DNA of 64,000 nucleotides from Flectonema sp. DT1601 (taxonomy: Eukaryota): the NCBI GenBank assembly GCA_964019425.1, contig OZ025787.1, forward strand, positions 1,364,001 to 1,428,000. Reading direction: 5' to 3'. Shown in pieces: positions 1 through 64,000 of this stretch. The number at the start of each line of letters is the position of its first letter. Positions within the stretch are counted from its first letter, which is position 1. The position numbers and the translations under genes were made by a program. The notes beneath the pieces were generated by a model. It saw nothing but the letters and a program-made list of their open reading frames with translations, searched no databases and was not told where the DNA came from.

Positions 1-162
1 GACAAGAACGACATCAAACTCCACCCTGACGATGAGAATACGAAAACTGAGTCTGAGACCATCATAAAAACTGATAAACCAAACGCAGTTGGAGAAGCAG
101 TTGTGATCAGATCTAGTTCGTGTATTCCACCACCACCACCTCCAATGAGAACTAAAAAGTAA
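1..162 (+). CDS. 3' end of an upstream gene (partial), unknown product
   Basis: Frame 1 is open from the window start (DKNDIKLHPDDE...CIPPPPPPMRTKK) to TAA at 160-162; composition is coding-like and AT-rich spacer follows. Confidence 0.6.
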   Translation, partial: DKNDIKLHPDDENTKTESETIIKTDKPNAVGEAVVIRSSSCIPPPPPPMRTKK

Positions 163-440
163 TTTCAAACTGAGTGGTTGGTTGAAACTATTAAGTGGAA
201 TATATTCACCCTCAGTAATCTTTATCGATTGTTTTGCTGCATATCAGCAAACACACAGCATTTCGTTATCGCCAAACACTTGGCTTATTTTCTGTTTTGT
301 TTTTTTTCCCGTAAAAGTCTTCTTGGGCTTGTACGGTTTATAGCCAATCCCTGCTGAAAGGATAAATTATCATTGGTTGGTTTCGTTTCTTTTTTTTTTA
401 TTTTTATATAAAAAATTATAATTTCAGTTACATTATCAAC

Positions 441-3400
441 ATGAATATCAGGGTCCCCGTTGTACTTCTATCGCTCTTGTCTTCGGTGTGTGGACAGATA
501 TTGCCAGTAAGGACCATCGTTGCTATAGGGGGATTGGCCTTTAACCCCGTTGGTAATTTCGAGGAACCCTGCGATCCGCCTAATTATGTAAATGTAACCG
601 ATGAAATATGTGTAAGTGGATACCCAACAGCAGCACATTATTTTGAAGCCTTGGCCAAACCAACAGATGTCGCAGGGGTTGTTCGAGTCATGGGTACCGA
701 TGAACTCTCAAAAATAACATTATACCATCCTCGTCACTGGGAATTGAACTTAGACGTTTGGAAAAGATTAGATATTGATTTCGGGGTGCTGAGATCTCCC
801 GGAATGTTCACACAACCTGTTTACTACGATGACGCTTTGAGGTTTTTAAATAACAAACACCTACCGGTGGTGGCATCGAACATAGACTTACAACCTTATT
901 ATTATGTTTTTGATTTGGTTGATAAAATATTCATCAAAGACGTTGGAGGTACGAAATTCGGTTATATAGCAATATGGGGAGACCTGTTGTACATAAAAAC
1001 ATACACATACGACTTAGTACTACCCAGCATCGCAGAAAGACTCCGTTCACTAGGTGCGGAAGTAGTTATATTACTCTGTATCGGACAAGCAAAATATTTC
1101 ACAACCCCAACAACATTAGTGAGATTCAATATAGATGCGGTGTTATTGCCTGCTGAGTATACTGATGTTACAACACCAGTCGTATCAAATGGAACGACTT
1201 TGTTAGTTGGAACCTTAGAAAGAGGTGCTTCACATGCTTTACAATACATTGATGCAGTGAAAGCATTTGATTCCCTACTTGGTCGTATGACGTGGAGGTT
1301 TACTTCAACAAATATTAATATGGCAACACCTCTTACTCCTGCTCAGAAAGAACCATTAATTCAAAAAGGAGAATATGATTGGATTCAAACACAACGTGAT
1401 CTGTCACTCGCAAATGATCCTGTCGTTGGTCAGTGTACTCATGATCTACAAGCTGTTAACGATGAAAGTGAAGTTTATTGTCGTTACCAAGAATGTGTTG
1501 GAGGTAACATGGTTGCTGATGCTTGCGCTAGGAGACTTCCAACAGTTGATGTTTGTTTTCCAAATGCAGGAGCACTTCGTCGTGGATGGGATGCAGGCCC
1601 AGTTCACGCCTCTGATGTCACGACGTATGTACAATTTTCTTATTATATCAAACAGATTAGTTAATCATCACCATATTAAAATAAATAAAACAGATTCTTC
1701 CCATACGCAAACACACTCTGCGAACTTAACACAACTGGTGCAGGAATTTGGGAGATATTAGAAGTAGCTGTCGCAAACATTGGAACTGATGGTAATCTCA
1801 ACTCGTCAAACAGAATCTCAGGAGGCTATCTGCAAGTATCTGAAGGATTTAAATATTCTTACAATTGGAGGCTTCCAAGAGGACAACGAATCACATCCAT
1901 CAGTATAAAGGGAAAACCATTAGACCGAAGACGATATTATACCTTGGGTGCGCTTTCTTACTTGTGTTCGGGAGGTGATAGTTTTCCTACACATGTTGCA
2001 GTTCCAAGATCGATAACGTATTTCGAAACAATTAGCGCACACGCAGTCATATCTGAATATCTGAGAACAAATAATCCATACACTCCAAAATTGGAAGAAA
2101 GGATTGTTGTTAACGATTTTGGTGAACCACTTTTGTTAAAGAGACTTCTACCAACTGATTGCAACAGTTCTCAAGTTTTTGTACCGGAGTTCGGATCTTG
2201 TGATGAGTGTCCAGAGGGGTATTTTCATCCGTTGCCTGGATCGGATCCATGTATCCTTGAACCCCTACCACCATCCCCACCTTTAGATAATGCTGTTATT
2301 ATAGTTCCGGCAGTGGTGGTTCCGGTGATGCTCTTGTTAGCGATTTCATTCTGTTTCAAATTACAGAGAGATGGAGCAAAGGCAAAACGAGTTAAGCATG
2401 CTCCAAAAGGAAATGGTGAAATCGCTTTTGTTTTTACTGACATCCAAGCAAGCAGTACCCTTTGGAGTACTGAGCCTACCGCTATGAGTAAAGCATTAGA
2501 AACTCATCACAGGCTCATAAGAGAATTAATCGATCAGTTTGAAGGTTACGAAGTGAAAACAATCGGTGATGCGTTCATGGTAGCATTCTCAAATCCAATA
2601 AATGCCGTTGCGTTTTCTTGTGAAATGCAACTGGAGTTAGCGAATGCTTCATGGCCTGAGAGGATTATGGATTTAGACCCAGCCAAGACTGAACCACACT
2701 ACTCTGGTCTTAGAGTTCGAGTTGGTGTACATTGTGGTCCAGCAAAAGTCAACAGCACTCCTCAAGGTGGATTTGACTACGATGGCGGAACTGTGAACGC
2801 ATCTGCCCGAATTGGTGATTGCGGTTGTGGAGGACAAGTATTGATATCCGATACGGTTTATGATTTAATAGAACCTCATATCGATGTCTTAAATCACAAT
2901 GTCGACGTAAAGTATCTCGGTGAGTACCACCTCCGTGGTATTGCCGAACCTATGGGAATTCTTCAAATAATGCCCGAACCGTTGAACCTCAGAGCATTTG
3001 GTAACTTACGCGGGGTCACACCCATTTCGGAAGAAGAAGCAGTAGAAACACCAGCAGACGTATGTGTTGTACCACCTGATACTGGAACAGTACTTTCTGA
3101 AAAGTCAGAAGCATTAGGTTATACTAAACGAGATAGAATTGTTGCTCTTCAAACAATTAGAAAATATGCTCTCTCATTTGGACCGAGAGGAATGCCGTTT
3201 CCGACTGCGACATCGTTGCTGTGCCACTGCTTAGAAACGAGATCTCTTAAGGATTCTAAGTTGATTTCAATTTTACTTCTTCACGCCCAAGACGGTGCAC
3301 GACCACCGCCATTATCAAATGTACCTGGAAGAGGTAATGAATACGTTGTACATATTGCTAGTCCTTCACCACCGGGAGGACAAAAGCGACCTCAATTATC

Positions 3401-3773
3401 AAAAGGGATATCAAACAATAGAATGAGTACTAGTTTTAGAAGCCCTAAAGGTTTAGTTGATTCAGGACTTGACTTTGCTTCTCCTGAAACTCATCAGACA
3501 GATTCACCAACTGACCTTACCTTGTATTTGAGATGGGCAGTCTTTGTTGAAGTTTTACATCAGCTTCCAACTGCTTGCATATGTCAGTTGGCTAATAAAA
3601 TAAGAGAAGAGAATGGAAATATCTCTCCTGGCGTTTCAATGGATCACGATCCGTCACCCATTTCTCCGACCTCTGGGATAGTCGCACTGCTACCTTCACA
3701 TGAATTAACAAGTGGAGGGTTTGCTGTACCTCCACATCCACCACCAAATCCTCCAAAAAAATTATCTGCTTAA
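441..3773 (+). CDS. Receptor-type adenylate cyclase with a 5'-nucleotidase-like ectodomain; join(441..1624,1694..3773), ~1087 aa
   Basis: Signal peptide. Metallophosphoesterase-like segments LPVVASNID, KDVGGTKFGYIAI, LRSLGAEVVILL. 5'-nucleotidase C-domain motifs CRYQECVGGNMVADA, NAGALR, FFPYANTL (restored by removing GTATGT..AAACAG intron 1625-1693), GGYLQVSEG, GGDSF. Cys-rich CDECPEGYF, one TM helix, and class III cyclase motifs FTDIQASSTLW, YEVKTIGDAFM, DYDGGTVNASAR. Confidence 0.88.
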
Positions 3774-3974
3774 TAGTTTGTCGATCTGTGTGTTATCGTA
3801 CATCTTGTAGGGCTTTCTGTGTGCTTTATTGATTGCATGTATTAGAACCCAATATCACTGTAGTAAAAAAAGCAGAGTTAATTGCGACTTATTTCTCAGA
3901 GTATTTTCTGCGTCTACTTCGTGAAATTATTTTTTTAAAAACTGGCCACACCCCCCTCCTTTTCGTTCTAATTT

Positions 3975-4311
3975 GTTGCGTGTTAACCTTGATTTATTTA
4001 TCCAAGTCCCCCCTCCTTTTCGTATCGTATCAAAGGTCCCCCCTCCTCGCTCATTATATAAAAAGTCTTACGCCGTTTTTGTTTCTTTATCGAAAGAAAG
4101 TACATTCCTGTACCAAAAAAGTTACATTGAGATACTATGAGGTCAATTTCTGTGAGAGCTCTGCAGTTCAAGCATAGAATGTAGGAGTGACACAGGAGTG
4201 ATGAGTTTATTTCGATAAGCCTCACCACTCTGGACTTTGCCAATTAATGTATTTTACTCAAAACCCGTCGATGCGCACCACCCCCAGCATTACTTGTTGG
4301 ATAGGATTAGT
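3975..4311. repeat. Degenerate dispersed repeat family A, copy 1
   Basis: Colinear blocks GTTGCGTGTTAAC.TTGA.TTATTTATCCAAGTCC, CTGTGAGA, CTGGACTTTGC.AA.TAAT and CCCCAG...AGGA.TAGT are shared with 47991-48342. Confidence 0.7.
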
Positions 4312-5832
4312 GTGCTTACGAACTAGTATTATAAGCTACCTCATGTTTTTTTTTAAAGAAAATTATTTATTTTATTGACAAGTAATTAATAGGTTAAACC
4401 TACACTCTGCTGTATCACATTATACTCACGACTTATTAAGTAAATTGAATAACTCGATTCCGTATTGCACTGAATGACGATTATAATGTAAAGTCTTGTA
4501 CGTCACCTGACAGAGTGGTTGCCTATACTAATATTACCTTTAGCCACTGTATCATAACTAGCGTTTTATTTTAGTTAAATTCTGATGCAATGCAGATGTT
4601 TATTTCTTCATAAAAAAATTCGAGCATTTCAACGCCCCCGTATCGTATTAACTCCACTCTTTATTTTTTCCCCTTGTTCATTCGGTATTCTATATTAATG
4701 TTGTTCTGGTTTCTTAGTTATGCTTTATGGTCACTTCGTATTTTTTTTTTTTTTTTTTAAAGTGAAAGAGAGAAAAAAAAAAAAAAAAAGTAATTGTTTT
4801 TGGAAACGCATAAATCCCTTTTTTTTTAGCTTTTCAAGGTGGCAACAGATTTGTAGTATTTCTGTTTTTGAGAATCAAAAAAAAAAAAAGCCAAAAAATT
4901 ATTGTTTTTGTTAAGTTAATACTTTTTTTTAAAAAAAAAATTTGTCTCCCCGTTTTTTATGTAATTAGTTTTTTTTTTTTTTAATTTTTTTTTGTTGTTG
5001 CATTTTCGCTGTGCCTTCCTGTACCCTTACAACACTGATACAGCGCTTCTTTGCAATTAAAAGAAGTTATGTAGCAAACATGATGTCGTTTTTTGGTGGC
5101 CATTTAGCGAACGTGGGCAATTGGATTGGTGACTCTAACAAAAGTGTGCATCCCATACAGAACTTTTGCCCTGCGTTTACGGGACTGAGCAAGCTCTACA
5201 ATTGTTTTGTGATTGATGTTGTTCCCCTTCTGATGTTTTTAGGGGGGGATTTGAAGTGCTTTTTCAAGTGAATTTCACACAACGATCCGACTGATAATTC
5301 TTTTTTAATTTTTTATTTTTTTATCTCATTAGGCGACGTAATCTGCGAGTCCTTCGAATTGCTATCAACCAGAAAATAGAAAGTTGAGGGAAATACTGCT
5401 GTATTTTCCCACTACCCGAAAATATTGATTGATGAATTATGAAGGGTTGTGTTCAGATCTGCGGGTGGCGCATAGCAGGAATCTTAAAGTTTTTTTCCTC
5501 CCCAGCTTGATAATACAGTATTTATTCCCATTCCTTTTCTTTGATTAACAATTACAAATGTTTCGGTCAAGGTACTTTTATTTGGTATTAATTTTGTTTT
5601 TTTAATACCCCTAAAGTTTATTACTGTTTTTTTTATATTGTCAAAGGATTACCCCTTCCTTTCTTTTTTTTCTTTTTTACTTGCGACTATATAAAAAAAA
5701 AAAGAGTTTGGCAACATACTTTCGTTTTAAGTCAGTTCGCGGTTTTCGTGTTCTGTCAAACATTATTTCACGGAGGGAAAATAATCTGTGGTTTAAGTTA
5801 GGGTCGTTTTTTTTTTTTCATCTCGAAGACAT

Positions 5833-5955
5833 GTTTTACGAGCGAAAGAGAATTGTGGCAGCGTAACGTTAACACCCTTACTTTATAGGCTTGTTTCCGG
5901 TTGCGCACAAACAAAAACAGAGTGTGAGAATTATTTAGTGAGGTGCCGATTCTTT
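5833..5955. repeat. Dispersed repeat family B, copy 1
   Basis: GTTTTACGAGCGAAA..GAGAATTGTGGCAGC.TAACGTTAACAC...TTACTTTAT.GGCTTGTTTCCGGTTGCGCA...GCCGATTCTTTT is shared with 57885-57980. Confidence 0.85.
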
Positions 5956-7955
5956 TTTCTTTCTTTTTTTTCTAAACAATTTAACAATTTTCTTTTTACT
6001 TGTCTTTCCTTGTTTTTTTTTTTTTTTAATCACAAAGCTTCTTGCACACCAAAAAACCATTTCACACACACTCCGATATTGCTGCAGATAGTTGTCTTAT
6101 CTCCAGTCGTTCATCGTGTATCATAGATTGCAAGCTACAATATGAGTGCCTATCTACAGTGTACTACTACTTGTCATGTTTTTCATTTGTGTTTCCTTTT
6201 GATGATTTTTTTTTTCTCGAAATTCGGTAATTATATCTTCGCATATGTTGTGTTTGGTTGAAGTGGAATGGATTTTCAAAAAAAAAAAAAAAAAAAAAGA
6301 AGGACTGTAATGGAAGAAAAAAAAGGACCGGAAATTTAACTTTTACACAACAGTTTTTGGTTTCCCCAACACCGTTGTCGTTGTGCAAACTAGAAAAAAA
6401 AAAAAAAAAAAAGTGCTTTAGTTGCGCCATACTCACGGATTTCAAGTTGTTAAAGAAAGCGATTAAATGAGGAATTTTTATTTATTTATATCCCAATCTT
6501 TCTTATTTCATTCAAAAAACAATAAAAAAAAAAAAAAAACCAAAAATAGCAAACAAATCTAACGATAAGTAGATTGTGTAGTGTGACTCTCTCTTTTGAG
6601 TAGTAACGCGTATCGATGCAAACCTGAGGAATTACATAATGAATAGACCAGCAATAACTGACATTATATGGAGACTTGCTGGGTCTTTTTTCTTGTTTCT
6701 TTGCACAGCAGAGGCCTCATTCCCTCTATAACTATAATTGCGATGGTGGGTTTGATAGAGACGGGTTTAGTTTTGTCGTGTATGATATCTATTGTCCTGT
6801 AACGTTGTATCGTTGTATGGACTTCTGCTTGCTTCGACGACAAGCAGCTTTTTTAAACTATTTATAATTCTTATTACAATTTCTTCTCTTTTTTTTGTTT
6901 GTTTTTGTTTTTTGTTTTATAAATATATTATAACGATAGTTGTCTGTCTATTTTCCCCCGTGCGGAACAGTTTTTTCTGTCTGCGATTTTTTTTTTTTTT
7001 TTTTCCTCTTTTTTTCCTCTTTTTTTTTTTTTTTTTTGAAAAAATTTCACTGACGCTATGAGCCCAGAAGAGCATTTTATTGTTTTGCAGCAATGTAGAC
7101 CTCCCAGGAATCTCCTTTCCCTATTTTCACGTTGCCTGAAGCGGTTGACTTTATCTGTAAGCTAATACAGCACTACTGTCGCTGAAGGAATTCTCTTTCC
7201 CAGCTTCCTTACTTGAATAGGTAAAAAAATATGTTGTCAAAAAAAAAAAAAAAATTAATAGAGTTTTTTTTTTTTTATATTTATTTTTTAAAAACCCCTC
7301 ATCCTGAAGCTTAATAAACAATAATCCTTACTGTGTCTGCGCGAGAGAAAAAACTCAATCAAAATTTTTTTTTTTGGTTTCAATTTTATCATTCTGAATA
7401 GCGTCTCATAACGCCGATGGTGTCGGGTGGAACCAACTTCCTGACACTGCGTAATGTTCTCCAACCTTTTTTTCTCTTCAAGCAATCAAGTTACATCCCA
7501 TAGGGGTTTTCGGCTTGACAGTAGAGGGAAAAAAACTGTTTGCTAGTGGTAGGGTTGACTTCTGGCATAGTTTTTCGTTGAACGCAGGACAGAATCATAT
7601 TGCAAGCGGGAGTTACGATTAAGAAATATCGGCTTTCTATCTCTGATTATCTGACCTACGTCGGCACAAAAAACAAAAAAAAACCAGTATTTTTTTTTTT
7701 TTTTTTTTTTTTTTTTGGATTTGGCAGAAGCCTTATAGTATGAGTTCTGTTGGTGCGAAGTTAACAACATAAAAAGAACTCAATGCACGCGCGATATTTC
7801 GCTGAGGGAGAACTCACTCATGAGGTTGCGGTATCTTCTGCAGTTTAGGGAATCTGGTGGATTTAACTTATATTATCCAGCTTGCATTATTATTTTAACT
7901 TGAAAGGAACTCGTCCCACGTTCTATGTTAATACTCTTTCGTTACCTTTTATTCT

Positions 7956-7985
7956 TGCGATCAACAAAATATAAGGTTTATCCGA
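7956..7985. repeat. Short dispersed repeat D (second copy at 50371-50402)
   Basis: TGCGATCAACAAAATATAAGG(C)TTTATC.GAA occurs at both sites. Confidence 0.7.
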
Positions 7986-8721
7986 AAAACCAATTTTTTT
8001 TTTGTGTTTTGATTACCTACTTAGTAATTCCATGGTAGTTGTGCGGTCGTAAAAAAAATATAGGCGTTTTTTTTGGGCTCTTTTTTTTCTTTTAATAGTA
8101 TCCTTATTCATATAAAAGAGCCCAAATGACCCAATGCAGTTCATCAAATGAACAGGATGGGAACAATGCTTTAGTGAGACTATTTTGACCATGCGAGCCC
8201 GTAATCAGCCTGTATGTCTTTTCAATTTCACCCGTTTTTGAAACAGCCCAAATACAGGCTGATCTGTAGGCGCTACAGCCATGTAATTTTTTTTTTTTTT
8301 TGTATTTTTTTATTTTTATAAAAAAAGTCAGTAATTATATTTTTTACAGGTATTAAACTATTTCTATTTCTTTTTTTTTGTTTTTTTTTTTGTCTTTCGG
8401 CTTAAGGGACAACAACACGTAGGAATTCGAATTGTGTTCCCAAACAGCACCCATAAAGGGCACCGATATGCTTAATCTGGTGCTCCTCTCTCTCTCTCTT
8501 TCTCTCTTTTCAGAGTTTTGTTCCGTGTTTTTTAGTTGGTTTTTCTTTTTTTGAATTTCATGTTATGAAGAGAAGGCTTTGTTGGTTTTTTATTATTTAT
8601 TTGTATAGTCTTACTCATGCTATTTTCTACTTTTAAACTGACAGGTATCACTCACTGATTATTCTCTGACCTGTCTTGGTGTTGATATTATTTCTTTCAC
8701 ACAAGGTCCTCATCATACGGC

Positions 8722-10708
8722 ATGGCACGTCACTTAAAAAGAGTTGACAAAGGCCGATCGTTGGCTGCTAGACTTAGCAATACGTTGAACACAAATTTAT
8801 CTGATTTGGGACTAAATTCAGATGAGGATGATGATGACTCCGACTGTGTGAATCCAGCGTTAAATTACATGCCTGCTAAAAAGAAGAAGAAGAAAAGTGC
8901 GACAAGTTCTCCAACGAACCCACCACCGACGGAAGACTCTCTAGAGGCAGAACCAACAGATACATATAAAGTGAAGAAAAAGAAGAAGAAAAAAAATAAA
9001 AATACGCTGAAAAAACGAGCATCGCCAACCAATACTTATGATGTGCCATCAGACACAGAAGACTGTGAAAGCAGCAAACAAGAAGAAGAAGAAGAAGACG
9101 TAGATAAAATTGTAAGAGATTATAAAGAAAAACAAACAAACAACACTATAAGCAATCCCACCACTTCATCAGTATCCGCTGTAGAATCAGTGCAGGATGA
9201 CTTGTCCAGTTTGTTTAAAACCTCTGCTGCTGCGCTTGACGCAGACGCAGAATTGAGGAAGCTATTCGGTAATGATACAGGTGTTGCAAACACTTCTCGG
9301 AATACGAGAAATAAAAAAAGCTTGTTAGTGACGCCAGATGACACCTGGCCACCAATCTCTGCTATTTCTGGATTCAAAATACATTCTTTTATAAGAAAGT
9401 CAGACATCACTGAATACTACATCAAAGATTCTGGTGACGTATTAAAAATATCAAAGTCAGTCCGATCAGCCTTAGCTAGTGATGACTCGAATCGATTATT
9501 TAATATATTTCAAGAAAACTATTGGCATCTAAGAGCAGGTTACCAAGCAGCTGTAATGATGGCACTCACTGATAGGTCTGATCAAGCAACAGACATATTC
9601 AGACGTCTTAGTCATGCCATAGCAATTCATTTCAGGGGTACTCTAAGTCTCCTAGATCCGTTCACTATTAGAGTGATGCCATACAGAGAGGGTGAGAGTG
9701 ATGTTATTTTCTTAATACTTCAGCAACTTATGCATGCTCATGTTAGAACTGGTTGTCTTGGAGCGGCATTCGAACTATCAAAGGTTTGTTGATATTGTTA
9801 TCAAAAAAAAAGGGATGATTTCATTTAAAACAACAACACAGGTAATCTTTAACCTTGACGGAGACATAGATCCCGTTGGTATGATCTACAACATAGAGTA
9901 CCTGGCAATTCGATCACAACATACCAGTTGGCTTCTAAACGCTGCGAACTGTTTTCGAAAAGATGGTCACACCATAGCACTACTCCCAATATGCAGTTTT
10001 GGAATGGGATTATGTGGGGGAATAGATCGTCTAAATCACGTCATTAGAGGGGTTCGAACTTGGCCAGAATTAGCAAACCTTTTAGTGAAGGCTGACGACT
10101 ACGGAATACGATCAGTTCAACTAGATCACGATATTATATACCCAGCTGAGGGATCGTCATCCGATGTAATTATTAAAGTTTACGTTTCAAGAATGAATGA
10201 TATTTGGGGGCAATATGCAAACCAACAACTTCTACTACAAGCGATTAAGTCCGTCAATGAGGATGTTAAAACTGAAGAACTCGTAGAAAACATCAATGAA
10301 CGTATAACACTACTAGGATCCCATCATTGTTTTTTAAAACCGAACGCCGTAATTGGAGTTGTGGATGAAATTATGGCTGGAGTTCGTAGTGAAGCAGATC
10401 GTCGTCGACTTCAATCGATGTGGACACCTGAAATGAATCTGCTGCCAGATCCTGTTCGTGAATCTCTTTTGGATACTCTCACAGGATCAGACTTTTCTTT
10501 ATTGAGAACTATGAATCCCGTATTGCTGTTTCTGTCTTTGCTCTGTCCTTGGAATTCAGTTCCTCGTTATTTAATGAAAACACTTCTGAAGAGATGGCGT
10601 GAAGACAATCACACAGAAGCCAGAGAATGGGACAGAGAAATTGAACTCCACAGACGGATTGGTCAAATCCAACGAGATCGACAACAACAATTAGATGCTG
10701 GACAATAA
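8722..10708 (+). CDS. TCF25: TCF25/Rqc1 ribosome quality control protein homolog; join(8722..9783,9842..10708), ~642 aa
   Basis: Lys/acidic low-complexity N-terminus and LLVTPDDTWPP. The spliced junction gives GCLGAAFELSK|VIFNLDGDIDPVGMIYNIEYLAIRS, matching the TCF25 GC..TA.E..K.ILSL.P..DP......ID..A.R pattern. Intron 9784-9841 is GTTTGT..ACACAG. Confidence 0.82.
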
Positions 10709-10983
10709 CTGTTTGTATTCTCAGACAACGTGGTCGTGCTTGTTTCTTCAAGTTACGCGCCCTCCAGGCAGTCAATTGTCTCAAAACTATCCCACAGGAC
10801 TGCTGCCGTTCTTAACCTGTTACGTCCTTTTACTATTTATTATAATTTTTGTAGCAGGAGAGTACCTTCAGAAATGAGTTGACATTGTAGCTCCCTATAA
10901 AGATACGATTAGACAAGATGAACTCTATCAGGGACAATAGTTATTTAGTTACTCTTTACTTTACTTCAGAAAACAAATACAAA

Positions 10984-12522
10984 ATGAAATCCATCCTCGC
11001 CCTCTTAATGGTGGGGCTCGTAGCTGCTGCTGGCGAGCCATTATTCCTCTCTGACATGATTAAAGGAGGTCGTATTGAGGAAGCGCAGAATGCTTCCCGT
11101 GTGTACCTTCCAGGTCTCCCTACCACACTAATCAGCTACTCAGGTTACGTTACTGTGAACGCGAGTTCTAACGGTCACACATTCTTTTGGTACTTTCCTC
11201 CTCTGAATGGAAACTTGTCAGCTCCAACTATGATGTGGCTTCAGGGAGGACCAGGAGGTAGTTCATTGTTTGGATTATTCAGTGAGATGGGACCTATCAT
11301 GGTAAACGATGCTGGAACTCAAGCAGTACCAAATGAACTGTTATCATGGACTAGAGAATACGGAATGGTATTCGTTGATAACCCAGTTGGTGTTGGATTC
11401 TCTTTGTCTGACCCTGAGGGATTAGCTCAGACTAAAGAACAATACATGACTACTTTATATTCTTTTATTAGTCAGTTTCATCAGTTGTTCCCAAACCTTT
11501 TAAAGAACGACTTCTACATCTCTGGAGAGTCATATGCTGGAAAGTACGTTCCTGCTGCTGCCTACAAAGTTCACCAAGAGAACGCAAAAGGAACACTTCC
11601 ACTCATTCCGTTGAAGGGAATCTTAATTGGAGATGGTCTGTGTGATCCAGCTACTATGATTCCTCAATACCCATACCTCACTGAGGCATTCTCTCTTGTA
11701 AACTGGAATCAGGTTAAGGTGATGCAAAACTACTCTGATGCTGCTAGTCAGTACATGGCAGCAGGACAGTGGGAGCAGGCCTTTCATCAGTTTGATTTAA
11801 TGATTAACGGTGATTTGACTGGTGTAACTCCATACTTGGCTAATGCGACTGGATTCGGTGATTACTTCAACGCATTGTCACCAGAGTACTCTCAGCCATT
11901 TGGAAAGGACTCACCTTTCCAACAGTACCTTAACCGTCCTGAGATCCAGAAAGCTCTTCACGTTAACAAGACTTACCTCAGTTACACAAAGGCTGTTGAG
12001 GTTGCGATTGTTAATGACGTTGCTCAGTCTGTAAAACAATTCTTCCCAACACTTCTTGCTAGCTACAAAGTGTTATTGTACTCTGGTCAGTTTGATGTTA
12101 TCGTTGGAGCTCCACTCACCATCGCATTCATTAGAAGTATTCAATGGCCAGGACAGGCTGCATTTGATGCTGCCCCAAGAACTATCTGGCACTCACGCTC
12201 TCCAGTTCTCGGTGTTATGGGTAAGCTTCTTGGATCAAATGACGTTGCTGGATACCACACTCAGGAAGGTAACTTGAACTACGTTATTGTTCGTAACGCT
12301 GGTCACATGGTGCCAACTGATCAACCGCTGTGGGCTTTGGACATGGTCACTCGTTTTATTAAAAACATCTCTTTTGCTGGTCCAGTCCCAAGCAACATCC
12401 CTGACCCAAAGCCACCAACTACAATTGCTTCAGAGCTTCACAAACTTGCAGACCTTCACCGCAATGGCGATCTCACAGATGTGGAGTACGCTGCGGCAAA
12501 GTCTCAATTACTTAACCTCTAA
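10984..12522 (+). CDS. Serine carboxypeptidase S10 (CPVL-like), secreted/lysosomal, with a C-terminal SHOCT-like tail
   Basis: Signal peptide MKSILALLMVG; WLQGGPGGSS, VDNPVGVGFS, catalytic GESYAG, GQFDVIV and AGHMVP. Start taken at the AAAATG at 10984. Confidence 0.95.
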   Translation: MKSILALLMVGLVAAAGEPLFLSDMIKGGRIEEAQNASRVYLPGLPTTLISYSGYVTVNASSNGHTFFWYFPPLNGNLSAPTMMWLQGGPGGSSLFGLFSEMGPIMVNDAGTQAVPNELLSWTREYGMVFVDNPVGVGFSLSDPEGLAQTKEQYMTTLYSFISQFHQLFPNLLKNDFYISGESYAGKYVPAAAYKVHQENAKGTLPLIPLKGILIGDGLCDPATMIPQYPYLTEAFSLVNWNQVKVMQNYSDAASQYMAAGQWEQAFHQFDLMINGDLTGVTPYLANATGFGDYFNALSPEYSQPFGKDSPFQQYLNRPEIQKALHVNKTYLSYTKAVEVAIVNDVAQSVKQFFPTLLASYKVLLYSGQFDVIVGAPLTIAFIRSIQWPGQAAFDAAPRTIWHSRSPVLGVMGKLLGSNDVAGYHTQEGNLNYVIVRNAGHMVPTDQPLWALDMVTRFIKNISFAGPVPSNIPDPKPPTTIASELHKLADLHRNGDLTDVEYAAAKSQLLNL

Positions 12523-12794
12523 GTTCTGACTGATTTTGCAAGAAATCTTTAGTTCATGTCTGCTCCAATGTCAGTTTAATGAACGGGTTTCTTCTTTCAG
12601 AAATTTTCTTCCGTGTGATCCGTGTTAATGTTTTAAGTGTTATTATTTTATTTTATTTTTTATTTTGTTTAGTATTCTTTCCAGTCTCCCTCTGGAATGA
12701 ATAGTAATCAATGTTACAACAGAACGAAAGGCGTTAAGGAGAATTCATTTCTTTTTGCAAACTGGTTGTGACTGCTGTGTTGTGGATAGAAAAC

Positions 12795-12833
<39 letters not shown>

Positions 12834-13574
12834 CTTCTTATCGTCCGATTCTTCAATTTTTTTTTTCTGTGAGCTAAATTCACCGTTTTGTTTCCATTCA
12901 ATGTTTTCTTTTTGGATGTCGAATTCGGGATCATTGCTATTCAGAGAAAAAGAAAAGAAAACACACAAGACCTTTGGAGTGAAAAGAAGAGTGAGATATT
13001 AAGTTTTCGCACGCAGAATTAGTTCATAATACTAGTGGGAATTGGGATGTTTTCTTGTTTCCTTTTCCTTTTTTTTTTTTTTTTTTTTTTTTTTACCTTT
13101 GTATCGATCTTTCCTGATGAACAATATATAGATCAAAAAAAAAAAAAAAAAAAATAAGAGAAAAGAAGAAAATAATAATAATCGTGATAAAAAAAGAACA
13201 AGGGAATTTAAAAAAATTACATGATTGTTAACTGCAGGAGGAGGTGTTTATTGTCCTTAACATACTATTCTTCCCCTATGTGGGCACGACTGATTGGTGG
13301 AAAAAAAAAAAATTCTTTTTTTTTTCCCCACTGTTTTTTTTAAAACGACAATGTATATGTTAAAAAAAAGAAGAAGGGATGGAACAAAAGATAATATTAT
13401 GTAGCACAAAGTCTCAATTTAAAAAAACATGTTTTTTAAATCGTAGTTTTTTTTTTCAAACAGGCAAATACATTCACTGCAGTGATATACATCTTTTCAG
13501 AATTTTCTGATAATTTCTTTTATGACATCATTCACATTATTCAGGGATACAAAAAAAAAATAATAATAAATAAA

Positions 13575-13958
13575 ATGAACCTAATTATCCTTAGTCTTTT
13601 TATGATTGTTCCTCTCACAAGTGGGACAGAGCTATTTAATTGCTCAGGAAGTCCTCATGAACATTGCTGCTCAGAGTTAGGATGTGTTTGGTGTCCTCCA
13701 ACCAACAGCTGCATCAGGTGCGCGACAAAGAGGTGTTTGAAAGGAGGAACAGGAGCAGAGAGCTTTGTCTTAGTTAAAGATGTGTGTCCAGAACTGATTA
13801 CCGGTAATACGCTAGATTGTAAAAAGTCTGAAGAAGCCTTAATGAACGGAGAAATCATCCTATTTATGATATTTACATTCGTCTTGTTGAATGTGTTGCT
13901 ATTTACATACAAGAAATGCAGTGCTACAAAGGGAGTCAAGTATGCCCACATGCCGTAA
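13575..13958 (+). CDS. Small type I membrane protein with a Cys-rich PSI-like ectodomain
   Basis: Signal peptide, CC..LGCVWC....SC..C..C pattern, one TM helix (IILFMIFTFVLLNVLLF), and a short tail with YAHM (YxxPhi-like). Confidence 0.65.
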   Translation: MNLIILSLFMIVPLTSGTELFNCSGSPHEHCCSELGCVWCPPTNSCIRCATKRCLKGGTGAESFVLVKDVCPELITGNTLDCKKSEEALMNGEIILFMIFTFVLLNVLLFTYKKCSATKGVKYAHMP

Positions 13959-14438
13959 TGCTTGCCCTCTTATGCTATCTCTTTTATACGTTGCTTGTTA
14001 TTACTGCTGGTAGACATAGCGAATACACGAGAACTACCCTTCCGGGTGCGTCGACTTCGTAAGTTTGATAAATTGATGAAATCTATTGTCCACTTTTGTT
14101 TTAGTTTTTTCTGTTCAATAGTATCACAAGAGAGAGGGATTTATCTTTTGTGTGTGGGGGACGGGTGTGTTTGTTACAATGATTCGTTTAGGAATGACTT
14201 TTTTAATAAAAAAGAGAAATTCTCTCCTGTCTCTCTCCCTTCAACATGGTTGAATGAGGTATAGAATAATATTAACTTTGTTATGTCTCCTTTTGAATTC
14301 ACAGTCTGGAGCAGTGTGAAAATCTCTGAATATGGTTAACTGACTACAGTGTTGGTTGTTTTGTAAAGTACTCTGACTGACTTATATAAAACTGATTTAA
14401 CGTCTTTTTACAGTCTGCGGACCCCAATCACCCATCCA

Positions 14439-16118
14439 ATGAAGTCACAACGCAGAGTGATGGTAGCCTTAATTCTCTGTGTGGGTGTGGTAGCGTTGCT
14501 GCAGATGGGATTTTTGGTTGAACCAGTAGAGGGTGATACTACGTTGCCTGCTGTTAGAATAGAGAGAAGTGAAAAACCTGAATCGGTCGATGTCAAATCT
14601 GAACCTACAAAAACTGTTGAGCAACCGAGACATCAAAATAAACCAAATCAACAATCAGAAATTAAACTTCCATATACGTACCCTGTTCACCTGAAACTAA
14701 TTTCTAAAGATAAATTGAAATTAGGTATCGAACAGCAAGTTCAAAGCCAAGTTCGAACCTGTGCTATTCATTCAACTGAACCTCTACAGCCAACCCCTTC
14801 TGAGTATGAGAGGGAAACACCTTCGAGCGTATCGCACACAAAGTTGCTGAATGATTTTTATATCGGAGATGACAACAATCGAGTTCACAGTGCTAAGGGT
14901 TTATTCCTAAGAAAAACAAATAAAAAAGCCGACATCAACAACGTTGATGACATTTATTGGATTCCTGAGGATTCTGATTCGAGTGGAATTAACCTTCCGT
15001 GTACCCGAGAAGCTCAATTGGGTTTATTTAAAAAACAAAATCCAAACAACTGTGAAAAGACAACTTTCTTATCAACGCGTCTAAAGGCTGATGCTCATGG
15101 TCTTGGTAGTGCATTATCACTGATAGTTCATGATTTAATATCAAGCATTAAACTAGACAGGGTTCTGGTCGTTAGATCATCAAAATGGTTCTTTGCTCCA
15201 ACCGAATGCGGTTCTAACGGTTGGACTTGTTACTTTAAAACACCTTCATACTGCCCTGAACCATCAGAGAAGGGTGATGTATATTCTGGAAAAACTCGAA
15301 ATTCACGTGTAGTCCGAAAGAAAGACACCGATCAAAAGGGACTATCAAGAAGCGATTTACCAAATCTATCAACAATTCTTGATGATAAGTGTGTTGATTT
15401 GGTTACAGAATGGTCAAAACAGCCTGAGAACACCTACTTAATGGGAACGTTTGAAAAGGGAAGTAGTCCTCTTCTGACATGGTGGATGGCTCAGTCAATT
15501 AGATATTTAGTAAGAGCTCCACAACCATGGTTTAGTGATATTATAAAAAGTAATCTCGCATCGCAAGGGTTCCCTTGGAATGACGGATTGGTGTTTCAAC
15601 AGCTTCGTGGTGAAGTTGCGAAGTTTCGCGAGTACTTCAACACGTTCGGATGTCATGATGTTCATATGGAGGCATACAAAAAGTGGACTAATAAAATTTA
15701 TAAAAATCAACGTGACGGAAATGGACGACCGACAAGCATCTACATCAGCGGTAACACTCCACACGATAGTTTTATGTCATTAGTTTCAATGCAACGTGAT
15801 GACCACAAAATATACAGTACTTGGAATCACAGTGCAGCAGCTGTCTCAGTTGAGTCAAAGCGTTGGGGTGCTAACACATTAGTTGTAAGCTGGGTTGACT
15901 TCTGGGCAGGTGTTGCTTCTTCTGGTTGGGTTTGCATCATCCAGTCAAACTGGTGTCGGATGATAAACTTTTTACGACTTACAGCAGGTCGTGCAAACTG
16001 TCCGTTCATCGATCTCGGAGTAACAATGTTATCTGATACTGAAGAACGAGACAAGTACTGCATCGTAAAAGATGAATGGCCAAAGAAGGCCTTCAGCAGC
16101 GTAATACGTAAGAATTAG
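14439..16118 (+). CDS. Type II membrane glycosyltransferase, GT23/alpha-1,6-fucosyltransferase (FUT8)-like
   Basis: N-terminal TM anchor and stem. QNPNNCEKTTFL, HGLGSAL...LDRVLVV, GWTCYFKTPSYC and SNWCRMINFLR parallel FUT8-family motifs. The HVRRTDK motif is divergent (QLRGEVAK). Confidence 0.7.
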   Translation: MKSQRRVMVALILCVGVVALLQMGFLVEPVEGDTTLPAVRIERSEKPESVDVKSEPTKTVEQPRHQNKPNQQSEIKLPYTYPVHLKLISKDKLKLGIEQQVQSQVRTCAIHSTEPLQPTPSEYERETPSSVSHTKLLNDFYIGDDNNRVHSAKGLFLRKTNKKADINNVDDIYWIPEDSDSSGINLPCTREAQLGLFKKQNPNNCEKTTFLSTRLKADAHGLGSALSLIVHDLISSIKLDRVLVVRSSKWFFAPTECGSNGWTCYFKTPSYCPEPSEKGDVYSGKTRNSRVVRKKDTDQKGLSRSDLPNLSTILDDKCVDLVTEWSKQPENTYLMGTFEKGSSPLLTWWMAQSIRYLVRAPQPWFSDIIKSNLASQGFPWNDGLVFQQLRGEVAKFREYFNTFGCHDVHMEAYKKWTNKIYKNQRDGNGRPTSIYISGNTPHDSFMSLVSMQRDDHKIYSTWNHSAAAVSVESKRWGANTLVVSWVDFWAGVASSGWVCIIQSNWCRMINFLRLTAGRANCPFIDLGVTMLSDTEERDKYCIVKDEWPKKAFSSVIRKN

Positions 16119-16485
16119 CTTTTCTGTTATTAGACCTGCTGATCACTAAGACAGAGTACAGACTACGATTAACCTATTCCAAGCGAGTAGGGCTTTGGTC
16201 AAGACTCAAAAAAAAAAAAAAAAAAGCGACCCAGTCGCTTCCCCTGCATACTGAGAAGTGCTATGCATAATATTAACAATAATAATGTAATGAAGGAATG
16301 ATGCTTTTGAGTTCATTTATCTAACACAGCAGATGTACTAATATGAGGTGGCAGACAGTCTCGGGTGTTGGGAAACGGCCGACGCTGTTGAAGGTTTTGT
16401 TGTTTATTGTGGTTTTGTTTGTAAAGTATTTCCAACATTCAGGAAACCCCTTGGCTCCATTTCACAATGTAATAAGAAGAATAAA

Positions 16486-18066
16486 ATGACTAAAGTACGT
16501 TATTCACATGTCGCTTCCAGCGTTCCGGCTGCACGTTCGGGATCTCCGCTACTGGCAGCGGGGGACAATCGGAATATGGAAAGTCAATTTAGACTTGGTG
16601 ATAAAGTAAGATTCGTAGGAGGTGGTCGGTTCGATGGAGATGTACAATGGCAAGATGGTGATCGATTACATGTTGGAGATGAAGGAATCATTGCTGATAT
16701 AAATCATAGTGTAGAGGCAAGACATCGGTTTTCAATAAACTTTCCGATGGCTTTTGTAAGGCTGTCTGCTGCTGATATTGTTCCTCTTCAACTCCCTTCA
16801 ACTATTAGATCTTTCTCACCTGGACGATCACCTCATAACAGTCATTCTAATGAAGTCGATGAAGTGCTTCAAGCGGCTCGTTTTCAAATAGGAAACCTGC
16901 AGGCTGCGCTTTCTCGAACTTCATCGCCACTCGTTCGGAAGGTTAGTCACAGAGAAAGCATCAGTGACACCATTGATCTCAACCCCGCTCAACAGCAACT
17001 ACAACACGTTGACGTTGTTCGTTCTCAGGCAGAAGAGCACCACCAGCACGAAGTAGCCATGCAGACAAGAGAACGTGAGTTCAACGAAGCTTTACATATC
17101 GAACAGGAAAAGCATTCTGAAGAAATGAATCGATTACGTGAGTTGTCGAGTAGAAATGTTGCTGAAGAAGAACGTCGAGCGGTCCAACTGTCAGAAAGAC
17201 TATCACAAAGCTCTTTGAGAATCCAACAACTAGAAGGTGCACTAGCTGAAAGAGACAACATAATAATCGGCTTAGAAAGATCTGTTGATAACGAACGACA
17301 GTCAGCGACACAAATCCGAAGTGACACTGACAACGAACGTACAATGCTACAGCGTCAGATCCATGACATGACTGCTACGATGCGTAACATTCAACAGGAA
17401 GCTTTAAAAGATAGACAACTCGCTTCAAACAGATCGCTACAAGTTTTAGAGCTCGAGAAGGAAGTCGCGAAGTATCAAAACGACGTAATGTCACTACAAC
17501 AGGAATCCTCTGCACTTCGTCATCAATTATCTGAAGAAGCGATTAGGGCATCTCAAAAAACTGCGGCGGTTGAGCAGAAACTAATGCGGCAAATAGCCGA
17601 CTACCAAGCAAAGCTTGAAGCGAAACATGCGGCTAACCCTCCACCTCCACCAATTACATTAACAGTTGGTAAGACGGTATCAGTAGCTGATGGTCTTTGT
17701 ACTTTAATAGAACCATACTCGGGAGATGATCCAAACTTTTCATCTAAAAGGTGTTGGTGGGTTAGAATGATTTCGAGTGGTGAAGAGAAGCTACGCGCTC
17801 CAACAGAAATGGCTGACCCTCCACAAAAACATCAACAAACGAGAGTGATTCATTCACAAGCAATATCTCCAGCTCCTTTTCGAAGTACCATAAGTCCGAA
17901 TGGAAGGACATCACCAGCACCTCCATCACTTCCTCAATGGGAACCAACTTCTCATACTAGAGTAGAGTCTGAGACATTCCTTATTGGATCAGATAGTATC
18001 CCTCGTGCGTATTCTCGACATGCTTCTCTTTCACAAGATATTGGTTTATCAAACAGGGCAAAGTAG
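16486..18066 (+). CDS. Coiled-coil protein with an N-terminal SH3-like beta motif, function unknown
   Basis: Long ORF with FRLGDKVRF...GDRLHVGDEGII motif, a ~200 aa heptad-rich region and a Pro-rich linker. First ATG is 16486; the track's GTG extension looks like UTR. Confidence 0.8.
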   Translation: MTKVRYSHVASSVPAARSGSPLLAAGDNRNMESQFRLGDKVRFVGGGRFDGDVQWQDGDRLHVGDEGIIADINHSVEARHRFSINFPMAFVRLSAADIVPLQLPSTIRSFSPGRSPHNSHSNEVDEVLQAARFQIGNLQAALSRTSSPLVRKVSHRESISDTIDLNPAQQQLQHVDVVRSQAEEHHQHEVAMQTREREFNEALHIEQEKHSEEMNRLRELSSRNVAEEERRAVQLSERLSQSSLRIQQLEGALAERDNIIIGLERSVDNERQSATQIRSDTDNERTMLQRQIHDMTATMRNIQQEALKDRQLASNRSLQVLELEKEVAKYQNDVMSLQQESSALRHQLSEEAIRASQKTAAVEQKLMRQIADYQAKLEAKHAANPPPPPITLTVGKTVSVADGLCTLIEPYSGDDPNFSSKRCWWVRMISSGEEKLRAPTEMADPPQKHQQTRVIHSQAISPAPFRSTISPNGRTSPAPPSLPQWEPTSHTRVESETFLIGSDSIPRAYSRHASLSQDIGLSNRAK

Positions 18067-18696
18067 GAATCGATTTCTAATATGAAATCTGACATCCTTA
18101 CATTCTAATATAGACATAATGATGTTTTGTCTACATTGGTTTAGGTAGTTGTCTGCACTGCGTGTGGTGCCTCTAAATTAAAAAGCCGGATGATGTTGAT
18201 ATTTCGGGATCAAGCGCGCTGCAGTATAGTCTTGACATGTTCTCCATTAGTAGTGTTCTGCGAACCAGTAAACGATGTATTTTATGGTTATATGAATTTT
18301 ATATGTTTTACAGAATAAGAAGAAAAAAAAAACACAATTTAAAAAGCAATAATGGCCAACAAGGCGTGGGACGCTTTTATTAACTTGCATTCACGTACCC
18401 GAATCCCCATATTCGACAGCGCGTATCAACCAAGCTTGGCCAAACCCTTTTTTTGGTTTCAAAATTGATTATTTAATTGTAACTAAATTATCAGTCTCCC
18501 CATTCCCTTTGTGTGTATTGCGTTTCGACTTAGAAAATTAGACTCCGATATGTTCGTTAGTTGCTTAGAAGGTGCAGCTTTGTGTTTTTATTTATTTTAT
18601 AACAGATTTGTAATGAGAGCGGTGTGTATTCGAGAAAATAATAAACATCCGTCACTTTAACTTCATATTTAACATTAGCGGTGGGGACAACACAAT

Positions 18697-20210
18697 ATGA
18701 GTTACCTCTCATGGTCAACATTCTTTATTCTAATAGGAAGTGTTGCGTGTGTTGATCCACTATTTGTCGGATGTTTTGGCGATACTAGCGCAGCGCCAGA
18801 CATGCCGACTGACACGAAACTGATGTCCAGAGAAATGACTATCGAACTCTGTGTGGGTCATTGCAAAGGAAAGATGTTTCGTTATGTTGCTTTACAAGAA
18901 GGAACGACTTGTTTCTGTGGTAACAGTTACGGATCTCACGGAGAAAGTAAGGGAGGATGCGTAAAAGAGTGCACTGGAGGTTCAACTCCCTTTGGAAGAT
19001 GCGGAGGAGACTTTGCCAACTCCGTATATGACACAACAAAAGTACAAGAAGAAGCAAACAGTTCTAATTATGAACTCACTTATGTTGGATGCTTCAAAGA
19101 CAAGTCTCCGGGACGTCAATTCCCAACAGAGTTCCAATTCGACGATGATTTAATGACCGTTCAGATGTGTGTTCAGCACTGTACTAAACAACAACATATA
19201 TTTAACTATGTTGCCTTACAAGATGGTAATCAATGCTTTTGTGGCAATGAACCTGGAGACAAACTTGGCAGGGCAGACGGTAGCTGCACGAAGAACTGTG
19301 CTGGCACACAAGTAGAAAAGGTTTCTGGACCAGCAGGAAAGTGTGGAGGTGGATTTGCTAATCAAGTTTACGGATTGAGATTGTTAGTACCATCAACAGA
19401 AGCTCCTAAAGGAACGATAGTTGTCGCACCGATTAAGATAATACCAAATTGTGGAATTCCAATGTCTGTTCTCATATCATCATTCGCAATATTAGTTACC
19501 TCGTTGGGGAGTATGGGATTCTTCTGTGTCACTGTCTTGTCTGCTACATATCCTTATGCTGTTACTTCTATCTTTATTGGTTCCTTGACGGCAGAGATAT
19601 TTCTGGTTGTGATTAGTTGTCTTGTTGGTCATATCCTTCCAGATTCTTCTTTCTTATCGATTCGTAATAATAAAATATTGAATGCGATTGTGTTGGTTGC
19701 ATACGGCTTTTTACAGGTCCACAAGTCATTCTGTGTAGCCGCGAAAGATCAAGATGATCGTAGGGAAGACTTCCGCTTTGCAATAGCTGAAGTAGGAAGA
19801 CCGACTCAGAAAGATGATGGAAGCGGGATATTATCAGAGCAAGTTCAAGACTCTCCCTCGTCAATTTTTATGGCGTTCAAGGCTATCCTACTAACAGAAT
19901 GGGGATCGATAAACCAACTTGCTATAATTATTCTTTCGATTGTTATTGACATACGATCTGTTGTTTATGCTGGGTTACTTTCTCAAGTATGTTGATTACT
20001 TATATATTCCCTGCTCTACTTCTCTAACTAACATACTAAATAATAAACCAAAAATAGTTTTATATGGTGTCCTTGGCGGTAGTCATTCCACCCCAATCGA
20101 TGATCGGAAAAAACAGCTTTGCGTTGAAGACTTATTTTGCAGGAGGTGTGTTTTCGTTCTCTTTTTTCTTCTTCCAGTTGTTCAACAATTATTGTTGTTG
20201 GTATCATTAA
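18697..20210 (+). CDS. WSC-WSC domains fused to a GDT1/TMEM165 (UPF0016)-like membrane domain; join(18697..19986,20058..20210), ~480 aa
   Basis: Signal peptide; two WSC repeats (F/YVGCF.D...MT...C..HC....YVALQ.G..CFCGN...CGG.FAN.VY). Two UPF0016-like halves (TSLGSMGFF; AFKAILLTEWGSINQLAII). Intron 19987-20057 (GTATGT..AAATAG) restores the final helices SLAVVI...FAGGVFSFSFFFF. Confidence 0.8.
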
Positions 20211-20689
20211 ACAAAAACAGGTTTGGTGTTCTTTTTCTTAGCAATTAACCAGATGTTTGAATCAAATGACGACTTGTTGTGAGTGTTGTCGAACTCCTTC
20301 ACCGCATTTACATATTTTTTCGATGTCACCGTATAGCTACTACCATAGTGAATGTGACTAGCACAACTCACTAAAAGGATACTAACTACACAAAACCAGT
20401 AGTGTTGAGCTGGGAGAGCGTCAGTATATTTAAACTGACGCGATACTCTTCTTGTTTGCAATGCTACTTCTGTTGATCAGACTTGCTGATGTGGGAGAGC
20501 ACTAATTGAGTTGCGACAATCTTCAGATCTAAAAAGTAAGGAGCAGAAATAAAAACAAACCTGAGCTTTAGCCCTTTCTTAAGCAGTTCGGGTTTTTACT
20601 CAAAATAACCGCTTTTGCGATTTTTTTTTTTAAAAATAAAAAGAAAACTTATTTTTTCCTCCAGGTTACAAAAAAAAAAAAAAAAAGAA

Positions 20690-23530
20690 ATGGGAGACAG
20701 GGCAGAACTAGAACCAGGATGCAAAGTATTTAGTGAGTTTCGAAAAACTGAAGATTGCCATATCTTCGAGGTAAGTAATCGGAATGAACGGAGAAAATGT
20801 GAAATTGAAATTGATCTGTCGGGAAGTGAAAACGTCATGATCCCCAAGCATAAATCTCTTCAATACACACTCAAGGTTCCAGCAGGTGAAAGCCGAAGTG
20901 TAGAAGTCGCAATGATCGATAAAGATGCTGTTTACAAAATTGAGCACACAATCAAATTTAAATTTTATTGTGAAGTAAAGGCTACGTCGAACACTGAAGT
21001 ATTACTGTACAGCAACTTAAACACTGAGGAAAGGCTTCAAAAAGGGATAAAATATTGTGATTTAAATTATAAGGCAAACGACAGCAATAACCCTGCGGGT
21101 GTTCTTTGGGTGAGAACAACCAGTCTGGAGCCCAGAACTAAATCGACGACGCAGCCTTTAATGTGTCCTGAGTTAGAAAGTATATTTAGCTATCTGACTG
21201 CATGTGAATATCCTTTAGAGAACTTAGTCACGTCTACGTCAGAAGACTATGCTGGAGGAAAAGCATCCGTCAGCTTAAACATAAAAGGTTGGTGGACGAC
21301 CCTAACAGTAGATAACTACGTGATAGCCGATCAGCAGTATGGTGAATCACTTTTTTGCACTGGTTCTGATCCAGATTCGTTTTGGAAAATTTCAATGATT
21401 GAAAAAGCTCTTAGAAAACAGCAGTACATATCCAACGACAATTCTCAATTCAACAAGTCTGCTGTTCTATCAGCTCTCACTGGTGCTGCTACTGAAGCAA
21501 TCGCAATAAATAAAAATGATAATATGTTTATAAAGAAGTTGATTCATTGGTTACGTCACTCTGATAAAAAAGGACATCCAACACCACTCGTGTTAGTCAC
21601 TTGTTATGATTCTGAGGAATCGACAGACGAGATGATCGCGAGGAATATTTCATCATCGGGTTCGCTTCCGAGGTTATTAACAATTTCATCTGGGAGTGAG
21701 TCTGATGAGGAGTTTAAAATTGATGATTTCGTAATAACAGCTGAGCAACAACGTGAATCAAAAGACATAATCACAATATCAGCTAAAGACTTACTAGCCT
21801 TTGGTAAGGAATTATCATACTGTGCAATACCTGAAGGAAGTGAAACAGATACGAGGATTCACACTAGTATTGGTGAGAATGTTTATTCTGTTGGATTAGG
21901 TCTCAGGATCTGGATTTCAACATCGAGTTCGAGTCCATTAGAAATAGGAGTCTCCAACAATGATGAGCATTCAAAAGGTAGCTGTGTGTTGTTCGCAAGT
22001 TTTCCTGAGAATTTATCCGTTAAAAATGATAATTTTGATTCATCAAATTCAACGTCATTCGTGTGCTCAACTGATACTACCAGTTCGATATCTTGTTTGG
22101 TGACGGGGTCATCTTCGAGTCCAATTATACTAGTGCCTTATCCTCCTTTTAAAAATAAGGTACTCGATATCTGTATAAGTGTTACCACTACTGCCGTGTT
22201 GTCAAAAATTGAGCCATTCACAATCGAACAACCGCATATAAAAACAGCTTTACGACTTGCTTCTGTGTCATCTCCGGTTTGCACACATCAGCTTACTGAA
22301 GGGTTGGTAGTTCACAATTGGAAGTGTGGAGACTTATTGTTATTAGGATATCAAAACAGGGGATCTGAAGGATACACCGTAACCACAGAAGTAGCAGGCA
22401 ATACCTACAAAGGTGATGGTGATTCTGATCAGTCAGTTGTAGAGTCTTTTGTATCACCTAATTCATGTGGACTGTTAGCACATCTTTGGAGATGTGAACC
22501 CAAAGCTGAAGAACAAGATTCTTTTCAATTAGCTGAAGTAGATCCAGAGATTAGTCACTCGTATATTAAAATGGGAAGTGTTGCTTCTGCGAAGATTGAA
22601 AATACTAATGAAAATGACAACTTAGAAACTCTCTCTTATAATGTTCCACAGAACTATGAATATCAACATAATCGAACCTTAGAAAGATATGGAACAGGGA
22701 CTCCTGAGAATGCGTCCAGCAACTGTGAAATTGGAATCAGAGACGATATTAGCAGAGATGCTAAAGAACAAACAGAGTTAACAAGTGATACAACTGTCAC
22801 GGCTAAAGTCTTACTGCAGTTGGAGTCTGATGCTGCTGCAATGAGAAATCAACCAGCTCCACAACCTGTTTTGCTTAATAATATCAAAAAACCTGGTTCT
22901 GTATCAAATACACCACTCGATTCTGAGCCAATTCCTCAACGTCTGGGGGCTGTGTCTGCTCCACCTGGTAGTACTTTTACTGATACGTCAACTGTAAGAG
23001 GGACTGCTGCATCGCGACGAGCTGTTTTTGTTCGTCTTGCACAGACACCAGTCCCTCGAAGTACTGCAAGTTATCAACTGACTCCTTTGAGAAAGAATAA
23101 ACGTCTCACGACTATACAACAACATCAAAGTGTTGAACGAATGTTTAAAGAAAGCGTTCAAAAACGAGAAGAGGAACTGGAAAAGTTAGAACGTCGAATC
23201 TACGGAGATCCAGGAACTCGTCATATCCTAAGACAAGAAGACATGTCATTATTTGTTGATAAAATGTACACTCAAGCAAGGCTAGTCCAGTCTGATAAAC
23301 GTCGTCACCTTGAAGAGATGTACCTGACGGCTTTGATACCAAAGAAATCCATTCCAAAAGAGAGACAAGCAATTATGGTAAAGAAACTATACAATACTGT
23401 TGAGCAGGATAGGAATCTTTCACAAGAATTAGATAAAAAACACAACCCACAAAGAGAGCGAGTCACTCGCACCAATGCTTGCTGGACAGCAACAATAGCA
23501 AGGCTAAATCAACCGATTAGACAGCTGTGA
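20690..23530 (+). CDS. Calpain-like protein, probably non-proteolytic, euglenozoan type
   Basis: SLNIKGWWTTLTVDNYV, FWKISMIEKALRK and LSALTG match calpain CysPc segments. No QG.LGDCW catalytic motif is visible. C-terminal helical repeats (SVERMF.., FVDKMY.., MVKKLY..). ATG 20690 follows a pyrimidine tract and AG at 20664. Confidence 0.7.
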   Translation: MGDRAELEPGCKVFSEFRKTEDCHIFEVSNRNERRKCEIEIDLSGSENVMIPKHKSLQYTLKVPAGESRSVEVAMIDKDAVYKIEHTIKFKFYCEVKATSNTEVLLYSNLNTEERLQKGIKYCDLNYKANDSNNPAGVLWVRTTSLEPRTKSTTQPLMCPELESIFSYLTACEYPLENLVTSTSEDYAGGKASVSLNIKGWWTTLTVDNYVIADQQYGESLFCTGSDPDSFWKISMIEKALRKQQYISNDNSQFNKSAVLSALTGAATEAIAINKNDNMFIKKLIHWLRHSDKKGHPTPLVLVTCYDSEESTDEMIARNISSSGSLPRLLTISSGSESDEEFKIDDFVITAEQQRESKDIITISAKDLLAFGKELSYCAIPEGSETDTRIHTSIGENVYSVGLGLRIWISTSSSSPLEIGVSNNDEHSKGSCVLFASFPENLSVKNDNFDSSNSTSFVCSTDTTSSISCLVTGSSSSPIILVPYPPFKNKVLDICISVTTTAVLSKIEPFTIEQPHIKTALRLASVSSPVCTHQLTEGLVVHNWKCGDLLLLGYQNRGSEGYTVTTEVAGNTYKGDGDSDQSVVESFVSPNSCGLLAHLWRCEPKAEEQDSFQLAEVDPEISHSYIKMGSVASAKIENTNENDNLETLSYNVPQNYEYQHNRTLERYGTGTPENASSNCEIGIRDDISRDAKEQTELTSDTTVTAKVLLQLESDAAAMRNQPAPQPVLLNNIKKPGSVSNTPLDSEPIPQRLGAVSAPPGSTFTDTSTVRGTAASRRAVFVRLAQTPVPRSTASYQLTPLRKNKRLTTIQQHQSVERMFKESVQKREEELEKLERRIYGDPGTRHILRQEDMSLFVDKMYTQARLVQSDKRRHLEEMYLTALIPKKSIPKERQAIMVKKLYNTVEQDRNLSQELDKKHNPQRERVTRTNACWTATIARLNQPIRQL

Positions 23531-23927
23531 GTAAACTGCTGTGGAAATTTGTTTTTAGTTAGTTAGGTTTAACCTTTTTTGTTTTCCCGTTCTTTTTTTT
23601 ATTATTATTATTTACCCGCCTTTAAGGCCCTTATTATTTATATTTTCTTTTTGAAAAAAAAAAAAAAAAAAAAAAAAAAAAACGGCCGTGGCGTTCTCGC
23701 AATCGGCAACGATGACTTCAAACAGTCGGGTAACTATTCTTAATGGTCAAAAAAAAGAAAACTTTAACGTTTCTTTGCTATCGTTGTAAAAGTATGTTTT
23801 TAAATACTTTTTTTTTTAATTTTAAAAACAGGAATTCCCTCACATGAATACTTACACAATAGACAACATTGGATTATAATGTTATTTACTTCTGCTCTTC
23901 TAATCTGGTTTTTAAACAGGAAAAGTG

Positions 23928-25538
23928 ATGCTTCCCTCATTGGGTTGCCGTGCTTTTATTAATTTGGGATGCGGTATAAAATTATCAAAAAGGTGGAACG
24001 GAATAGCACTGCACCCCTCGATTGCAGCCTGGGAGAAAGGACACGAAATCATAGATGAGATTTTAGGTAGACATGCTTTGAGAAGAGAAACTACAGCAAG
24101 AGAGTTCATTTCAATTGTCAACGACTTAGTGGTTCAAGTAAAAGCCATGGCTATCTCTCGTCAACAAGACAAAAGACTGATAGCAGCCATACAATGGATA
24201 ATTTTAGAATTAGAAAGAGAAGATGGACCTGTTTTTTTATGTACCTTCGCAGATATGGACGATTTAGTCGAAGCATGTGCGATCCTTCAGAGTATCAGAA
24301 TCCAAACTGATGACCTACGGAGGATAATAGCAGCATTGTCAAAACGACTTCAAGATAAAAGTTTCATTGATAGAGCGTCACCTCGATCTCTATTGTACAT
24401 ATTAAAATTATCTAAAACCTGTTGGCATCCTCCCACTGTTAATCACATAGTCGGAAGGTTTAAACGTTCTGATCCAAAACTTTTTAAAGATACCATTTCG
24501 GGATATTACTCTGCGAAGATTTTTAAACTCCTCGTCGGGGGAGAGATTGCGTTCTTATCGGCAGACGATAAGAATCAGTTGGGAAAACAATCATTCGATA
24601 TCGCATTTCAGCAATTTGAATCCAAAGCCCTGAATAATATCTACGAATTAAAGGATGTTGGTATGCTGTGTGCAATCATGAGAGCGAGAGGTTTACTTGA
24701 TCAGAGATTACTATATATTTTAGAAAATGATGTTTTATCTGATCGAGCGAGGAGTCTTAATTGGTCTCGATCAGGTGGGATTGAGCTCCGATCTAATTTA
24801 GTTTTTTGTTTAGGAATGATTTCAGGTACCCTTCCGCCAAATATCGTGGAATATCTACGTTCTGTTAGCTCTCATGCATTTAGAGATGGGAAGTACGTAC
24901 CTGCGTCAGGTTGGTCAACAAATCAGTTGGGGTTATTGCTTAGCGTCTTACTACGTCAGTCTGTAATAGATTCTCATAGCCAGTCTTGTTCAAGTATCCT
25001 AACGTGTTTGTTAGCGAGATGCCGTCACTATTCTCATACCGACAATATTACTCGGCTGTCATCACTAACCAGATTGATTCGAGGGGTAAAGAAAATAAGC
25101 CATCAGAACGCCAGCTTAGCAGACAGAGTCGTAGACGAGTTGCATAAAACATTTCATTCAAAATGTACAGAAACCAGTCTAGATGATATTTGTAGTTACA
25201 TTCAGACGAATAATATGACTGATGATCCTACTGCGTTTAACGATAAAGTTAGAAACTCTGAAATATGTAATCCGAAAGGAACTCGCGTACTGCCAAGTAC
25301 ACTTATTCGATGTGTTGCTGTCTCACTTCAGATAGAAACAAATCTAAAATCAAAAATTTTAAACTATGCAATCTCACGTGATATCATTACGGAAATGGAC
25401 ATGGGAAGGGTACACTCCCTCATCCCACTACTGAAACATAAGGAAGACAATATCCCATTTATGGTTTATCTTAGACAGAATATTGGAAGGGTACGCGAAG
25501 ACTCGCTTGATGACCAGCAGAAACCTTCAAACTCATAG
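23928..25538 (+). CDS. Hypothetical alpha-helical protein, possible mitochondrial presequence
   Basis: 536-codon ORF with a basic, acid-free N-terminus (MLPSLGCRAFINLGCGIKLSKRW); no recognisable family motif. Confidence 0.7.
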   Translation: MLPSLGCRAFINLGCGIKLSKRWNGIALHPSIAAWEKGHEIIDEILGRHALRRETTAREFISIVNDLVVQVKAMAISRQQDKRLIAAIQWIILELEREDGPVFLCTFADMDDLVEACAILQSIRIQTDDLRRIIAALSKRLQDKSFIDRASPRSLLYILKLSKTCWHPPTVNHIVGRFKRSDPKLFKDTISGYYSAKIFKLLVGGEIAFLSADDKNQLGKQSFDIAFQQFESKALNNIYELKDVGMLCAIMRARGLLDQRLLYILENDVLSDRARSLNWSRSGGIELRSNLVFCLGMISGTLPPNIVEYLRSVSSHAFRDGKYVPASGWSTNQLGLLLSVLLRQSVIDSHSQSCSSILTCLLARCRHYSHTDNITRLSSLTRLIRGVKKISHQNASLADRVVDELHKTFHSKCTETSLDDICSYIQTNNMTDDPTAFNDKVRNSEICNPKGTRVLPSTLIRCVAVSLQIETNLKSKILNYAISRDIITEMDMGRVHSLIPLLKHKEDNIPFMVYLRQNIGRVREDSLDDQQKPSNS

Positions 25539-25639
25539 AGTGGTGTGAGGTGATATTTTTGTGAGTAGTTTTTTGTTTGTTTGATTTAATTCGATTTCCC
25601 CCTCCGTTGCAGTTCATATTTAGTTTTTTCTTATCAAAA

Positions 25640-25966
25640 ATGGGATCCGACGCTGAATTAGGAATGATGTACTCCGCACTCCTCTGCCAGGACTGTGGAG
25701 TCGACCTTTCAGGAGAGAACTTGGTTGCTGCCTGCAAGGCTGCCGGAGTTTCTGTCCCAGCCTCAAAGGCCACCATCTTCGCATCATTGTGCGAGAAGAT
25801 CGACTTAAGTGAGGTCCTCGGAAACATGGCTGTCGGAGGAGGAGGAGGTGCTCCAGCTGCATCTGGAGATGCCGCTCCAGCTGATGCCTCAAAGCCAGCT
25901 GCTGCCGCCGCCCCAGCTGAGGAGTCTGAAGGAGACGACGACATGGGATTTGGTCTCTTTGACTAA
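25640..25966 (+). CDS. RPLP1: 60S acidic ribosomal protein P1, copy 1
   Basis: ELGMMYSALLCQD N-terminus (P1-type), Ala/Gly hinge and the conserved C-terminus EESEGDDDMGFGLFD. Confidence 0.93.
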   Translation: MGSDAELGMMYSALLCQDCGVDLSGENLVAACKAAGVSVPASKATIFASLCEKIDLSEVLGNMAVGGGGGAPAASGDAAPADASKPAAAAAPAEESEGDDDMGFGLFD

Positions 25967-26343
25967 GCCCCCTGTAGCTTTTTGAATTAATGTATTCTCC
26001 CTCATCAATATATGCCGCTTTTAGATGGAGAATAAAGAAAGTGAGGAGAGTTTTTTTAAGTAAAAAAAAAAGAGTAACAAAAAAAAACAACTAAAAACCG
26101 AAAAACATCTTCCGTCAGCATAGTTGCCCGACTCTGTGGCATAGAATTCCCTGAGGTGCCAGCAAAGGATCTGTTATTTTTATTTACTGAACAGGAGGGT
26201 AGTTATCACCGTATTTAATATAGGAATGAGAATGTGATGCCCAAGGTGTATGTAGAAACAGTTTATGTCGCGAGGAGGAGTTTTCTTGTAGTGAATTATT
26301 AATAACATTTCCCATTCAGTTCATCCGTTCATCAACCTTCAAA

Positions 26344-26670
26344 ATGGGATCCGACGCTGAATTAGGAATGATGTACTCCGCACTCCTCTGCCAGGACTGT
26401 GGTGTCGACCTTTCAGGAGAGAACTTGGTTGCCGCCTGCAAGGCTGCCGGAGTTTCTGTCCCAGCCTCAAAGGCCACCATCTTCGCATCATTGTGCGAGA
26501 AGATCGACTTAAGTGAGGTCCTCGGAAACATGGCTGTCGGAGGAGGAGGAGGTGCTCCAGCTGCATCTGGAGATGCCGCTCCAGCTGATGCCTCAAAGCC
26601 AGCTGCTGCCGCCGCCCCAGCTGAGGAGTCTGAAGGAGACGACGACATGGGATTTGGTCTCTTTGACTAA
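26344..26670 (+). CDS. RPLP1: 60S acidic ribosomal protein P1, copy 2 (identical protein)
   Basis: Same 108 aa as copy 1; only two synonymous nucleotide differences seen. Confidence 0.93.
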   Translation: MGSDAELGMMYSALLCQDCGVDLSGENLVAACKAAGVSVPASKATIFASLCEKIDLSEVLGNMAVGGGGGAPAASGDAAPADASKPAAAAAPAEESEGDDDMGFGLFD

Positions 26671-27072
26671 GCCCCCTGTGGCTTATGAATCACTAATACA
26701 GTTCTATTGCTGAAAAATAATAACACAAGTACAAGTTTATAAAAATTAAAAAAAAAGAGAAGAGAAGAGAAAGAATAAGTAATAAATAAGTCCAACAACA
26801 GTTTTTTCTTCTTCTTTTTTCGTATTTTAAGGCAGAACTGCGACCAAGAATAGAAGCCAAAAAAACCCTTTATTTTGCCGAAGAACAACATGTTTTACAA
26901 AAGGGTTAGCATTAGATACCTTTCTTGAATCGTATTGTATAAACTAACTCTCATAACAGGTCATCGATGTTTACTTTTTGTACAGAAGTGTTTTTGCCAT
27001 AATCTATTTTCTATTATTATTATTATTATTATTATTATTTTCTTTAAAAAAAACAGAGTTCTGGTAGCAATC

Positions 27073-30000
27073 ATGGGTGATAAACCCATAATGCGGCAGG
27101 TGAAACGAAGTAATTCGCAGGTGAGTTTAGGACTTGGTTCACCCCTGTCGCCGACGATATCCGCTTCCAGTAGTCCTGGGGGAACGAGACGAGTCAGACT
27201 GCAGGATTTTGGTTTACCCGGATCCCCAACAGTCACATCCCCCGTTCGACTCCGACGAGGACGCAGCAATTCGACGCCTAATTTAAATAACTGGAAATCA
27301 AATCATTGGCAACTCTTATCTAATATTATATTCGCTACTTCACATCTTAAAAAACGTGTCGGAAACGTAAGAAAACATACCAACAGACAACACTTTTATA
27401 AATATATTGATGACGTGTCTACTTGTTCAAAATGCTCTAAGAAACACATCGCAGACACGGACTGGTATCGTTGTAATATATGTCTTCATACTCATGTTGA
27501 TCTGTGTAGGCAATGCTTCAGAAATTGGAATCATCCTCAGCATTGGTTTTCTGAAATGAGTCAAGCATCGTATACTATGTTTCACAAAAGAATTAAACGA
27601 AGGTGGTACATACTACGTCTCGGTATGAGATCTGAAGCAATTCGACCACTTATCGATCGGTTTCACAGTAAGATAATCGCTCACCTGATTCAGCTACTCA
27701 CCCCGTCGGCAGACGAGCCTTCAGGTGTTTTGAAAAATACGATAAATTGGTGTCTGGCGATACCACATTTAAAAAAACTTCTAACTGGAAATAAACAAAC
27801 ATCATTAGCAGCTTTTTATTGGAAAGGTGGGAAAGCTGGATTTGCACGTCCTCTTACTCCGGAAGCAAAGCAAAAACTGGTTGACTATTTAAGAGAACAA
27901 GACAACAGTGGAAGGGAACGTATTACTATTAGTGATGCATCATCAAATGTTGACTTAGCTGACGGCTCGATTAAAATTGTTTATGAAGATAATCCTGTTG
28001 AGTTTATAGTAGCGGGAGGGGCATCCAATTCAAAGCTGTTTTGTAAATTTCCAAAAAGAGATCCGTTTAGGGTGACGAAAGTTCTTTTAACTGATGTGAG
28101 TAAACCAAACTCTGTTGTTATTCTTGGACCTCCTAAGATGAGTTTAAAATTACCATGGGGACTTACAGAACAAGATCAAAGACAAACTCTTTCTATTCTG
28201 ACCACACTGCGATCGATTACAAAAGTATTCGACATCGTTTGTACCATCCCTGAAAGTCTCCTACTTTGTAGAAATAAAGATAATCTCAAAGAGAATGGAT
28301 CGATATCAAGAAAGAAAGGATTACATCACGTCATAAATAGAAACATCCTTGAGGGATACAGTAAAACCGCTCAACAGATTACAGCAATGCCTGGGTCTGT
28401 AAGACAAAGCAACGTACAACAAAAAGAAATGTGGAATTCAAGTAGTAAAATCGACGACCGTCACCATCGTGGATTGCTAGGCGGTAATACCCCTGCACAT
28501 CTTGAGTTAATTCACTTAAAAGGTATTCATTCACTTTGGGAAGACACCACACCAGCAGTTATTCACATTCTACGTACAATGATGAATGGTCTTGTTGATG
28601 CATTGAAGATTGTTACTAATCAGAAACAGGTTAGAACAGCAAATAGTAGTTTCAATGTCTTTGAAGGATTGGTTCCCGACAACTGTCACGAATCTTTAAT
28701 ATGTAAGGAAGTTGTTGATATTGTAAGGAATTACAATACGAATGGAAAGGGAATGTTGAAAATTACTTCTGACTCTTCAACTGAAACGAAAACTCAATCA
28801 GGTCAATGGGACAGTTTACAAGGTTGGGAAGCATGTCATCACACTAGTAGGTTACGTTCTGGTCGAGTCTGTTTTGAAAATAGCGACATGACTTGCTCTG
28901 CGACTACTCGTCATGATACTGTCGCTCTGGGAAAACAAATTATAACAACTTCGTCAATTTCAACTGTCGTGACTTATAAAATTATCGAATCGTCTGAAGA
29001 CATGTTTCTCGGAATCACACCAACCTCATCTGGGCCAACTGTTTTCGATTCAAAAACCTTCCCGATAATTAAAAAAAAGGATACCCCCAATACTTTCAGT
29101 GGTATTTTTTATAAGGGTGCTGGAGTTGTGTGTCTGCCTGGTGTCTCTAGCGAGGCGGTAGCTGAGAACTTAGTATCCTCGACACCTGTTGTGAATTGTG
29201 GTGATGTTCTAAAGTTTAGGGTAAAGCCCAGCCTTCGTAATGGATTCATAAAAATAACACTAAATGGACAGCTGATCTTTCACAGAAAAGGTATTTCATT
29301 TCCGAAGTGCGGATTAACGCCTTACGTTTTATTTAGAAGCAGTCCCAGATGCAGAGTTCAGATATCAAAAATTGAAGCTCCGAATGAAAGTCGAAAGAAA
29401 CTTGTCTCTGACCCTCTCAGTACTACACCTCCGGCTGTGTTGAGGATGTTGCGTGTTATGGAAAGTACTTTTTTTAATCACTTTGATAGATCATTAAGAA
29501 GACCTCCACCACGTGATCAAGTCACTTTAGTATTTACTGATGTTCAGTCATCAACTGTACTATGGGACAAGTCACCTGACGGCATGAAAATAGCTCTCGC
29601 TCTTCATAATTCTGTTCTTCGCAGACTTATTGAAAAGTGGAGAGGTTATGAAGTTAAAACAGAAGGTGACGCATTCATGATTGCGTTCCAAAGAACAGAA
29701 CACGCATTGAATTGGTGTCTTGACTCTCAGAGAGAATTATTAAAAATTAATTGGCCAGAAGAGGTTCTAACACTACCAGCAGCATCTGTTGTTAACGCTG
29801 TCGACGGAACTCCAATCTTTAGAGGACTACGAGTGAGAATGGGATTCCATACAGGAGAACCAGAATGTGAACAAGATCCTGTAACAGGTAGAATGGATTA
29901 CTTCGGTCCAATGGTTAACCTCGCTGCTCGTATCTCTGGTGTCGGTCAAGGGGGTGAAACTGTTATTGGAGGAGCTGCCTTTCGACATCTCCACCGTAAT

Positions 30001-32583
30001 GGTTCCCTCCCAGACTCAGCTGTTCATTTATACTGTCATGGATCAATATCACTGAAGGGAATCACTAGGAATGAGAATTTATTTTCTCTCCTTCCTATGG
30101 AACTTAAGGAACGGGTTGACTACTGGGAAAAGAAAGATAAAACTGTGCAAACTGTCTTTGAAACAAATACAAAGAAAGTACAAGACGTTATACAGCAAGC
30201 TGTGCGTGATCGACAGAAGACACCAACAGCAGCAGGTACTGCAACAACAACAACAACTACAAAATACAAATCTGATCAAGACGTGAGCACACCAGAAGTA
30301 CCTGGGCTAACTCCACTAACAAGTGATACTAGCTTGTCTAGCAGCGACACAGCTACTGAATGCAAAAAAACCAACTGGGTCAGAACTGTCTGGAGACAAG
30401 CTGTAAAAATGCAACTAGAAAGAGAAAAAGACCACGACAGTCAAAAAAACTCAATAACAGACACAAGAGAAGTTAAAATACAAACAGAACCACTCCTGCA
30501 CTCACATGTAGATATCGGATCAAATAGAATGCAAGAATCCATTGAATGCCTCTTAATGTCAATGCATGAAGGACAACACGTCACTCTGTGTGATTTTAAC
30601 AGTGATGCAAGTCGACTCAATGGATGTGAAGGTGTTGTTGCAGGTTATGATACGAATATGGTTTTTGTTGAAACAACGAAGTTTGGTCAAGTTTCTATTC
30701 ATAAAGATAATCTTATAAAGAGTTCAGTGAAGACTCCTGTGGCTGAAGCTCAAACTCAAACTCGAATATTGAGATCAACGAGAGTTAGTTTAATGGAATC
30801 TGAAAGAGGTGATCATTATGATCAAAGAGTCTCAACAAGATCACGAGGAGGTAGTATGGGCTCAACAACATCAGAAATCAGTTATCACAGAAAGAAGAGT
30901 CGATCACCACGTGAAGATAATATGAGACCCGTTCAAAAACTCTTATCCAATTCAACTCCTAAGACTCCTCGTTCTCCAATAAACTTAAGATCTCCACTCA
31001 GTCCTGTGAAGGAAGTCAGCATCGTCTCATTCAATATCGATGAGCCTTCAGCTGATAGCTCCAAGGGAACTCACTCACAACAAATCGCAGAACTGGAATC
31101 TCACATTACCACACTCAAAGGAAATATTAAAAAATTAGAAGAAGAAATTCAATCACCGACAAAGAACTCTGCGGACAACAGTTACATAAAACAACTTGAG
31201 GAGGAAATTAAATCGATGAAAGAAAGATATAAAACAACAACAACCGGAAGTGGTAGGGTCGCAGTATTGGAAAAAAAACTATCCACGACAAACGATAAGC
31301 TTCAAGAGGCTGACAAGCACTCTATCCTTTTAAAAAAAAGCATCTCTGATTTGCAAAATAAACTTAGCAAAAACCAGGAAAAAGACTCCAGTATCAATGC
31401 AGAAAATAAGAATTTAAAGGAAAAAATTGCAGAACAAGATGAAAGTATGAGATCATTAAAAAAGAATGCATCGATGACTCTTCGTCGGCTTGAAGCGGAG
31501 GAACTGTGTACGGAGCTTCGAAAAAAGAATTCCAGCTTACAAGAATTAATCACTAAACAAGAGAAGGAAATAATCTCTTTACAACATGTTATAAAGCAAT
31601 TAAAAGAATCAAATTCAACAACAGTCACCATCGACGATAAGTCCAACACCAACTACACTGAAATACTTGAAGGGCGAGCAAGAGAATTCGACTCAAAGGA
31701 GGCTTCGTATAAGTTACTTATCACTTCATTGAGGAACGCTGAAACCAATTATGAAAAATTAATTTCATCGTTGCGAAAGCAGCTCGTGGATTCCAATAAT
31801 AAGCTTTCAGCTGTCGAGGCGTTACCGCAATCGCCAGTTAAAAATGCCACGCCGCCGCAATCTCCAAATAAAAGTACCGCGTCGCCGCAATCACCAATTA
31901 AGAGTACTACTGTATGTCGGAAATGTGAAGCCGTTGAGATTACTTTGCAACGCGTGGCAGATGTTTCAAAAAGAGAAACCGAGTTAGCTGTTGCTCAGAA
32001 AAAGTTTGAGGAACTCCGACATGTGATTACGACCGTTGGTAGTGATTTCGAAGGTTCAGAAATAGGAAGTCCGCTGTCATTGTGTAGTGTTGAATCTGTA
32101 GACGCTTCATTGAGAGCAAAGTTAAAAATTGCCTCCACATCAACATGTCAAAATTGTTTAGGAGTTGCCGCAGGGTTCGCTAGATTAGAACAAGTATATC
32201 AGCAACGGAGTAGATCAGAATCTCCTTCGCATTGGCAATCTGGTGAGTTGGGGCAGTCTCCATTCAAATTTCCTGAAGCTGAGTCGCTAACGAGATCACT
32301 AACAAGTCCACAACCCATATGCTCAACTCTTGATAAGAAACCACTCGGATCGCAATCTTCTGATCATGCTTTTAGAATGGCAGCTGGTGGCAAAGTTCTT
32401 CGCCGAACTTCTGGAAAGCCTGTCACAGCACCCATTCTTGGAACTAACCTGACGATGAGTATTAGTGATTCACTATCTTCTGGATCATTGGCTTCCCCAT
32501 CCGGCTTCATTGCAGCTCCGTCATTCTCAGCTGTTCGTATGCAACCAGTAAGACAACGAAAGAGACGTACAACATTGTCTTAA
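27073..32583 (+). CDS. Soluble multidomain adenylate cyclase: ZZ-type zinc finger, SPRY-like domain, class III cyclase, coiled coil
   Basis: CSKC....WYRCNIC....DLCRQCF...H..H (ZZ); SPRY-like DMFLGIT..GDVLKFRV..ITLNG..LTPYV; cyclase FTDVQSSTVLW, YEVKTEGDAFM, GLRVRMGFHTG, DYFGPMVNLAAR. No TM helix once the start is set at ATG 27073. Confidence 0.88.
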   Translation: MGDKPIMRQVKRSNSQVSLGLGSPLSPTISASSSPGGTRRVRLQDFGLPGSPTVTSPVRLRRGRSNSTPNLNNWKSNHWQLLSNIIFATSHLKKRVGNVRKHTNRQHFYKYIDDVSTCSKCSKKHIADTDWYRCNICLHTHVDLCRQCFRNWNHPQHWFSEMSQASYTMFHKRIKRRWYILRLGMRSEAIRPLIDRFHSKIIAHLIQLLTPSADEPSGVLKNTINWCLAIPHLKKLLTGNKQTSLAAFYWKGGKAGFARPLTPEAKQKLVDYLREQDNSGRERITISDASSNVDLADGSIKIVYEDNPVEFIVAGGASNSKLFCKFPKRDPFRVTKVLLTDVSKPNSVVILGPPKMSLKLPWGLTEQDQRQTLSILTTLRSITKVFDIVCTIPESLLLCRNKDNLKENGSISRKKGLHHVINRNILEGYSKTAQQITAMPGSVRQSNVQQKEMWNSSSKIDDRHHRGLLGGNTPAHLELIHLKGIHSLWEDTTPAVIHILRTMMNGLVDALKIVTNQKQVRTANSSFNVFEGLVPDNCHESLICKEVVDIVRNYNTNGKGMLKITSDSSTETKTQSGQWDSLQGWEACHHTSRLRSGRVCFENSDMTCSATTRHDTVALGKQIITTSSISTVVTYKIIESSEDMFLGITPTSSGPTVFDSKTFPIIKKKDTPNTFSGIFYKGAGVVCLPGVSSEAVAENLVSSTPVVNCGDVLKFRVKPSLRNGFIKITLNGQLIFHRKGISFPKCGLTPYVLFRSSPRCRVQISKIEAPNESRKKLVSDPLSTTPPAVLRMLRVMESTFFNHFDRSLRRPPPRDQVTLVFTDVQSSTVLWDKSPDGMKIALALHNSVLRRLIEKWRGYEVKTEGDAFMIAFQRTEHALNWCLDSQRELLKINWPEEVLTLPAASVVNAVDGTPIFRGLRVRMGFHTGEPECEQDPVTGRMDYFGPMVNLAARISGVGQGGETVIGGAAFRHLHRNGSLPDSAVHLYCHGSISLKGITRNENLFSLLPMELKERVDYWEKKDKTVQTVFETNTKKVQDVIQQAVRDRQKTPTAAGTATTTTTTKYKSDQDVSTPEVPGLTPLTSDTSLSSSDTATECKKTNWVRTVWRQAVKMQLEREKDHDSQKNSITDTREVKIQTEPLLHSHVDIGSNRMQESIECLLMSMHEGQHVTLCDFNSDASRLNGCEGVVAGYDTNMVFVETTKFGQVSIHKDNLIKSSVKTPVAEAQTQTRILRSTRVSLMESERGDHYDQRVSTRSRGGSMGSTTSEISYHRKKSRSPREDNMRPVQKLLSNSTPKTPRSPINLRSPLSPVKEVSIVSFNIDEPSADSSKGTHSQQIAELESHITTLKGNIKKLEEEIQSPTKNSADNSYIKQLEEEIKSMKERYKTTTTGSGRVAVLEKKLSTTNDKLQEADKHSILLKKSISDLQNKLSKNQEKDSSINAENKNLKEKIAEQDESMRSLKKNASMTLRRLEAEELCTELRKKNSSLQELITKQEKEIISLQHVIKQLKESNSTTVTIDDKSNTNYTEILEGRAREFDSKEASYKLLITSLRNAETNYEKLISSLRKQLVDSNNKLSAVEALPQSPVKNATPPQSPNKSTASPQSPIKSTTVCRKCEAVEITLQRVADVSKRETELAVAQKKFEELRHVITTVGSDFEGSEIGSPLSLCSVESVDASLRAKLKIASTSTCQNCLGVAAGFARLEQVYQQRSRSESPSHWQSGELGQSPFKFPEAESLTRSLTSPQPICSTLDKKPLGSQSSDHAFRMAAGGKVLRRTSGKPVTAPILGTNLTMSISDSLSSGSLASPSGFIAAPSFSAVRMQPVRQRKRRTTLS

Positions 32584-34801
32584 TGGGTAGCTATGTCTTC
32601 TCTACTTTGGGGATGCACTGAGAAGTGTGTATCATCCCTGATTCTTGTTTTTATTAGCAAGTTATTTAGTTATTTCATAGCATCGGAAATTGGTTAGGTT
32701 ATTTTATTCTTTTTCTTACACCATGCTTGTCTTTGTTGGCAAGGAACCTATTATTACTCTTTTCTTACTTTTTTTTTTTTTTTTTTTTCCACTGTCAAAG
32801 GCCAGTGAAAACTTGTTTTCAAAAAAAAAAAAAATAATAAGAGAGCTGAAGTCCGTTTAATAGGTAAAAACGGACTCTCGCCAGCTCTTCAGAAGTTACC
32901 CGGAGGGTGACCCATAAGCTATTATGTTAATATAACTTTGTTTTATTTTTTTTAAATCCCCTATTACCCTATATACTCATTTATGAAGCAGTTTAAGTAC
33001 AGCTGCCCCCAGATCTATCTATATTTTAATTTGTTGTGTTAAGGCTTTGATTAGTGAAAGGTTGTTTTGTTTGTTTAATATCTGTTGAAAGCATCCTTGT
33101 TTGCGATGGTAGGCATAACTCTTTATCCATTTAGGTTAGGTCGATGTGGAAGGGTTGGTGAGAATGTGATAATTTTTTTTTTTTTTTTTCTCTTCTTGCC
33201 GAAACTCCTCTCTTTTGAGTTTATCTTCGTAGTTTTAGCCAGTTGTGGTTCAAACAATGACTACATTGGCCCCCATAGATCGTTTTTTTTTTTTTTTTTT
33301 TTTTTTGTTTCCCCTTTCTCTGATCTCAACCCTGCTGTGCGCCCGTGACGACTACATGTCTTCCTTCCTTCCTTTTTTTTTTTTTTTTTTTTTTTTTTTC
33401 CTTAGAACGTTCGCTTGTTTTTTTTTTTCTTTTGACTGCTTATATTAAAGTGCGAAAATTGCACTTTTCTGTGTTTTAGTTCTTTTTACCCTAACCCCCC
33501 CCGGTGTTGTGATCTGGTTTGCAGTAATGAACAGCCGTCTGTTTCACAGACAGGATGTGATGTGCTCTGAACCAGCGCACAGTAAGAAATCTCATTTAAC
33601 AAATCACTACTCAGCCGTTAAAATTCCTTTTGCCCTCTTTGCTGTGGAGGGTAGTTAGGTCTTTTTTTTTACTAAAAAAAAAGAAACGAAATCATTGGAC
33701 TTGATGTTACCTGACTGACCAATACAAACAAATAACAACCAAAAAGCAATAATAACTTCACTTCGCTAAACCAACTTCATGTTGCTCTGTCTTTGATTAT
33801 TATTATTGCATTGAAATAGCTTTGATTGCCCTCCTCATTGAAGACTCACATTGGATGGGCTACTTCTTGTGACCCCTTCACTACCTGATTGCTTTTCTTG
33901 TTATCGTTTGGTTTTCTTAACGACAATAAAAAAATACTTTCTGTGTTAGGCCTGGTATTATTATTTACACGGTCTTTTTATGCGACGTGCAAGCGAATTA
34001 GTACGAAAAAAAAAAAAAAATTAAAAAAAATTAAAATAAAAAAGACTATGCAAGGTTGCAGGCTTTTTTGTGTCATACTATGAAGCGTGTGCTTATGTTC
34101 TTCAACCCACAGACTTAAATAAATTTCTTTTCCCACTCCTTGCTTATATTTAATAGTATCCGCCCTCCCCTTTTTTCTTTTCCCCAGCAGATCGGCGTAA
34201 TTGTTGTTTTATTATTTATTGATTTTTGCTTGCTAACAAGTCCAGTGTTGAAAAAGAAGGAAAAAATGAAACTCATCATTGGGGGGGTACAGATGCAAGT
34301 CCGTTTTTCCTTTTTTTTTTACATGAAAAAAACAACCGGTATAATGGTTGTCAGTGGATGACTCCGTAAGCGATGGGTTTGCCAAATTATTTCAGACCCC
34401 CCACAGAATGGCAAGTCCCAAACAAAAAAAAAAAAACTTTGAACTTTCAAATTAGTGATCTTATCAACCACTCGAGACAATCATCGCCTTACTGACTCCA
34501 TACTGAGATTGTAGGTTAAGATTTTTGTTAGTTTTTTTATTATTACTATTGTTATTTTCCTTATATTTCCTTTTTTGTGTGTGAAGAAGTCATCTTAGTT
34601 GGCCAAACGTATTACTGTGGTTCTCAGTTACTGGGTTCCTACTAACTCTCTGATGACTAATAAATATTAAATCAACTCACAAAAAGATAACAATCTACAG
34701 AAAGAATTACTTTAGAGTATCTTAGCGAAAAGATGATTTCTCGTAGAAGCTGGTGACAACCAAGCCGCACAGAGAAATTTTCAGCAATATTTGTTTCCAC
34801 C

Positions 34802-34838
<37 letters not shown>

Positions 34839-35420
34839 TATGTTTTCTCTTCAACTACAGAGACATAAAGTTAATTTTGTCAAAGAAGAGGGGGAAAAAA
34901 AAAAAAAAAAAAAAAAACAGAACAGCAAACTTTACGTTTTTTACTCACACTTTTTGTTTTGTTAAACCAACAAGAGAAAAAAGAAAAAAAAATAGCAAAA
35001 CAACGACATGCTTTATATCTTTCCCACTATTCCCTTCTCTCAATCGATTCGATGAGACAATACTCTCTCAAAGGTATTAGAGACATCATCATTAGTAGTT
35101 AGGATCTGTATCCTTACAGTTGTGTAATACTTACAGTGAGTTTATATAATATATTAATGTTAATTAACAGCAACTACATTCATAATTTGATGATGGCTTT
35201 TCGACGTACATGTTTTTTATGTTATCTAAGATTGTTGAACTTATCATCTCATCAGAGGGCTGGGTTAGGGGAATGGTCCGAAGAAAGACTTTTTTTAATC
35301 TTAGTTTTGAAGCCAACCATTATATTCGAAATTTTGCTTTTTTTTTGATTGAACTCAACTGATAAATTATAATTACTCATCTCATCTCATCTCATTCCAC
35401 AGCCCTTATATGCCAGTGGA

Positions 35421-36920
35421 ATGTTATGCGAAGAACAGCGAGCTGTGTTTCGATGCCGAAGCATGGCTGAAAGAGATACCTCACCTAAGGTAAGCTTAAA
35501 CGTGATTCAACTATTAGGGGTGTTATTCGTTGCAGTAATAGGAGGAGCCTATGGAATGGAAGACTGCATTAGAACTGGTGGTGGATTGTGGACGATGATT
35601 TGCATAATTGCACTTCCTTGGATTTGGGGACTTCCCACAGCACTTTGCGTTGCAGAATTAGGGACATCGTGCCCAGCCAATTCAGGACCTGATGCTTGGA
35701 TATCTGCGGCATTTCCTACTCCGGTAGCTGCAATGACGATCATGTGGACGTTTTTTATTAACAGAGTTGATAATTCTGTGTATCCAAATCTGTTCGTTGA
35801 CTACTTAAATCAAATTGTAACAATCAATGAGACATTTTGGTTAGAGCCCCTCATTAAAATAGCATTCGTCTTCGTTTGCTGTGTGATAAATATCATCGGA
35901 ATTGACATCGTTGGGAAGGCATCAACGCTTCTAATGATTGTCTGCATTGCTCCGTTTATTATTTTATTTATAGCGGAAGCTCCGCAGTTGGATACGTCGT
36001 TGGTGTTTTCAAAACCGCTTGATGGTGTCAGTTGGACGGCATTTTTACCGATGATTTCATGGAATTTGTCTGGATTTGACTCTGCTGGTCATATTGTTGA
36101 GGAAGTTAAAAGTAGCGGAACTACTCTCATAAAATCATTACTGATGTTGTTGGTGTTAACACAAATTGTTTATGGATTACCGATTATTGCTGGGCTTAGT
36201 CTGCAAGCTAGAAAGTTAAACGGATCAAGAGATTTCACGCAATGGACTGACGGGTATTGGGTAACAGTTGCTGATTGGTATGCTAATTGGATAGGATATT
36301 TCATGAGTGTTGGTGGTCTAGCCTCAGCAACTGGATTCATGTGTTCTTTACTATGTACTACCAGCAGAGCATTACAAGGACATGCAATGCTTGGTCTCTT
36401 CCCAAAGAGAATAAATAACATATTAAAATATTTACACCCAAAGTATCAAACACCCGTCTATGCGATAGTAGTCAATTCGTTGTTGTGTGTCGGGTTGTCT
36501 CTCGCATTAGATTTTGATGTTCTCGTTAATATCGATTCAGTTTTATATAGTTTTCGATTAATTGCAATAATACTTTCATTTTATGTACTGAGAATTAGAC
36601 ATCCTTCTCTTCGTAGAGGGTTCTTAGTTCCGTGTACCAGTTCGTTTGTGTCGCTAACGATATTCGTGACGGTTCCCATCGTATTCTGTTTGGTTTGTAT
36701 TGTCTTCGGTATCGTGTCTGATGTGAAAGTTTTTGCTGTTTCTGTTGGATTGGTTGGTTTTTCAGTAATTGGATCTTACTTCATTGCAAAATATCATCTT
36801 ACTGAAGGACTCGATGCAACAATCGTTTATGAAACACACACGATCACTGAAGACGATAAAGATATTGACGACCCTACTTCTGATGCCTGTCAGAGTGACG
36901 ATTCATCACTTTTAACATAA
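35421..36920 (+). CDS. APC-superfamily amino acid/polyamine transporter (POT1/PUT-like)
   Basis: About 12 hydrophobic segments; GGAYGMED, PWIWGLPTALCVAELG and WNLSGFDSAG..VEEV motifs. Start could be 35421 or 35463. Confidence 0.9.
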   Translation: MLCEEQRAVFRCRSMAERDTSPKVSLNVIQLLGVLFVAVIGGAYGMEDCIRTGGGLWTMICIIALPWIWGLPTALCVAELGTSCPANSGPDAWISAAFPTPVAAMTIMWTFFINRVDNSVYPNLFVDYLNQIVTINETFWLEPLIKIAFVFVCCVINIIGIDIVGKASTLLMIVCIAPFIILFIAEAPQLDTSLVFSKPLDGVSWTAFLPMISWNLSGFDSAGHIVEEVKSSGTTLIKSLLMLLVLTQIVYGLPIIAGLSLQARKLNGSRDFTQWTDGYWVTVADWYANWIGYFMSVGGLASATGFMCSLLCTTSRALQGHAMLGLFPKRINNILKYLHPKYQTPVYAIVVNSLLCVGLSLALDFDVLVNIDSVLYSFRLIAIILSFYVLRIRHPSLRRGFLVPCTSSFVSLTIFVTVPIVFCLVCIVFGIVSDVKVFAVSVGLVGFSVIGSYFIAKYHLTEGLDATIVYETHTITEDDKDIDDPTSDACQSDDSSLLT

Positions 36921-37125
36921 CAGGCTGTCATGCGATGTATTTTATAAATCTTTTAATTCAATTCTGTTTTGGTTATTTTTCTTTTCTTTGAATATGTTTT
37001 TGTTGTGATGATTCTTTTTTTTTTTGACAATTAATTTATGAAAATTGTTTTCACAGACTAACAGAAATAAAACATAAGTACTACACCTGGTATTATATTT
37101 ATTATTTACAGACAGCTGACAACAA

Positions 37126-38085
37126 ATGACGTCTCTCAGCATGTTACTAGCTGCGGCGGTGGGTGTTATGTTTCCTCCAACAAACCCATCAGCTTGGACA
37201 AGAGCAGCAAACAATCCAGTACTGAGTCCGACAGAACCATGGGAAGGAAATTGCGTCTGTGAAAATGTTGCAATGCGTGACGAAGGAAAATGGAAAATGT
37301 GGTACCGAGGAGGATGGGGTACTCAATGTGTTGGATTAGCCTTTTCTGATGATGGGCTTCATTGGGAAAAAGCCAACAATGGTAAACCGGTATACGGATG
37401 TGGTAGTTCAGGCTCGAATAGCACAGTCAGTGGAGGCCAACCATGGGTATTCAGAGTAAATTCAACAACGCTATTCCTTTACAGTACTGTCACTGAGAAG
37501 GATGTTAAAAAAGTAAACCTCATGCACTCAACTGACGGAATCAACTGGATTCCACTTTCTTCATCCATTCCGATCCCACCCAATGGATTCCTTTGGGGAA
37601 ATCGTGTTGTCTGGAGAGAAGATGGCGACAATTGGAAGATGCTTCAGGAAGCGACCACTCATAAGTCAGGTATTTGGGAAATATTTCTTTATACTTCGAA
37701 TGATGGTCAGCATTGGTCTGTACAAAACAACGGAAACCCACTTACTTCACTCAGCCGTGGAGGTATGTACGGAGGACCTCGAGTAGCCAACATCGAAGGA
37801 AAAGTGACACCTTTTTATAACGGTTCGTATCATATATTCTTTCATGCATCTAAGAATGGTGATTTACCAACTGACATTTACCACGCTACTTCATTAGATT
37901 TAATTAACTGGGACGTCACTCCATCAACACCTGTTATAACTCATCTTGGTACGGGATATGAATACGATCAAGTAGCTGGTCCTGTTCCCTTGATCGTAAA
38001 CGGTACTGCTTATATTTTTTACGACGGTGACAACAACGCTCATCCAGGTGCTAGAATTGGAGTGGTCACCAGCCACGGTAATTAG
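37126..38085 (+). CDS. Secreted five-bladed beta-propeller glycoside hydrolase-like protein (GH32/43/130-type fold)
   Basis: N-terminal hydrophobic signal; NNPVLSP..PWE, KWKMWYRG, and four S.D(G/L)..W blade motifs (SDDGLHW, STDGINW, SNDGQHW, SLDLINW). No intron. Confidence 0.78.
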   Translation: MTSLSMLLAAAVGVMFPPTNPSAWTRAANNPVLSPTEPWEGNCVCENVAMRDEGKWKMWYRGGWGTQCVGLAFSDDGLHWEKANNGKPVYGCGSSGSNSTVSGGQPWVFRVNSTTLFLYSTVTEKDVKKVNLMHSTDGINWIPLSSSIPIPPNGFLWGNRVVWREDGDNWKMLQEATTHKSGIWEIFLYTSNDGQHWSVQNNGNPLTSLSRGGMYGGPRVANIEGKVTPFYNGSYHIFFHASKNGDLPTDIYHATSLDLINWDVTPSTPVITHLGTGYEYDQVAGPVPLIVNGTAYIFYDGDNNAHPGARIGVVTSHGN

Positions 38086-39147
38086 TATTCTTTTTATTTT
38101 TTTTCTCAAATATATTTCTTAACAACGTTAAAAGTAATAGACATGTTTCAGTATTCCGTCTCTTTTTCATTTTCTTTTTTTCTTAAACTTAATCACTGGC
38201 CATATGCAGTTGGTCTTAGTTATTTTATTTTGTTATTTTTATTCTTAATTCTGGTTTTTGCAATTGCGCGTATTCTTTTTATTTTCAACAAGAAACTTCA
38301 TTCGGAATCACTTTAACAGATGTGAGTCTGTCTTAATCCTTTTGCACTTTGTTGAAATCAAGAATCCAGCACTGTTTGCCATGTGAGGGATTACAATTCT
38401 CTAGCTTTGCTTTTTCTCGATACCCCCACTGATGGCGGTGAAATTTTGTTTTATTTCTTTACAAGAATATCACATCATCTTATTCTTGACTGATTGATGT
38501 TCTAGTTTACTATTATTATTTTCATAGCAGTTGTGTTGTTGGTTGTTTGTAGCTGATCGGACTCTCTATTTTTAAGGAAAAAATTCGACTGACAGTTGCC
38601 AACAACAAGAAAACATGCTTTTGCTACACAGTTTCTCTTTTGCTGTTGTTTTTATCTGCTGTGGGGTGTTTATTTTTGTTGATTTTTTCCTCAAAAGTAT
38701 AATTCCATTTGCAGTAAATAAGAATAAGATTACCCGCAGTTCTCAATCAACTGTTTGGGTATTCTTCTTCACCAGTTATTTTTGCGTATATTCCTTTTAA
38801 AATATATCTATCTGGCATGATTTTCACGGAATCATGTTTGTCTTTTTTTTTGCATCCCTATTTTTTTGTAAGGAGGGAAAATCCATTGATAGTTCACAGT
38901 TCACAATTACGTTTTTGCCCAACCGTGTTTTCCTCCCTTTTCTTTTTCTCCAGTTGCGTCGCTGAAAACTAAACCAAATCAAACTTCTGATTCTGAGGTT
39001 GAATCAGTCACAGCAACTGTGAAAAAAAGTAATAAAACGTTTTGTGTTGTGTTCTGGAGAAGTTTTTCTGATATCTGACTTCAAATTATTATTATTATCA
39101 GTTTGTGACTTACATAATTATTTCTACAGCCTCTCCCCAGGTTGGAA

Positions 39148-40882
39148 ATGAGGGAACACGTATCTCCAAGATACGCTATTGGGAGGAGGTCATGGAAGTC
39201 AATAATGCTTGCCTTTGTAGCTGGAATGCTCGCGACTACATTGGTAAGTCAAGCTCGTTTATGGGACTGGGATGGAATGAATTTGAATAAAGAAATAAAA
39301 TCACCAGTTCAAAGCGAAGCGGTCAACATGATAGCCGACAATATAATGACAACAAAGCAGGCTTTTGATATAAAAAGATTCTTACAAAGACTAAAGTTAT
39401 CTGGACACTACAGCAGCTTACTAATAAGACGAGGTTATGACATGGATTCTTTAGCTAAAGCTACAATAAATGACCCAGAGCCTGGGATTAAAGCAGCACA
39501 CTGGAAGACTATCATATCTGAGGCTCGCATCGCAGCTGATAAGATTATTCAAAGTACAAACAATGATATTAATCATGTCGTGTCAACAGTTGTTAAGCAA
39601 GATGACGAATCAATATTCAAACTACTACTTGAGGGCAGTGATGAAGACGAACAACAAGAACAGCAACAACAACAGTCTCAACAAAAAAATCAACCGCAAG
39701 TGATAGCTGCGACTAATTCTACAAAAGATATTTCCTTGTCAACGCCACTACCAACTGCTATCCCTAATCCCCCAGACAAAACCCCTGCTATCTGTATTAC
39801 CATACCTCTTAGTGAGAATATACGAGTTGAGTATTTGAAATGGAAAGAAGTAACTCGATTATCTGTAAATGGAACAATTAATTTTAAAAATAAAGTTCCA
39901 ATCTGTAAAGGAATTCGTGAGACTGTTACAGACAAAGCATTCAACAGTGAGTTCATGTCCGAGCATCGGACAGCACCGGCGAGAGCGATGTCAGGATTGC
40001 GTGGATTTAATAAGCAGCGTTTGTCTGTTAATCAGATTGAGGATCTGAGATCAAGTGGTGTCATTGAACAACTCTATTTTGATCATGATTTAAAAATAGC
40101 ATATTGCGCAGTTCCAAAGGCTGGGTGTACTGAAGTCAAAGCTTGGATGCTAAACAACGCTGGACTTTACAAAAGATCAAGAACCCCTCACAACAGAACT
40201 TTATACACTGGAGAGAGAATTCAAAACGGACAAGTAATGAGCAACGAGCGACTGCAACAAATTTTCAGTGACGGTGAGTATTTCAAGGTATGACTTCTTT
40301 TTGGTCATCTACGTTGCTTCTTGTCTATAAATATTAAAATCTAACATAACAAAACAGTTCACACTAGTAAGAAATCCATTCACAAAGGTACTTGCTACCT
40401 ACTTGGAAAGATTTAACGAATGTGAAAAGCAAATTCGAAGAACGAAAGGAGAATGTGACATGTGGAAGAGAGCTTTATTAGAATTGAAACGAGGAGAAAA
40501 CATGAATGGGATAACTCTACCAAACGATACGATTTCATTTACTGATTATCTTAAAGTAATGAAAGATCATCCTCACGCTGATGTTAACTTCAGGAACACT
40601 CATTGGGTTAATAATGTTGACATATGCGCTTTAAAAGATCTCACATATGATTTCTTAGGAAGACTCGAAGACAAGAATGATATCAAACTAATCTACGACC
40701 TCCTTGGCAGTAAAATGATGGATACACTTCGACATTCTGAAGGTACGAGTAAGAAGCTTAAGAAATATTATACGAAAGAGTCAAAAGATTTGGTCAGTCA
40801 AATATATCAAGATACCGACTATGAAGTCTTGGGCTATTCGGGTGATAATGTCGTTCCTGATTTCTCGAATCCAGCTGCTTGA
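39148..40882 (+). CDS. Type II membrane sulfotransferase (Sulfotransfer_2 / CHST-like) with a SAM-like domain in the stem; join(39148..40287,40358..40882), ~554 aa
   Basis: TM anchor; 5'-PSB motif YCAVPKAGCT; spliced YFK|FTLVRNPFTKVLATY (3'-PB); YDFLGRLE; DYEVLGY. Intron 40288-40357 is GTATGA..AAACAG. Confidence 0.88.
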
Positions 40883-41317
40883 TGAGAAGAAAAAAAAAAA
40901 AACATGGAAGTCTATTCGTTTTTTTGTTTTTTTTTTAAATTATTGTAATAGGCTCTGTTGCTCTGATAGTTGCAATCTATTCGTGGGGGGAGAAGGGCAA
41001 TCCATTTTTTTATATTAAAAAAAAAAAAATAATAATAATAATAATAAGTGATGTATTACACCATCAAGATACCTAATATTCCTGATACTATGTCACTCCC
41101 CCGCCTGTTGCTGTTGTTGGCTGCTTCATTCGATAATTGAATTAAACAAGTCAACAGTCTAACTACAGCCATAAAACCGGGTGTAAGATTTGCTCTGATT
41201 CGTAGCCTTCATCTCTTTAGCGGAGATAGGACAATCCATTTTTGTAAGGTACGATTATTTTTAAATCTATAACTGTTGATAATATTTTACACACTTTTCT
41301 TTTAACAGAAGTAGGGA

Positions 41318-42559
41318 ATGCCGGAGGTTGGTGGCAGTCCGAAGAAGGAGGGAGGTGTTGTTAAAAAAAAGGAAAAGCGTCGCCTGTATTGTTGTTTTAT
41401 AACATGTTCTCTATTAGTTGTTGCGGTGATGATGATGAAAGGAGATCAATCTGTAGCTGGAAAAAGACAATCTCGAGAGGCTACTGAAGAAGCAGAAGGT
41501 TTACGAGTTCAGGACATCCTCGAACTGGAACTCTCTCTAATCTCAGAAGACCCTCCACAACTTGAATCAGAGCCTCTGATATGTTCATCATTGAGATCTA
41601 CAGAAGCAATAAAATCATTCTATTCAAAACATTGGAATAAATCATCATCGTCATACCCAGTACCAAAGCGATGCACTGGAAGTAATAATAACTATTTACC
41701 AATCAGAGAAAGACATATAAAAAAAAACGCTCAGTCACCTCTACTTAGAAGCACAACACTAAGAGCATCTGCTGACAAACCCTACTTAAAAATATCAGAA
41801 GATGAAGCAATTCAGTTGATAGACAAACTTCGATCAACTGGAGTTATAGATCAGCTATATTTCGATCACACAGCAAAGATAATGTACTGCGCTGTTCCAA
41901 AGGCAGGTTGTACTGGTATTAAAGCATGGATGCTAAGTGCTGCAAGTCTATATAAAGGTGGTACTGTTCACAATAGGCAGCTTTACAAGGGACCCAGGAT
42001 ACAACATTCTCAGTTTATGTCTAACAATCAATTTATAAAAATTTTAACTGAGGGTGAATATTTTAAATTCACTGTTGTGAGGAATCCTTTCACCAGGGTT
42101 TTCGCAAGTTATTTAGAAAGGTTTGCAAATTGTTCAAAAAAAAGAGCATTTAATGAATGTGATATGTGGAGGAGGAGACTTACTGGTGGTCGTTGTAAGA
42201 TCTCAGACAACTCATCCTACGTCGACATGTTAAAGGTGTTGAAAGATTGTCCTTTTCGGAGTGTTGATTTCGCGAATGCTCATTGGATCCCATCGGTGTC
42301 AACATGTTCACTAACTGATCTTCCGTTTGATTTGATAAGTCGATTAGAAAGTAGTTCTGATATGGAGTTAATTAATGATATTACTGGGTTTAAAAAACTT
42401 AGGTCAACATCAGTTGCAAAAGGTCATTCAACGCGTTCACAGTCGAAACTTCAGAATCACTACGACAGTGAAGCGATTAATTTATTAAAAACATTGTACA
42501 ACGATGATATTGAACTGCTTGGATATAAACCCCCTCCTGGAATTAAAAAAGAAAAGTAA
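41318..42559 (+). CDS. Type II membrane sulfotransferase (Sulfotransfer_2), tandem paralog
   Basis: YCAVPKAGCT, YFKFTVVRNPFTRVFASYLERF and DDIELLGY; clear block similarity to the upstream paralog. Confidence 0.9.
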   Translation: MPEVGGSPKKEGGVVKKKEKRRLYCCFITCSLLVVAVMMMKGDQSVAGKRQSREATEEAEGLRVQDILELELSLISEDPPQLESEPLICSSLRSTEAIKSFYSKHWNKSSSSYPVPKRCTGSNNNYLPIRERHIKKNAQSPLLRSTTLRASADKPYLKISEDEAIQLIDKLRSTGVIDQLYFDHTAKIMYCAVPKAGCTGIKAWMLSAASLYKGGTVHNRQLYKGPRIQHSQFMSNNQFIKILTEGEYFKFTVVRNPFTRVFASYLERFANCSKKRAFNECDMWRRRLTGGRCKISDNSSYVDMLKVLKDCPFRSVDFANAHWIPSVSTCSLTDLPFDLISRLESSSDMELINDITGFKKLRSTSVAKGHSTRSQSKLQNHYDSEAINLLKTLYNDDIELLGYKPPPGIKKEK

Positions 42560-42964
42560 GCCATCCTTTCAAAATTAGAGATGTTTGCTTTTGTTTATTT
42601 TTATTTTTATTTTTATTTTTATTTGTGTTTTTTTTTTTTTTTTTTTTTTTTCATGTTTGAAAAATTGAATCATAACCAGCCTTCTATGAATTGCTTAAGA
42701 AGTTTGTTATTTCTTTTACAAACGTGTTGATTTTTCCCATCAACAGAAAAGAATTTGGTATTGCTCTCCAGGCACACCGACTAACAGAGAGTTTATTATA
42801 CAAAGCTAAAAAAAGTAGTAGTTTTTTTTCATTTAATTTTTCTCGTTATTTTCATAACAGAGGGGGGTCCATACATCACAAAGAAAAAAAGTAACAACAA
42901 AAACTTTGTTTTTTTTTGTCTTTATATCAAGTCGAGGGTAATATTTTTTCAACAACAGAGAGTT

Positions 42965-44503
42965 ATGTCATTCGCAGTTGATGATGCTGTCCTGTGGTCA
43001 CTCTCTGGAACTGAGGATGGAGGACGACCTGCAACCATCACAGCAGTCGACACCCGAACAGATCCAGCTACGTATATAATAGTATTTGAAAACGGTGAGA
43101 AGAAGGGATCAAGAGCTGTAAACCTCCAGAAGAATCCGGCTGGTGCTGCTCCTAAGAAAGAAAGTAACTTAAAATTCATGAAAGGTGTGAAAGGACTTTT
43201 TGGAAGCGTAACCGAAACTGTAAAAGGAATAGCAAGTACAGCCAAGTCAACCGTGGCTAGTGCTGCTGCTAGTAGGAAGCATACTGACCCGAGTACTGAT
43301 CCTACCATATCGTCAGTTGATGAACCTGCTGCAACTGGTGAGAAGGCACAGCGAAGAGAGAAAACAGAAAAGCTAATTGCGATGGGATTCGATCCACAAC
43401 ATTCAGAAGCTGCAATCATCCTATCAGATGGTGATATGAATCAAGCTTTAGCAATACTTTCTGAACAGTGTGGGAATGGTGATGATCACTCTGCTGATAC
43501 CACCTCTGATACATATGAAGAATCTGAAGAGCATCAACAACATCCACAAGAACAGCAACAACAACAACAGCCACCACAAGAACAACAGCCACTACAAGAA
43601 CAACAGCAACCGGCTTCAGTAAATACGAATGGTAGATCTGATGCATTTGACTTTTTTGATGCTCCTCTCCCAACTCAACAAACTCAGCCACCGCCACCAG
43701 CATTCTCAGCAAGTAAACAACTGTCGACTGATAATACCTTCGAATCGATATCTCCTTCTACTGTGAGTCCAGTAGTTGCATCTCCTTCTAAAGCAAGCAA
43801 TGCTGACGCGTTTGATTTCTTATCAGACCCTGCACCGGCATCTGTATCATCGAGCTCACCAGTTACAGTAATTGAGAGTAATGGAAATCCTTTATCCTTA
43901 ATATCAGCGGCAGCTGGTTGTATTAAATTAAGGTTCAAGAAATCAGATCTTCCGTGGTGTCCTGAGGCGACTGCTAAGGTTTCTGTTGCTGTCAAGAGTT
44001 CAGGTTTGTATTCTATATAAAATAGTAATTCGAAAAGTGTGGAATCTTATCATAAATAAAAACAAAACATTAAAAACAGCTGCAAAGACCTGGAAACACG
44101 TAGTTGACTACCGAACTTCTCGTTTGGTTGAATTTGCTAGCGCTGAGCCATGGAGTGTTACAAGTCATCCTGGTATGTGTTTCTCAAGAATATTATAATT
44201 CAATTGAAGACATTTATGTTATAAAAAAAAACAATAAAAACAGACACGACTACCGAAGTTGTTATATTTATTGGAAACAGTCTGACTGGATCTTCGTTTG
44301 ATATTTGCTGTAGGGCAGTGTGGGCAGGTGGGGCTGGATCACCAGGTCGTGTCTTAACAGTTGAACTTCCTGAAGAACAATCACTAACAGGAAATGATAT
44401 AGATTCCTTCTTGGGAGGATCACTGAGCCCAACTCCTGCTTCTCCATCTCGTCGTAAGCAATACGCGACCCATGCTCGAGGTGAGATCTACGACATCGAT
44501 TAG
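42965..44503 (+). CDS. UBA-domain protein with Gln/Pro-rich linker and C-terminal beta-rich domain; join(42965..44003,44080..44172,44244..44503), ~463 aa
   Basis: UBA motif EKLIAMGFDPQHSEAAIILSDGDMNQALAIL and two DAFDF motifs. Introns 44004-44079 and 44173-44243 (GT..AAACAG) join three ORFs in frame. Confidence 0.75.
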
Positions 44504-44972
44504 TATGAGTTTATAACATATAGGGAGGGGGATAATATTGTTGGTTTGCGCTTTACTGTACAAACACCCCTCTCCCTGTTGTGAGCATTCTTCTTCTATC
44601 ATTGGAGCTGCGTTGATGACTGCTAAATAAGATTGTACGTTTGTTCCTGAAGGGTTTTTACTGAGTGGTATACTTTTTATTTGATCTTATTGTGTCATGA
44701 CTGGATCTGATAACTCTTTTGAGTTAGACAATACCAACAGCCTCCGACAAGAAACAAAGAAACAAAAAAACAAAAAAACAAAAAAAAAATTCATCCGGTT
44801 CTTTTTAAAACTGTCTTCCGCTCACGAAAGTGTTCCATTTTTTATGATGACCTGCATGGGTATTGCGGGCATGTCATTACTACAATCGAATAAAAAAAAA
44901 AATTGTGTTTTTGATTGAAATTTTTTTTTTTTTTTTAAATTTACTTTTTATAAACAAGTGAAGGCTAACACA

Positions 44973-45972
44973 ATGAATGCTAAGAAGAGCTGGATGTTTC
45001 AGCTGGCACCTGCCCCGTACATTGTAAGGGCCGCAGAGAAAGATGAATTTTACAAAAGACATGTTGCGGAACAACTAGAAGAGATCTGCACAAGAGTATT
45101 GGGAACACGTTGGGTTAATCGATTTGAACAAGAATTGCGTCTCGTGGCATTCTGCGGTTATTATATTCTGACAGCTCAAGGAGGCGGTCAAACCTTTGGT
45201 GAAGAGTACTGCGATTTAATGCAAATACACAGCACCAGATTCATGCCTCAAGGGGCAGTATTACGAACTATGCAGGTTATATTGCATTTATTCGTTCCAT
45301 ATTTATTTGAAAAATGGCTCCCACGAATGCTCACTCGAATCCAAAATTTTCAACGTAACATCCACGCGACTCAGTTAACAATAAAATCATCTATTAGAGA
45401 GCTTTTACGTTTTCATCTAGCGTTGTTTTTTATTTTTGGAGCATACTACCAACTCTCATACCGAGTGACCAGAAGTAAAATGTTACTAATGAACAGACCT
45501 CAAGAACAATTAATGTATGTGAGATGTTGTTATTTTACTTTTTTTTTTTTTTTTTTGTTAAGTGCATTTCGATTAGCCTACTAATACAAAAATAAACAGG
45601 TCATACAGTTGGATGGGTCTGACCATCATCGCCCAACAGATAGTCGAGTTGGTTAAATTACTGAGATCTCAAAGAACTGAGAAGATTAAAGAAGATATCG
45701 AAAATGAAGAAGAAGAAGAAAATGAAGAGCAAGATTCCGATTCTGACGACGAAAATGGAACTTCAACAGCAGGTCGTTGTTCTCTTTGTCTCTGTATTAG
45801 AGGAAAGTCAGGATCTGGGATTACAACTGCAACTCTTTGCGGACATTTATTCTGCTGGAAATGCGTAACCGGACTTTGCAAAGCAAATCCTCACAACGCT
45901 CTATGTCCGCTATGTCGTGAACGAATTCTTCTTCAACAATTATCTCCTGTATATCGTTATAAAGGACATTGA
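44973..45972 (+). CDS. PEX10: Peroxin 10 (RING E3 ligase); join(44973..45514,45600..45972), ~304 aa
   Basis: APAPYIVRAAEKDEFY, GQTFGEEYCDL, FHLALFFIFGAYYQLSYR, and a C-terminal RING CSLC...CGHLFCWKC...CPLCR. Intron 45515-45599. Confidence 0.92.
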
Positions 45973-46278
45973 GTAGGATAGTTGAACTGCTTGACTAGGT
46001 CCAACAGATATATTAAGCTTACCTCAACCCAAGGGTAACTTGACACTACTTTTCTATTTAAAATAGTATTGTGTTTTATAACTATTTATCTTAAGAAGAA
46101 GAAGAGAAAAAAAAAAAAGACTAAGCCAAGTATACCACTACCGAAAGGTAACTTGCGCTTGTACAACAGCAGTATGATTCTTAATGGTAGAGGGCCTTCA
46201 ATTGTGTGCTGCTTGTTTTTTTTAAAGTTGTTACATTATTTCTGTTTGTGTCAGTAAAGGGGATTCAAATACACAAAA

Positions 46279-47823
46279 ATGAAAGTATCACAAGTGTTGA
46301 TTATATGCTCGTTGTTATTTGTTTGTGAAGGTAATGAATTTTGTTGTCAAGGACAGCATGTGAAACCTGGTATTCTAAAGGCAACACGCGAGCCATGGTG
46401 GAAATATCACGGAACTGAAGCAAGGTGTGGTGATAAAACACAACCATGTGATGTTAACGTTTGTAACGAATGTTGGAGTGGATTGGTACCTGACTTACAT
46501 CGAACTTTATCAGAACAGACGGGATACTCATACGAACTTGTTGGGGCACCACCTGGAACTACCACAGAACAGTTACTTAACTTATTAAGAGATGGAACTA
46601 TTACTATGTTACCTCATGAGTTAGGGTTGTCATCATTCTCTTCTGATATGCAGGACAATTTTAGTTTTACGCAACCGTTTGTAACTTACACGTACTCAGC
46701 TCTTGTAAAAAGTGAAAGAACTACTGCAGACATGTGGTCTTTGTTTAAACCATTTACTCTAGGACTGTGGTTAATAATCTTAGGTGTTGTTGGCTTGTTC
46801 TCTCTGACTTTCTGGGGACTTGAAGGAAACACAAACACTCCTGTGGGTGGTGCTGCTAGAGGTGTTGAATTCGTGTTCGCTTCACTACTCGGTGGGATGG
46901 AATACGACGGTGTCAGAAGGGATGGTCGTCTTGGAAGGTTTCTCAGAATAGGATTATTGTTTTTTGTATTAATCATCACTGCTACATACACTGCAAACCT
47001 TGCCTCTATATTAACAACTAAGAATTTAATATTACACGGACCTAGAAATATGGAACAGCTAAAAACTGCAACTGTCTGTAATTTTGACAACCCTCTCGTA
47101 AGAACTGACATCCAAACACACACAGAATACGTTATGACACCAGATGGAAATTCACGTCAATGGGAAGCTACAGAACTAGGTCGAAGAGACTGCATTAACA
47201 AGCTCCTTGACGGAACAGTTGGTGCTGTAATTGCCAATGTCTTGGAGTTAAAACAAATGCAAAAAGACTTTGGTGTCTGTGACCAAGTAAAGCATATTCC
47301 TTTAATTGCTTTCAATCCCCGATATGTTACTTTTATGACTACTAAAAATAACTCAGCCTTCGCTCAGAATTTGACGGAAACGATTGTTAAACTTCAGACA
47401 AACAAACTTTTAATGAATATGATGAATGAGAATTACGAAAGCGCCTGTACTACAGAACCAGCTAAGAAAAACTACCAGTTGGATATAGAAAATCTGGGTG
47501 GTTTGTTCTGTATTACAGGAGCGTGGGTAGTCATCACGATACTTTGCAAGCTAGCTACTGTTGCTGGAATAGGAAGGGGAATCATTCCAGATGCGAATAA
47601 TAACATACATGAAAATCAAACAGATGAGATTATGCAAAAACTAAATTCAATTCTTGAGGAAGTATCTTCGTCTCACAGAGCGAGACCACTTCTCAATGAG
47701 GCGGAATCTTACAGCAGCTCTGCTAGTCAAAAACCGTTCTTTGAGTCTACGACGAGTTATTATGTGGCCCCTCTTAGTAGAGTACCGTCTAGAAAGGTAC
47801 ATCCCGGCACAGTTCAGGCATAG
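46279..47823 (+). CDS. Ionotropic glutamate receptor-like ligand-gated channel lacking the amino-terminal domain
   Basis: Signal peptide; S1 ending FSFTQPF; pre-M1 MWSLFKPFTLGLW; re-entrant loop; M3 gate ATYTANLASILT; S2; M4 LDIENLGGLF. Confidence 0.88.
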   Translation: MKVSQVLIICSLLFVCEGNEFCCQGQHVKPGILKATREPWWKYHGTEARCGDKTQPCDVNVCNECWSGLVPDLHRTLSEQTGYSYELVGAPPGTTTEQLLNLLRDGTITMLPHELGLSSFSSDMQDNFSFTQPFVTYTYSALVKSERTTADMWSLFKPFTLGLWLIILGVVGLFSLTFWGLEGNTNTPVGGAARGVEFVFASLLGGMEYDGVRRDGRLGRFLRIGLLFFVLIITATYTANLASILTTKNLILHGPRNMEQLKTATVCNFDNPLVRTDIQTHTEYVMTPDGNSRQWEATELGRRDCINKLLDGTVGAVIANVLELKQMQKDFGVCDQVKHIPLIAFNPRYVTFMTTKNNSAFAQNLTETIVKLQTNKLLMNMMNENYESACTTEPAKKNYQLDIENLGGLFCITGAWVVITILCKLATVAGIGRGIIPDANNNIHENQTDEIMQKLNSILEEVSSSHRARPLLNEAESYSSSASQKPFFESTTSYYVAPLSRVPSRKVHPGTVQA

Positions 47824-47990
47824 TAAGGAAGATGTGGTGGATTGATTTTTGCGGATTTTCAATAATCGGATCGTTTTTATTTATTCTTTTATATAACGCG
47901 GAATCACAGAAGGTCTTTTTTTTTTCTTCTTTTTTTCTTTTCTGTTGATTCTCATAATTACGATTCGTTAAGTTTTAACTACTCCTCCCC

Positions 47991-48342
47991 GTTGCGTGTT
48001 AACTTTGACTTATTTATCCAAGTCCACATTCTTTTTTCTAAACGTACCTTTTCTTTGATTAACAACTATTTTCTTTCAGTCAAGTACTTTGATATTAGTT
48101 TTGTTTTTACCCAAAGTTGTTACTGTTATTTTTCATTGTCAAGGTTTTACCCAATTCCCATCATTTGTTATTTTTCTCTTTTTTTGTTAGTTCAAATCTC
48201 CCTGCAACGTGGACAGCTGTGAGATGCTTCCAGCTGAAATTATTTGAACACAACTGCGATTGGGCTCAACTGGACTTTGCTAACTAATTGACATAAAAAA
48301 AACTGAAATGAAGTCCCCAGGACTAACTGATGAAGGACTAGT
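47991..48342. repeat. Degenerate dispersed repeat family A, copy 2
   Basis: Same four blocks, in the same order and orientation as 3975-4311. Confidence 0.7.
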
Positions 48343-48779
48343 AAAAACCCGATTATTGCCTGAAACTACGTATTCCACAATGTTATATGGAACAGTAGAA
48401 CAAATGTGTTTTTTTTTTTTTTTTTTTTTTGTAAACTTTTCTTGTTAAATCTTTATCTTTTTGACAAACTCATATTTTTAACTTAGGAATACATGACTAA
48501 AGAATTAACGACTAAAGCAGATTTCTTTTTTCCCCCGGACAGTCCCTTTGATTCAAAAGGGGACATAAAGTACACCAAGCCATGTTCGAGGTCTTTCAAG
48601 ATCAATGCAACGGAACTTAATTATCACTCGCAGCCAAGTCTTGCGAGACGTGTAGAAAATATTTCATTCTTTATTTATTTATTATCAAAAAAAAGTATTT
48701 CTTTAAGTTTCCTTTAATATTTATTTAATTTTAAAGTGTGTAAAGAAATACTATTATCAAGCTGTAACGAGATACAGGG

Positions 48780-48909
48780 CATGGGGCGCTAAACCTGTCG
48801 TACGTGGCCCCTGAATCTGTTGGTCTCTTTTCATTGCAACCAGGTTTGGCCGAACCCTAGCCAGTTTCAAGTTGCTTCATATTTTATCATAATATCAAGT
48901 CACCCTCCT
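48780..48909. repeat. Repeat family C, copy 1 (5' end resembles a hAT/MITE terminus)
   Basis: CATGGGG.GCT.AACCTGT.GTACGTGG.CCCC ... CAACCAGGTTTG ... TAGCCAGTTT(T)CAAGTT ... TATCAAGT.ACCCTCCT is shared with 50972-51152. Confidence 0.75.
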
Positions 48910-50831
48910 TTTTATATAATCAATGTTGCAACAATATATATTTTTCTGTGTGATTAACAACTAACTGTTTTTCTTTCCAGTCCGGGTACCCAATACCTAA
49001 AGTTGCTAAACTGTTTCTTTTTACTTGATACCTGTCGAATGTAAGTTGTACGAAACCCCCGTTAAAAAAATGTAAATAATCATAAATAATGATCAGGTTA
49101 ATGTGATTCATCCAATAAATAAACAAGGTAGGGGCATTACGTTTACAGATCTCTTGATCTGGTTGCCTCATGCTCTTCTTGCTTGAAGAACCGCCTGGTT
49201 GTTTTGGTGGATCTGCTTAACTGGTTTTTCAATGGTTTACCTAACTAAGCAAATCGGCGTTTTTCTTTTCTTAACCCGTCAGTCGACAGCTTTATTGAAT
49301 ACGGTTGTTGTTGATTTTTTTTTTTTTTTTTTTTTTTAAATCGATTTGTTTTCTTCTCAAAAAATAGAAAGAAAAAACGAATTTACCTCAGTTTTGGAGA
49401 TTCTCTTTTGGAGAGTCCCCCCTGCCTGGTACACTCTTGTGAACTTCTTAAGTGAGTTTGTTTTCCCTGCTGCGCGTAATCAGATTAGTTCTGACTAGAA
49501 TGTTATTAACGCTCAGACAGACTACTTAGTGTTCCTACCATAATAAAATAATCCATTCAGGGATTAGGTTCAAGCTACTGCTACAGTATATTGGAAACTC
49601 TTTGGAGAGGCTACCTAACTGATAGTGGTCGTGTTGGATTTGACCTAATTAACACGAATCGACAGATCACACACACAAAAAGAAATTGTTTCCTCTAAAA
49701 AGCGATAATCATATTGTATTGTTATGTTGATAGGTAAAAATGTACCTTCCTCACATGAACTTAATTATCCGCTTATCAGTTTCGTATGTAAAAAAAAAAA
49801 TACTATTGATTGTATAAAATAGGTTTTTTAGTTCCCCCCCTCTCTTTTTGTTGTTGCTGTTTTTCTGTATTAACCGTTTACTCGTAGTCCTACTTGTGGC
49901 ATGATGGTGATTAGATATGCTTGTAGTAGCGACCTTTTGGAGTAGGGGGTTTCTGTTTTAATCATCACCGATGTGACTGTACCTTAGTTTTTTTTTTCTC
50001 TTTTCTTTTCATTTATTATGTAGTAACGTAATACAGAAAAGCCCCCCTAGTTTTTTTTTTTGAGAAATGATTTCTTTTTTAAATTTTCTATTTCCAGGCA
50101 GTTGACCTGGCCTCCATACAGCTGCCAGCAGAAAATAGTAGTATTTTTTTTCTTTCTGCGTCTATACACTTACCTTTTTTTTTTTTTTTTCCTGCGCCGA
50201 CGAAGTCGGAGAAGAAACCATTCAGATTAAGATCCCCGTTTATTTATTATTGTCAAAATGCTACGCATGTCGTGTCTACAATGAAGTGTCAACTTGGAAC
50301 TGTTACGAACAAGAGGAATCCAACTGGTTAATTAAACCACAGCATCTATTTTTCCCTGTCCGGTTTTTACTGCGATCAACAAAATATAAGGCTTTATCTG
50401 AATGGTTTTCCTTTTTTTTTCTTCTTTTTTTTCTTTTTCCCCCCTCTTGCTTATCTCTTTTAAATGTGATGCAAATTATTATTAATAAGATTTTTGAGAT
50501 TTCACATTTTTACACATCCAGTTTGATTGACAAACAGGTTTTAGTAAAATAAGATGGTAGTTTCACTACTGTTTGAATAATCCGGAAGGTTGGATTGATT
50601 TTTGCACTTCTATTGTTGTTTGAGTAGGCTAAATAATCGTGTTGTAATTTGATTCTTTTTACGTTTGATTTAAAAAAAAAAAAATGATGTTTCAATTACT
50701 TTGAGTCTAACAAGGGTATTCTCTCCTAGTTCCGATTGTTGTCGATTCCTATGAATCTAATATGCTTCAAAATAACAATTTCCCCTCCTTTTTTTTTTCT
50801 TTTTTTTTTTTTCACCCCCAATTTCCCCAAG

Positions 50832-51152
50832 CATGGGACGCTCAACCTGATATTACGTTGGTCCCCGTATTACCAGATTAGACATTGTCTTCTGGTCAGA
50901 AATAAGACAAAAAAAATAAAATATTATAATATTCCCTTTTTTATGTTTTCTCTTTTCTAAACACTGTCGGACATGGGGTGCTCAACCTGTAGTACGTGGT
51001 CCCCCTAATTCCAATTCGACGGCGCGTATGAATTTTATCGATACCAACTGTTGGTCATGTTACATGTCAACCAGGTTTGACAATAATCTTATTTAGTTGG
51101 TTTTAGCCAGTTTTCAAGTTACTTTATATTTACAGTATCAAGTTACCCTCCT
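50832..51152. repeat. Repeat family C, partial copy (50832-50866) plus copy 2 (50972-51152)
   Basis: Two further occurrences of the CATGGG..GCTCAACCTG...TACGT(T)GGTCCCC head; the second continues colinearly with 48780-48909. Confidence 0.75.
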
Positions 51153-51833
51153 CGGTTATTTTTTCAAAAAAAACTATCTCAAATAGGATTGTCTTTGGCT
51201 TTTGCGGAAGGTATTCCACATCCAACTTTTTTTTGTTTTATTTTTTTCATTCTGTTGAGTTGAGTTCGATTTTTTTTTGTGTGCGAAGCTACAGTCTTTT
51301 TCGACAGTCCAACCTCCCAACAGAATACTATTGGATAACTATATTATTATTCATTCAGGTACTCAATTATGTGCAAATTGAGATCTGCTGAGATTTCCAT
51401 AACAAACAATTCAAACAATCATCTTTTCAGACACTTACACAACTTGAATATGCCGCTTGGGGTGTTGGGAGGCATTCTTGGAGCCAGTACTGCTGCCGTA
51501 GGTTCAAACAATTTGACGGTGTGTGGTTTTCTTGTGCGATGCTTTAACCACTAACAGCACCCTTTAAGAAATAATAACAGGCGAAAGTAAAAGGTTCAAC
51601 ACCTCCAATCCCTTCTGGATGGTTACCAGACTGCGATGTGACACCAGCTGGCCCAGCATGCCAGGCGCCTTATTACTAAGCCGCTACTAACAGTTTCATT
51701 TAAAAAGACACAAAATACGGAGATTTTCGAGTTGAGTTTGAGTTGTTTGCTGTTTTTTTTGATATTAATTTTTTATAAAACAGGGTGACCTCAATATATT
51801 AAAAAAAAATATATATAAAAATAAAATTCAGAA

Positions 51834-52625
51834 ATGAGTTACCTCGATGATCACCTAAGCGAGGGGGCAACGATAGCACAACTCTCAGAAATGTTAATAA
51901 AATATGATCCACCAGAATCGATAGAAGCAGAGAGTCCTACCAGTCCAATGAGTCTCACAAGTGGATGTGCAAGCCCGAGTAAAAAGCCTCTAGTACCAAT
52001 GGAACAGAGCAGTGATAGAACTAAAGGAGTGTTGGATGTGAAAGAAGCGTTGGAGAAGTTATTTCCTCCAAAGATTTGTAATGAAGATGGAATGAGTTCT
52101 AAAATTCAAAAAGTTTCAGAAGAACCATCAACACGTCTCGAAATCATAGCCCTTCAGGAACAACTTGAACTTCGCAGCAATCTAAGAAGCACTCGCTCAA
52201 CAGGCGTTTGTATCCAACGAGAAGATCTCTATGGTCAGTGTTTTGAAGAATTAATCCGGCAAGTAACGGTCACATGTCCCGAAAGAGGTATCCTCTTGGG
52301 AAGACTAAAAGACGAAATAGACATGACAATAATAAGCTACAAGGCACTTATTGAAACTATCTGTTCTCTGGGAATGCGTAAAGTTATTCAACGGAAGATA
52401 GCTCAAGAAATAAACAAAGATCACGATCAGCTTGAGTACGAAGTTCAAATTCAACAACGACGGGTTCACGGTCTTCAAGCAAAACTTCACAAAACAAAAA
52501 GAATTATTGAAGACAAGCAAAAATTATTTGAAGCTCAGCATGAAGAAGAAGTCCGATTCATAAAAAAAGGAAATATCCAATTAAATAATGAATTAAAAAG
52601 ATTAACACAAGCAGTTCAGCAGTAG
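51834..52625 (+). CDS. DNALI1: Axonemal inner-arm dynein light intermediate chain p28-like
   Basis: LFPPK...VSEEPSTRLEII.LQEQL...TGVCIQREDLYGQCFEELIRQVTVTCPERGILL.RLKDEI matches the p28 family; C-terminal coiled coil. Confidence 0.88.
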   Translation: MSYLDDHLSEGATIAQLSEMLIKYDPPESIEAESPTSPMSLTSGCASPSKKPLVPMEQSSDRTKGVLDVKEALEKLFPPKICNEDGMSSKIQKVSEEPSTRLEIIALQEQLELRSNLRSTRSTGVCIQREDLYGQCFEELIRQVTVTCPERGILLGRLKDEIDMTIISYKALIETICSLGMRKVIQRKIAQEINKDHDQLEYEVQIQQRRVHGLQAKLHKTKRIIEDKQKLFEAQHEEEVRFIKKGNIQLNNELKRLTQAVQQ

Positions 52626-52784
52626 TTAGTTGTTACCCCACCATCCCCTTTCTCTCTCTTTCTCTACTGCTTATTTTTAGTATTTTTTTTTTATTGATTT
52701 TCTAATCTGAGTAAATAACTAATAAAAAATTATAAAAAAAAAAGTAACAACAATCATTACTAACCAGATAAAACAAAAAAAAAC

Positions 52785-54692
52785 ATGTGGGATGATGATG
52801 ATGTAAGCAGAATAGAATCACAGTACACCAGCTCTAGAAGATTCAGTAAAAATGAAGCCAGCTACATCATTCCGTCAGACATTCGTAATGCGATATCAAA
52901 AATAGAACAGCGACTACAAGTAATGGAGGATAAGGCATCTGATCAAATAAAGATTGATATAAAAGTAATTAGAGACTTCCTTGATGATTTAGAGAAGGCG
53001 AATGTAAACACCGCACGTATATCTGCACACAAAGAAGAGCAATTAATATCATACAAACAACGGGAAGCAGGTGCTAAGAGACGATCAACTATTTCAATTC
53101 AATCGACAACTGAGAAACATTTATTACAAGTACACGAGTTGAAGATTCGAAACACAGAACTTGAAGCAAAGCTCGCAGAACACGTCAAAGTTCTTTCAAT
53201 ACTAAAACGTCCTGGTGGAGGATTCAGTAGTGGTGTTGACATCACTAGAAGCGATTCAAGATCAGCAACACCATCCTACGACAAGGAAGGAACAATAAAA
53301 GTAACAGCGGCATTCGAAGGACGACTTGACAAGTTACGTAAACTTCGTCACAAAAACAATCCAAACAGACAACTAAAAGTACTCCTCTGTCTTTTAGATC
53401 TCTATGATGACTTGAGACGTCTACAACGAGAAAGTAAACAAGCGACAAACGACTGGCTGTCAGATATGAAAGTCTGCATGAGTTCCATTACTGGTAGTTT
53501 ACAGTCTACGATATCTCTTCCTGAAGTAGATATCATAAGAGTCCAACGTCTCTTCACATCAATCGCAAAGAAACTATCGACAGACGAGTCATTCATTGCG
53601 AAATCAACTCTACAACGTGCAGTAGGAGAAACAGCTTGGGGTATGGCAGTGTTGTCACCTCTAGCAGTCGATCGCTATGGAAATGTCGCATGTGAATCTC
53701 TAGTTGCTATACTAAATACTCTCCCAAGAGGTATTGCTGTAGCGTTGATTGATTCCTTAGAAGAACGATCATTAATTATTACATCAGATTCGTACAATTA
53801 CGAGACAGATACTCACTCGAGAGCTAATTCTGCTATTGATCCCGGGTTTCAATTTGGAAAACGAAACAGTGAAACCTCCGTTACTAGTCTAACGATGACT
53901 ACTACAAGACGAAGGAGTACTATCCTCCGAGAACGTAGTTCTCTTTCTGGACCTCCACTTCGTATGAAGAGTATGACTCCAATCGATCACTTAATCAAAT
54001 CAATCTCCACCAGCACATCACTTACCGATGAGACGAAAAATAAATTAGTAAACGTCTTACGTGAATTGCCTAACGAGGGTTCTCTAGTACTCGCAGATGA
54101 TACAGCTATAGAACCGTTTGCACCAAAGAAAAACAGCAAACATAGCTTCAGAAGAAAATCAACAAAGTTAGATCTACGAGAGAGCTGTGCTAACTGTGGT
54201 AAGACACCAGATGTGATTGGCCACACAATGAGATTGTGTCCTTGTCATACTGTTGCGTATTGTGGTGAGAGTTGTCAAATAAATAATTGGGCAAAACATA
54301 GGCCAGTATGCAGCAAAGGGAAGTCAAAGAAGTCAGATGGCAGTGATCGAACCTCTCAACCTCCTGAAATAGCTGACGTACAGTGGAAGAACGGATTAAC
54401 ATGTTGGAACGACTTCATGCTTAAAGATTATTGTAAAGCCTTCGTGGTCGGTCCTATTTTTCAAAAAGATGGCAAAGCCTGTCGCACGATTGGTGTTTCT
54501 TGGGGTAGAGAAACTGCAATAGACGCTATCAAAGCTGCTACTGAAGACTCAAATATTGAACCGGACCTTCTCACTTTTATCTGGCCACCAAAAGGTTTGA
54601 GCTTTACCCAAAGAATGAAGAAGAAAGCATCATTCACAGTCAAAAGGCCATCGGTAGCCAATCCTGATTCAGTCAGCTTCCCTGATCTCTAA
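52785..54692 (+). CDS. MYND zinc-finger protein with N-terminal coiled coils
   Basis: CANCGK.......RLCPCHTVAYCGESCQINNWAKHRPVC. Confidence 0.85.
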   Translation: MWDDDDVSRIESQYTSSRRFSKNEASYIIPSDIRNAISKIEQRLQVMEDKASDQIKIDIKVIRDFLDDLEKANVNTARISAHKEEQLISYKQREAGAKRRSTISIQSTTEKHLLQVHELKIRNTELEAKLAEHVKVLSILKRPGGGFSSGVDITRSDSRSATPSYDKEGTIKVTAAFEGRLDKLRKLRHKNNPNRQLKVLLCLLDLYDDLRRLQRESKQATNDWLSDMKVCMSSITGSLQSTISLPEVDIIRVQRLFTSIAKKLSTDESFIAKSTLQRAVGETAWGMAVLSPLAVDRYGNVACESLVAILNTLPRGIAVALIDSLEERSLIITSDSYNYETDTHSRANSAIDPGFQFGKRNSETSVTSLTMTTTRRRSTILRERSSLSGPPLRMKSMTPIDHLIKSISTSTSLTDETKNKLVNVLRELPNEGSLVLADDTAIEPFAPKKNSKHSFRRKSTKLDLRESCANCGKTPDVIGHTMRLCPCHTVAYCGESCQINNWAKHRPVCSKGKSKKSDGSDRTSQPPEIADVQWKNGLTCWNDFMLKDYCKAFVVGPIFQKDGKACRTIGVSWGRETAIDAIKAATEDSNIEPDLLTFIWPPKGLSFTQRMKKKASFTVKRPSVANPDSVSFPDL

Positions 54693-54983
54693 AAGTACTC
54701 TTTTCGTTATGTTTTGGTTTCTATTTTTGATTCTCACAAGTTGCTGCTTTAACAAGCTGCTGACTACACTTTTACAAGTGATTTACACATCACTACTTTA
54801 CTTGCAAGTGAAATGGTGTGTATTATTATTGCCTTATTGCCTTCAATTGTGATCAAACTGGTCACGTGATGTGTATTTTTATTATAGAACATCTTCTTTT
54901 TGATGAGAAATATTATTATTGTTCAATACTTTATTTATTTATTTATTTATTTTTAAATACCACCATTCAGGATGCAACAGTAA

Positions 54984-57071
54984 ATGGAGCCAACACCAAA
55001 ACAATTACGAAAACGTCCAAAATGGAAGGAAGATGTCAGTGCACCACAGTGTGACGAGGTTGGATGTAGTGTTAAATTTGGTGTCTTAAAAAGAAGACAT
55101 CACTGCAGAGGATGTGGTTACGTTTATTGTGCTGAACACTGCAAGGCTACGCTTGCTATTCCTTTTATGGGATACTACTCGGAAGTTAAAGTTTGTCATA
55201 GTTGTGTAACTCATGGGGTTGAAGATCCTGACAACATCCCTCCTGAAGCACCGAGGAAGGAGAAGAAGGAAAAGAAAAAGAAAGATAAGAAGAGTAAAAA
55301 AGAAAAAAAAGAGAAGAGAAAATCGAAGAAAGCTGCCGCAGAAGAAGTGAGTGAGGAAGCTAATTCAGAGGCAACGGTAAGTCCGAGTGGGGGTCCACCT
55401 CCGGTGCCACCACCACCTGGACCTGGAGCGCCAAGTGGAGGTCCACCTCCTGTTCCTGGGTATGGCGCGCCACCTCCGATTCCTGGACAAGGACCTCCTG
55501 TTGTTGCTGGAGGTCCGCCTCCTATTCCTCCGCCTATTACACCTCCTCCTGTTGGTAGTAGTAATCCTAATCCAGACGTCTTTCATCTCCAACGTCGTAT
55601 TGATGACCTGGAAAACAAACTTCAACAACAACAGCAGCAACTAGCTGGTAAACGAGTTCGTTTCAACGATCCCGACGGCGATCAAATTGAAATATTCAAA
55701 TCCCCATCACACGGAGAACTTCAATATTCAGTCAATGGAGAGAACAGACCTCCATTCTCACGTATGCAGTTTCATGCGGAGGGACCTGCGTTGGAGCTCA
55801 CTGACATCGATAAAGTAATTGTTCTACCAACTGACTGTTATAAGCACATAAGAGATTTAATAGAAATAGCTGCTGAAGTGAACGTTGATATCCCAATGGC
55901 AATGATGAGCTCTTTCTGTACTAGCTGTAAAGGATTGAAATGCAATACACCATTCTGTTGTGTCACAGGAAAGTCACACGGTGATGACAGCTCTCCAGAA
56001 CGTACTCAAAGAGCAGTGGCTGTACCTGCATCTCTTTCAGGAACAGTTCTTCCTCAGTTGGCAGAACTAGAGAAGGCATCAGTTAATATTGGTCCTCCGT
56101 TAGATAATAAACCAGTCTTTGCTGATGGATGGTCAAGTTCTGATGATGATGACAGTGACTGGGAATCACCCTCAAAGGGTCGTGGTGCTATTGTTGCTGC
56201 TCAGCCTCCTGTAGCAACAAATGTTCCATTACCAATTGAAGATGTGCCGTCAAGACCTATTTTACCTTATCAAATACCTCCATCTGATGTAGGAATGCAA
56301 GCACTTCCTGCTGCTCCAACTGTTCCTGTTGAGTCGAATTGTGTGGCGAGTGTTCCTCTCACTCCTCCACCTGATCCGATAGTGGGTAGTTTCAACTCAG
56401 CTGTTCTTAGTATTGATGCGTCCACTACTCCCACTTCTGCACCTGCAAAACCTCCTCCAGGTATAAAGGGAGCAAAAATGGATCCCATGGCTGCAGCAGC
56501 AGCTGGCGCCCGCAACCGCCTTCGCAAGACTTCTGTAGTTAAAAAGTCTGAACCTGCAGTGGTAGAAGAACCAGTTGCTGCCGGACAACATTTGCTGCGG
56601 TCATCGCAGGCACAGATTCCAACCAGTAAGAAATCGCCATCCGTATCACCCGTGAATGAGTCGCTCACAGCACCGCCGGGTCAGCATCTTCTCAAATGTT
56701 CATTTTCGGAATCCTCTTCTGCAGTGAAGAGTTTACCTGAAGATCCTGTTGGTCAACACCTCTTACGATCTATTGACTCCAGTCCTGTAAAGTCTCCTTC
56801 GCAGGAACCGCTTCCACCTGGTCGTCACATGCTGAAGTCATCCTTTGCAGAAAACGAGGAGTCAAAGCCTGAACAACAACAACAACAACATCAACAGCAG
56901 CAACAACAACAACAAGCACATGAGGATCCGGAACCGGCACCAGCAGCGAACACAAAGACGGAAGAGAAAGCTCCTCCAACTGCTAGTAAAGGACCGACAG
57001 GAATGATGAAAAAGAAACTGCTCGCCCGTAGAGCTGCTTCTGAATCCGATGAATCTGAAGACGACTGGTAG
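54984..57071 (+). CDS. FYVE-domain, proline-rich protein with a WH2-like motif and C-terminal central/acidic-Trp segment (putative Arp2/3 activator)
   Basis: WKED, RRHHCRGCG and KVCHSC (FYVE); Lys-rich segment; GGPPPV/IP repeats; MAAAAAGARNRLRKT; C-terminus MMKKKLLARRAASESDESEDDW. Confidence 0.85.
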   Translation: MEPTPKQLRKRPKWKEDVSAPQCDEVGCSVKFGVLKRRHHCRGCGYVYCAEHCKATLAIPFMGYYSEVKVCHSCVTHGVEDPDNIPPEAPRKEKKEKKKKDKKSKKEKKEKRKSKKAAAEEVSEEANSEATVSPSGGPPPVPPPPGPGAPSGGPPPVPGYGAPPPIPGQGPPVVAGGPPPIPPPITPPPVGSSNPNPDVFHLQRRIDDLENKLQQQQQQLAGKRVRFNDPDGDQIEIFKSPSHGELQYSVNGENRPPFSRMQFHAEGPALELTDIDKVIVLPTDCYKHIRDLIEIAAEVNVDIPMAMMSSFCTSCKGLKCNTPFCCVTGKSHGDDSSPERTQRAVAVPASLSGTVLPQLAELEKASVNIGPPLDNKPVFADGWSSSDDDDSDWESPSKGRGAIVAAQPPVATNVPLPIEDVPSRPILPYQIPPSDVGMQALPAAPTVPVESNCVASVPLTPPPDPIVGSFNSAVLSIDASTTPTSAPAKPPPGIKGAKMDPMAAAAAGARNRLRKTSVVKKSEPAVVEEPVAAGQHLLRSSQAQIPTSKKSPSVSPVNESLTAPPGQHLLKCSFSESSSAVKSLPEDPVGQHLLRSIDSSPVKSPSQEPLPPGRHMLKSSFAENEESKPEQQQQQHQQQQQQQQAHEDPEPAPAANTKTEEKAPPTASKGPTGMMKKKLLARRAASESDESEDDW

Positions 57072-57336
57072 ACTGATAAAAGAAGTGATCTGAAACATTT
57101 TTTTATTTGTTTTGTTTTGTTCTATTGACTGCAGGCCTTCGGATGAATCTAAAGCTGCTGCTCAATTCGTTTTAATACACTTCCTGTAATCCTGTTGAAG
57201 CATGCAAAAAGGAATATAAAAAATCCCGACTAGCGATCCTTTGGATTCCACCTCTTCTTAAATGCAACTCATTATTTCTACTTGGTTACCTATTAAAAAA
57301 CTACAAACGATGAGCGTCGCATTTTTTTTTCTTTTC

Positions 57337-57612
57337 CCCCGTTGGTTGCTAACGTCTATTTCTGCTGAGGTTATATTCTTATTCATAATGATGAGAGAGA
57401 ATAGAGGTAAGAGGTATATGGATTACTCTCGAAACCGAAATAGTTACTTATTATGCTAAGTTGCGCATCACCCTTAGTCACTGTATCTAAAACTAATGCT
57501 AAATTATCTTTATGTTTTTATGATGCAACACAGTTGTAATTTTTACAAATCGAACATATATCCCCCCTGTTTGTTGCTAACGTCTATTCCTGCTGAGGAT
57601 TGTATTCTTAAT
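57337..57612. repeat. Local ~45 bp direct repeat (two copies, ~57337-57383 and ~57564-57612)
   Basis: CCCC(T)GTT.GTTGCTAACGTCTATT.CTGCTGAGG..T.TATTCTTA occurs twice. Confidence 0.8.
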
Positions 57613-57884
57613 CTTCGTTCAAAAAGTTGTTATGTTGCCTTAGTGCTTTGAAGGTGATATCTTCTCGCATTTCGGTTTACTTTTGTGAAACCCAGCAAGG
57701 TGGTCTCTCAAATCTCTGGTATTATTCATTGAAAAAAAAAAGGAGACTACTGACTACTACTGTCTTGTGCTTCATCTTCTTTATGTTAATATTCTTTTAA
57801 TTCAGCCCAACGAAAAAAAGTAAAGTGTTATAAATTCAGGAATTGGAGTGTATCTGCTGAAGACTATATATCGATAGCGTCAAG

Positions 57885-57980
57885 GTTTTACGAGCGAAAA
57901 GGAGAATTGTGGCAGCATAACGTTAACACTCTTTACTTTATGGGCTTGTTTCCGGTTGCGCAAACAACGCCGATTCTTTT
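57885..57980. repeat. Dispersed repeat family B, copy 2 (internal ~30 nt indel)
   Basis: High identity to 5833-5955. Confidence 0.85.
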
Positions 57981-58202
57981 TTTTTTCTTTCTTTTCTGTT
58001 CGCTCAATAACGATGCGTGATAAGTCTAACTTAAGACTGCTCGATTCAATTTCCGTGTGACATCCTAATAATACATTCTAATCCGAAGGCAAAGTCACAA
58101 CAGTTTTATTACAGAATATTACGATGGTTAACTGCTTGTCACTTTTAGGTCGTTTAATTTACTACTTTTTTTTTAACTTTTTTTTTCACTCCAGCTGGGA
58201 AC

Positions 58203-58976
58203 ATGACAAGCGAATGGTCATCCCCACCAGGAAGTGTGAGGTTAATATCCGACAGAAAAGCTCGTTTGTATCAGGCGGCCATGCCTGCCTTTGGATGTCA
58301 TATTGGTGAGGTAGTTAGATGTAGGGCTCAGGTAGCATCACGAAAGCGAATGACTGATTTGGGTAGTTCAAAACTACAACACAGATACTCCATTGGGCAG
58401 AGAGTGATTGCTAAAGGATACGGTCAGGGAATTGTATCTTTCGTGGGTGAAACTCCCAGATTAGGTCAAACAGTAGGAGTGACTTTAAGCACGACAGTTG
58501 GTAATTGTGATGGAAGCTTAGATGGAATTCGTTACTTCAATGCTCCCAACCAACAGGGTGTGTTTGTATCAGTTAAAGATGTTGTTCCACCTTGGGGACA
58601 GTTAAATCCAATGCCTCTCTCTCCTTTACTTAATGTTCAGTTGTATGAAGCAACTCACCCACAACCAAAACCTATTCCTGTTCGATATGATGAAAGAACA
58701 GAACGCGCAAATCAGTTTAGAGAAGATCTCAAGAGAGAGAGGCAACGACGATTCTTAAAATTGAATAATCTGAGATACGAAGTAGAACAACGAGGAGTAA
58801 TAATTAGAAAAAGTAATCAGGAGAAGAACAATAATACTTTTGGAGATTGTCAACAGAAGCTTAAGACTCCACCAAGACTTAAATATTTAAGAAGTATTCA
58901 ACCACCTCCTTCTTCTTATCCTTTAGTAACTCCATCGACTCCTCCACCAGCACTTGTGAATTCAAATAATGATTAA
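58203..58976 (+). CDS. CAP-Gly domain protein
   Basis: IGQRV....GQGIVSFVG......VGVTL....GNCDGSLDGIRYF.....QGVFV; the GKNDG motif appears as GNCDG. Confidence 0.88.
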   Translation: MTSEWSSPPGSVRLISDRKARLYQAAMPAFGCHIGEVVRCRAQVASRKRMTDLGSSKLQHRYSIGQRVIAKGYGQGIVSFVGETPRLGQTVGVTLSTTVGNCDGSLDGIRYFNAPNQQGVFVSVKDVVPPWGQLNPMPLSPLLNVQLYEATHPQPKPIPVRYDERTERANQFREDLKRERQRRFLKLNNLRYEVEQRGVIIRKSNQEKNNNTFGDCQQKLKTPPRLKYLRSIQPPPSSYPLVTPSTPPPALVNSNND

Positions 58977-59408
58977 AATCTTGTGGGAAATGTTCTTAAG
59001 ACTTTCGTAGTGCTCTCTTCTTATTAGTTCAGGTTCAAAGTAGTTTTTTTTTACTCAGGTTTTACTTCTTGAGAAAAATCCTCCGTTTTCGTTCTCTAGT
59101 CGCCACTTTTATTTTTACGTTTCTTGTTTTTCGTTTCTTTGCCTGCCAATTGTTTTCGTACCTTCCTCTGTCAAAGTTATCTCATAATACTAAATAGTAT
59201 CATTTACACTCATCTGTGTTTAGCCTAGTTATGTGTGTGAAAGTGAAAAGTATTTTAGGGGATCCGTTGTTCTGTTTTTATAGTAAAAACATAAAAATGA
59301 AATACATCATTTACACATTCTATACTGTTGTTGTTTTGTTGAGTAGTTATTGGGCAACCCCAGATCTTATCATTTCATATATCACATAGAGAGCCACACG
59401 CCCATAAC

Positions 59409-61577
59409 ATGAGATCCCTTCCTTGGGTGCTGCTTGCAGCGACCCTCTGCAGTGCTGACAACACGATTTGCCCGAACTGGGAAACAGACCCTGCCAGTTG
59501 CCTTAAGAAGTACAACGTAGTTTGGAATGACCTGCTTCCTGAACCTAGGGATACTTTCATAAATACAATGCCATTGGGTAATGGAAGACTAACAGCGAAT
59601 GTGTACTCTAATGGAGAAGACTCTGTTAGTTTATTATTTGCAGCAAGTGATGCATGGAATGAAGGATCTGATTTGATAAAAGTTGGGACTGTTACCGTTC
59701 AGTTCGAACCACAACCACCAAAGGGTCACTTCAAGCAGTACATTGACTTAGCCACGGCAACTGTGTTCGTGGAGATGGGAGACTTGCAAGTGTCGATGTA
59801 CATTGATGCGAACAGTAACACTACTGTTGTGGATTACAACAACACGAAGTACACTGCCAAGGCAACTGCCTCGTTGGCTCGTCCTCAAGCTCAGTCTGTC
59901 CAGGGTCAGTTTGAGTGTCAGGCATACAACATCAGTGCTGACGGTAGTGCTGAAAATGGAGCAGCTTTCTACCATCGGAATCAGGGATTCCCTGAACAAG
60001 ATTACTTCAAGAACATGGTCGAAGAACAAAACCTCGGCCCCAAAGCCTACGCATCGATGCCTAACTTGTTAGTAAACAGAACTACTGGTGGGTACATTAC
60101 TACTTCTGGTTCAATGACTCTCATTACGATATTAACAAAACAAACTAACACTGTAGAGGATTGGGTCTCTGCTGTCAAAGCTGAAGTCGTCACTCCGAAT
60201 CAAGAAGGTCACGTGAAGTGGTGGAATTCGTTTTGGCAGCGTTCGTACATTGAGGTTTCTGACTTTAACGTAACATCGAAGTACGTATTGCAGAGATTCC
60301 TGCAAGCATGCCAGGCCAGGTCTCCATTTCCTATGAAATTTAATGGAATGTTGTTCACGGCGACACGTGATTTGGACAAGCGCAATTGGGGTGGTCGCAA
60401 CTGGTGGCAGAACCTCCGTCTTCCGTACTACAACATGTTGTCAACTGGTGACACTGACATGTTGTTCACTCTGTTGGATAGTTTTCATAAAACACTTCCT
60501 CTTGCTAAGGCAAGAACTGAACATTATTTCAACATCACTGGTGCGTACTGGCCGGAATACACTGATGCTCTATTTGGTACTACACACGCTCAGTCATACG
60601 GGTGTGGACGTGCTGGAAAGACTGACCCACCCTACTGGTACAACTCTGATCGTTGGAACCACTACAACGTTCAGGGAAGTTTGGATCTTTCCTTATTTGC
60701 GATTGATTACCTCACTCACACTGGTAAGTCTGGAGAGTACATGGACATCGTTGTTAATGTCTTGGAGTTCTTCGCTCAGTGGAGACCTGCTAGAGATGCT
60801 CAGGGTAAGATGATACTCTTCCCGACCCAATCATGTGAAACTTGGCAATGTCCTGGATATCCTCCAAACCCAGACAATTGTCCAACTAATGACATGCCTA
60901 CAATAGCTGGACTCTACTCTGTTGTGAACAATGTCTTGCTTACTTCATTCGGAACCCCACAGCAGAGGGCTTCTTGGAAGCAATTGTTGGATATTATCCC
61001 TCCACTTCCAGTAAACAGCACGAACTTGTTGCCATGTGAGAAGTGTCCTCATAGAACCAGCAATGTAGAGAACACTGAATTGTATGCTGTTCATCCTTAC
61101 AGATTGTTTACAGCAGGAAGGATGAAGCCGAGTGAGATGACGTTGGCATTCAACGCGATGGACGATCGCAGATTCCGTTCTGATGTTGGATGGAACCAAA
61201 ATGCCATGGACGCCGCACTCTTAGGACGTGCTAAGGATGCTCAGTCGATGGTAGTCGCACGTGCGAGTTACGGTCCAGGTCCTGGTTATCGCTTTCCGGG
61301 TTTCATGCAGAAGTTTCAGGACTACTCTCCTAGTTTAGATCATTTATCTGTTCACAACAATGCTGTGGTGTACATGTTATTACAACAAGATGATTCAATT
61401 ACACACAATGTAACTATTCTTCCTGCATGGCCATGTGACTGGGATGTAACTTTTAAACTCCACGCACCTCTACAGACGATAATCACTGGATCTGTGACTA
61501 ATGGAAAGGTTCAATACAAAGTTTCTCCTGACTCTAGGGCTCCATTTGTACACGCTGCTCCTTGTCAGCAGAAGTAA
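59409..61577 (+). CDS. Secreted glycoside hydrolase-like protein (GH95-like / DUF5703, alpha/alpha barrel), copy 1
   Basis: Signal peptide; TMPLGNG, H.KWWNSFWQRSYI, KFNGMLF, WGG.NWWQNLRLPY, SNVENTELYAVHPYR, GWNQ and MLLQ...ILPAWPCDWDV.FKLHAP resemble bacterial GH95/DUF5703 proteins. Confidence 0.8.
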   Translation: MRSLPWVLLAATLCSADNTICPNWETDPASCLKKYNVVWNDLLPEPRDTFINTMPLGNGRLTANVYSNGEDSVSLLFAASDAWNEGSDLIKVGTVTVQFEPQPPKGHFKQYIDLATATVFVEMGDLQVSMYIDANSNTTVVDYNNTKYTAKATASLARPQAQSVQGQFECQAYNISADGSAENGAAFYHRNQGFPEQDYFKNMVEEQNLGPKAYASMPNLLVNRTTGGYITTSGSMTLITILTKQTNTVEDWVSAVKAEVVTPNQEGHVKWWNSFWQRSYIEVSDFNVTSKYVLQRFLQACQARSPFPMKFNGMLFTATRDLDKRNWGGRNWWQNLRLPYYNMLSTGDTDMLFTLLDSFHKTLPLAKARTEHYFNITGAYWPEYTDALFGTTHAQSYGCGRAGKTDPPYWYNSDRWNHYNVQGSLDLSLFAIDYLTHTGKSGEYMDIVVNVLEFFAQWRPARDAQGKMILFPTQSCETWQCPGYPPNPDNCPTNDMPTIAGLYSVVNNVLLTSFGTPQQRASWKQLLDIIPPLPVNSTNLLPCEKCPHRTSNVENTELYAVHPYRLFTAGRMKPSEMTLAFNAMDDRRFRSDVGWNQNAMDAALLGRAKDAQSMVVARASYGPGPGYRFPGFMQKFQDYSPSLDHLSVHNNAVVYMLLQQDDSITHNVTILPAWPCDWDVTFKLHAPLQTIITGSVTNGKVQYKVSPDSRAPFVHAAPCQQK

Positions 61578-62517
61578 GGTAAAGTTGGTATCAGTGAGCA
61601 CTCAGCTGGGAAATCTCTAATTTGATTTGAATTTGAGGACAAGATAAGAAAAACATAATATTATTGTAAACTTTTGTTTCATTCCTTCAAAACAATGGAT
61701 CTGTAGGTATTAAAGGGAGAAAAAAATTACTTTTATACTTACATTTTAAACTCACTCGCTCACATCAGTCCAATATTTGACTTTTTTTATTTTTTTTTTT
61801 TCGGGTAAGATTTTGGGGGAGGCGCCTATAAAAGTATTCTCCGCAAGACTTTAAGAAAGAGCCAGTGATGTATCAGAAAGTTGATGTATTTACAAAAGAC
61901 CTCTTTCTCTTCATTATGAGTATAAAATATAATTTTGCTCTTTTCTTTTAAAGTGATTTTGTGAGCAACTTGTTTTATTTTTTGGTGTTGTTTCCCCTGA
62001 GCAAGACATGACGAATTATGGGAGATTTTCATGAGACAAAAAAGTAATCGTAGCTTTTGATTCTTGGATGACCCTGTGTTTCACTCCCCCATCGCAAGTC
62101 GTATTCCCAACTTCAAACGTTTTTTTTTCAATTGTGTTTAATTTCTTTTTTTTTAACTCTTTTCGTCTTACGCAAGATGAGAAAACAATTTTCCGAGAGC
62201 TTTGATTCTCCAAGAGGTCAACTCTATTTTCTTATTATACGTTTTGTGGTTTAATTAATAATAGCGTACCTCTCACTGAGGTGGTGCTGTTTCCAACTGT
62301 CGTGATAGTGGATGAGTTTCTTCTACTAATTTTGTTCGTGTAGAAGTACTCAATAATACGTCACATTGCTTACTATGAATAATATTTATATAATGTTCGT
62401 CATCATTCATATCTTTCATTCATTTTATCAGAAGGAAATGACCGATGGCTTCACTAAACTGTTTGACAAGTATTCAGTAGTACACTACCACTTTAATCAT
62501 AGTCACACGACCATAAC

Positions 62518-64000
62518 ATGAGATCCCTTCCTTGGGTGCTGCTTGCAGCGACCCTCTGCAGTGCTGACAACACGATTTGCCCGAACTGGGAAACAGACCC
62601 TGCCAGTTGCCTTAAGAAGTACAACGTAGTTTGGAATGACCTGCTTCCTGAACCTAGGGATACTTTCATAAATACAATGCCATTGGGTAATGGAAGACTA
62701 ACAGCGAATGTGTACTCTAATGGAGAGGACTCTGTTAGTTTATTATTTGCAGCAAGTGATGCATGGAATGAAGGATCTGATTTGATAAAAGTTGGGACTG
62801 TTACCGTTCAGTTCGAACCACAACCACCAAAGGGTCACTTCAAGCAGTACATTGACTTAGCCACGGCAACTGTGTTTGTGGAGATGGGAGACTTGCAAGT
62901 GTCGATGTACATTGATGCGAATAGTAACACTACTGTTGTGGATTACAACAACACGAAGTACACTGCCAAGGCAACTGCCTCGTTGGCTCGTCCTCAAGCT
63001 CAGTCTGTCCAGGGTCAGTTTGAGTGTCAGGCATACAACATCAGTGCTGACGGTAGTGCTGAAAATGGAGCAGCTTTCTACCATCGGAATCAGGGATTCC
63101 CTGAACAAGATTACTTCAAGAACATGGTCGAGGAACAAAACCTCGGCCCCAAAGCCTACGCATCGATGCCTAACTTGTTAGTAAACAGAACTACTGGTGG
63201 GTACATTACTACTTCTGGTTCAATGACTCTCATTACGATATTAACAAAACAAACTAACACTGTAGAGGATTGGGTCTCTGCTGTCAAGGCTGAAGTCGTC
63301 ACTCCGAATCAAGAAGGTCACGTGAAGTGGTGGAATTCGTTTTGGCAGCGTTCGTACATTGAGGTTTCTGACTTTAATGTAACATCGAAGTACGTATTAC
63401 AGAGATTCCTGCAAGCATGCCAGGCCAGGTCTCCATTTCCCCTGAAATTTAATGGAATGTTGTTCACGGCGACACACAAGATGGATGTGCGTGGCTGGGG
63501 TGGTCGCAACTGGTGGCAGAACCTCCGTCTTCCGTACTACAACATGTTGTCAACTGGTGACACTGACATGTTGTTCACTCTGTTGGATGGTTTTCATAAA
63601 ACACTTCCTCTTGCTAAGGCAAGAACTGAACATTATTTCAACATCACTGGTGCTTACTGGCCGGAATACACTGATGCTCTATTTGGTACTACACACGCTC
63701 AGTCATACGGGTGTGGACGTGCTGGAAAGACTGACCCACCCTACTGGTACAACTCTGATCGTTGGAACCACTACAACGTTCAGGGAAGTTTGGATCTTTC
63801 CTTATTTGCGATTGATTACCTCACTCACACTGGTAAGTCTGGAGAGTACATGGACATCGTTGTTAATGTCTTGGAGTTCTTCGCTCAGTGGAGACCTGCT
63901 AGAGATGCTCAGGGTAAGATGATACTCTTCCCGACCCAATCATGTGAAACTTGGCAATGTCCTGGATTCCCACCAGACCCGAATAACTGCGCTACTAATG
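62518..64000 (+). CDS. GH95-like / DUF5703 hydrolase, tandem copy 2 (runs off the window end)
   Basis: Near-identical to the CDS starting at 59409, offset 3109 nt; frame open to the window end. Absent from the ORF track because no stop is reached. Confidence 0.88.
   Translation, partial: MRSLPWVLLAATLCSADNTICPNWETDPASCLKKYNVVWNDLLPEPRDTFINTMPLGNGRLTANVYSNGEDSVSLLFAASDAWNEGSDLIKVGTVTVQFEPQPPKGHFKQYIDLATATVFVEMGDLQVSMYIDANSNTTVVDYNNTKYTAKATASLARPQAQSVQGQFECQAYNISADGSAENGAAFYHRNQGFPEQDYFKNMVEEQNLGPKAYASMPNLLVNRTTGGYITTSGSMTLITILTKQTNTVEDWVSAVKAEVVTPNQEGHVKWWNSFWQRSYIEVSDFNVTSKYVLQRFLQACQARSPFPLKFNGMLFTATHKMDVRGWGGRNWWQNLRLPYYNMLSTGDTDMLFTLLDGFHKTLPLAKARTEHYFNITGAYWPEYTDALFGTTHAQSYGCGRAGKTDPPYWYNSDRWNHYNVQGSLDLSLFAIDYLTHTGKSGEYMDIVVNVLEFFAQWRPARDAQGKMILFPTQSCETWQCPGFPPDPNNCATN

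Follow-up and report, generated by a model that had tools for sequence, protein, structure and literature searches.

A receptor-type adenylate cyclase with a 5'-nucleotidase-type ectodomain in Flectonema and its relatives

The locus described here, from Flectonema sp. DT1601, a marine protist that is likely a diplonemid, almost certainly encodes a single polypeptide in which an ectodomain of the 5'-nucleotidase type is joined through one transmembrane (TM) helix to an adenylate cyclase, judging from the DNA and from related proteins. The preliminary description of this DNA had proposed the loss of the catalytic centre together with the retention of the nucleoside pocket, and this architecture holds across at least 38 relatives. 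On the sequence evidence, what is new is the family-wide occurrence of a 5'-nucleotidase-type ectodomain on receptor-type adenylate cyclases. The reading we favour, with a probability of roughly 0.55, is that the protein acts as a receptor adenylate cyclase regulated by a nucleoside or nucleotide.

Gene structure and domain order

Within the window (the whole stretch of 64,000 nucleotides that was analysed), two open reading frames on the + strand, 366-1664 and 1689-3773, become a single frame when an intron is removed; from the ATG at 441, splicing of 441-1624 to 1694-3773 yields a protein of 1087 amino acids (Table 1). The 69-nt intron that had been proposed to join the two frames is borne out by its GT...AG ends and in-frame stops, by a GC content of 0.20 vs 0.42 in both exons, by a Pfam 5_nucleotid_C match left nearly continuous across the chosen junction (profile positions 2-62, then 66-155), and by read-through in an orthologous transcript. 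There are seven frame-restoring GT-AG pairs in the scanned range, the chosen one included, and passages of PMC10161547 describe the introns of D. papillatum as GT-AG for the most part. The only close relative, the Flectonema neradi transcriptome protein P0001, spans the splice junction; its identity to exon 2 is 72% over 667 residues, and to the final 42 residues of exon 1 it is 90%. The first 352 residues are missing from P0001; the link between the exons is nevertheless complete because in the window these residues share an open frame with the start of the C-domain. The public gene call at the locus (P0002) is a 609-residue product with the cyclase family only. One other cyclase lies inside the 64-kb window, and positions 1-5000 contain no repeats of interest.

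Table 1. Features of the spliced gene, in window positions
Feature	Position	Strand	Remarks
Exon 1	441..1624	+	aa 1-394 and two further bases; holds signal peptide, dead metallophosphoesterase domain (probable), hinge helix, first third of 5'-nucleotidase C-domain
Signal peptide (predicted)	441..497	+	about aa 1-19, from hydropathy only
Pseudo-metallophosphoesterase N-domain	504..1370	+	about aa 22-310; D87 kept (nt 699); P120 in place of catalytic His (nt 798); H96 conserved in the family (nt 726); C44 and C57 a Cys pair
Interdomain (hinge) helix	1371..1412	+	aa 311-324; model helix 292-305 (model starts at aa 20)
5'-nucleotidase C-domain	1422..2114	+	about aa 328-535, split by the intron; Pfam 5_nucleotid_C; pocket residues R348, N375, R380, Y399, Y484, D490
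Intron	1625..1693	+	69 nt, GT-AG, three in-frame TAA
Exon 2, coding part	1694..3773	+	aa 395-1087 and stop
Four-cysteine module	2160..2252	+	C551, C564, C567, C581; Pro-rich spacer follows
TM helix, single	2295..2354	+	about aa 596-615; hydropathy peak 2.86
Class III adenylate cyclase domain	2415..2984	+	aa 636-825; Pfam Guanylate_cyc, E 1e-27; catalytic set D644, K683, D687, D756, N763, R767
Cytoplasmic tail	2985..3770	+	aa 826-1087; without a Pfam family; orthologue 60% identical

The order of these parts in one chain, an ectodomain followed by a single TM helix and a class III cyclase, is that of a receptor-type adenylate cyclase as PMC7719234 defines the class. In the linker, the four cysteines are the most conserved columns of the family alignment; Pfam Ephrin_rec_like matches 5 of the 37 relatives listed and is absent from the Flectonema protein studied. 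Across the family, 5 to 34 residues separate this module from the membrane, a spacer that is Pro-rich in the studied protein, and in 34 of 39 proteins the first catalytic Asp follows the TM helix after 26-34 residues. The cyclase domain carries a complete adenine-type catalytic set with motifs matching GRESAG, and its best solved matches are GRESAG4.1 and 4.3 (PDB 1fx4/1fx2; E 1e-79 with the family profile). D644 and D756 are presumably the metal-binding pair, K683 and D687 the residues that specify adenine, and N763 and R767 the catalytic Asn/Arg pair, so that this part of the preliminary description stands; these residues are kept in 35-38 of the 36-38 relatives listed. The protein would be located at the cell surface and, acting as a homodimer, would probably convert ATP to cAMP.

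The outer domain and its conservation across the family

The 5'-nucleotidase-like N-domain is detectable by profile and structure methods only, as a phmmer search of exon 1 against the PDB gave 0 matches and an NCBIfam scan of exon 1 found no family. With hhalign, exon 1 alone matched eight bacterial 5'-nucleotidases at 96.5% probability over residues 79-393, the family profile matched bacterial 5'-nucleotidases at 100% probability, and an Atlas feature search led to Metallophos and 5_nucleotid_C clusters at 0.95. An AF2 model of exon 1 reached a pLDDT of 84.7 with a 40-row, family-only alignment (31 from the single sequence), and Foldseek placed 5'-nucleotidases on top (2z1a, E 1.5e-12; CD73, about 4e-12). 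An integrative YunD model ranked ahead of both 2z1a and CD73 in that search. The superposition on CD73 that the preliminary description had suggested gave, with VIA-align, a Z of about 23 and an rmsd of 3.8-6.3 over 334-341 aligned residues, colinear with CD73 residues 26-412; the rmsd was about 4.0 to closed CD73 vs 5.3-6.3 to the open form, for a model that holds one third of the C-domain. The proposed pseudo-5'-nucleotidase fold is thus well supported, and the features of the structural superfamily, a metallophosphoesterase N-domain, a hinge helix and a 5_nucleotid_C domain, are all present.

The dimetal site has largely disappeared. UshA D41, H43, D84, N116, H217, H252 and Q254, which we take to be its ligands, were checked in the UshA sequence, and five of them are invariant in the eight bacterial sequences. 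In the studied protein D41 and H43 correspond to about G31 and A33, at a site outside the hhalign alignments that was positioned through strand 1 of the model and the order of the motifs; N116 and the catalytic H117 are both lost, being replaced by S119 and P120; H217 has become C213, and H252 and Q254 have become A238 and Y240. Six of the seven ligands are therefore gone, D87 (UshA D84) being the sole one kept. The preliminary description was right that the DxH, GNHE, SH.G and GGHSH motifs are lost, but it had overlooked D87, and the counterpart of GGHSH is LPAEY, one residue later than the LLPAE it had named. The roles of His117, F429 and F498 follow sections of PMC7922932. With the catalytic His and all but one metal ligand lost, an active ecto-nucleotidase was rejected, and the outer domain is very probably catalytically dead.

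The C-domain presents the opposite pattern. Its substrate-binding motifs were said to be retained, and all are present; of the CD73 pocket residues R354, N390, R395, F417, F500 and D506, equivalents of all six are kept, both Phe as Tyr. Passages of PMC8677862 report that in open CD73 these six C-domain residues alone hold AMP, and that the pocket takes purine and pyrimidine nucleotides alike. In CpdB, according to the sections of PMC7922932 concerned, inhibition by adenosine is set by the C-domain, H117A nearly abolishes 3'-AMP activity, and the inhibitors are adenosine, 2'-AMP, 5'-AMP and cAMP.

Relatives were collected with phmmer, using P0001 against 1.84 billion representatives and taking the best 150 of 26,011 matches. 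Among the matches listed, a nucleotidase profile matched 40 of 151 proteins, namely 38 relatives, P0083 and the shortened call of the locus itself, and every one of the 40 has a TM helix and a cyclase motif; relatives of the same design thus number at least 38 among these best 150 matches. A Pfam domain search, likewise suggested beforehand, found 5_nucleotid_C and Guanylate_cyc in all 38 of those scanned and Metallophos in 0 of 38. Species names were found on 8 of the 21 members looked up (Flectonema, Diplonema ambulator, Lacrimia, Rhynchopus, Namystynia, Apiculatamorpha and, twice, Papus), genera that we take to be diplonemids and prokinetoplastids, and no euglenid or trypanosomatid is among these eight. 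One further member bears the prefix Hpha. Word-index searches recovered only the orthologue P0001, an Atlas search with P0001 gave no usable match, and a search of proteins of 2852-5000 aa gave 24 unrelated matches, 23 with the cyclase family and none with 5_nucleotid_C.

Conservation was counted over the 38 relatives among the best 150 of 26,011 matches with a family-only alignment and hhalign; an alignment that also took in bacterial sequences put the first and third motifs of the N-domain in the wrong places and was not used for those motifs. Among the relatives listed, the catalytic positions are kept in almost none: H43 in 0/30 and D41 in 1/30 (columns that are approximate), N116 in 1/35 and H252 in 0/37, the H217 column being gappy (10 rows). 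H117 is kept in 2/35, with Pro in its place in 25/35, and GNHE is absent from all 40 nucleotidase-profile matches; the equivalent of D84 (D87) is kept in 25/34. Both stacking positions of the pocket are aromatic in all 38 relatives listed. Only three of 199 C-domain columns are aromatic throughout these 38, the stacking pair and Y477. The last, the third such column, lies outside the pocket. The remaining contacts are kept to differing degrees among the relatives listed (R395 in 32/38, N390 in 27/38, D506 in 22/38, and R354 in 17/37, with a doubtful match in P0049), and the full six-residue pocket is found in 16 of 39 proteins, 23 missing at least one residue, in a count where P0001 begins after the first pocket residue. 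The N-domain has conserved residues of its own, namely C44, C57, G60, H96 (0.89), N103 (0.89) and P120, and H96, situated in the loop that follows D87, may represent a new contact. Leaving the orthologue apart, ectodomain identity to the studied protein is 12-27% in the N-domain and 23-36% in the C-domain.

An ectodomain tree was built from 45 rows (36 from the family, eight bacterial enzymes and P0083), rows of 480 residues or fewer being left out. The 36 family rows fall on one side of a 100/100 branch, with the eight bacterial enzymes and P0083 on the other; the active enzymes in this tree are bacterial only, a composition that bears on the donor question. Members with the full pocket occur in several deep branches over long branch lengths, and in one 18-row clade (100/99) the full pocket is found in 0 of 18, from which it follows that the fold can be of use even where the nucleotide pocket is incomplete.

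Exchanged ectodomains and the proposed receptor function

The cyclase base is shared with proteins that carry other outer domains. Among neighbouring cyclases without a nucleotidase module, 13 of 21 scanned carry another recognised domain, 11 of them solute-binding types and two Kelch. In the cyclase trees, ectodomains of the PBP_like_2, SBP_bac, NMT1, ANF, PF25493 and Kelch types are mixed with the nucleotidase type; the 98% cyclase clade that holds the studied protein has nine nucleotidase-type and seven other ectodomains, and an AU test rejected a single clade of 36 nucleotidase-type cyclases (p 6e-65), on a quick tree with a simple model and with 20 other rows chosen after an earlier cyclase tree had been viewed. 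This intermixing indicates that ectodomains have been exchanged on a common TM-cyclase base, for the most part between modules that bind ligands. As independent evidence, it is chiefly this filling of the same slot by solute-binding modules that favours a sensor function for the dead enzyme.

In the proposed mechanism, an extracellular ribonucleoside or nucleoside monophosphate would bind the C-domain pocket, remain uncleaved, and change cAMP output. The ligand would sit between Y399 and Y484, with R348, R380, N375 and D490 probably holding phosphate and ribose, and AMP or adenosine would be a first guess. In what is the most speculative step, binding might shift the hinge between the N- and C-domains, or the pairing of two ectodomains, and thereby affect dimerisation of the cyclase. 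The receptor reading draws on the contrast across the 38 relatives listed between selective loss of catalysis and selective retention of the pocket; on what passages of PMC8677862 and PMC7922932 report of the six AMP contacts in open CD73 and of the CpdB C-domain; on the full-pocket members in several deep, long branches of the ectodomain tree; on the intact cyclase residues and the other ligand-binding modules in the same slot; and on the presence of 5_nucleotid_C on glutamate-family GPCR ectodomains. No particular ligand can be named, since purines and pyrimidines alike fit the CD73 pocket and several compounds inhibit CpdB. The claim of a purinergic receptor therefore survives as to the receptor, which the solute-binding domains in the same slot support, but "purinergic" exceeds the evidence, because the pocket of CD73 is not purine-specific in the passages of PMC8677862 concerned and the 18-member subclade has lost pocket residues.

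Several observations can be set against the receptor reading: at least one pocket residue is missing in 23 of 39 proteins, no member of the 18-member clade keeps all six, some pocket residues may persist for structure, and trypanosome receptor cyclases have no identified ligand and are reported to dimerise under stress, as parts of PMC10354285 describe. The metal loss also removes the phosphate contact of closed-state CD73, which, with the variable spacer, counts against tight coupling and makes a driving force for hinge closure hard to name.

The strongest competitor, to which we would give perhaps one chance in a handful or slightly better, is a receptor cyclase whose dead nucleotidase either has some other ligand, which could be another aromatic metabolite, nucleobase, glycan or protein, or functions chiefly as a scaffold for dimerisation, structure or such a ligand being what keeps the pocket residues in place. 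The equivalents of R354 and D506 are lost in about half of the relatives and both aromatics stay, the new N-domain residues (H96 and N103 at 0.89, and P120) find no explanation in nucleotide binding, and ectodomain identity is low in both domains, orthologue apart; however, all six contacts, the two phosphate-binding Arg residues among them, are present in the studied protein and in 15 relatives from several branches. It is rather improbable that the ectodomain binds a nucleotide without controlling the cyclase, which would then be constitutive or would answer to pH, osmotic stress or cytoplasmic partners. The variable, Pro-rich spacer of 5-34 residues argues against rigid mechanical coupling, the 260-residue cytoplasmic tail is conserved in the orthologue, and sections of PMC10354285 describe stress-induced dimerisation and regulation by CARP3 in trypanosomes; yet the fusion is kept across diplonemids and prokinetoplastids, many different ligand-binding modules fill the same slot, and the spacing between the TM helix and the first catalytic Asp is 26-34 residues in 34/39. 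Less probable again is an outer domain that is still an enzyme through a site rebuilt around D87 and H96, making a bifunctional ecto-enzyme and cyclase that acts on a nucleotide-like substrate: D87 and H96 are frequent among the relatives listed (25/34 and 89%), but neither a second nor a third metal ligand is conserved, Pro replaces the catalytic His in 25/35, D87 is missing from several full-pocket members, and Pfam Metallophos matches 0/38. That the two frames belong to different genes or to a decaying locus, with the fusion a splice artefact, deserves hardly any credence and was rejected, for although P0002 carries the cyclase family only, P0001 starts 352 residues late and the splice was read from DNA and an orthologue's transcript rather than from the organism's own RNA, the junction lies within 5_nucleotid_C, P0001 crosses it, and single chains with the whole design occur in the transcriptomes of Diplonema ambulator, Lacrimia, Namystynia and Papus.

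Novelty and likeness to known systems

A literature search, with subscription journals and InterPro architecture pages outside its scope, found no paper on a nucleotidase-cyclase fusion. The word "nucleotidase" is absent from the main text of PMC7719234, PMC6366073, PMC10161547, PMC4053784 and PMC4758236 (supplements were outside the scope), and the passages and supplement rows of PMC10161547 that were available list adenylate cyclase orthogroups and name no fusion. The suggestion that the architecture is undescribed can be maintained for the cyclase fusion, not found in print, but 5_nucleotid_C was already placed on GPCR ectodomains in parts of PMC3251606 and PMC12716839. The design escapes standard annotation, since Pfam Metallophos fails to match the dead domain and the public call for the locus is shortened.

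A wider reading, which we advance tentatively and hold to be somewhat doubtful as a whole, is that these proteins are undescribed one-chain nucleotide receptors of euglenozoans, each a killed ecto-5'-nucleotidase wired to an adenylate cyclase, that the studied member would sense AMP or adenosine from damaged prey or neighbours, and that enzyme-to-sensor conversion may have occurred more than once in eukaryotes (cyclase, kinase-cyclase-kinase and class C GPCR). In trypanosomes and related organisms, receptor adenylate cyclases are a main family for signalling at the surface; in the present case the ectodomain itself predicts a class of ligand, and six named contact residues make the ligand question experimentally addressable. 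Were the wider reading true, no euglenozoan receptor cyclase before this one would have had a known ligand, and the converted enzymes would form a class of nucleotide receptor, so far unrecognised, alongside P1, P2X and P2Y; abundant marine protists would detect extracellular nucleotides without GPCRs or P2X channels, and protist GPCRs' 5_nucleotid_C domains would gain a candidate function.

Among known systems, the trypanosomatid receptor cyclases (ESAG4/GRESAG4) have the same layout of ectodomain, one TM helix and class III cyclase, but their ectodomain is of the periplasmic-binding-protein (Venus flytrap) type, whereas here it is a 5'-nucleotidase fold followed by the four-Cys module. PF25493 has no match in the studied protein and is matched in P0130, P0140 and P0145; assignment to ESAG4/GRESAG4 proper was rejected, given the 5'-nucleotidase fold and the lack of PF25493. 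For trypanosome receptor adenylate cyclases, parts of PMC7719234 and PMC10354285 state that no ligand has been identified, the latter also reporting activation by dimerisation under acid or other stress. With CD73, UshA and Thermus 2z1a the protein has in common the two-domain fold and hinge helix, the six C-domain AMP contacts, and Cys pairs at matching places; it differs in its fusion to a TM helix and cyclase and in having lost the catalytic His along with six of the seven metal ligands, and identity in the structural alignments is 9-16%.

Glutamate-family GPCRs carry 5_nucleotid_C on their ectodomains in Capsaspora (in the relevant part of PMC3251606) and in choanoflagellates and other animal relatives (in that of PMC12716839), and the same passages place GCC2_GCC3/Ephrin_rec-like domains in this receptor family; their output is 7TM, not a cyclase, and the likeness is one of domain lists, which say nothing of catalytic loss or of a ligand. 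The kinase-cyclase-kinase receptors of Amoebozoa, as parts of PMC4053784 and PMC4758236 describe them, are likewise single-pass proteins with a class III cyclase, but two kinase domains flank that cyclase, and the studied protein has none, Pfam finding no kinase family in either exon. An example of these receptors, P0083, has a degenerate 5'-nucleotidase ectodomain with a full pocket; it keeps D41 and D84, is without the family's Cys module and HP motif, and lies outside the 36-row clade (100/100).

Probable ectodomain exchange and a possible second conversion

The cyclase of the receptor has near kin that carry other ectodomains: in P0033, P0053, P0064, P0067, P0082, P0034 and P0054 an NMT1/THI5-like, SBP_bac, PBP_like_2 or Kelch module replaces that of the nucleotidase type. 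In the cyclase tree P0033, which bears an NMT1 module, and P0009, a nucleotidase-type relative from Lacrimia, are sisters (93%), and this pairing suggests a recent ectodomain swap.

A pseudo-5'-nucleotidase ectodomain is also found on a kinase-cyclase-kinase core, in a single-pass protein of 1398 aa (P0083, a Logan record). Its decay is milder: in the alignment D41 and D84 (UshA numbering) are retained, H43, N116, H117, H217 and H252 are gone, and the nucleotide pocket (the six C-domain AMP contacts of CD73) is complete. P0083 falls outside the euglenozoan-type clade of the ectodomain tree and therefore may represent a second conversion of enzyme to receptor.

Annotation and spacing of the receptor family

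The public gene call at the main locus (P0002, window ~2076-3773) conceals the ectodomain of the receptor gene; its product is 609 aa long, with cyclase family as the only annotation. Within the family, the distance from the TM helix to the first cyclase Asp is 26-34 residues in 34 of the 39 proteins, and about 100 residues in the remaining five (P0068, P0073, P0074, P0079 and P0093).

Other genes of the window

A second cyclase gene lies in the window, and its product clusters apart from the receptor-type cyclases in the cyclase tree; the long charged tail of this protein is probably a coiled coil. Among the other genes, the DUF5703 proteins are presumably glycoside-hydrolase-like, and the two related genes at 39118-42559 presumably sulfotransferase-like.

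Additional genes identified in the window
Feature	Window positions	Strand	Remarks
Serine carboxypeptidase (Peptidase_S10)	10891-12522	+	SHOCT domain at C-terminus
Class III cyclase protein	26929-32583	+	1884-aa open frame; single cyclase domain, aa 861-1046
Two adjoining related genes	39118-42559	+	YCAVPKAGCT motif common to both
Ionotropic-glutamate-receptor-like protein	46258-47823	+	Pfam Lig_chan, E 3e-12
DUF5703 protein, two near-identical tandem copies	59343-61577 and 62503-63999	+	N-terminus hydrophobic

What the first reader, a model, noticed from the sequence alone, without database searches (positions are those of the whole stretch)
1625..45599. All seven introns end in an A/C-rich tract rather than a polypyrimidine tract, while gene-upstream AG sites follow T-rich tracts
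Seen: introns 1625-1693, 9784-9841, 19987-20057, 40288-40357, 44004-44079, 44173-44243 and 45515-45599 (58-85 nt) all start GTWTGW. They end ATAAATAAAACAG, AAAACAACAACACAG, AATAAACCAAAAATAG, CATAACAAAACAG, ACATTAAAAACAG, ACAATAAAAACAG and ACAAAAATAAACAG. AG sites shortly before start codons follow T-rich runs (e.g. 20664, 41308, 42958, 58194), although some have T-run + AAAACAG (27056, 51783). Established: euglenozoans trans-splice a spliced leader to an AG after a polypyrimidine tract, and U2AF65 normally reads U-rich tracts. Inference: tract composition may be the code that separates cis from trans acceptors on a polycistronic pre-mRNA, implying non-standard 3' splice-site recognition.
Basis: partly seen in the sequence, partly recalled or inferred. 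Interest (0 to 1): 0.7.

Follow-up and report, generated by a model that had tools for sequence, protein, structure and literature searches.

The report
A-rich intron ends in a diplonemid
In this marine protist all seven introns of the window end in an adenine-rich stretch instead of the usual pyrimidine stretch (already reported for a related species), while the AG sites in front of genes lack that stretch, a contrast that likely helps the cell avoid cutting its multi-gene transcripts in the middle of a gene.

Summary
The seven introns are at the stated coordinates. Splicing restores the frame in all seven. Five junctions are the top-scoring GT-AG pair against homologous proteins; Pfam domains run across the other two. 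The organism is a diplonemid, nearest Flectonema neradi in one gene tree.

Positions -18..-4 are 71% A with no G (7 of 7 at 60% A or more; about 4% of other YAGs). The tract is A-rich, not C-rich. Only 2 of 60 YAGs within 100 nt of 24 start codons are as A-rich, so the contrast survives unselected sampling. The 'T-rich trans tract' is weak: T 0.42 against 0.35 for distal intergenic YAGs.

The A-rich tract is in print for Diplonema japonicum, which keeps U2AF1/2 (PMC12621601). A cis-versus-trans comparison in diplonemids was not found in ten searches; two key supplements were unreadable. No reads were available, so no trans-splice site is mapped.

Best reading: ordinary U2 introns defined by donor, short length and a G-free A tract, whose missing U tract likely shields them from SL trans-splicing. 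The scan's notes held no earlier finding on this.

The parts
1625..1693 (+). 69-nt GT-AG intron in a 5'-nucleotidase/adenylate cyclase gene; A fraction 0.73; 30 nt without G before YAG
   Evidence: 3 in-frame stops removed; Pfam domain continues across it
9784..9841 (+). 58-nt intron in a TCF25-family gene; A 0.60; 21 nt without G
   Evidence: frame restored; Pfam Tcf25 9-124 then 122-282
19987..20057 (+). 71-nt intron in a WSC/GDT1 gene; A 0.73; 41 nt without G; pyrimidine-rich 5' half
   Evidence: best of 43 GT-AG pairs against proteins labelled D. ambulator, D. papillatum and A. motanka; two D. ambulator isoforms part at the same codon
40288..40357 (+). 70-nt intron in a sulfotransferase gene; A 0.60; CTAAC at -17; pyrimidine-rich 5' half
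   Evidence: best of 63 pairs against the intronless paralogue at 41318, score 615 against 289 unspliced; Pfam
44004..44079 (+). 76-nt intron 1 of the gene starting at 42965; A 0.73
   Evidence: best of 90 pairs against F. neradi transcript protein P0026
44173..44243 (+). 71-nt intron 2 of the same gene; A 0.87
   Evidence: best of 83 pairs against P0026; F. neradi isoforms P0018 and P0026 part within a codon of this site
45515..45599 (+). 85-nt intron in a Pex2/Pex12-RING (PEX10-like) gene; A 0.73; long T run in the 5' half, internal TAG 23 nt before the end, CTAAT at -19
   Evidence: best of 116 pairs against R. humris P0027 and against P0019
20645..20664 (+). candidate SL acceptor (pyrimidine tract then CAG), 25 nt before a start codon; not mapped
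   Evidence: sequence only
25590..25612 (+). candidate SL acceptor of the first ribosomal P-protein copy (CAG then TTCAT)
   Evidence: the paralogue has CAG then TTCAT at 26319, 24 nt before its start codon
26300..26319 (+). candidate SL acceptor of the second ribosomal P-protein copy; A 0.33, T 0.40
27030..27056 (+). candidate SL acceptor of hybrid type: T-rich run, then AAAAAAAACAG
   Evidence: similar sites at 23831, 23919, 51783
41289..41308 (+). candidate SL acceptor, T-rich, 9 nt before a start codon; not mapped
42940..42958 (+). candidate SL acceptor, mixed (A 0.40, T 0.47)
58170..58194 (+). candidate SL acceptor with the clearest pyrimidine tract (Y 0.93)
410..427 (+). exception: YAG nearest the start codon at 441 has A 0.60, T 0.40
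51814..51831 (+). exception: A-rich YAG (0.67) 2 nt before the dynein light chain start codon; either inside an A-rich 5' UTR or the end of a 5' UTR intron

Best explanation
These seven short GT-AG introns of a diplonemid end in a G-free, A-rich stretch; they are likely removed by the ordinary U2 spliceosome, and the missing U tract next to the AG likely keeps them from being taken as spliced-leader acceptors on the multi-gene transcript. Shown: the introns' positions, their composition, and the contrast with AG sites before start codons. Inferred: U1 binds the uniform GTWTG donor and bridges a 58-85 nt intron; the A stretch supplies the branch adenosine and, being G-free for 20-41 nt, offers no competing AG, so the first YAG downstream is used; pyrimidine runs in the 5' half of three introns may help, as in fungi. 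Inferred from trypanosomes: a U tract next to an AG triggers SL addition and upstream polyadenylation, which inside a coding region would cut the gene in two, so selection would favour U-poor intron ends. Gene-upstream acceptors keep a modest U-rich, G-poor zone 26-50 nt before the start codon. Odds by step: introns real about 0.95; true SL acceptors differ from cis acceptors about 0.8; the difference helps decide cis against trans about 0.45.
For: Introns supported by frame, Pfam and homologue tests. A 0.71 against 0.30 and T 0.17 against 0.42 for introns versus all 60 YAGs within 100 nt of 24 start codons, p=2e-5 and 8e-5; AUC 0.99. Longest T run within 40 nt of the intron AG is only 2-3 nt in 7 of 7. 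Composition before start codons: T 0.47 and G 0.08 at -50..-26, A 0.42 at -25..-1. All long genes lie on one strand. Essentially all D. papillatum mRNAs carry an SL (PMC10161547). In T. brucei the pyrimidine tract drives SL addition and coupled polyadenylation, splicing is poor below 9 U, and the branch is any A (PMC9639853). Trypanosomatid intron acceptors do receive the SL (PMC11613528 section 7). In Schistosoma, intron acceptors that are trans-spliced are richer in U (PMC5832876). All snRNPs and U2AF1/2 are present in D. japonicum with its A-rich tracts (PMC12621601).
Against: Gene-proximal YAGs differ little from distal intergenic YAGs (AUC 0.55; strong pyrimidine runs before 12 of 24 genes against 35% background, p=0.10). 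99 of 470 intergenic YAGs have T of 0.5 or more, so a T tract cannot by itself mark a trans site. Intron 45515 holds a long T run with an internal TAG that the homologue test does not favour, which argues against strict avoidance of U tracts in introns. Two start codons have an A-rich nearest YAG, and 5 of 60 proximal YAGs end in AAACAG. Euglena uses the same C-rich tract at both kinds of site (PMC11170887), and most diplonemids examined have C-rich intron tracts, so no such code is needed in relatives. In Ciona, trans acceptors go with first position and weak donors (PMC11155486). Only 7 introns and one window; all trans sites are proxies.
Confidence: 0.45

Rival explanations
1. The A tract is a lineage-specific feature of short introns (spliceosome preference or mutational drift) with no role in the cis/trans choice; a nearby donor alone commits an acceptor to cis-splicing, and the T-richness before genes is largely intergenic background.
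For: Intergenic sense strand is 38% T; proximal against distal AUC 0.55; tract composition varies by species across diplonemids; Ciona trans sites go with weak or absent donors.
Against: Intron ends depart from both intergenic (A 0.29) and coding (A 0.31) composition and from their own 5' halves in 6 of 7 introns, so something acts on them locally; a T peak with G dip exists at -50..-26 from start codons.
Confidence: 0.35
2. The A stretch is itself an extended branch site placed next to the AG, read by a U2 snRNA with a changed pairing region, as in intron-poor protists with fixed branch-AG spacing.
For: YTAA lies at -17 to -22 in 5 of 7 introns; AATAAA occurs in 5 of 7 against 2.5 expected (p=0.04, uncorrected for 5 motifs); trypanosome U2 lacks the usual branch-pairing sequence (bioRxiv 10.64898/2026.10.18.760011).
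Against: YTRAY in 3 of 7 (p=0.23) and YTAA in 6 of 7 (p=0.14) are not above shuffles; spacing is not fixed; no U2 sequence was available (no snRNA in the window; supplement unreadable).
Confidence: 0.13
3. The U-rich 5' half pairs with the A-rich 3' half and brings the intron ends together, as in non-canonical euglenozoan introns.
For: Introns 9784 and 45515 fold with partial 5'-3' pairing.
Against: Folding z-scores run from -1.1 to +1.7 against both shuffle types in 7 of 7; energies are only -0.6 to -9.2 kcal/mol.
Confidence: 0.04
4. The introns are mis-called, or were picked because they are A-rich while other introns were missed.
For: No reads were laid on any junction.
Against: Five junctions top-score against homologues and two are bridged by Pfam domains; the one hidden in-frame candidate was rejected. 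UTR introns and introns with other donors were not searched for without an A filter.
Confidence: 0.03

Closest known systems
A-rich 'polypyrimidine' tract of Diplonema japonicum U2-type introns (Thakur et al. 2025, PMC12621601)
   Same: GT-AG introns, GTATG donor, CAG end, A as the commonest base before the acceptor, family Diplonemidae.
   Different: Apparently another species (no D. japonicum-labelled protein was seen among the hits looked up; nearest label F. neradi at 85%); introns here are 58-85 nt against a median of 41 nt; the paper does not mention outrons, spliced leader or SL RNA and makes no cis/trans comparison in the text read.
Trypanosomatid SL trans-splicing coupled to polyadenylation (PMC9639853; PMC11613528)
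   Same: One-strand gene arrays, U-rich zone and AG shortly before start codons.
   Different: Trypanosomatids have three introns in all, with pyrimidine tracts, and these do receive the SL; here introns are commoner (7 in 6 of 24 genes) and their ends are U-poor.
Euglena gracilis conventional introns and outrons (PMC11170887)
   Same: Euglenozoan with both cis- and SL trans-splicing and an unusual tract.
   Different: C-rich tract shared by introns and outrons; no contrast.
Schistosoma mansoni cis versus trans acceptors (PMC5832876)
   Same: More U at acceptors that take the SL.
   Different: A difference of degree between pyrimidine tracts, not a switch to a purine tract.
Fungal introns with pyrimidine tracts in the 5' part (PMC5677156)
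   Same: Three of seven introns here have pyrimidine-rich 5' halves (0.74-0.77).
   Different: Those fungi have a strong CTRAY branch site; none is significant here.

Membership tests
U2-type spliceosomal introns | GT...AG ends with a U1-complementary donor | tested here: met
   7 of 7 GTWTG and YAG
U2-type spliceosomal introns | Removal restores the coding frame at a conserved junction | tested here: met
U2-type spliceosomal introns | Pyrimidine tract next to the acceptor (common, not obligatory) | tested here: not met
   pyrimidine fraction 0.29; longest T run 2-3 nt; also absent in D. japonicum and optional in fungi
U2-type spliceosomal introns | Branch site pairing with U2 snRNA | tested here: inconclusive
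   motifs not above shuffles; no U2 sequence available
U2-type spliceosomal introns | Excision seen in RNA | not testable with these tools
   no run was listed; only relatives' transcript-derived proteins
D. japonicum-type A-rich introns | A is the commonest base in the 20 nt before a CAG, with GTATG donor | tested here: met
   A 0.71 at -18..-4, 0.66 at -25..-4; CAG in 6 of 7
D. japonicum-type A-rich introns | Host is a diplonemid of the Diplonemidae | tested here: met
   one-gene tree: sister to F. neradi 100/99; group with D. papillatum only 89/88, drawn open
SL trans-splice acceptors | SL joined at the AG in mRNA | not testable with these tools
SL trans-splice acceptors | Pyrimidine tract upstream of an AG shortly before the start codon | tested here: inconclusive
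   T 0.42 against 0.35 (p=0.001), G 0.11 against 0.18; strong tract in 12 of 24 genes, p=0.10
Non-canonical paired-end euglenozoan introns | Non-GT-AG ends and strong 5'-3' pairing | tested here: not met
   canonical ends; folding z -1.1 to +1.7

The most novel reading that the evidence does not exclude
A diplonemid lineage that must run frequent cis-splicing on polycistronic, SL-processed RNA has split its 3' splice code in two: U-rich tracts read by U2AF65 mark SL acceptors and poly(A) sites, while purine (A) tracts, read without the U2AF65 tract contact or by a paralogue or other A-binding protein, mark intron acceptors. It would be a natural, swappable sequence switch between cis- and trans-splicing on one spliceosome.
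Probability: 0.3. Interest if true: 0.72.

Novelty: new variant of a known kind. Interest (0 to 1): 0.42.

Why it matters
How one spliceosome chooses between an upstream donor and the SL at an acceptor is open for every SL-using lineage. A species with opposite base composition at the two kinds of site would make the question testable by a simple tract swap, and would suggest how diplonemids keep many introns where kinetoplastids lost nearly all. It also matters for gene prediction: models trained on pyrimidine tracts will miss these acceptors. The A tract alone is not new.

Tried and rejected
No RNA holder was listed for 39000-48000; this is no evidence either way, and no reads could be laid. 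A metagenome scan with a dynein light chain alignment gave one 1-kb contig at 52% identity, not used further. Rfam found no RNA family in the window. Intron-end pairing was rejected. Branch-site motifs were not significant. The hidden intron candidate 42325-42402 was rejected. Three look-ups in the scan's notes gave nothing on this feature. Additional file 1 of PMC10161547 (sections on intron splicing and UTRs) was too large to read and its supplement 7 held no text of use; supplements and figures of PMC12621601 were not available. Either may already show SL-acceptor logos or U2 sequences. The Oikopleura trans-splicing paper, where I recall cis and trans acceptors being reported to differ, was not held under the id I tried; that point is recalled only. 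Start codons are first or hand-chosen Met codons, not mapped. The 25th gene (start 62518, cut by the window end) was left out of the counts; its nearest YAG has A 0.33, T 0.33.
Full report
Setting. The window is 38.7% GC. All long reading frames with family hits lie on the + strand. I modelled 24 complete genes; a 25th is cut by the window end. The dynein light chain at 51834 is 85% identical to a transcript protein labelled Flectonema neradi and 57% to Diplonema papillatum. A 16-row tree puts it sister to F. neradi at 100/99; the wider group with D. papillatum has 89/88 and is drawn open. The organism is a diplonemid, probably of the Diplonemidae. This rests on one gene tree and the labels of hits for three other genes.

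The introns. Coordinates and ends are exact. Each removal gives a stop-free frame. I scored every GT-AG pair near five junctions against a homologous protein. The stated pair came first of 90 (44004) and 83 (44173) against F. neradi P0026, first of 116 (45515) against R. humris P0027, and first of 63 (40288) against the window's intronless paralogue. For 19987 it came first of 43 against 5 of 8 homologues; two did not reach the junction and one preferred other pairs. That last protein and its sister isoform, both labelled D. ambulator, part at the same codon as the window's intron, which suggests a retained intron at a conserved position. F. neradi isoforms do the same within a codon of 44173. 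Introns 1625 and 9784 are bridged by Pfam domains but were not tested to the base. No RNA reads were available.

The tract. At -18..-4 the introns average A 0.71, T 0.17, C 0.11, G 0.00. All 7 reach A of 0.60; 20 of 470 intergenic and 44 of 1095 coding YAGs do. The stretch without G is 20-41 nt long. In an A-rich tract almost any G would make an AG, so this may simply be avoidance of competing acceptors (inference). 'A/C-rich' should read 'A-rich, G-free'. Folding shows no signal, and branch motifs are not above shuffles.

The contrast. To avoid hand-picking I used the nearest YAG to each start codon (24 sites) and all YAGs within 100 nt (60 sites). A is 0.32 and 0.30, T is 0.42 in both; only 427 and 51831 reach A of 0.60. 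One gene (44973) has no YAG within 100 nt; an AAG 19 nt upstream follows a T run. If, as in D. papillatum, essentially every mRNA takes an SL and 5' UTRs are about 70 nt (PMC10161547), most true acceptors are among these sites and are not A-rich. The other half of the claim is weak. Distal intergenic YAGs already have T 0.35; proximal against distal separates at AUC 0.55, while introns against proximal separate at 0.99. There is a T peak and G dip 26-50 nt before start codons, then an A-rich last 25 nt. Five of 60 proximal YAGs end in AAACAG, four of them after a T-rich run. The distinctive element is the intron end; the outron looks like a mild, ordinary pyrimidine zone.

Mechanism. Shown: positions, composition and contrast. 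Inferred: intron definition by U1 at a uniform donor over 58-85 nt, a branch A in or just before the A stretch, first YAG used. In intron 45515 a TAG lies 23 nt before the end and CTAAT at -19, which fits a branch downstream of that TAG. Inferred from relatives: in T. brucei a U tract of 9 nt or more drives SL addition and coupled upstream polyadenylation (PMC9639853); trypanosomatid intron acceptors do yield SL-exon2 RNAs (PMC11613528); in Schistosoma the intron acceptors that take the SL are the U-richer ones (PMC5832876). A U-poor intron end would therefore lower the risk of cutting a gene. Against this: the long T run and TAG inside intron 45515; many T-rich intergenic YAGs far from any start; the shared tract in Euglena (PMC11170887); and C-rich intron tracts in most diplonemids examined. 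I put the protective role at about 0.45 and the donor-decides, tract-neutral rival at 0.35.

Prior work. Thakur et al. 2025 (PMC12621601) report A as the most abundant base in the tract of D. japonicum, weak A in L. lanifica and R. humris, GTATG donors, CAG ends, and U2AF1/2 present despite the 'atypical poly(A) tracts'. The observation about introns is therefore a known kind in what appears to be a further species. The paper has no occurrence of 'outron', 'spliced leader' or 'SL RNA'. Ten searches showed no listing that compares cis and trans acceptors in diplonemids. The library lacks most subscription papers, and the unread Additional file 1 of PMC10161547 covers intron splicing and UTRs and may hold such logos.

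What I saw of each paper. PMC12621601: parts 1-4 of 8 (abstract to early methods) and a term search; no figures or supplements. PMC11613528: abstract, sections 7 and 8, passages. PMC10161547, PMC7859406, PMC11170887, PMC11155486, PMC9639853, PMC5832876, PMC5677156, PMC3033335 and bioRxiv 10.64898/2026.10.18.760011: passages only. The Oikopleura precedent is recalled, not read. 'PEX10-like' is my label from the Pex2/Pex12 and RING domains.

Verdict. Real introns with a real A-rich 3' end, already described in a relative. A real but one-sided contrast with gene-upstream AG sites, not found in print, resting on 7 introns and unmapped trans sites. Interest 0.42; 0.72 if the tract proves to be the cis/trans switch.

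Noticed in passing
window 34838-34920: GTATG...long A run then CAG (83 nt) in the 2.8-kb gap between two genes; matches the intron pattern and may be a UTR intron or chance.
   Followed up: partly
window 51736/51745-51831: Possible 5' UTR intron ending in the A-rich YAG 2 nt before the dynein light chain start codon; would turn one of the two exceptions into a cis site.
   Followed up: partly
P0018/P0026 and P0032/P0179: Transcript isoform pairs labelled F. neradi and D. ambulator part at the codons of window introns 44173 and 19987: conserved intron positions with apparent retention.
   Followed up: partly
window 25640-25966 and 26344-26670: Tandem pair of 60S acidic ribosomal P-protein genes, each with CAG then TTCAT 24-27 nt before the start codon.
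   Followed up: partly
window 59409-61577 and 62518-64000: Tandem duplicate of a DUF5703_N gene (likely a glycoside hydrolase-type protein; label recalled), N-termini identical over the stretch printed.
   Followed up: no
window 39148-42559: Two adjacent sulfotransferase paralogues, one with the 40288 intron and one without it at the aligned site: recent intron gain or loss.
   Followed up: partly
window 441-3773: Adenylate/guanylate cyclase fused to a 5'-nucleotidase C-terminal domain; a second, 1836-aa cyclase at 27073.
   Followed up: no
window 46279-47823: Ionotropic glutamate receptor-like protein (Lig_chan plus SBP_bac_3) in a protist.
   Followed up: no
window 3774-8721, 47824-51833, 32584-35420: Gaps of 4.9, 4.0 and 2.8 kb among otherwise 0.1-1.1 kb gaps, T-rich on the sense strand; may be very long 3' UTRs as reported for D. 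papillatum.
   Followed up: no

Follow-up and report, generated by a model that had tools for sequence, protein, structure and literature searches.

The WSC-GDT1 gene and its surroundings

The 64 kb stretch of Flectonema sp. DT1601 DNA analyzed here (the window) is eukaryotic and intron-poor. At 18697–20282 (+) it contains a WSC-GDT1 gene of three exons and 479 codons, modeled after alignment to the Flectonema neradi protein P0005. The open reading frame opens at the ATG at 18697 and extends to a GT donor at 19987. Exon 1 (18697–19986, +; codons 1–430), defined by this frame and its translation, is 81% identical to the Flectonema orthologue. Intron 1 (19987–20057, +; GT–AG, 71 nt, phase 0) is followed by exon 2 (20058–20145, +), in which 22 of 31 residues are identical to Flectonema, and by intron 2 (20146–20220, +; GT–AG, 75 nt, phase 1). 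Exon 3 (20221–20282, +) supplies the end of helix 6 and the stop codon and matches the C-terminus of P0005, with 20 of the final 21 residues identical. A preliminary description made from the DNA alone had proposed the 19986/20058 junction, which is backed by the spliced F. neradi orthologue, and had ended the gene at 20210; the real end is 20282, intron 2 having been read through and exon 3 missed. As a whole, its observation of the sequence was confirmed. In Diplonema ambulator, isoforms P0009 and P0030 part at the intron 1 codon, and in Flectonema P0004 and P0005 do so at the intron 2 codon, a pattern that fits retained introns at conserved positions.

Searching 1.84 billion representatives with the membrane part of the protein gave 23 matches, namely six proteins of the WSC group (the window's own included), 16 canonical GDT1 proteins and one other, the 2848-residue repeat protein P0013, which was dropped as unrelated. 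The WSC group as studied here has seven members: the window protein, its orthologues in F. neradi, D. ambulator, D. papillatum (KAJ9453147.1, annotated as a "putative membrane protein") and Artemidia motanka, and two ENA proteins that end before the second GDT1 motif. The WSC plus GDT1 architecture is present in all seven. A metagenome scan with WSC patterns alone returned five loci matching WSC, none of which matched the membrane part.

Several other genes of the window were noted. Two genes upstream of WSC-GDT1, 14439–16118 (+) encodes a type II membrane protein that matches alpha-1,6-fucosyltransferase (FUT8_N_cat, E 3e-8) and whose vicinity to WSC-GDT1 is probably incidental. The next gene downstream (20690–23530, +) encodes a 946-residue calpain-like protein with a partial Peptidase_C2 match (25.1 bits, profile positions 65–183 of 297), which may be non-catalytic. 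The serine carboxypeptidase S10 at 10918–12522 (+) ends in a tail unusual for S10, with a SHOCT-like match of 23.2 bits, below the cut-off of 27. At 441–3773 (+), a 5'-nucleotidase-like ectodomain frame precedes an adenylate/guanylate cyclase frame, and the two likely form one spliced receptor cyclase. A signal-peptide protein at 46279–47823 (+) matches the ligand-gated ion channel family (PF00060, E 3e-12), a glutamate-receptor-like channel in a diplonemid. Two adjoining sulfotransferase-like genes occupy 39148–42559 (+); the second matches Sulfotransfer_2, and the first frame stops inside the shared region, probably at an intron. Finally, a DUF5703 protein (59409–61577, +) has an apparent near-identical tandem copy at ~62500–64000 (+), as judged from near-identical shadow frames at 60343 and 63452.

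A WSC ectodomain with a spare cysteine

The protein begins with a predicted signal peptide (~residues 1–19; 18697–18753, +), indicated by a hydropathy peak at residues 6–29 and by hydrophobic N-termini in the orthologues. Behind it lie two complete WSC repeats, as had been described: the distal domain 1 (18754–19038, +) and the membrane-proximal domain 2 (19069–19380, +). Pfam PF01822 matched in two stretches (E 6.1e-29), and each domain of the window protein has the eight cysteines expected of a WSC domain. In the P0005 model, domain 1 superposed on the WSC domains of Kremen1 (Z 13.4, rmsd 2.4, 93 residues aligned) and yeast Wsc1 (Z 12.1, rmsd 3.5, 96 aligned), consistent with a WSC fold; this comparison concerns domain 1 of the model alone.

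The two domains are unequally conserved. Domain 2 is the most conserved part of the protein, with no variation among six orthologues at 34 of its 105 positions, which include invariant DKSPGR and QD.NQCFCG stretches. Domain 1 has 12 of 94 positions invariant, contains six cysteines in D. ambulator and is absent from the D. papillatum model, which has one WSC domain. An additional cysteine, Cys252 (19450–19452, +), stands just before helix 1 in all seven sequences and is predicted to be luminal and unpaired. Owing to this residue, the ectodomain cysteine count is odd throughout (17, 17, 15, 9, 17, 17 and 17), which suggests an intermolecular disulfide through Cys252.

The statement that WSC domains bind carbohydrates, also part of the preliminary description, was too broad. 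It holds for SiWsc3, a Serendipita lectin with three WSC domains that binds beta-1,3-glucan; in the portion of the same source that was covered, direct glycan binding was not shown for yeast Wsc1, the Kremen1 WSC domain binds protein, and single WSC domains present no obvious glycan pocket (PMC9024836).

The membrane part is a divergent GDT1 domain

Pfam PF01169 (GDT1) matched the membrane part in two stretches at 28.6 bits when this part was searched alone, above the cut-off of 27, and scored 24.8 bits, below the cut-off, on the whole of exon 1. HHalign of the seven WSC-group sequences against 46 canonical GDT1 proteins gave a probability of 99.5% (E 1.1e-22, 226 columns). Identity between the WSC group and canonical proteins is 20–25%. 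The two UPF0016-like halves reported earlier are thereby upheld, and a lack of UPF0016 homology by profile, which had been named as a ground for abandoning the reading, was not observed. In an Atlas search, the membrane part fell to GDT1 clusters at 0.88–0.90; the same search with the D. papillatum protein gave no usable match, and NCBIfam matched none of five proteins.

Hydropathy and the AlphaFold model of the Flectonema orthologue agree on two repeats of three helices each, with a charged loop in the center. The model of P0005 (mean pLDDT 81) has six helices, with helices 1 and 4 predicted to be broken at the two motifs; it is not independent evidence of the fold, because 109 of the 116 rows in its alignment were canonical GDT1. 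A run with a three-sequence alignment was discarded (pLDDT 42). Sequence comparison matched no solved structure of GDT1, so fold searches had no power for the membrane part, for which matches had Z below 9 or a Foldseek E greater than 0.09.

Given the signal peptide, the WSC domains would be luminal or extracellular. The central loop (19720–19860, +), whose first helix carries conserved arginines, would by homology face the cytosol. The central loop of yeast Gdt1p does so (PMC4067407), and human TMEM165 has a signal peptide and a luminal N-terminus. The loop is acidic, as had been noted, but less so than usual: the net charge of its first helix is −1 to −4 in all seven WSC-group proteins, versus a median of −7 in 135 canonical ones. 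A two-residue clade-specific insertion, within a P-D-S stretch (19639–19647, +) of the loop that joins helices 2 and 3 and is predicted to be luminal, is invariant in all seven and a gap in 99–100% of canonical proteins.

Both ion-site motifs are broken and released from constraint

The E-x-G-D-[KR]-[ST] signature of the family appears as SLGSMG in repeat 1 (S269–G274; 19501–19518, +) and as EWGSIN in repeat 2 (E401–N406; 19897–19914, +). The register, taken from alignment to 135 canonical proteins, is anchored by the kept residues G271 and F275 in the first motif and W402, G403 and Q407 in the second, which bears out the earlier report that both motifs are degenerate and three of four acids lost. 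The canonical set comprises 16 proteins from the membrane-part search and 119 from the best 120 of 3412 matches, and leans toward kinetoplastids. Two canonical-type proteins, P0021 and P0028, read ELGDET at motif 1, a natural variant with Glu replacing Lys.

No member of the WSC group retains an intact signature, whether at motif 1 (0/7) or at motif 2 (0/5, the sequences that cover it). Motif 1 reads SLGSMG, SLGSTG, LIGSHG, SLGGHS, AVGDHS, GMGNYA and SYGSRA, and motif 2 reads EWGSIN, EWGTLN, QWGGLF, EWGSQS and EWGGAA. All four acids are kept in 134 of the 135 canonical proteins, the remaining one being gapped; in the WSC group the motif-1 Glu is kept in 0/7, the motif-1 Asp in 1/7, the motif-2 Glu in 4/5 and the motif-2 Asp in 0/5, and in D. 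ambulator all four are gone. Mutants of motif residues disable yeast Gdt1p, human TMEM165 and Vibrio MneA (PMC7380456), and the two aspartates have been proposed as the main Mn2+ ligands (PMC10319644).

Comparison at matched divergence points to a loss of constraint. None of the eight polar motif sites is invariant in either of two WSC quartets, versus six to eight in all 500 canonical quartets, which overlap in sequences (127 distinct). The quartets were matched at ~40% identity, with 45 and 47 invariant sites overall in the WSC quartets and a mean of 43 in the canonical ones. Likewise, site rates at motif positions and at other helix sites were 0.08 versus 0.58 in 30 canonical proteins and 1.19 versus 0.95 in the WSC group, where the difference was not significant (p 0.09). 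Canonical residues were kept in the WSC group at 5 of 21 polar and 18 of 42 non-polar positions, again not a significant difference (Fisher p 0.17). These two results indicate that the whole domain has drifted, and they count against a simple reading of the motif loss. T304, T397, T410 and H430, polar in canonical proteins and at least 96% conserved there, are also lost, and helix threonines of canonical GDT1 have become hydrophobic residues. Conversely, position 300 in helix 2 (Glu300; 19594–19596, +) is Leu in 131 of 135 canonical proteins and polar or charged in all seven WSC-group proteins (E, E, D, E, R, Q and Q). In each of the five full-length orthologues, one or more of positions 272, 300 and 401 is acidic, the positions differing between species.

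In the membrane part, open frames persist among orthologues at 37–48% identity, so neutral decay in relatives, another ground on which the reading was to have been dropped, was not found. As judged from these alignments, the paralogue's ion site is released from constraint, neither retuned nor decaying.

Of 44 sites invariant in the five full-length orthologues, 17 are common to most canonical proteins, mostly Gly, Pro or hydrophobic, and 19 are clade-specific, among them C252, D316, S317, Q340, S344, R356, R360, N449, N469 and F472. By family topology, the clade-specific sites would fall on both membrane faces: C252, D316–S317, S421, N469 and F472 on the luminal side, and Q340–V341, S344, A348, R356, R360 and N449 on the cytosolic side. 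An ER-retrieval or dileucine signal at the C-terminal end was considered and rejected, since the last residues differ among orthologues.

Origin, and an intact canonical GDT1 in D. papillatum

In the tree, the WSC group is a single clade with 100/100 support, and the stem leading to it is very long. The clade's placement among euglenozoan GDT1 proteins has 60/96 support, and a sister position to diplonemid-type canonical GDT1 was not rejected (AU p 0.47); these results are compatible with an origin by duplication of a euglenozoan GDT1. As D. ambulator and D. papillatum belong to the Diplonemidae and A. motanka to the Hemistasiidae, the WSC-GDT1 fusion likely predates the split of these families.

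D. papillatum also has an intact canonical GDT1 (P0117, DIPPA_22853), which answers, for this species, the proposal to look for one beside WSC-GDT1. Subcellular proteomics classed it as ER/Golgi (PMC12697944, supplement Table D). The WSC-GDT1 orthologue was not found in the covered portions of the supplements of PMC12697944, PMC10161547 and PMC13615690. P0127 and P0130 form a second branch of intact GDT1 with a longer N-terminus. This branch groups with the canonical D. papillatum protein, so there may have been more than one duplication of the diplonemid-type GDT1.

Proposed role and alternatives

Based on these data, the explanation we favor, with somewhat better than even confidence, is that WSC-GDT1 is a diplonemid paralogue of the Ca2+/Mn2+-H+ antiporter GDT1 whose ion-binding site has been lost; instead of transporting, it would serve its WSC domain as an anchor in the membrane or as a receptor. 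The pseudo-transporter reading of the preliminary description is thus retained: the homology holds, the orthologues are intact and D. papillatum has a canonical GDT1 as well. Its interpretation overall is sustained only in part, since its suggestion of altered ion selectivity and its general claim on WSC and carbohydrates fared less well. In the proposed mechanism, the conserved membrane-proximal WSC2 would bind a ligand in the lumen or at the surface, most probably beta-1,3-glucan, from prey (laminarin) or from the cell's own store (paramylon), or else a glycoprotein. The six-helix bundle, itself inert, would anchor the WSC domain in a membrane of the secretory or endocytic system or of the cell surface, and the loop helix with its conserved arginines might dock a cytosolic partner for sorting or signaling. 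The spare Cys252 could tie two copies, or one copy and a partner, together and thereby raise avidity. The ligand of WSC2 is perhaps beta-1,3-glucan; we favor it because a three-WSC lectin binds this polymer and because it is both food and store for D. papillatum, which digests laminarin and stores paramylon (PMC10161547). The missing pocket of single WSC domains, the protein ligand of Kremen1 and the lone WSC domain of the D. papillatum model speak against this part of the mechanism.

The main rival, which we consider possible but unlikely, is a leak channel for cations or protons, uncoupled and of low selectivity, that the WSC ligand might gate. The retained helix breaks of the model, at helices 1 and 4, together with the at least one core acid in each full-length protein, speak against our favored receptor or anchor, as they could leave a residual pathway. 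Moreover, the TMEM165 E108G variant in liposomes is faster, uncoupled and pH-insensitive and passes Na+ (bioRxiv 10.64898/2026.09.16.752219), so the loss of an acid need not abolish flux. The kept motif glycines, W402 and Q407 would also suit a leak, as would the polar residue gained at position 300, which by our mapping, counted from the YNRL loop, would lie one turn from TMEM165 M140, a residue that faces the cage (PMC10319644). Yet position 300 is not fixed (E, D, Q or R), the remaining acids shift position between species and the helix threonines became hydrophobic; in Artemidia, Arg300 adjoins the kept Asp and may by analogy resemble M140R, which abolishes TMEM165 function (PMC10319644). 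We judge improbable a coupled transporter whose specificity has shifted to a different ion or to a neutral solute, as in other branches of the LysE superfamily. The LysE fold does carry many substrates (PMC10319644), His occurs at 273 in three of seven proteins and Gln407 in all five, but a site for a new ion or substrate should be conserved, and the motifs are broken differently among orthologues with no conserved replacement motif and none of the eight polar motif sites invariant, which also weakens the altered selectivity proposed earlier.

We regard with comparable doubt, though as slightly less improbable, a regulatory or chaperone subunit that couples the activity of canonical Golgi GDT1, or of another ion pump, to luminal glycosylation. 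A canonical partner resides in the ER/Golgi of D. papillatum (PMC12697944), and slower evolution marks helix 6 and the end of helix 3, among other regions. Against this, TMEM165 dimerization is neither shown nor convincingly predicted in the covered part of PMC10319644, the D. papillatum canonical GDT1 has no cysteine ahead of helix 1 that could pair with Cys252, and no co-localization data were found; the "regulatory subunit" of the preliminary description gained nothing positive in its favor. A decaying pseudogene, or a gene-model artefact fusing two genes, is very improbable. The sub-threshold Pfam score of whole exon 1 would agree with it, but the WSC and GDT1 parts share one exon, the complete fusion recurs in four named species, three of them represented by proteins from transcriptomes and the fourth by an NCBI model, and, as noted above, the orthologous frames stay open.

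Relation to known proteins

WSC-GDT1 shares with the GDT1/UPF0016/CaCA2 antiporters (PF01169; Gdt1p, TMEM165, T. cruzi TcGDT1 and DIPPA_22853) the two three-helix repeats, the charged central loop, the motif glycines, the W-G and Gln of motif 2 and, as predicted, the signal peptide and the luminal N-terminus. It differs in that the signature defining those proteins is absent from both repeats and unconstrained, that a folded WSC ectodomain replaces their variable N-terminal extension and that its loop helix is less acidic. As it fails the family-defining motif, it should be kept out of the GDT1 antiporter class, its homology to GDT1 notwithstanding. With Wsc1, Kremen1 and SiWsc3 it has in common the eight-cysteine WSC fold in a membrane-tethered ectodomain, and the tandem copies recall SiWsc3. 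Wsc1 has a Ser/Thr-rich stalk and one helix (PMC9024836), and WSC-GDT1 has neither; unlike Wsc1-type proteins, it has a linker of ~25 residues from WSC2 to a six-helix transporter fold, and an extra cysteine.

In transporter-derived sensors such as yeast Snf3/Rgt2 and Ssy1, the transporter fold is kept beside working paralogues while transport is lost, and the old substrate is sensed through the old site. WSC-GDT1 resembles them in a fold kept beside a working paralogue and, to judge from its sequence, in the loss of transport. It differs in that its old site is unconstrained, a separate ectodomain would do the binding and there is no long cytosolic tail.

The GDT1 family is described as one of transporters, with a single copy in most non-plant eukaryotes (PMC7380456, PMC4067407). 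The covered parts of the literature on its diversity report variable N-termini and no WSC fusion or motif-less member (PMC4067407, PMC8236900, PMC10148156, PMC7993795), and among the matches listed in our literature searches none joined WSC with GDT1, papillatum with GDT1 or, in the present sense, diplonemid with WSC. Thus, as far as the literature searched extends, the receptor or anchor role in which WSC-GDT1 likely works is new for the family. A bolder version, in which a glucan-binding WSC domain and a disarmed Ca/Mn antiporter make up the first receptor built from GDT1, with the old alternating-access bundle passing a glycan signal to the cytosol or opening a ligand-gated leak, is speculative and would surprise us if true.

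A single motif, near-invariant from bacteria to humans, defines the GDT1 family, and a lineage-wide, motif-less paralogue with an ectodomain would mean that the fold has a second use. It would also offer a natural test of what the bundle does once the acidic cage is gone, a question relevant to TMEM165 variants in disease. Diplonemids are abundant marine single-celled predators. WSC-GDT1 is a candidate glycan receptor in very abundant marine algal grazers, among which the model species is genetically tractable.

Follow-up and report, generated by a model that had tools for sequence, protein, structure and literature searches.

The 695-residue protein described here is tentatively interpreted as a lipid-anchored regulator of actin and the Arp2/3 complex, resembling a nucleation-promoting factor (NPF) and acting on endosomes or food vacuoles. 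This reading, which is drawn from comparison of the sequence with those of its relatives, is given a probability that approaches, but falls short of, even. The strongest novel feature of the family would appear to be the exchange of one membrane anchor for another, FYVE for PH, ahead of a body and tail that are otherwise retained. The WH2 consensus and the central-domain pattern of the WASP family were both applied to this protein, and neither was found in it; it is for this reason not filed in that family, and its membership of the WASP family cannot be demonstrated.

ORF and overall layout

The protein is encoded in a single frame with no internal stop codon, within a window of 64,000 nucleotides from Flectonema sp. 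DT1601 (contig OZ025787.1). Within this window, 24 of the 27 ORFs of at least 150 aa lie on one strand; gene clusters confined to one strand have been described for D. papillatum (PMC10161547). The named close relatives of the protein that were recovered in sequence searches are, without exception, from diplonemids, and the source of the window is likewise probably a diplonemid. The initial annotation of this DNA had proposed the ORF together with a series of motifs suggestive of a FYVE-anchored NPF, and all of these were present where it had placed them. The features are collected in Table 1, which also includes several that the annotation had missed, namely the coiled coil, the PH-like domain with its Cys/His knuckle, the double-Trp motif and the four G[QR]H[LM]L[KR] repeats.

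Table 1. Features of the ORF, with positions in the window and residue numbers (res) in the encoded protein
Feature	Residues	Position	Strand	Remarks
Whole ORF	695 aa	54984..57071	+	42% identity and same architecture: D. papillatum KAJ9472539.1
FYVE zinc finger, predicted PI3P anchor	13-76	55020..55211	+	Pfam PF01363, E=2e-14
Lys-rich basic stretch	90-117	55251..55334	+	19 K/R in 28 aa
First proline-rich region, GPPP[VI]P repeats	136-191	55389..55556	+	
Predicted coiled-coil helix	197-219	55572..55640	+	Helix in model; aligned in four members
Compact PH-like domain	223-300	55650..55883	+	AF2 pLDDT 91
CxxC...C..H knuckle	311-332	55914..55979	+	In both D. papillatum proteins, not in Namystynia
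Internal double-Trp acidic/Ser motif, W-[SD]-S...W...GRG	381-401	56124..56186	+	
Second proline-rich disordered region	407-493	56202..56462	+	Poorly conserved, 25-27%
Degenerate WH2-like motif, Ala-rich segment plus LRKT	499-516	56478..56531	+	LRKT at 513; aligned in 3/3
Four G[QR]H[LM]L[KR] repeats	534, 566, 590, 613	56583..56837	+	Resemble WH2 tail half
Partial central-like segment, M675...L679-L-A-R-R		57003..57032	+	2/3 hydrophobic positions
Acidic/Ser tail ending DDW, then stop		57036..57071	+	3/3 full-length members

A common order of elements is apparent in all three full-length members of the family: a basic stretch, poly-Pro, the coiled coil, the PH-like domain and the double-Trp motif, followed by an Ala-rich segment with L[RK][KS][TAS], G-x-H-[LM]-L-[KR] repeats, RR and a terminal DDW. 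These short motifs are kept in order amid disordered sequence that is otherwise approximately 25% identical among the three diplonemid proteins, and such ordered conservation counts in favour of an NPF-like role involving actin and Arp2/3. The AF2 model of the full-length protein was uninformative (pLDDT 41), and the ESM Atlas gave no usable match for the whole protein or for residues 375-695.

Members of the family

A word-index search, in which 7,985 candidates were scored, returned four matches: the query itself, one true relative (KAJ9472539.1) and two proteins that matched through FYVE only. When 1.84 billion representatives were searched with a profile, 3,013 matched at E≤0.001; screening of the best 150 of these (at least 54 bits) added three family members (P0005, P0007 and P0008). 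The remaining matches among the best 150 arose through FYVE, through the middle domain or through low-complexity sequence (P0040). Neither the middle region nor a body-plus-tail profile brought in new members when used as the query of a word-index search; P0002 was not recovered by these searches either, which indicates a low sensitivity. A metagenome scan yielded 14 loci, each of which matched through FYVE alone at 31-55% identity; in none did the FYVE-bearing frame carry the family tail. Judged from these sequences, the family is probably small, with three full-length members, and is confined to diplonemids among the best 150 of the 3,013 matches.

The D. papillatum protein KAJ9472539.1 is a full-length FYVE form that is labelled Vps27 at NCBI. 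That label was rejected, as Pfam gives FYVE only, without VHS, UIM or GAT (P0001, P0002). A paralogue from the same species (P0005, 400 aa) bears the next accession number; its FYVE is degenerate, with loss of a His (RRFHCK), and the whole tail is gone. The combined loss of the FYVE His and the tail was counted in favour of the NPF reading. The other two members are a 103-aa fragment from Rhynchopus humris (P0007) and a 771-aa protein from Namystynia karyoxenos (P0008) whose body and tail are those of the family but which carries PH instead of FYVE. The Namystynia sequence derives from one transcriptome assembly and could be a chimera.

Motif frequencies were compared with those in 147 other matched proteins, in the 22 other ORFs of the window and in 20,000 shuffles of each tail. 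Patterns specific to the family were drawn up with the sequences already in view, and their low shuffle rates are therefore not independent tests.

Predicted membrane anchor

The N-terminal FYVE domain proposed in the initial annotation on the basis of WxxD and RRHHCR was readily confirmed: both motifs are present (WKED at residue 14 and RRHHCR at residue 37), along with eight Cys, and the domain scores 53.9 bits against a Pfam cut-off of 27.8. It is 71% identical to its D. papillatum counterpart. The third FYVE signature, usually RVC, reads KVC in both of these proteins, which is a conservative change; RVC is present in the R. humris fragment. The Lys-rich stretch, also recognised earlier, was found in the four longer family members and, by alignment, is begun in the R. 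humris fragment. It is likely to provide a second, electrostatic contact with the membrane.

The presence of FYVE is not constant in the family, since the N-terminal slot of the Namystynia protein is occupied by a Pfam PH domain (E=4.5e-10). Two unrelated lipid-binding folds share this one slot, which is what a membrane anchor would lead one to expect. The exchange fits an anchor that is swappable, the PH form being represented by a single transcriptome assembly.

Proline-rich regions and middle domain

The GPPP repeats had been placed correctly, and the poly-Pro runs of this protein extend over residues 138-190 and 461-493. GPPPLP repeats are found in Namystynia, and the first proline-rich region is absent from the paralogue P0005. 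A proline-rich region before the VCA is one of the characters by which WASP-family proteins are recognised, and poly-Pro was observed in all three full-length members. The first region probably docks profilin or SH3/EVH1 domains, and the predicted coiled coil that follows it in the model may possibly mediate dimerisation.

The PH-like domain was modelled with AF2 using a 12-row alignment. Foldseek gave no match to residues 223-300 at E≤0.001 (E>0.2), and no Pfam match near threshold was observed. By VIA structure comparison, 50 matches were listed, mostly PH-superfold domains or proteins containing them, including FACT/Pob3, the CERT PH domain, FERM lobes and the SPRED EVH1 domain, with a few that are doubtful (DUOX1). 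The Z scores ranged from 4.4 to 6.1, mostly with rmsd values of 2.3-3 over 70-83 residues, and the best match (Z 6.1, rmsd 4.0, 83 residues aligned), like the others, falls below the tool's guide value of Z 8. The modelled domain is likely to be PH-like, with no subfamily that can be named. Assignment to EVH1 was considered and rejected, as the SPRED EVH1 match (Z 5.1) ties with true PH domains and all are below Z 8. The PH-like unit was also found in nine other matched proteins, mostly as tandem repeats, and is in that sense a mobile repeat unit; three of the nine carry U-box or RING matches.

The Cys/His knuckle downstream of this domain is likely to bind zinc. The double-Trp motif was found by pattern in all three full-length members, and a similar stretch with two Trp residues was seen in P0005 by alignment. 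It is 65% identical in D. papillatum, as against approximately 25% for its flanks, and may possibly represent a second acidic site of the Arp2/3 type.

WH2-like motif and repeats

A WH2-like motif consisting of a helix and LRKT had been proposed. Its position and the LRKT are as described, but the segment that precedes LRKT is Ala-rich, lacks a third large hydrophobic residue and was not predicted to be helical by any of the tools applied (pLDDT 41 in the full-length model). Identification as a WH2 motif proper did not stand up: the consensus of Kollmar 2012 was matched by none of the three full-length members, which have Ala at the third hydrophobic position, and the Pfam WH2 profile remained unmatched at a threshold as loose as E≤10. 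When the WH2-like segment, the tail and a three-sequence profile were searched against PDB sequences, only chance matches were returned, and no solved WH2 or CA peptide was among them.

The word that follows the Ala-rich segment reads LRKT, LRKA or LKSS in the three members, LKSS being that of Namystynia, and the strict form L[KR][KR][VTA] is present in two of the three. Words of the LRKT type turn up frequently in the comparison sets, in 2-9% of shuffles, in 21 of the 147 proteins and in 3 of the 22 window ORFs. The Namystynia segment can be aligned only locally, with chosen ends; in a global alignment the identity is 5%.

The G[QR]H[LM]L[KR] repeats are present in four copies here, two in D. 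papillatum and one in Namystynia, and the first copy is always situated 17-19 aa past the WH2-like motif in these members. The repeat pattern, which was defined after the sequences had been seen, was found in 0 of the 147 other proteins. Additional contacts with actin are a possible function for these repeats.

The initial annotation had drawn attention to an unusually long spacer, of about 155 aa, between the WH2 and central elements. This is borne out by measurement, the distance from the end of LRKT being 157 aa to M674 and 166 aa to RR in this protein, and the distance to RR being 166, 201 and 147 aa in the three full-length members. A spacing of this size in every one of them weighs against the NPF-like reading. 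VCA linkers are variable in length, especially in WASH (Kollmar 2012, PMC3298513).

Central-like segment and acidic tail

The central-domain pattern of Kollmar 2012 comprises large hydrophobic residues at i, i+4 and i+8, then two or three R/K and a closing hydrophobic residue. The central helix of the initial annotation is partial in this protein. The Namystynia sequence has all three hydrophobic positions (V...L...I) followed by KRR, which is the core of the pattern and occurs in 0.3% of shuffles of that tail; two of the three positions are occupied in the present protein, and in D. papillatum there are none, the helix being absent and the basic sequence broken by prolines. The closing hydrophobic residue is missing from all three members, so that the full pattern is found in none of them. 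The core pattern also occurs in 18 of the 147 unrelated proteins and in 2 of the 22 window ORFs.

The C-terminus is as it had been quoted, with RR and then DDW, W695 being the last residue of the protein. It is apparent that an acidic end with Trp, a second character of the WASP family, distinguishes this family from the background: it was observed in 3/3 full-length members, compared with 0/147 other matched proteins and 0/22 other window ORFs, and its frequency by chance was 1-2 per 10,000 shuffles of each tail. Conservation of the terminal Trp, the RR and an LRKT-like word in orthologues had been put forward as a check on the NPF proposal; the check was run, and all were retained in the same order in the three full-length members.

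Comparison with known systems

The order of elements in class I NPFs is poly-Pro, WH2, central and acidic (PMC9569871). Like WASP-family proteins, the protein studied here has an N-terminal targeting module, a basic stretch, poly-Pro, a WH2-like motif, a central-like segment and an acidic-Trp end, in the same order. Fusion of a membrane module (IMD) to a VCA defines a protist subfamily, WAML. The PH superfold predicted here is the fold class of the WH1/EVH1 domain of WASP, although it is internal in the present case and not assignable to EVH1. There are also differences from the WASP family. The anchor is FYVE or PH, with no Pfam match to WH1, WHD, WAHD, WMD, GBD or IMD; the WH2 consensus is found in 0/3 members and the central core in 1/3; an extra, internal double-Trp motif is present; and the distance of approximately 150-200 aa from WH2 to C is filled with novel repeats.

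The statement that no standard WASP-family class has an N-terminal FYVE agrees with the main text of Kollmar 2012 (PMC3298513), in which FYVE occurs 0 times, and with a literature search in which no FYVE-anchored NPF was found among the papers listed, judged by title and abstract opening. The designation of a possible new class was, by contrast, overstated, since single-chain, PI3P-targeted actin assembly has precedents in WHAMM, Spire and MavH/RavH.

WASH works within a multi-subunit complex. Spire nucleates actin independently of Arp2/3 and has tandem WH2 motifs of canonical form together with a KIND domain; it is not known to have an acidic-Trp tail, and it carries its FYVE at the C-terminus. 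Cortactin combines an acidic DDW motif with 37-aa repeats. The present protein is like cortactin in having an acidic DDW and short repeats that might bind filaments; unlike in cortactin, the DDW is C-terminal and the repeats are words of 6-8 aa, and there is no Pfam match. WHAMM reaches forming autophagosomes via PI(3)P and activates Arp2/3 (PMC10330494), and is specific to animals (PMC3298513). In the available text of these two sources, no FYVE is reported for WHAMM or WASH. Spire, like this protein, joins a membrane anchor of the FYVE type to several actin-binding motifs in one chain (PMC9569871, PMC13481308), and its FYVE is called N-terminal in the RavH paper (PMC13481308). Neither KIND nor the four canonical WH2 motifs by which Spire is recognised gave a Pfam match here. 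The Legionella proteins MavH and RavH have a PI3P-binding domain and non-canonical WH2-like motifs and assemble actin on endosomes (PMC10381072, PMC13481308). They differ in being bacterial effectors with unrelated lipid-binding folds, and no Arp2/3-binding tail is described for them in the available text of those papers.

Arp2/3 and related proteins in Euglenozoa

In kinetoplastids, Arp2/3 subunits and a WASH with CA/VCA are present (PMC3298513, PMC12472444), and Kollmar 2012 reports no WASP-family protein other than WASH for Euglenozoa (PMC3298513). Arp2/3 activity in Leishmania is described as experimentally unconfirmed (PMC12472444). Profilin is present in diplonemids according to the tables of Valach 2023 (PMC10161547). 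In seven supplementary files of that study, 'Arp2' and 'ARPC' occur 0 times, and 'actin-related protein' refers only to Arp4. File 5 contains 398 diplonemid and 3,533 D. papillatum loss rows; since none of these carries an Arp2/3 subunit label, no Arp2/3 loss is listed, a result that depends on the annotation of the rows.

A literature search returned no paper naming papillatum and Arp2 together, nor Euglenozoa, Diplonema and Arp2, and no study of the drive by actin at feeding or endocytic membranes in diplonemids. A link to RickA of Rickettsiales by way of diplonemid symbionts was considered and dropped, the available text of PMC11077975 containing nothing relevant. A viral scan for an actin stand-in found 0.

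Proposed function and alternatives

If the protein is an NPF-like regulator, its action might be envisaged as follows, by analogy with known families. The FYVE domain and basic stretch would dock on a PI3P-rich endosome or food-vacuole membrane, poly-Pro would load profilin-actin, and the coiled coil may dimerise the protein and so increase avidity. The conserved DDW tail, perhaps together with the internal double-Trp motif, would bind Arp2/3. In what is the most speculative step, the WH2-like motif, rich in Ala, may hold actin weakly, as may the G-x-H-[LM]-L-[KR] repeats. Branched actin would as a result form locally, on endosomes or food vacuoles. Activation would be non-canonical and variable in strength, with the Namystynia protein nearer to class I NPFs and that of D. 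papillatum, because it has no central helix, nearer to a cortactin-like recruiter.

A more specific form of this proposal is considered rather unlikely. It holds that these proteins are diplonemid-specific, single-chain Arp2/3 activators with an interchangeable phosphoinositide reader and a stretched, non-canonical VCA. The FYVE would serve PI3P endosomes and the PH another membrane, and the VCA would be made up of a WH2 rich in Ala, additional LKKT-like repeats and a pair of acidic-Trp sites, each of which would engage one of the NPF sites on Arp2/3.

Other functions were weighed against the NPF-like reading. Motifs of the Trp-acidic kind are also ligands of clathrin adaptors and kinesin light chains, and the protein could be an endosomal adaptor unrelated to actin, anchored by FYVE or PH. 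Its Trp-acidic and G-x-H-L-L motifs would in that case contact coat adaptors, motors or kinases, and its resemblance to WH2 would be a matter of chance in Ala/Lys-rich disorder. The lack of any profile or structure-library match to an actin regulator is consistent with such an adaptor, as is the high background of LKKT-type words and central-like patterns. It would, however, require that poly-Pro, an LRKT-like word, RR and a terminal DDW occur by coincidence in NPF order in 3/3 members, and it draws no support from the NCBI 'Vps27' label, which Pfam, with its FYVE match only, does not bear out; we regard it as unlikely, though as deserving of attention.

Less probable still is an Arp2/3-independent nucleator or filament binder on PI3P membranes, comparable to Spire, Ena/VASP or Legionella RavH/MavH, in which the WH2-like motif and repeats would form a tandem actin-binding array, gathered into clusters through the coiled coil and the membrane, and the Trp tail would serve another partner. 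The Ala-rich segment does resemble the G-actin-binding motif of Ena/VASP, one WH2-like motif is accompanied by one to four repeats that resemble the WH2 tail half, and the combination of FYVE with WH2 is known from Spire (PMC13481308). Against this, the repeats are not preceded by an amphipathic helix and vary from one to four copies, and the invariant terminal DDW and the central-like helix of Namystynia would be left unexplained. The best conserved elements are the acidic-Trp elements, of which each chain has two, and those on which activation depends, the WH2 and the central helix, are degenerate or lacking, as might be expected of a non-activating Arp2/3 binder at endosomes that competes with WASH through its acidic-Trp motifs. 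Arpin and gadkin are sequesterers or inhibitors of Arp2/3 that would provide models for this, but a pure inhibitor would not need the poly-Pro, WH2-like motif and repeats that are kept in 3/3 members, and it is the alternative to which we give the least credence.

Significance

Should the protein prove to be an Arp2/3 activator, it would provide, within a single chain, a direct link from PI3P to branched actin. It would then rank as the first NPF with a FYVE anchor in the literature searched, and as the first NPF other than WASH in Euglenozoa. It would also indicate that a VCA remains functional when its WH2 is degenerate and its linker extends to about 150 aa or more, and the family, with its full, partial and absent central helices, would constitute a natural series with which the role of that helix could be probed. 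If it does not activate Arp2/3, it would still be a lineage-specific endosomal protein, mislabelled as 'Vps27', with an unnamed PH-like repeat domain. Diplonemids are abundant marine heterotrophs and flagellates. The proteins of D. papillatum can be localised in cells (PMC13615690).

The middle PH-like domain and relatives of the FYVE protein

The domain of approximately 80 aa in the middle of the FYVE protein is a mobile unit. It is found in nine other proteins retrieved by the searches (Table), with as many as eight tandem copies, and in some of them it is accompanied by U-box or RING domains. Pfam contains no family that covers it; it is likely, as modelled, to adopt a minimal PH-like fold. 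In a separate protein, P0006 from the euglenid Peranema trichophorum, five near-identical FYVE fingers are arranged in tandem.

A D. papillatum paralogue (P0005, KAJ9472540.1) has an accession number adjoining that of the orthologue from that species, and the contigs of the two are equally long. The paralogue retains the FYVE domain (signature RRFHCK, as opposed to RRHHCR), the coil, the PH-like domain and the knuckle, and lacks the poly-Pro region, WH2-like motif and tail. It is possibly a heterodimerising regulator.

Other ORFs in the window

Features identified in the window and their basis
Coordinates	Feature	Basis
2328-3773	adenylate/guanylate cyclase-domain protein, 481 aa	domain match
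8722-9792	TCF25, first part	profile match
9734-10708	TCF25, next part	profile match
18697-19995	two WSC carbohydrate-binding domains, then GDT1 cation/proton antiporter (sub-threshold)	domain matches
27073-32583	adenylate/guanylate cyclase-domain protein, 1836 aa	domain match
37126-38085	GH32 N-terminal	domain match
46279-47823	ligand-gated channel-like ORF	domain match
55650-55883	middle domain, ~80 aa	also in P0009, P0011-P0014, P0027, P0107, P0108, P0146
59409-61577	DUF5703_N	domain match

The two overlapping TCF25 ORFs match consecutive parts of the profile (9-124 and 122-282) and represent a single gene, either interrupted by an intron or frameshift or divided through an error of assembly. 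The WSC-WSC-GDT1 combination would be an unusual fusion, its GDT1 match being sub-threshold. The GH32 and DUF5703_N ORFs are possibly carbohydrate-active genes of the type whose horizontal acquisition is described for D. papillatum in the cited account (PMC10161547).

Actin loci in prokaryote assemblies

The conventional actin motif was matched at 51 loci in prokaryote assemblies (L015-L065), 16 of which carry an actin ORF of 374-392 aa. Many lie on tiny contigs and are likely to represent contamination. Some are situated on long myxobacteria contigs, on a Rickettsiales contig of 12.6 kb or smaller, or on a chromosome of Microcoleus that is labelled as complete, and because of these locations real transfer may have occurred in some cases. 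The identity of these loci to the animal-like copy L016 is 66-91 %. Loci L032, L038, L040, L047 and L060 were singled out among the prokaryote-assembly matches.
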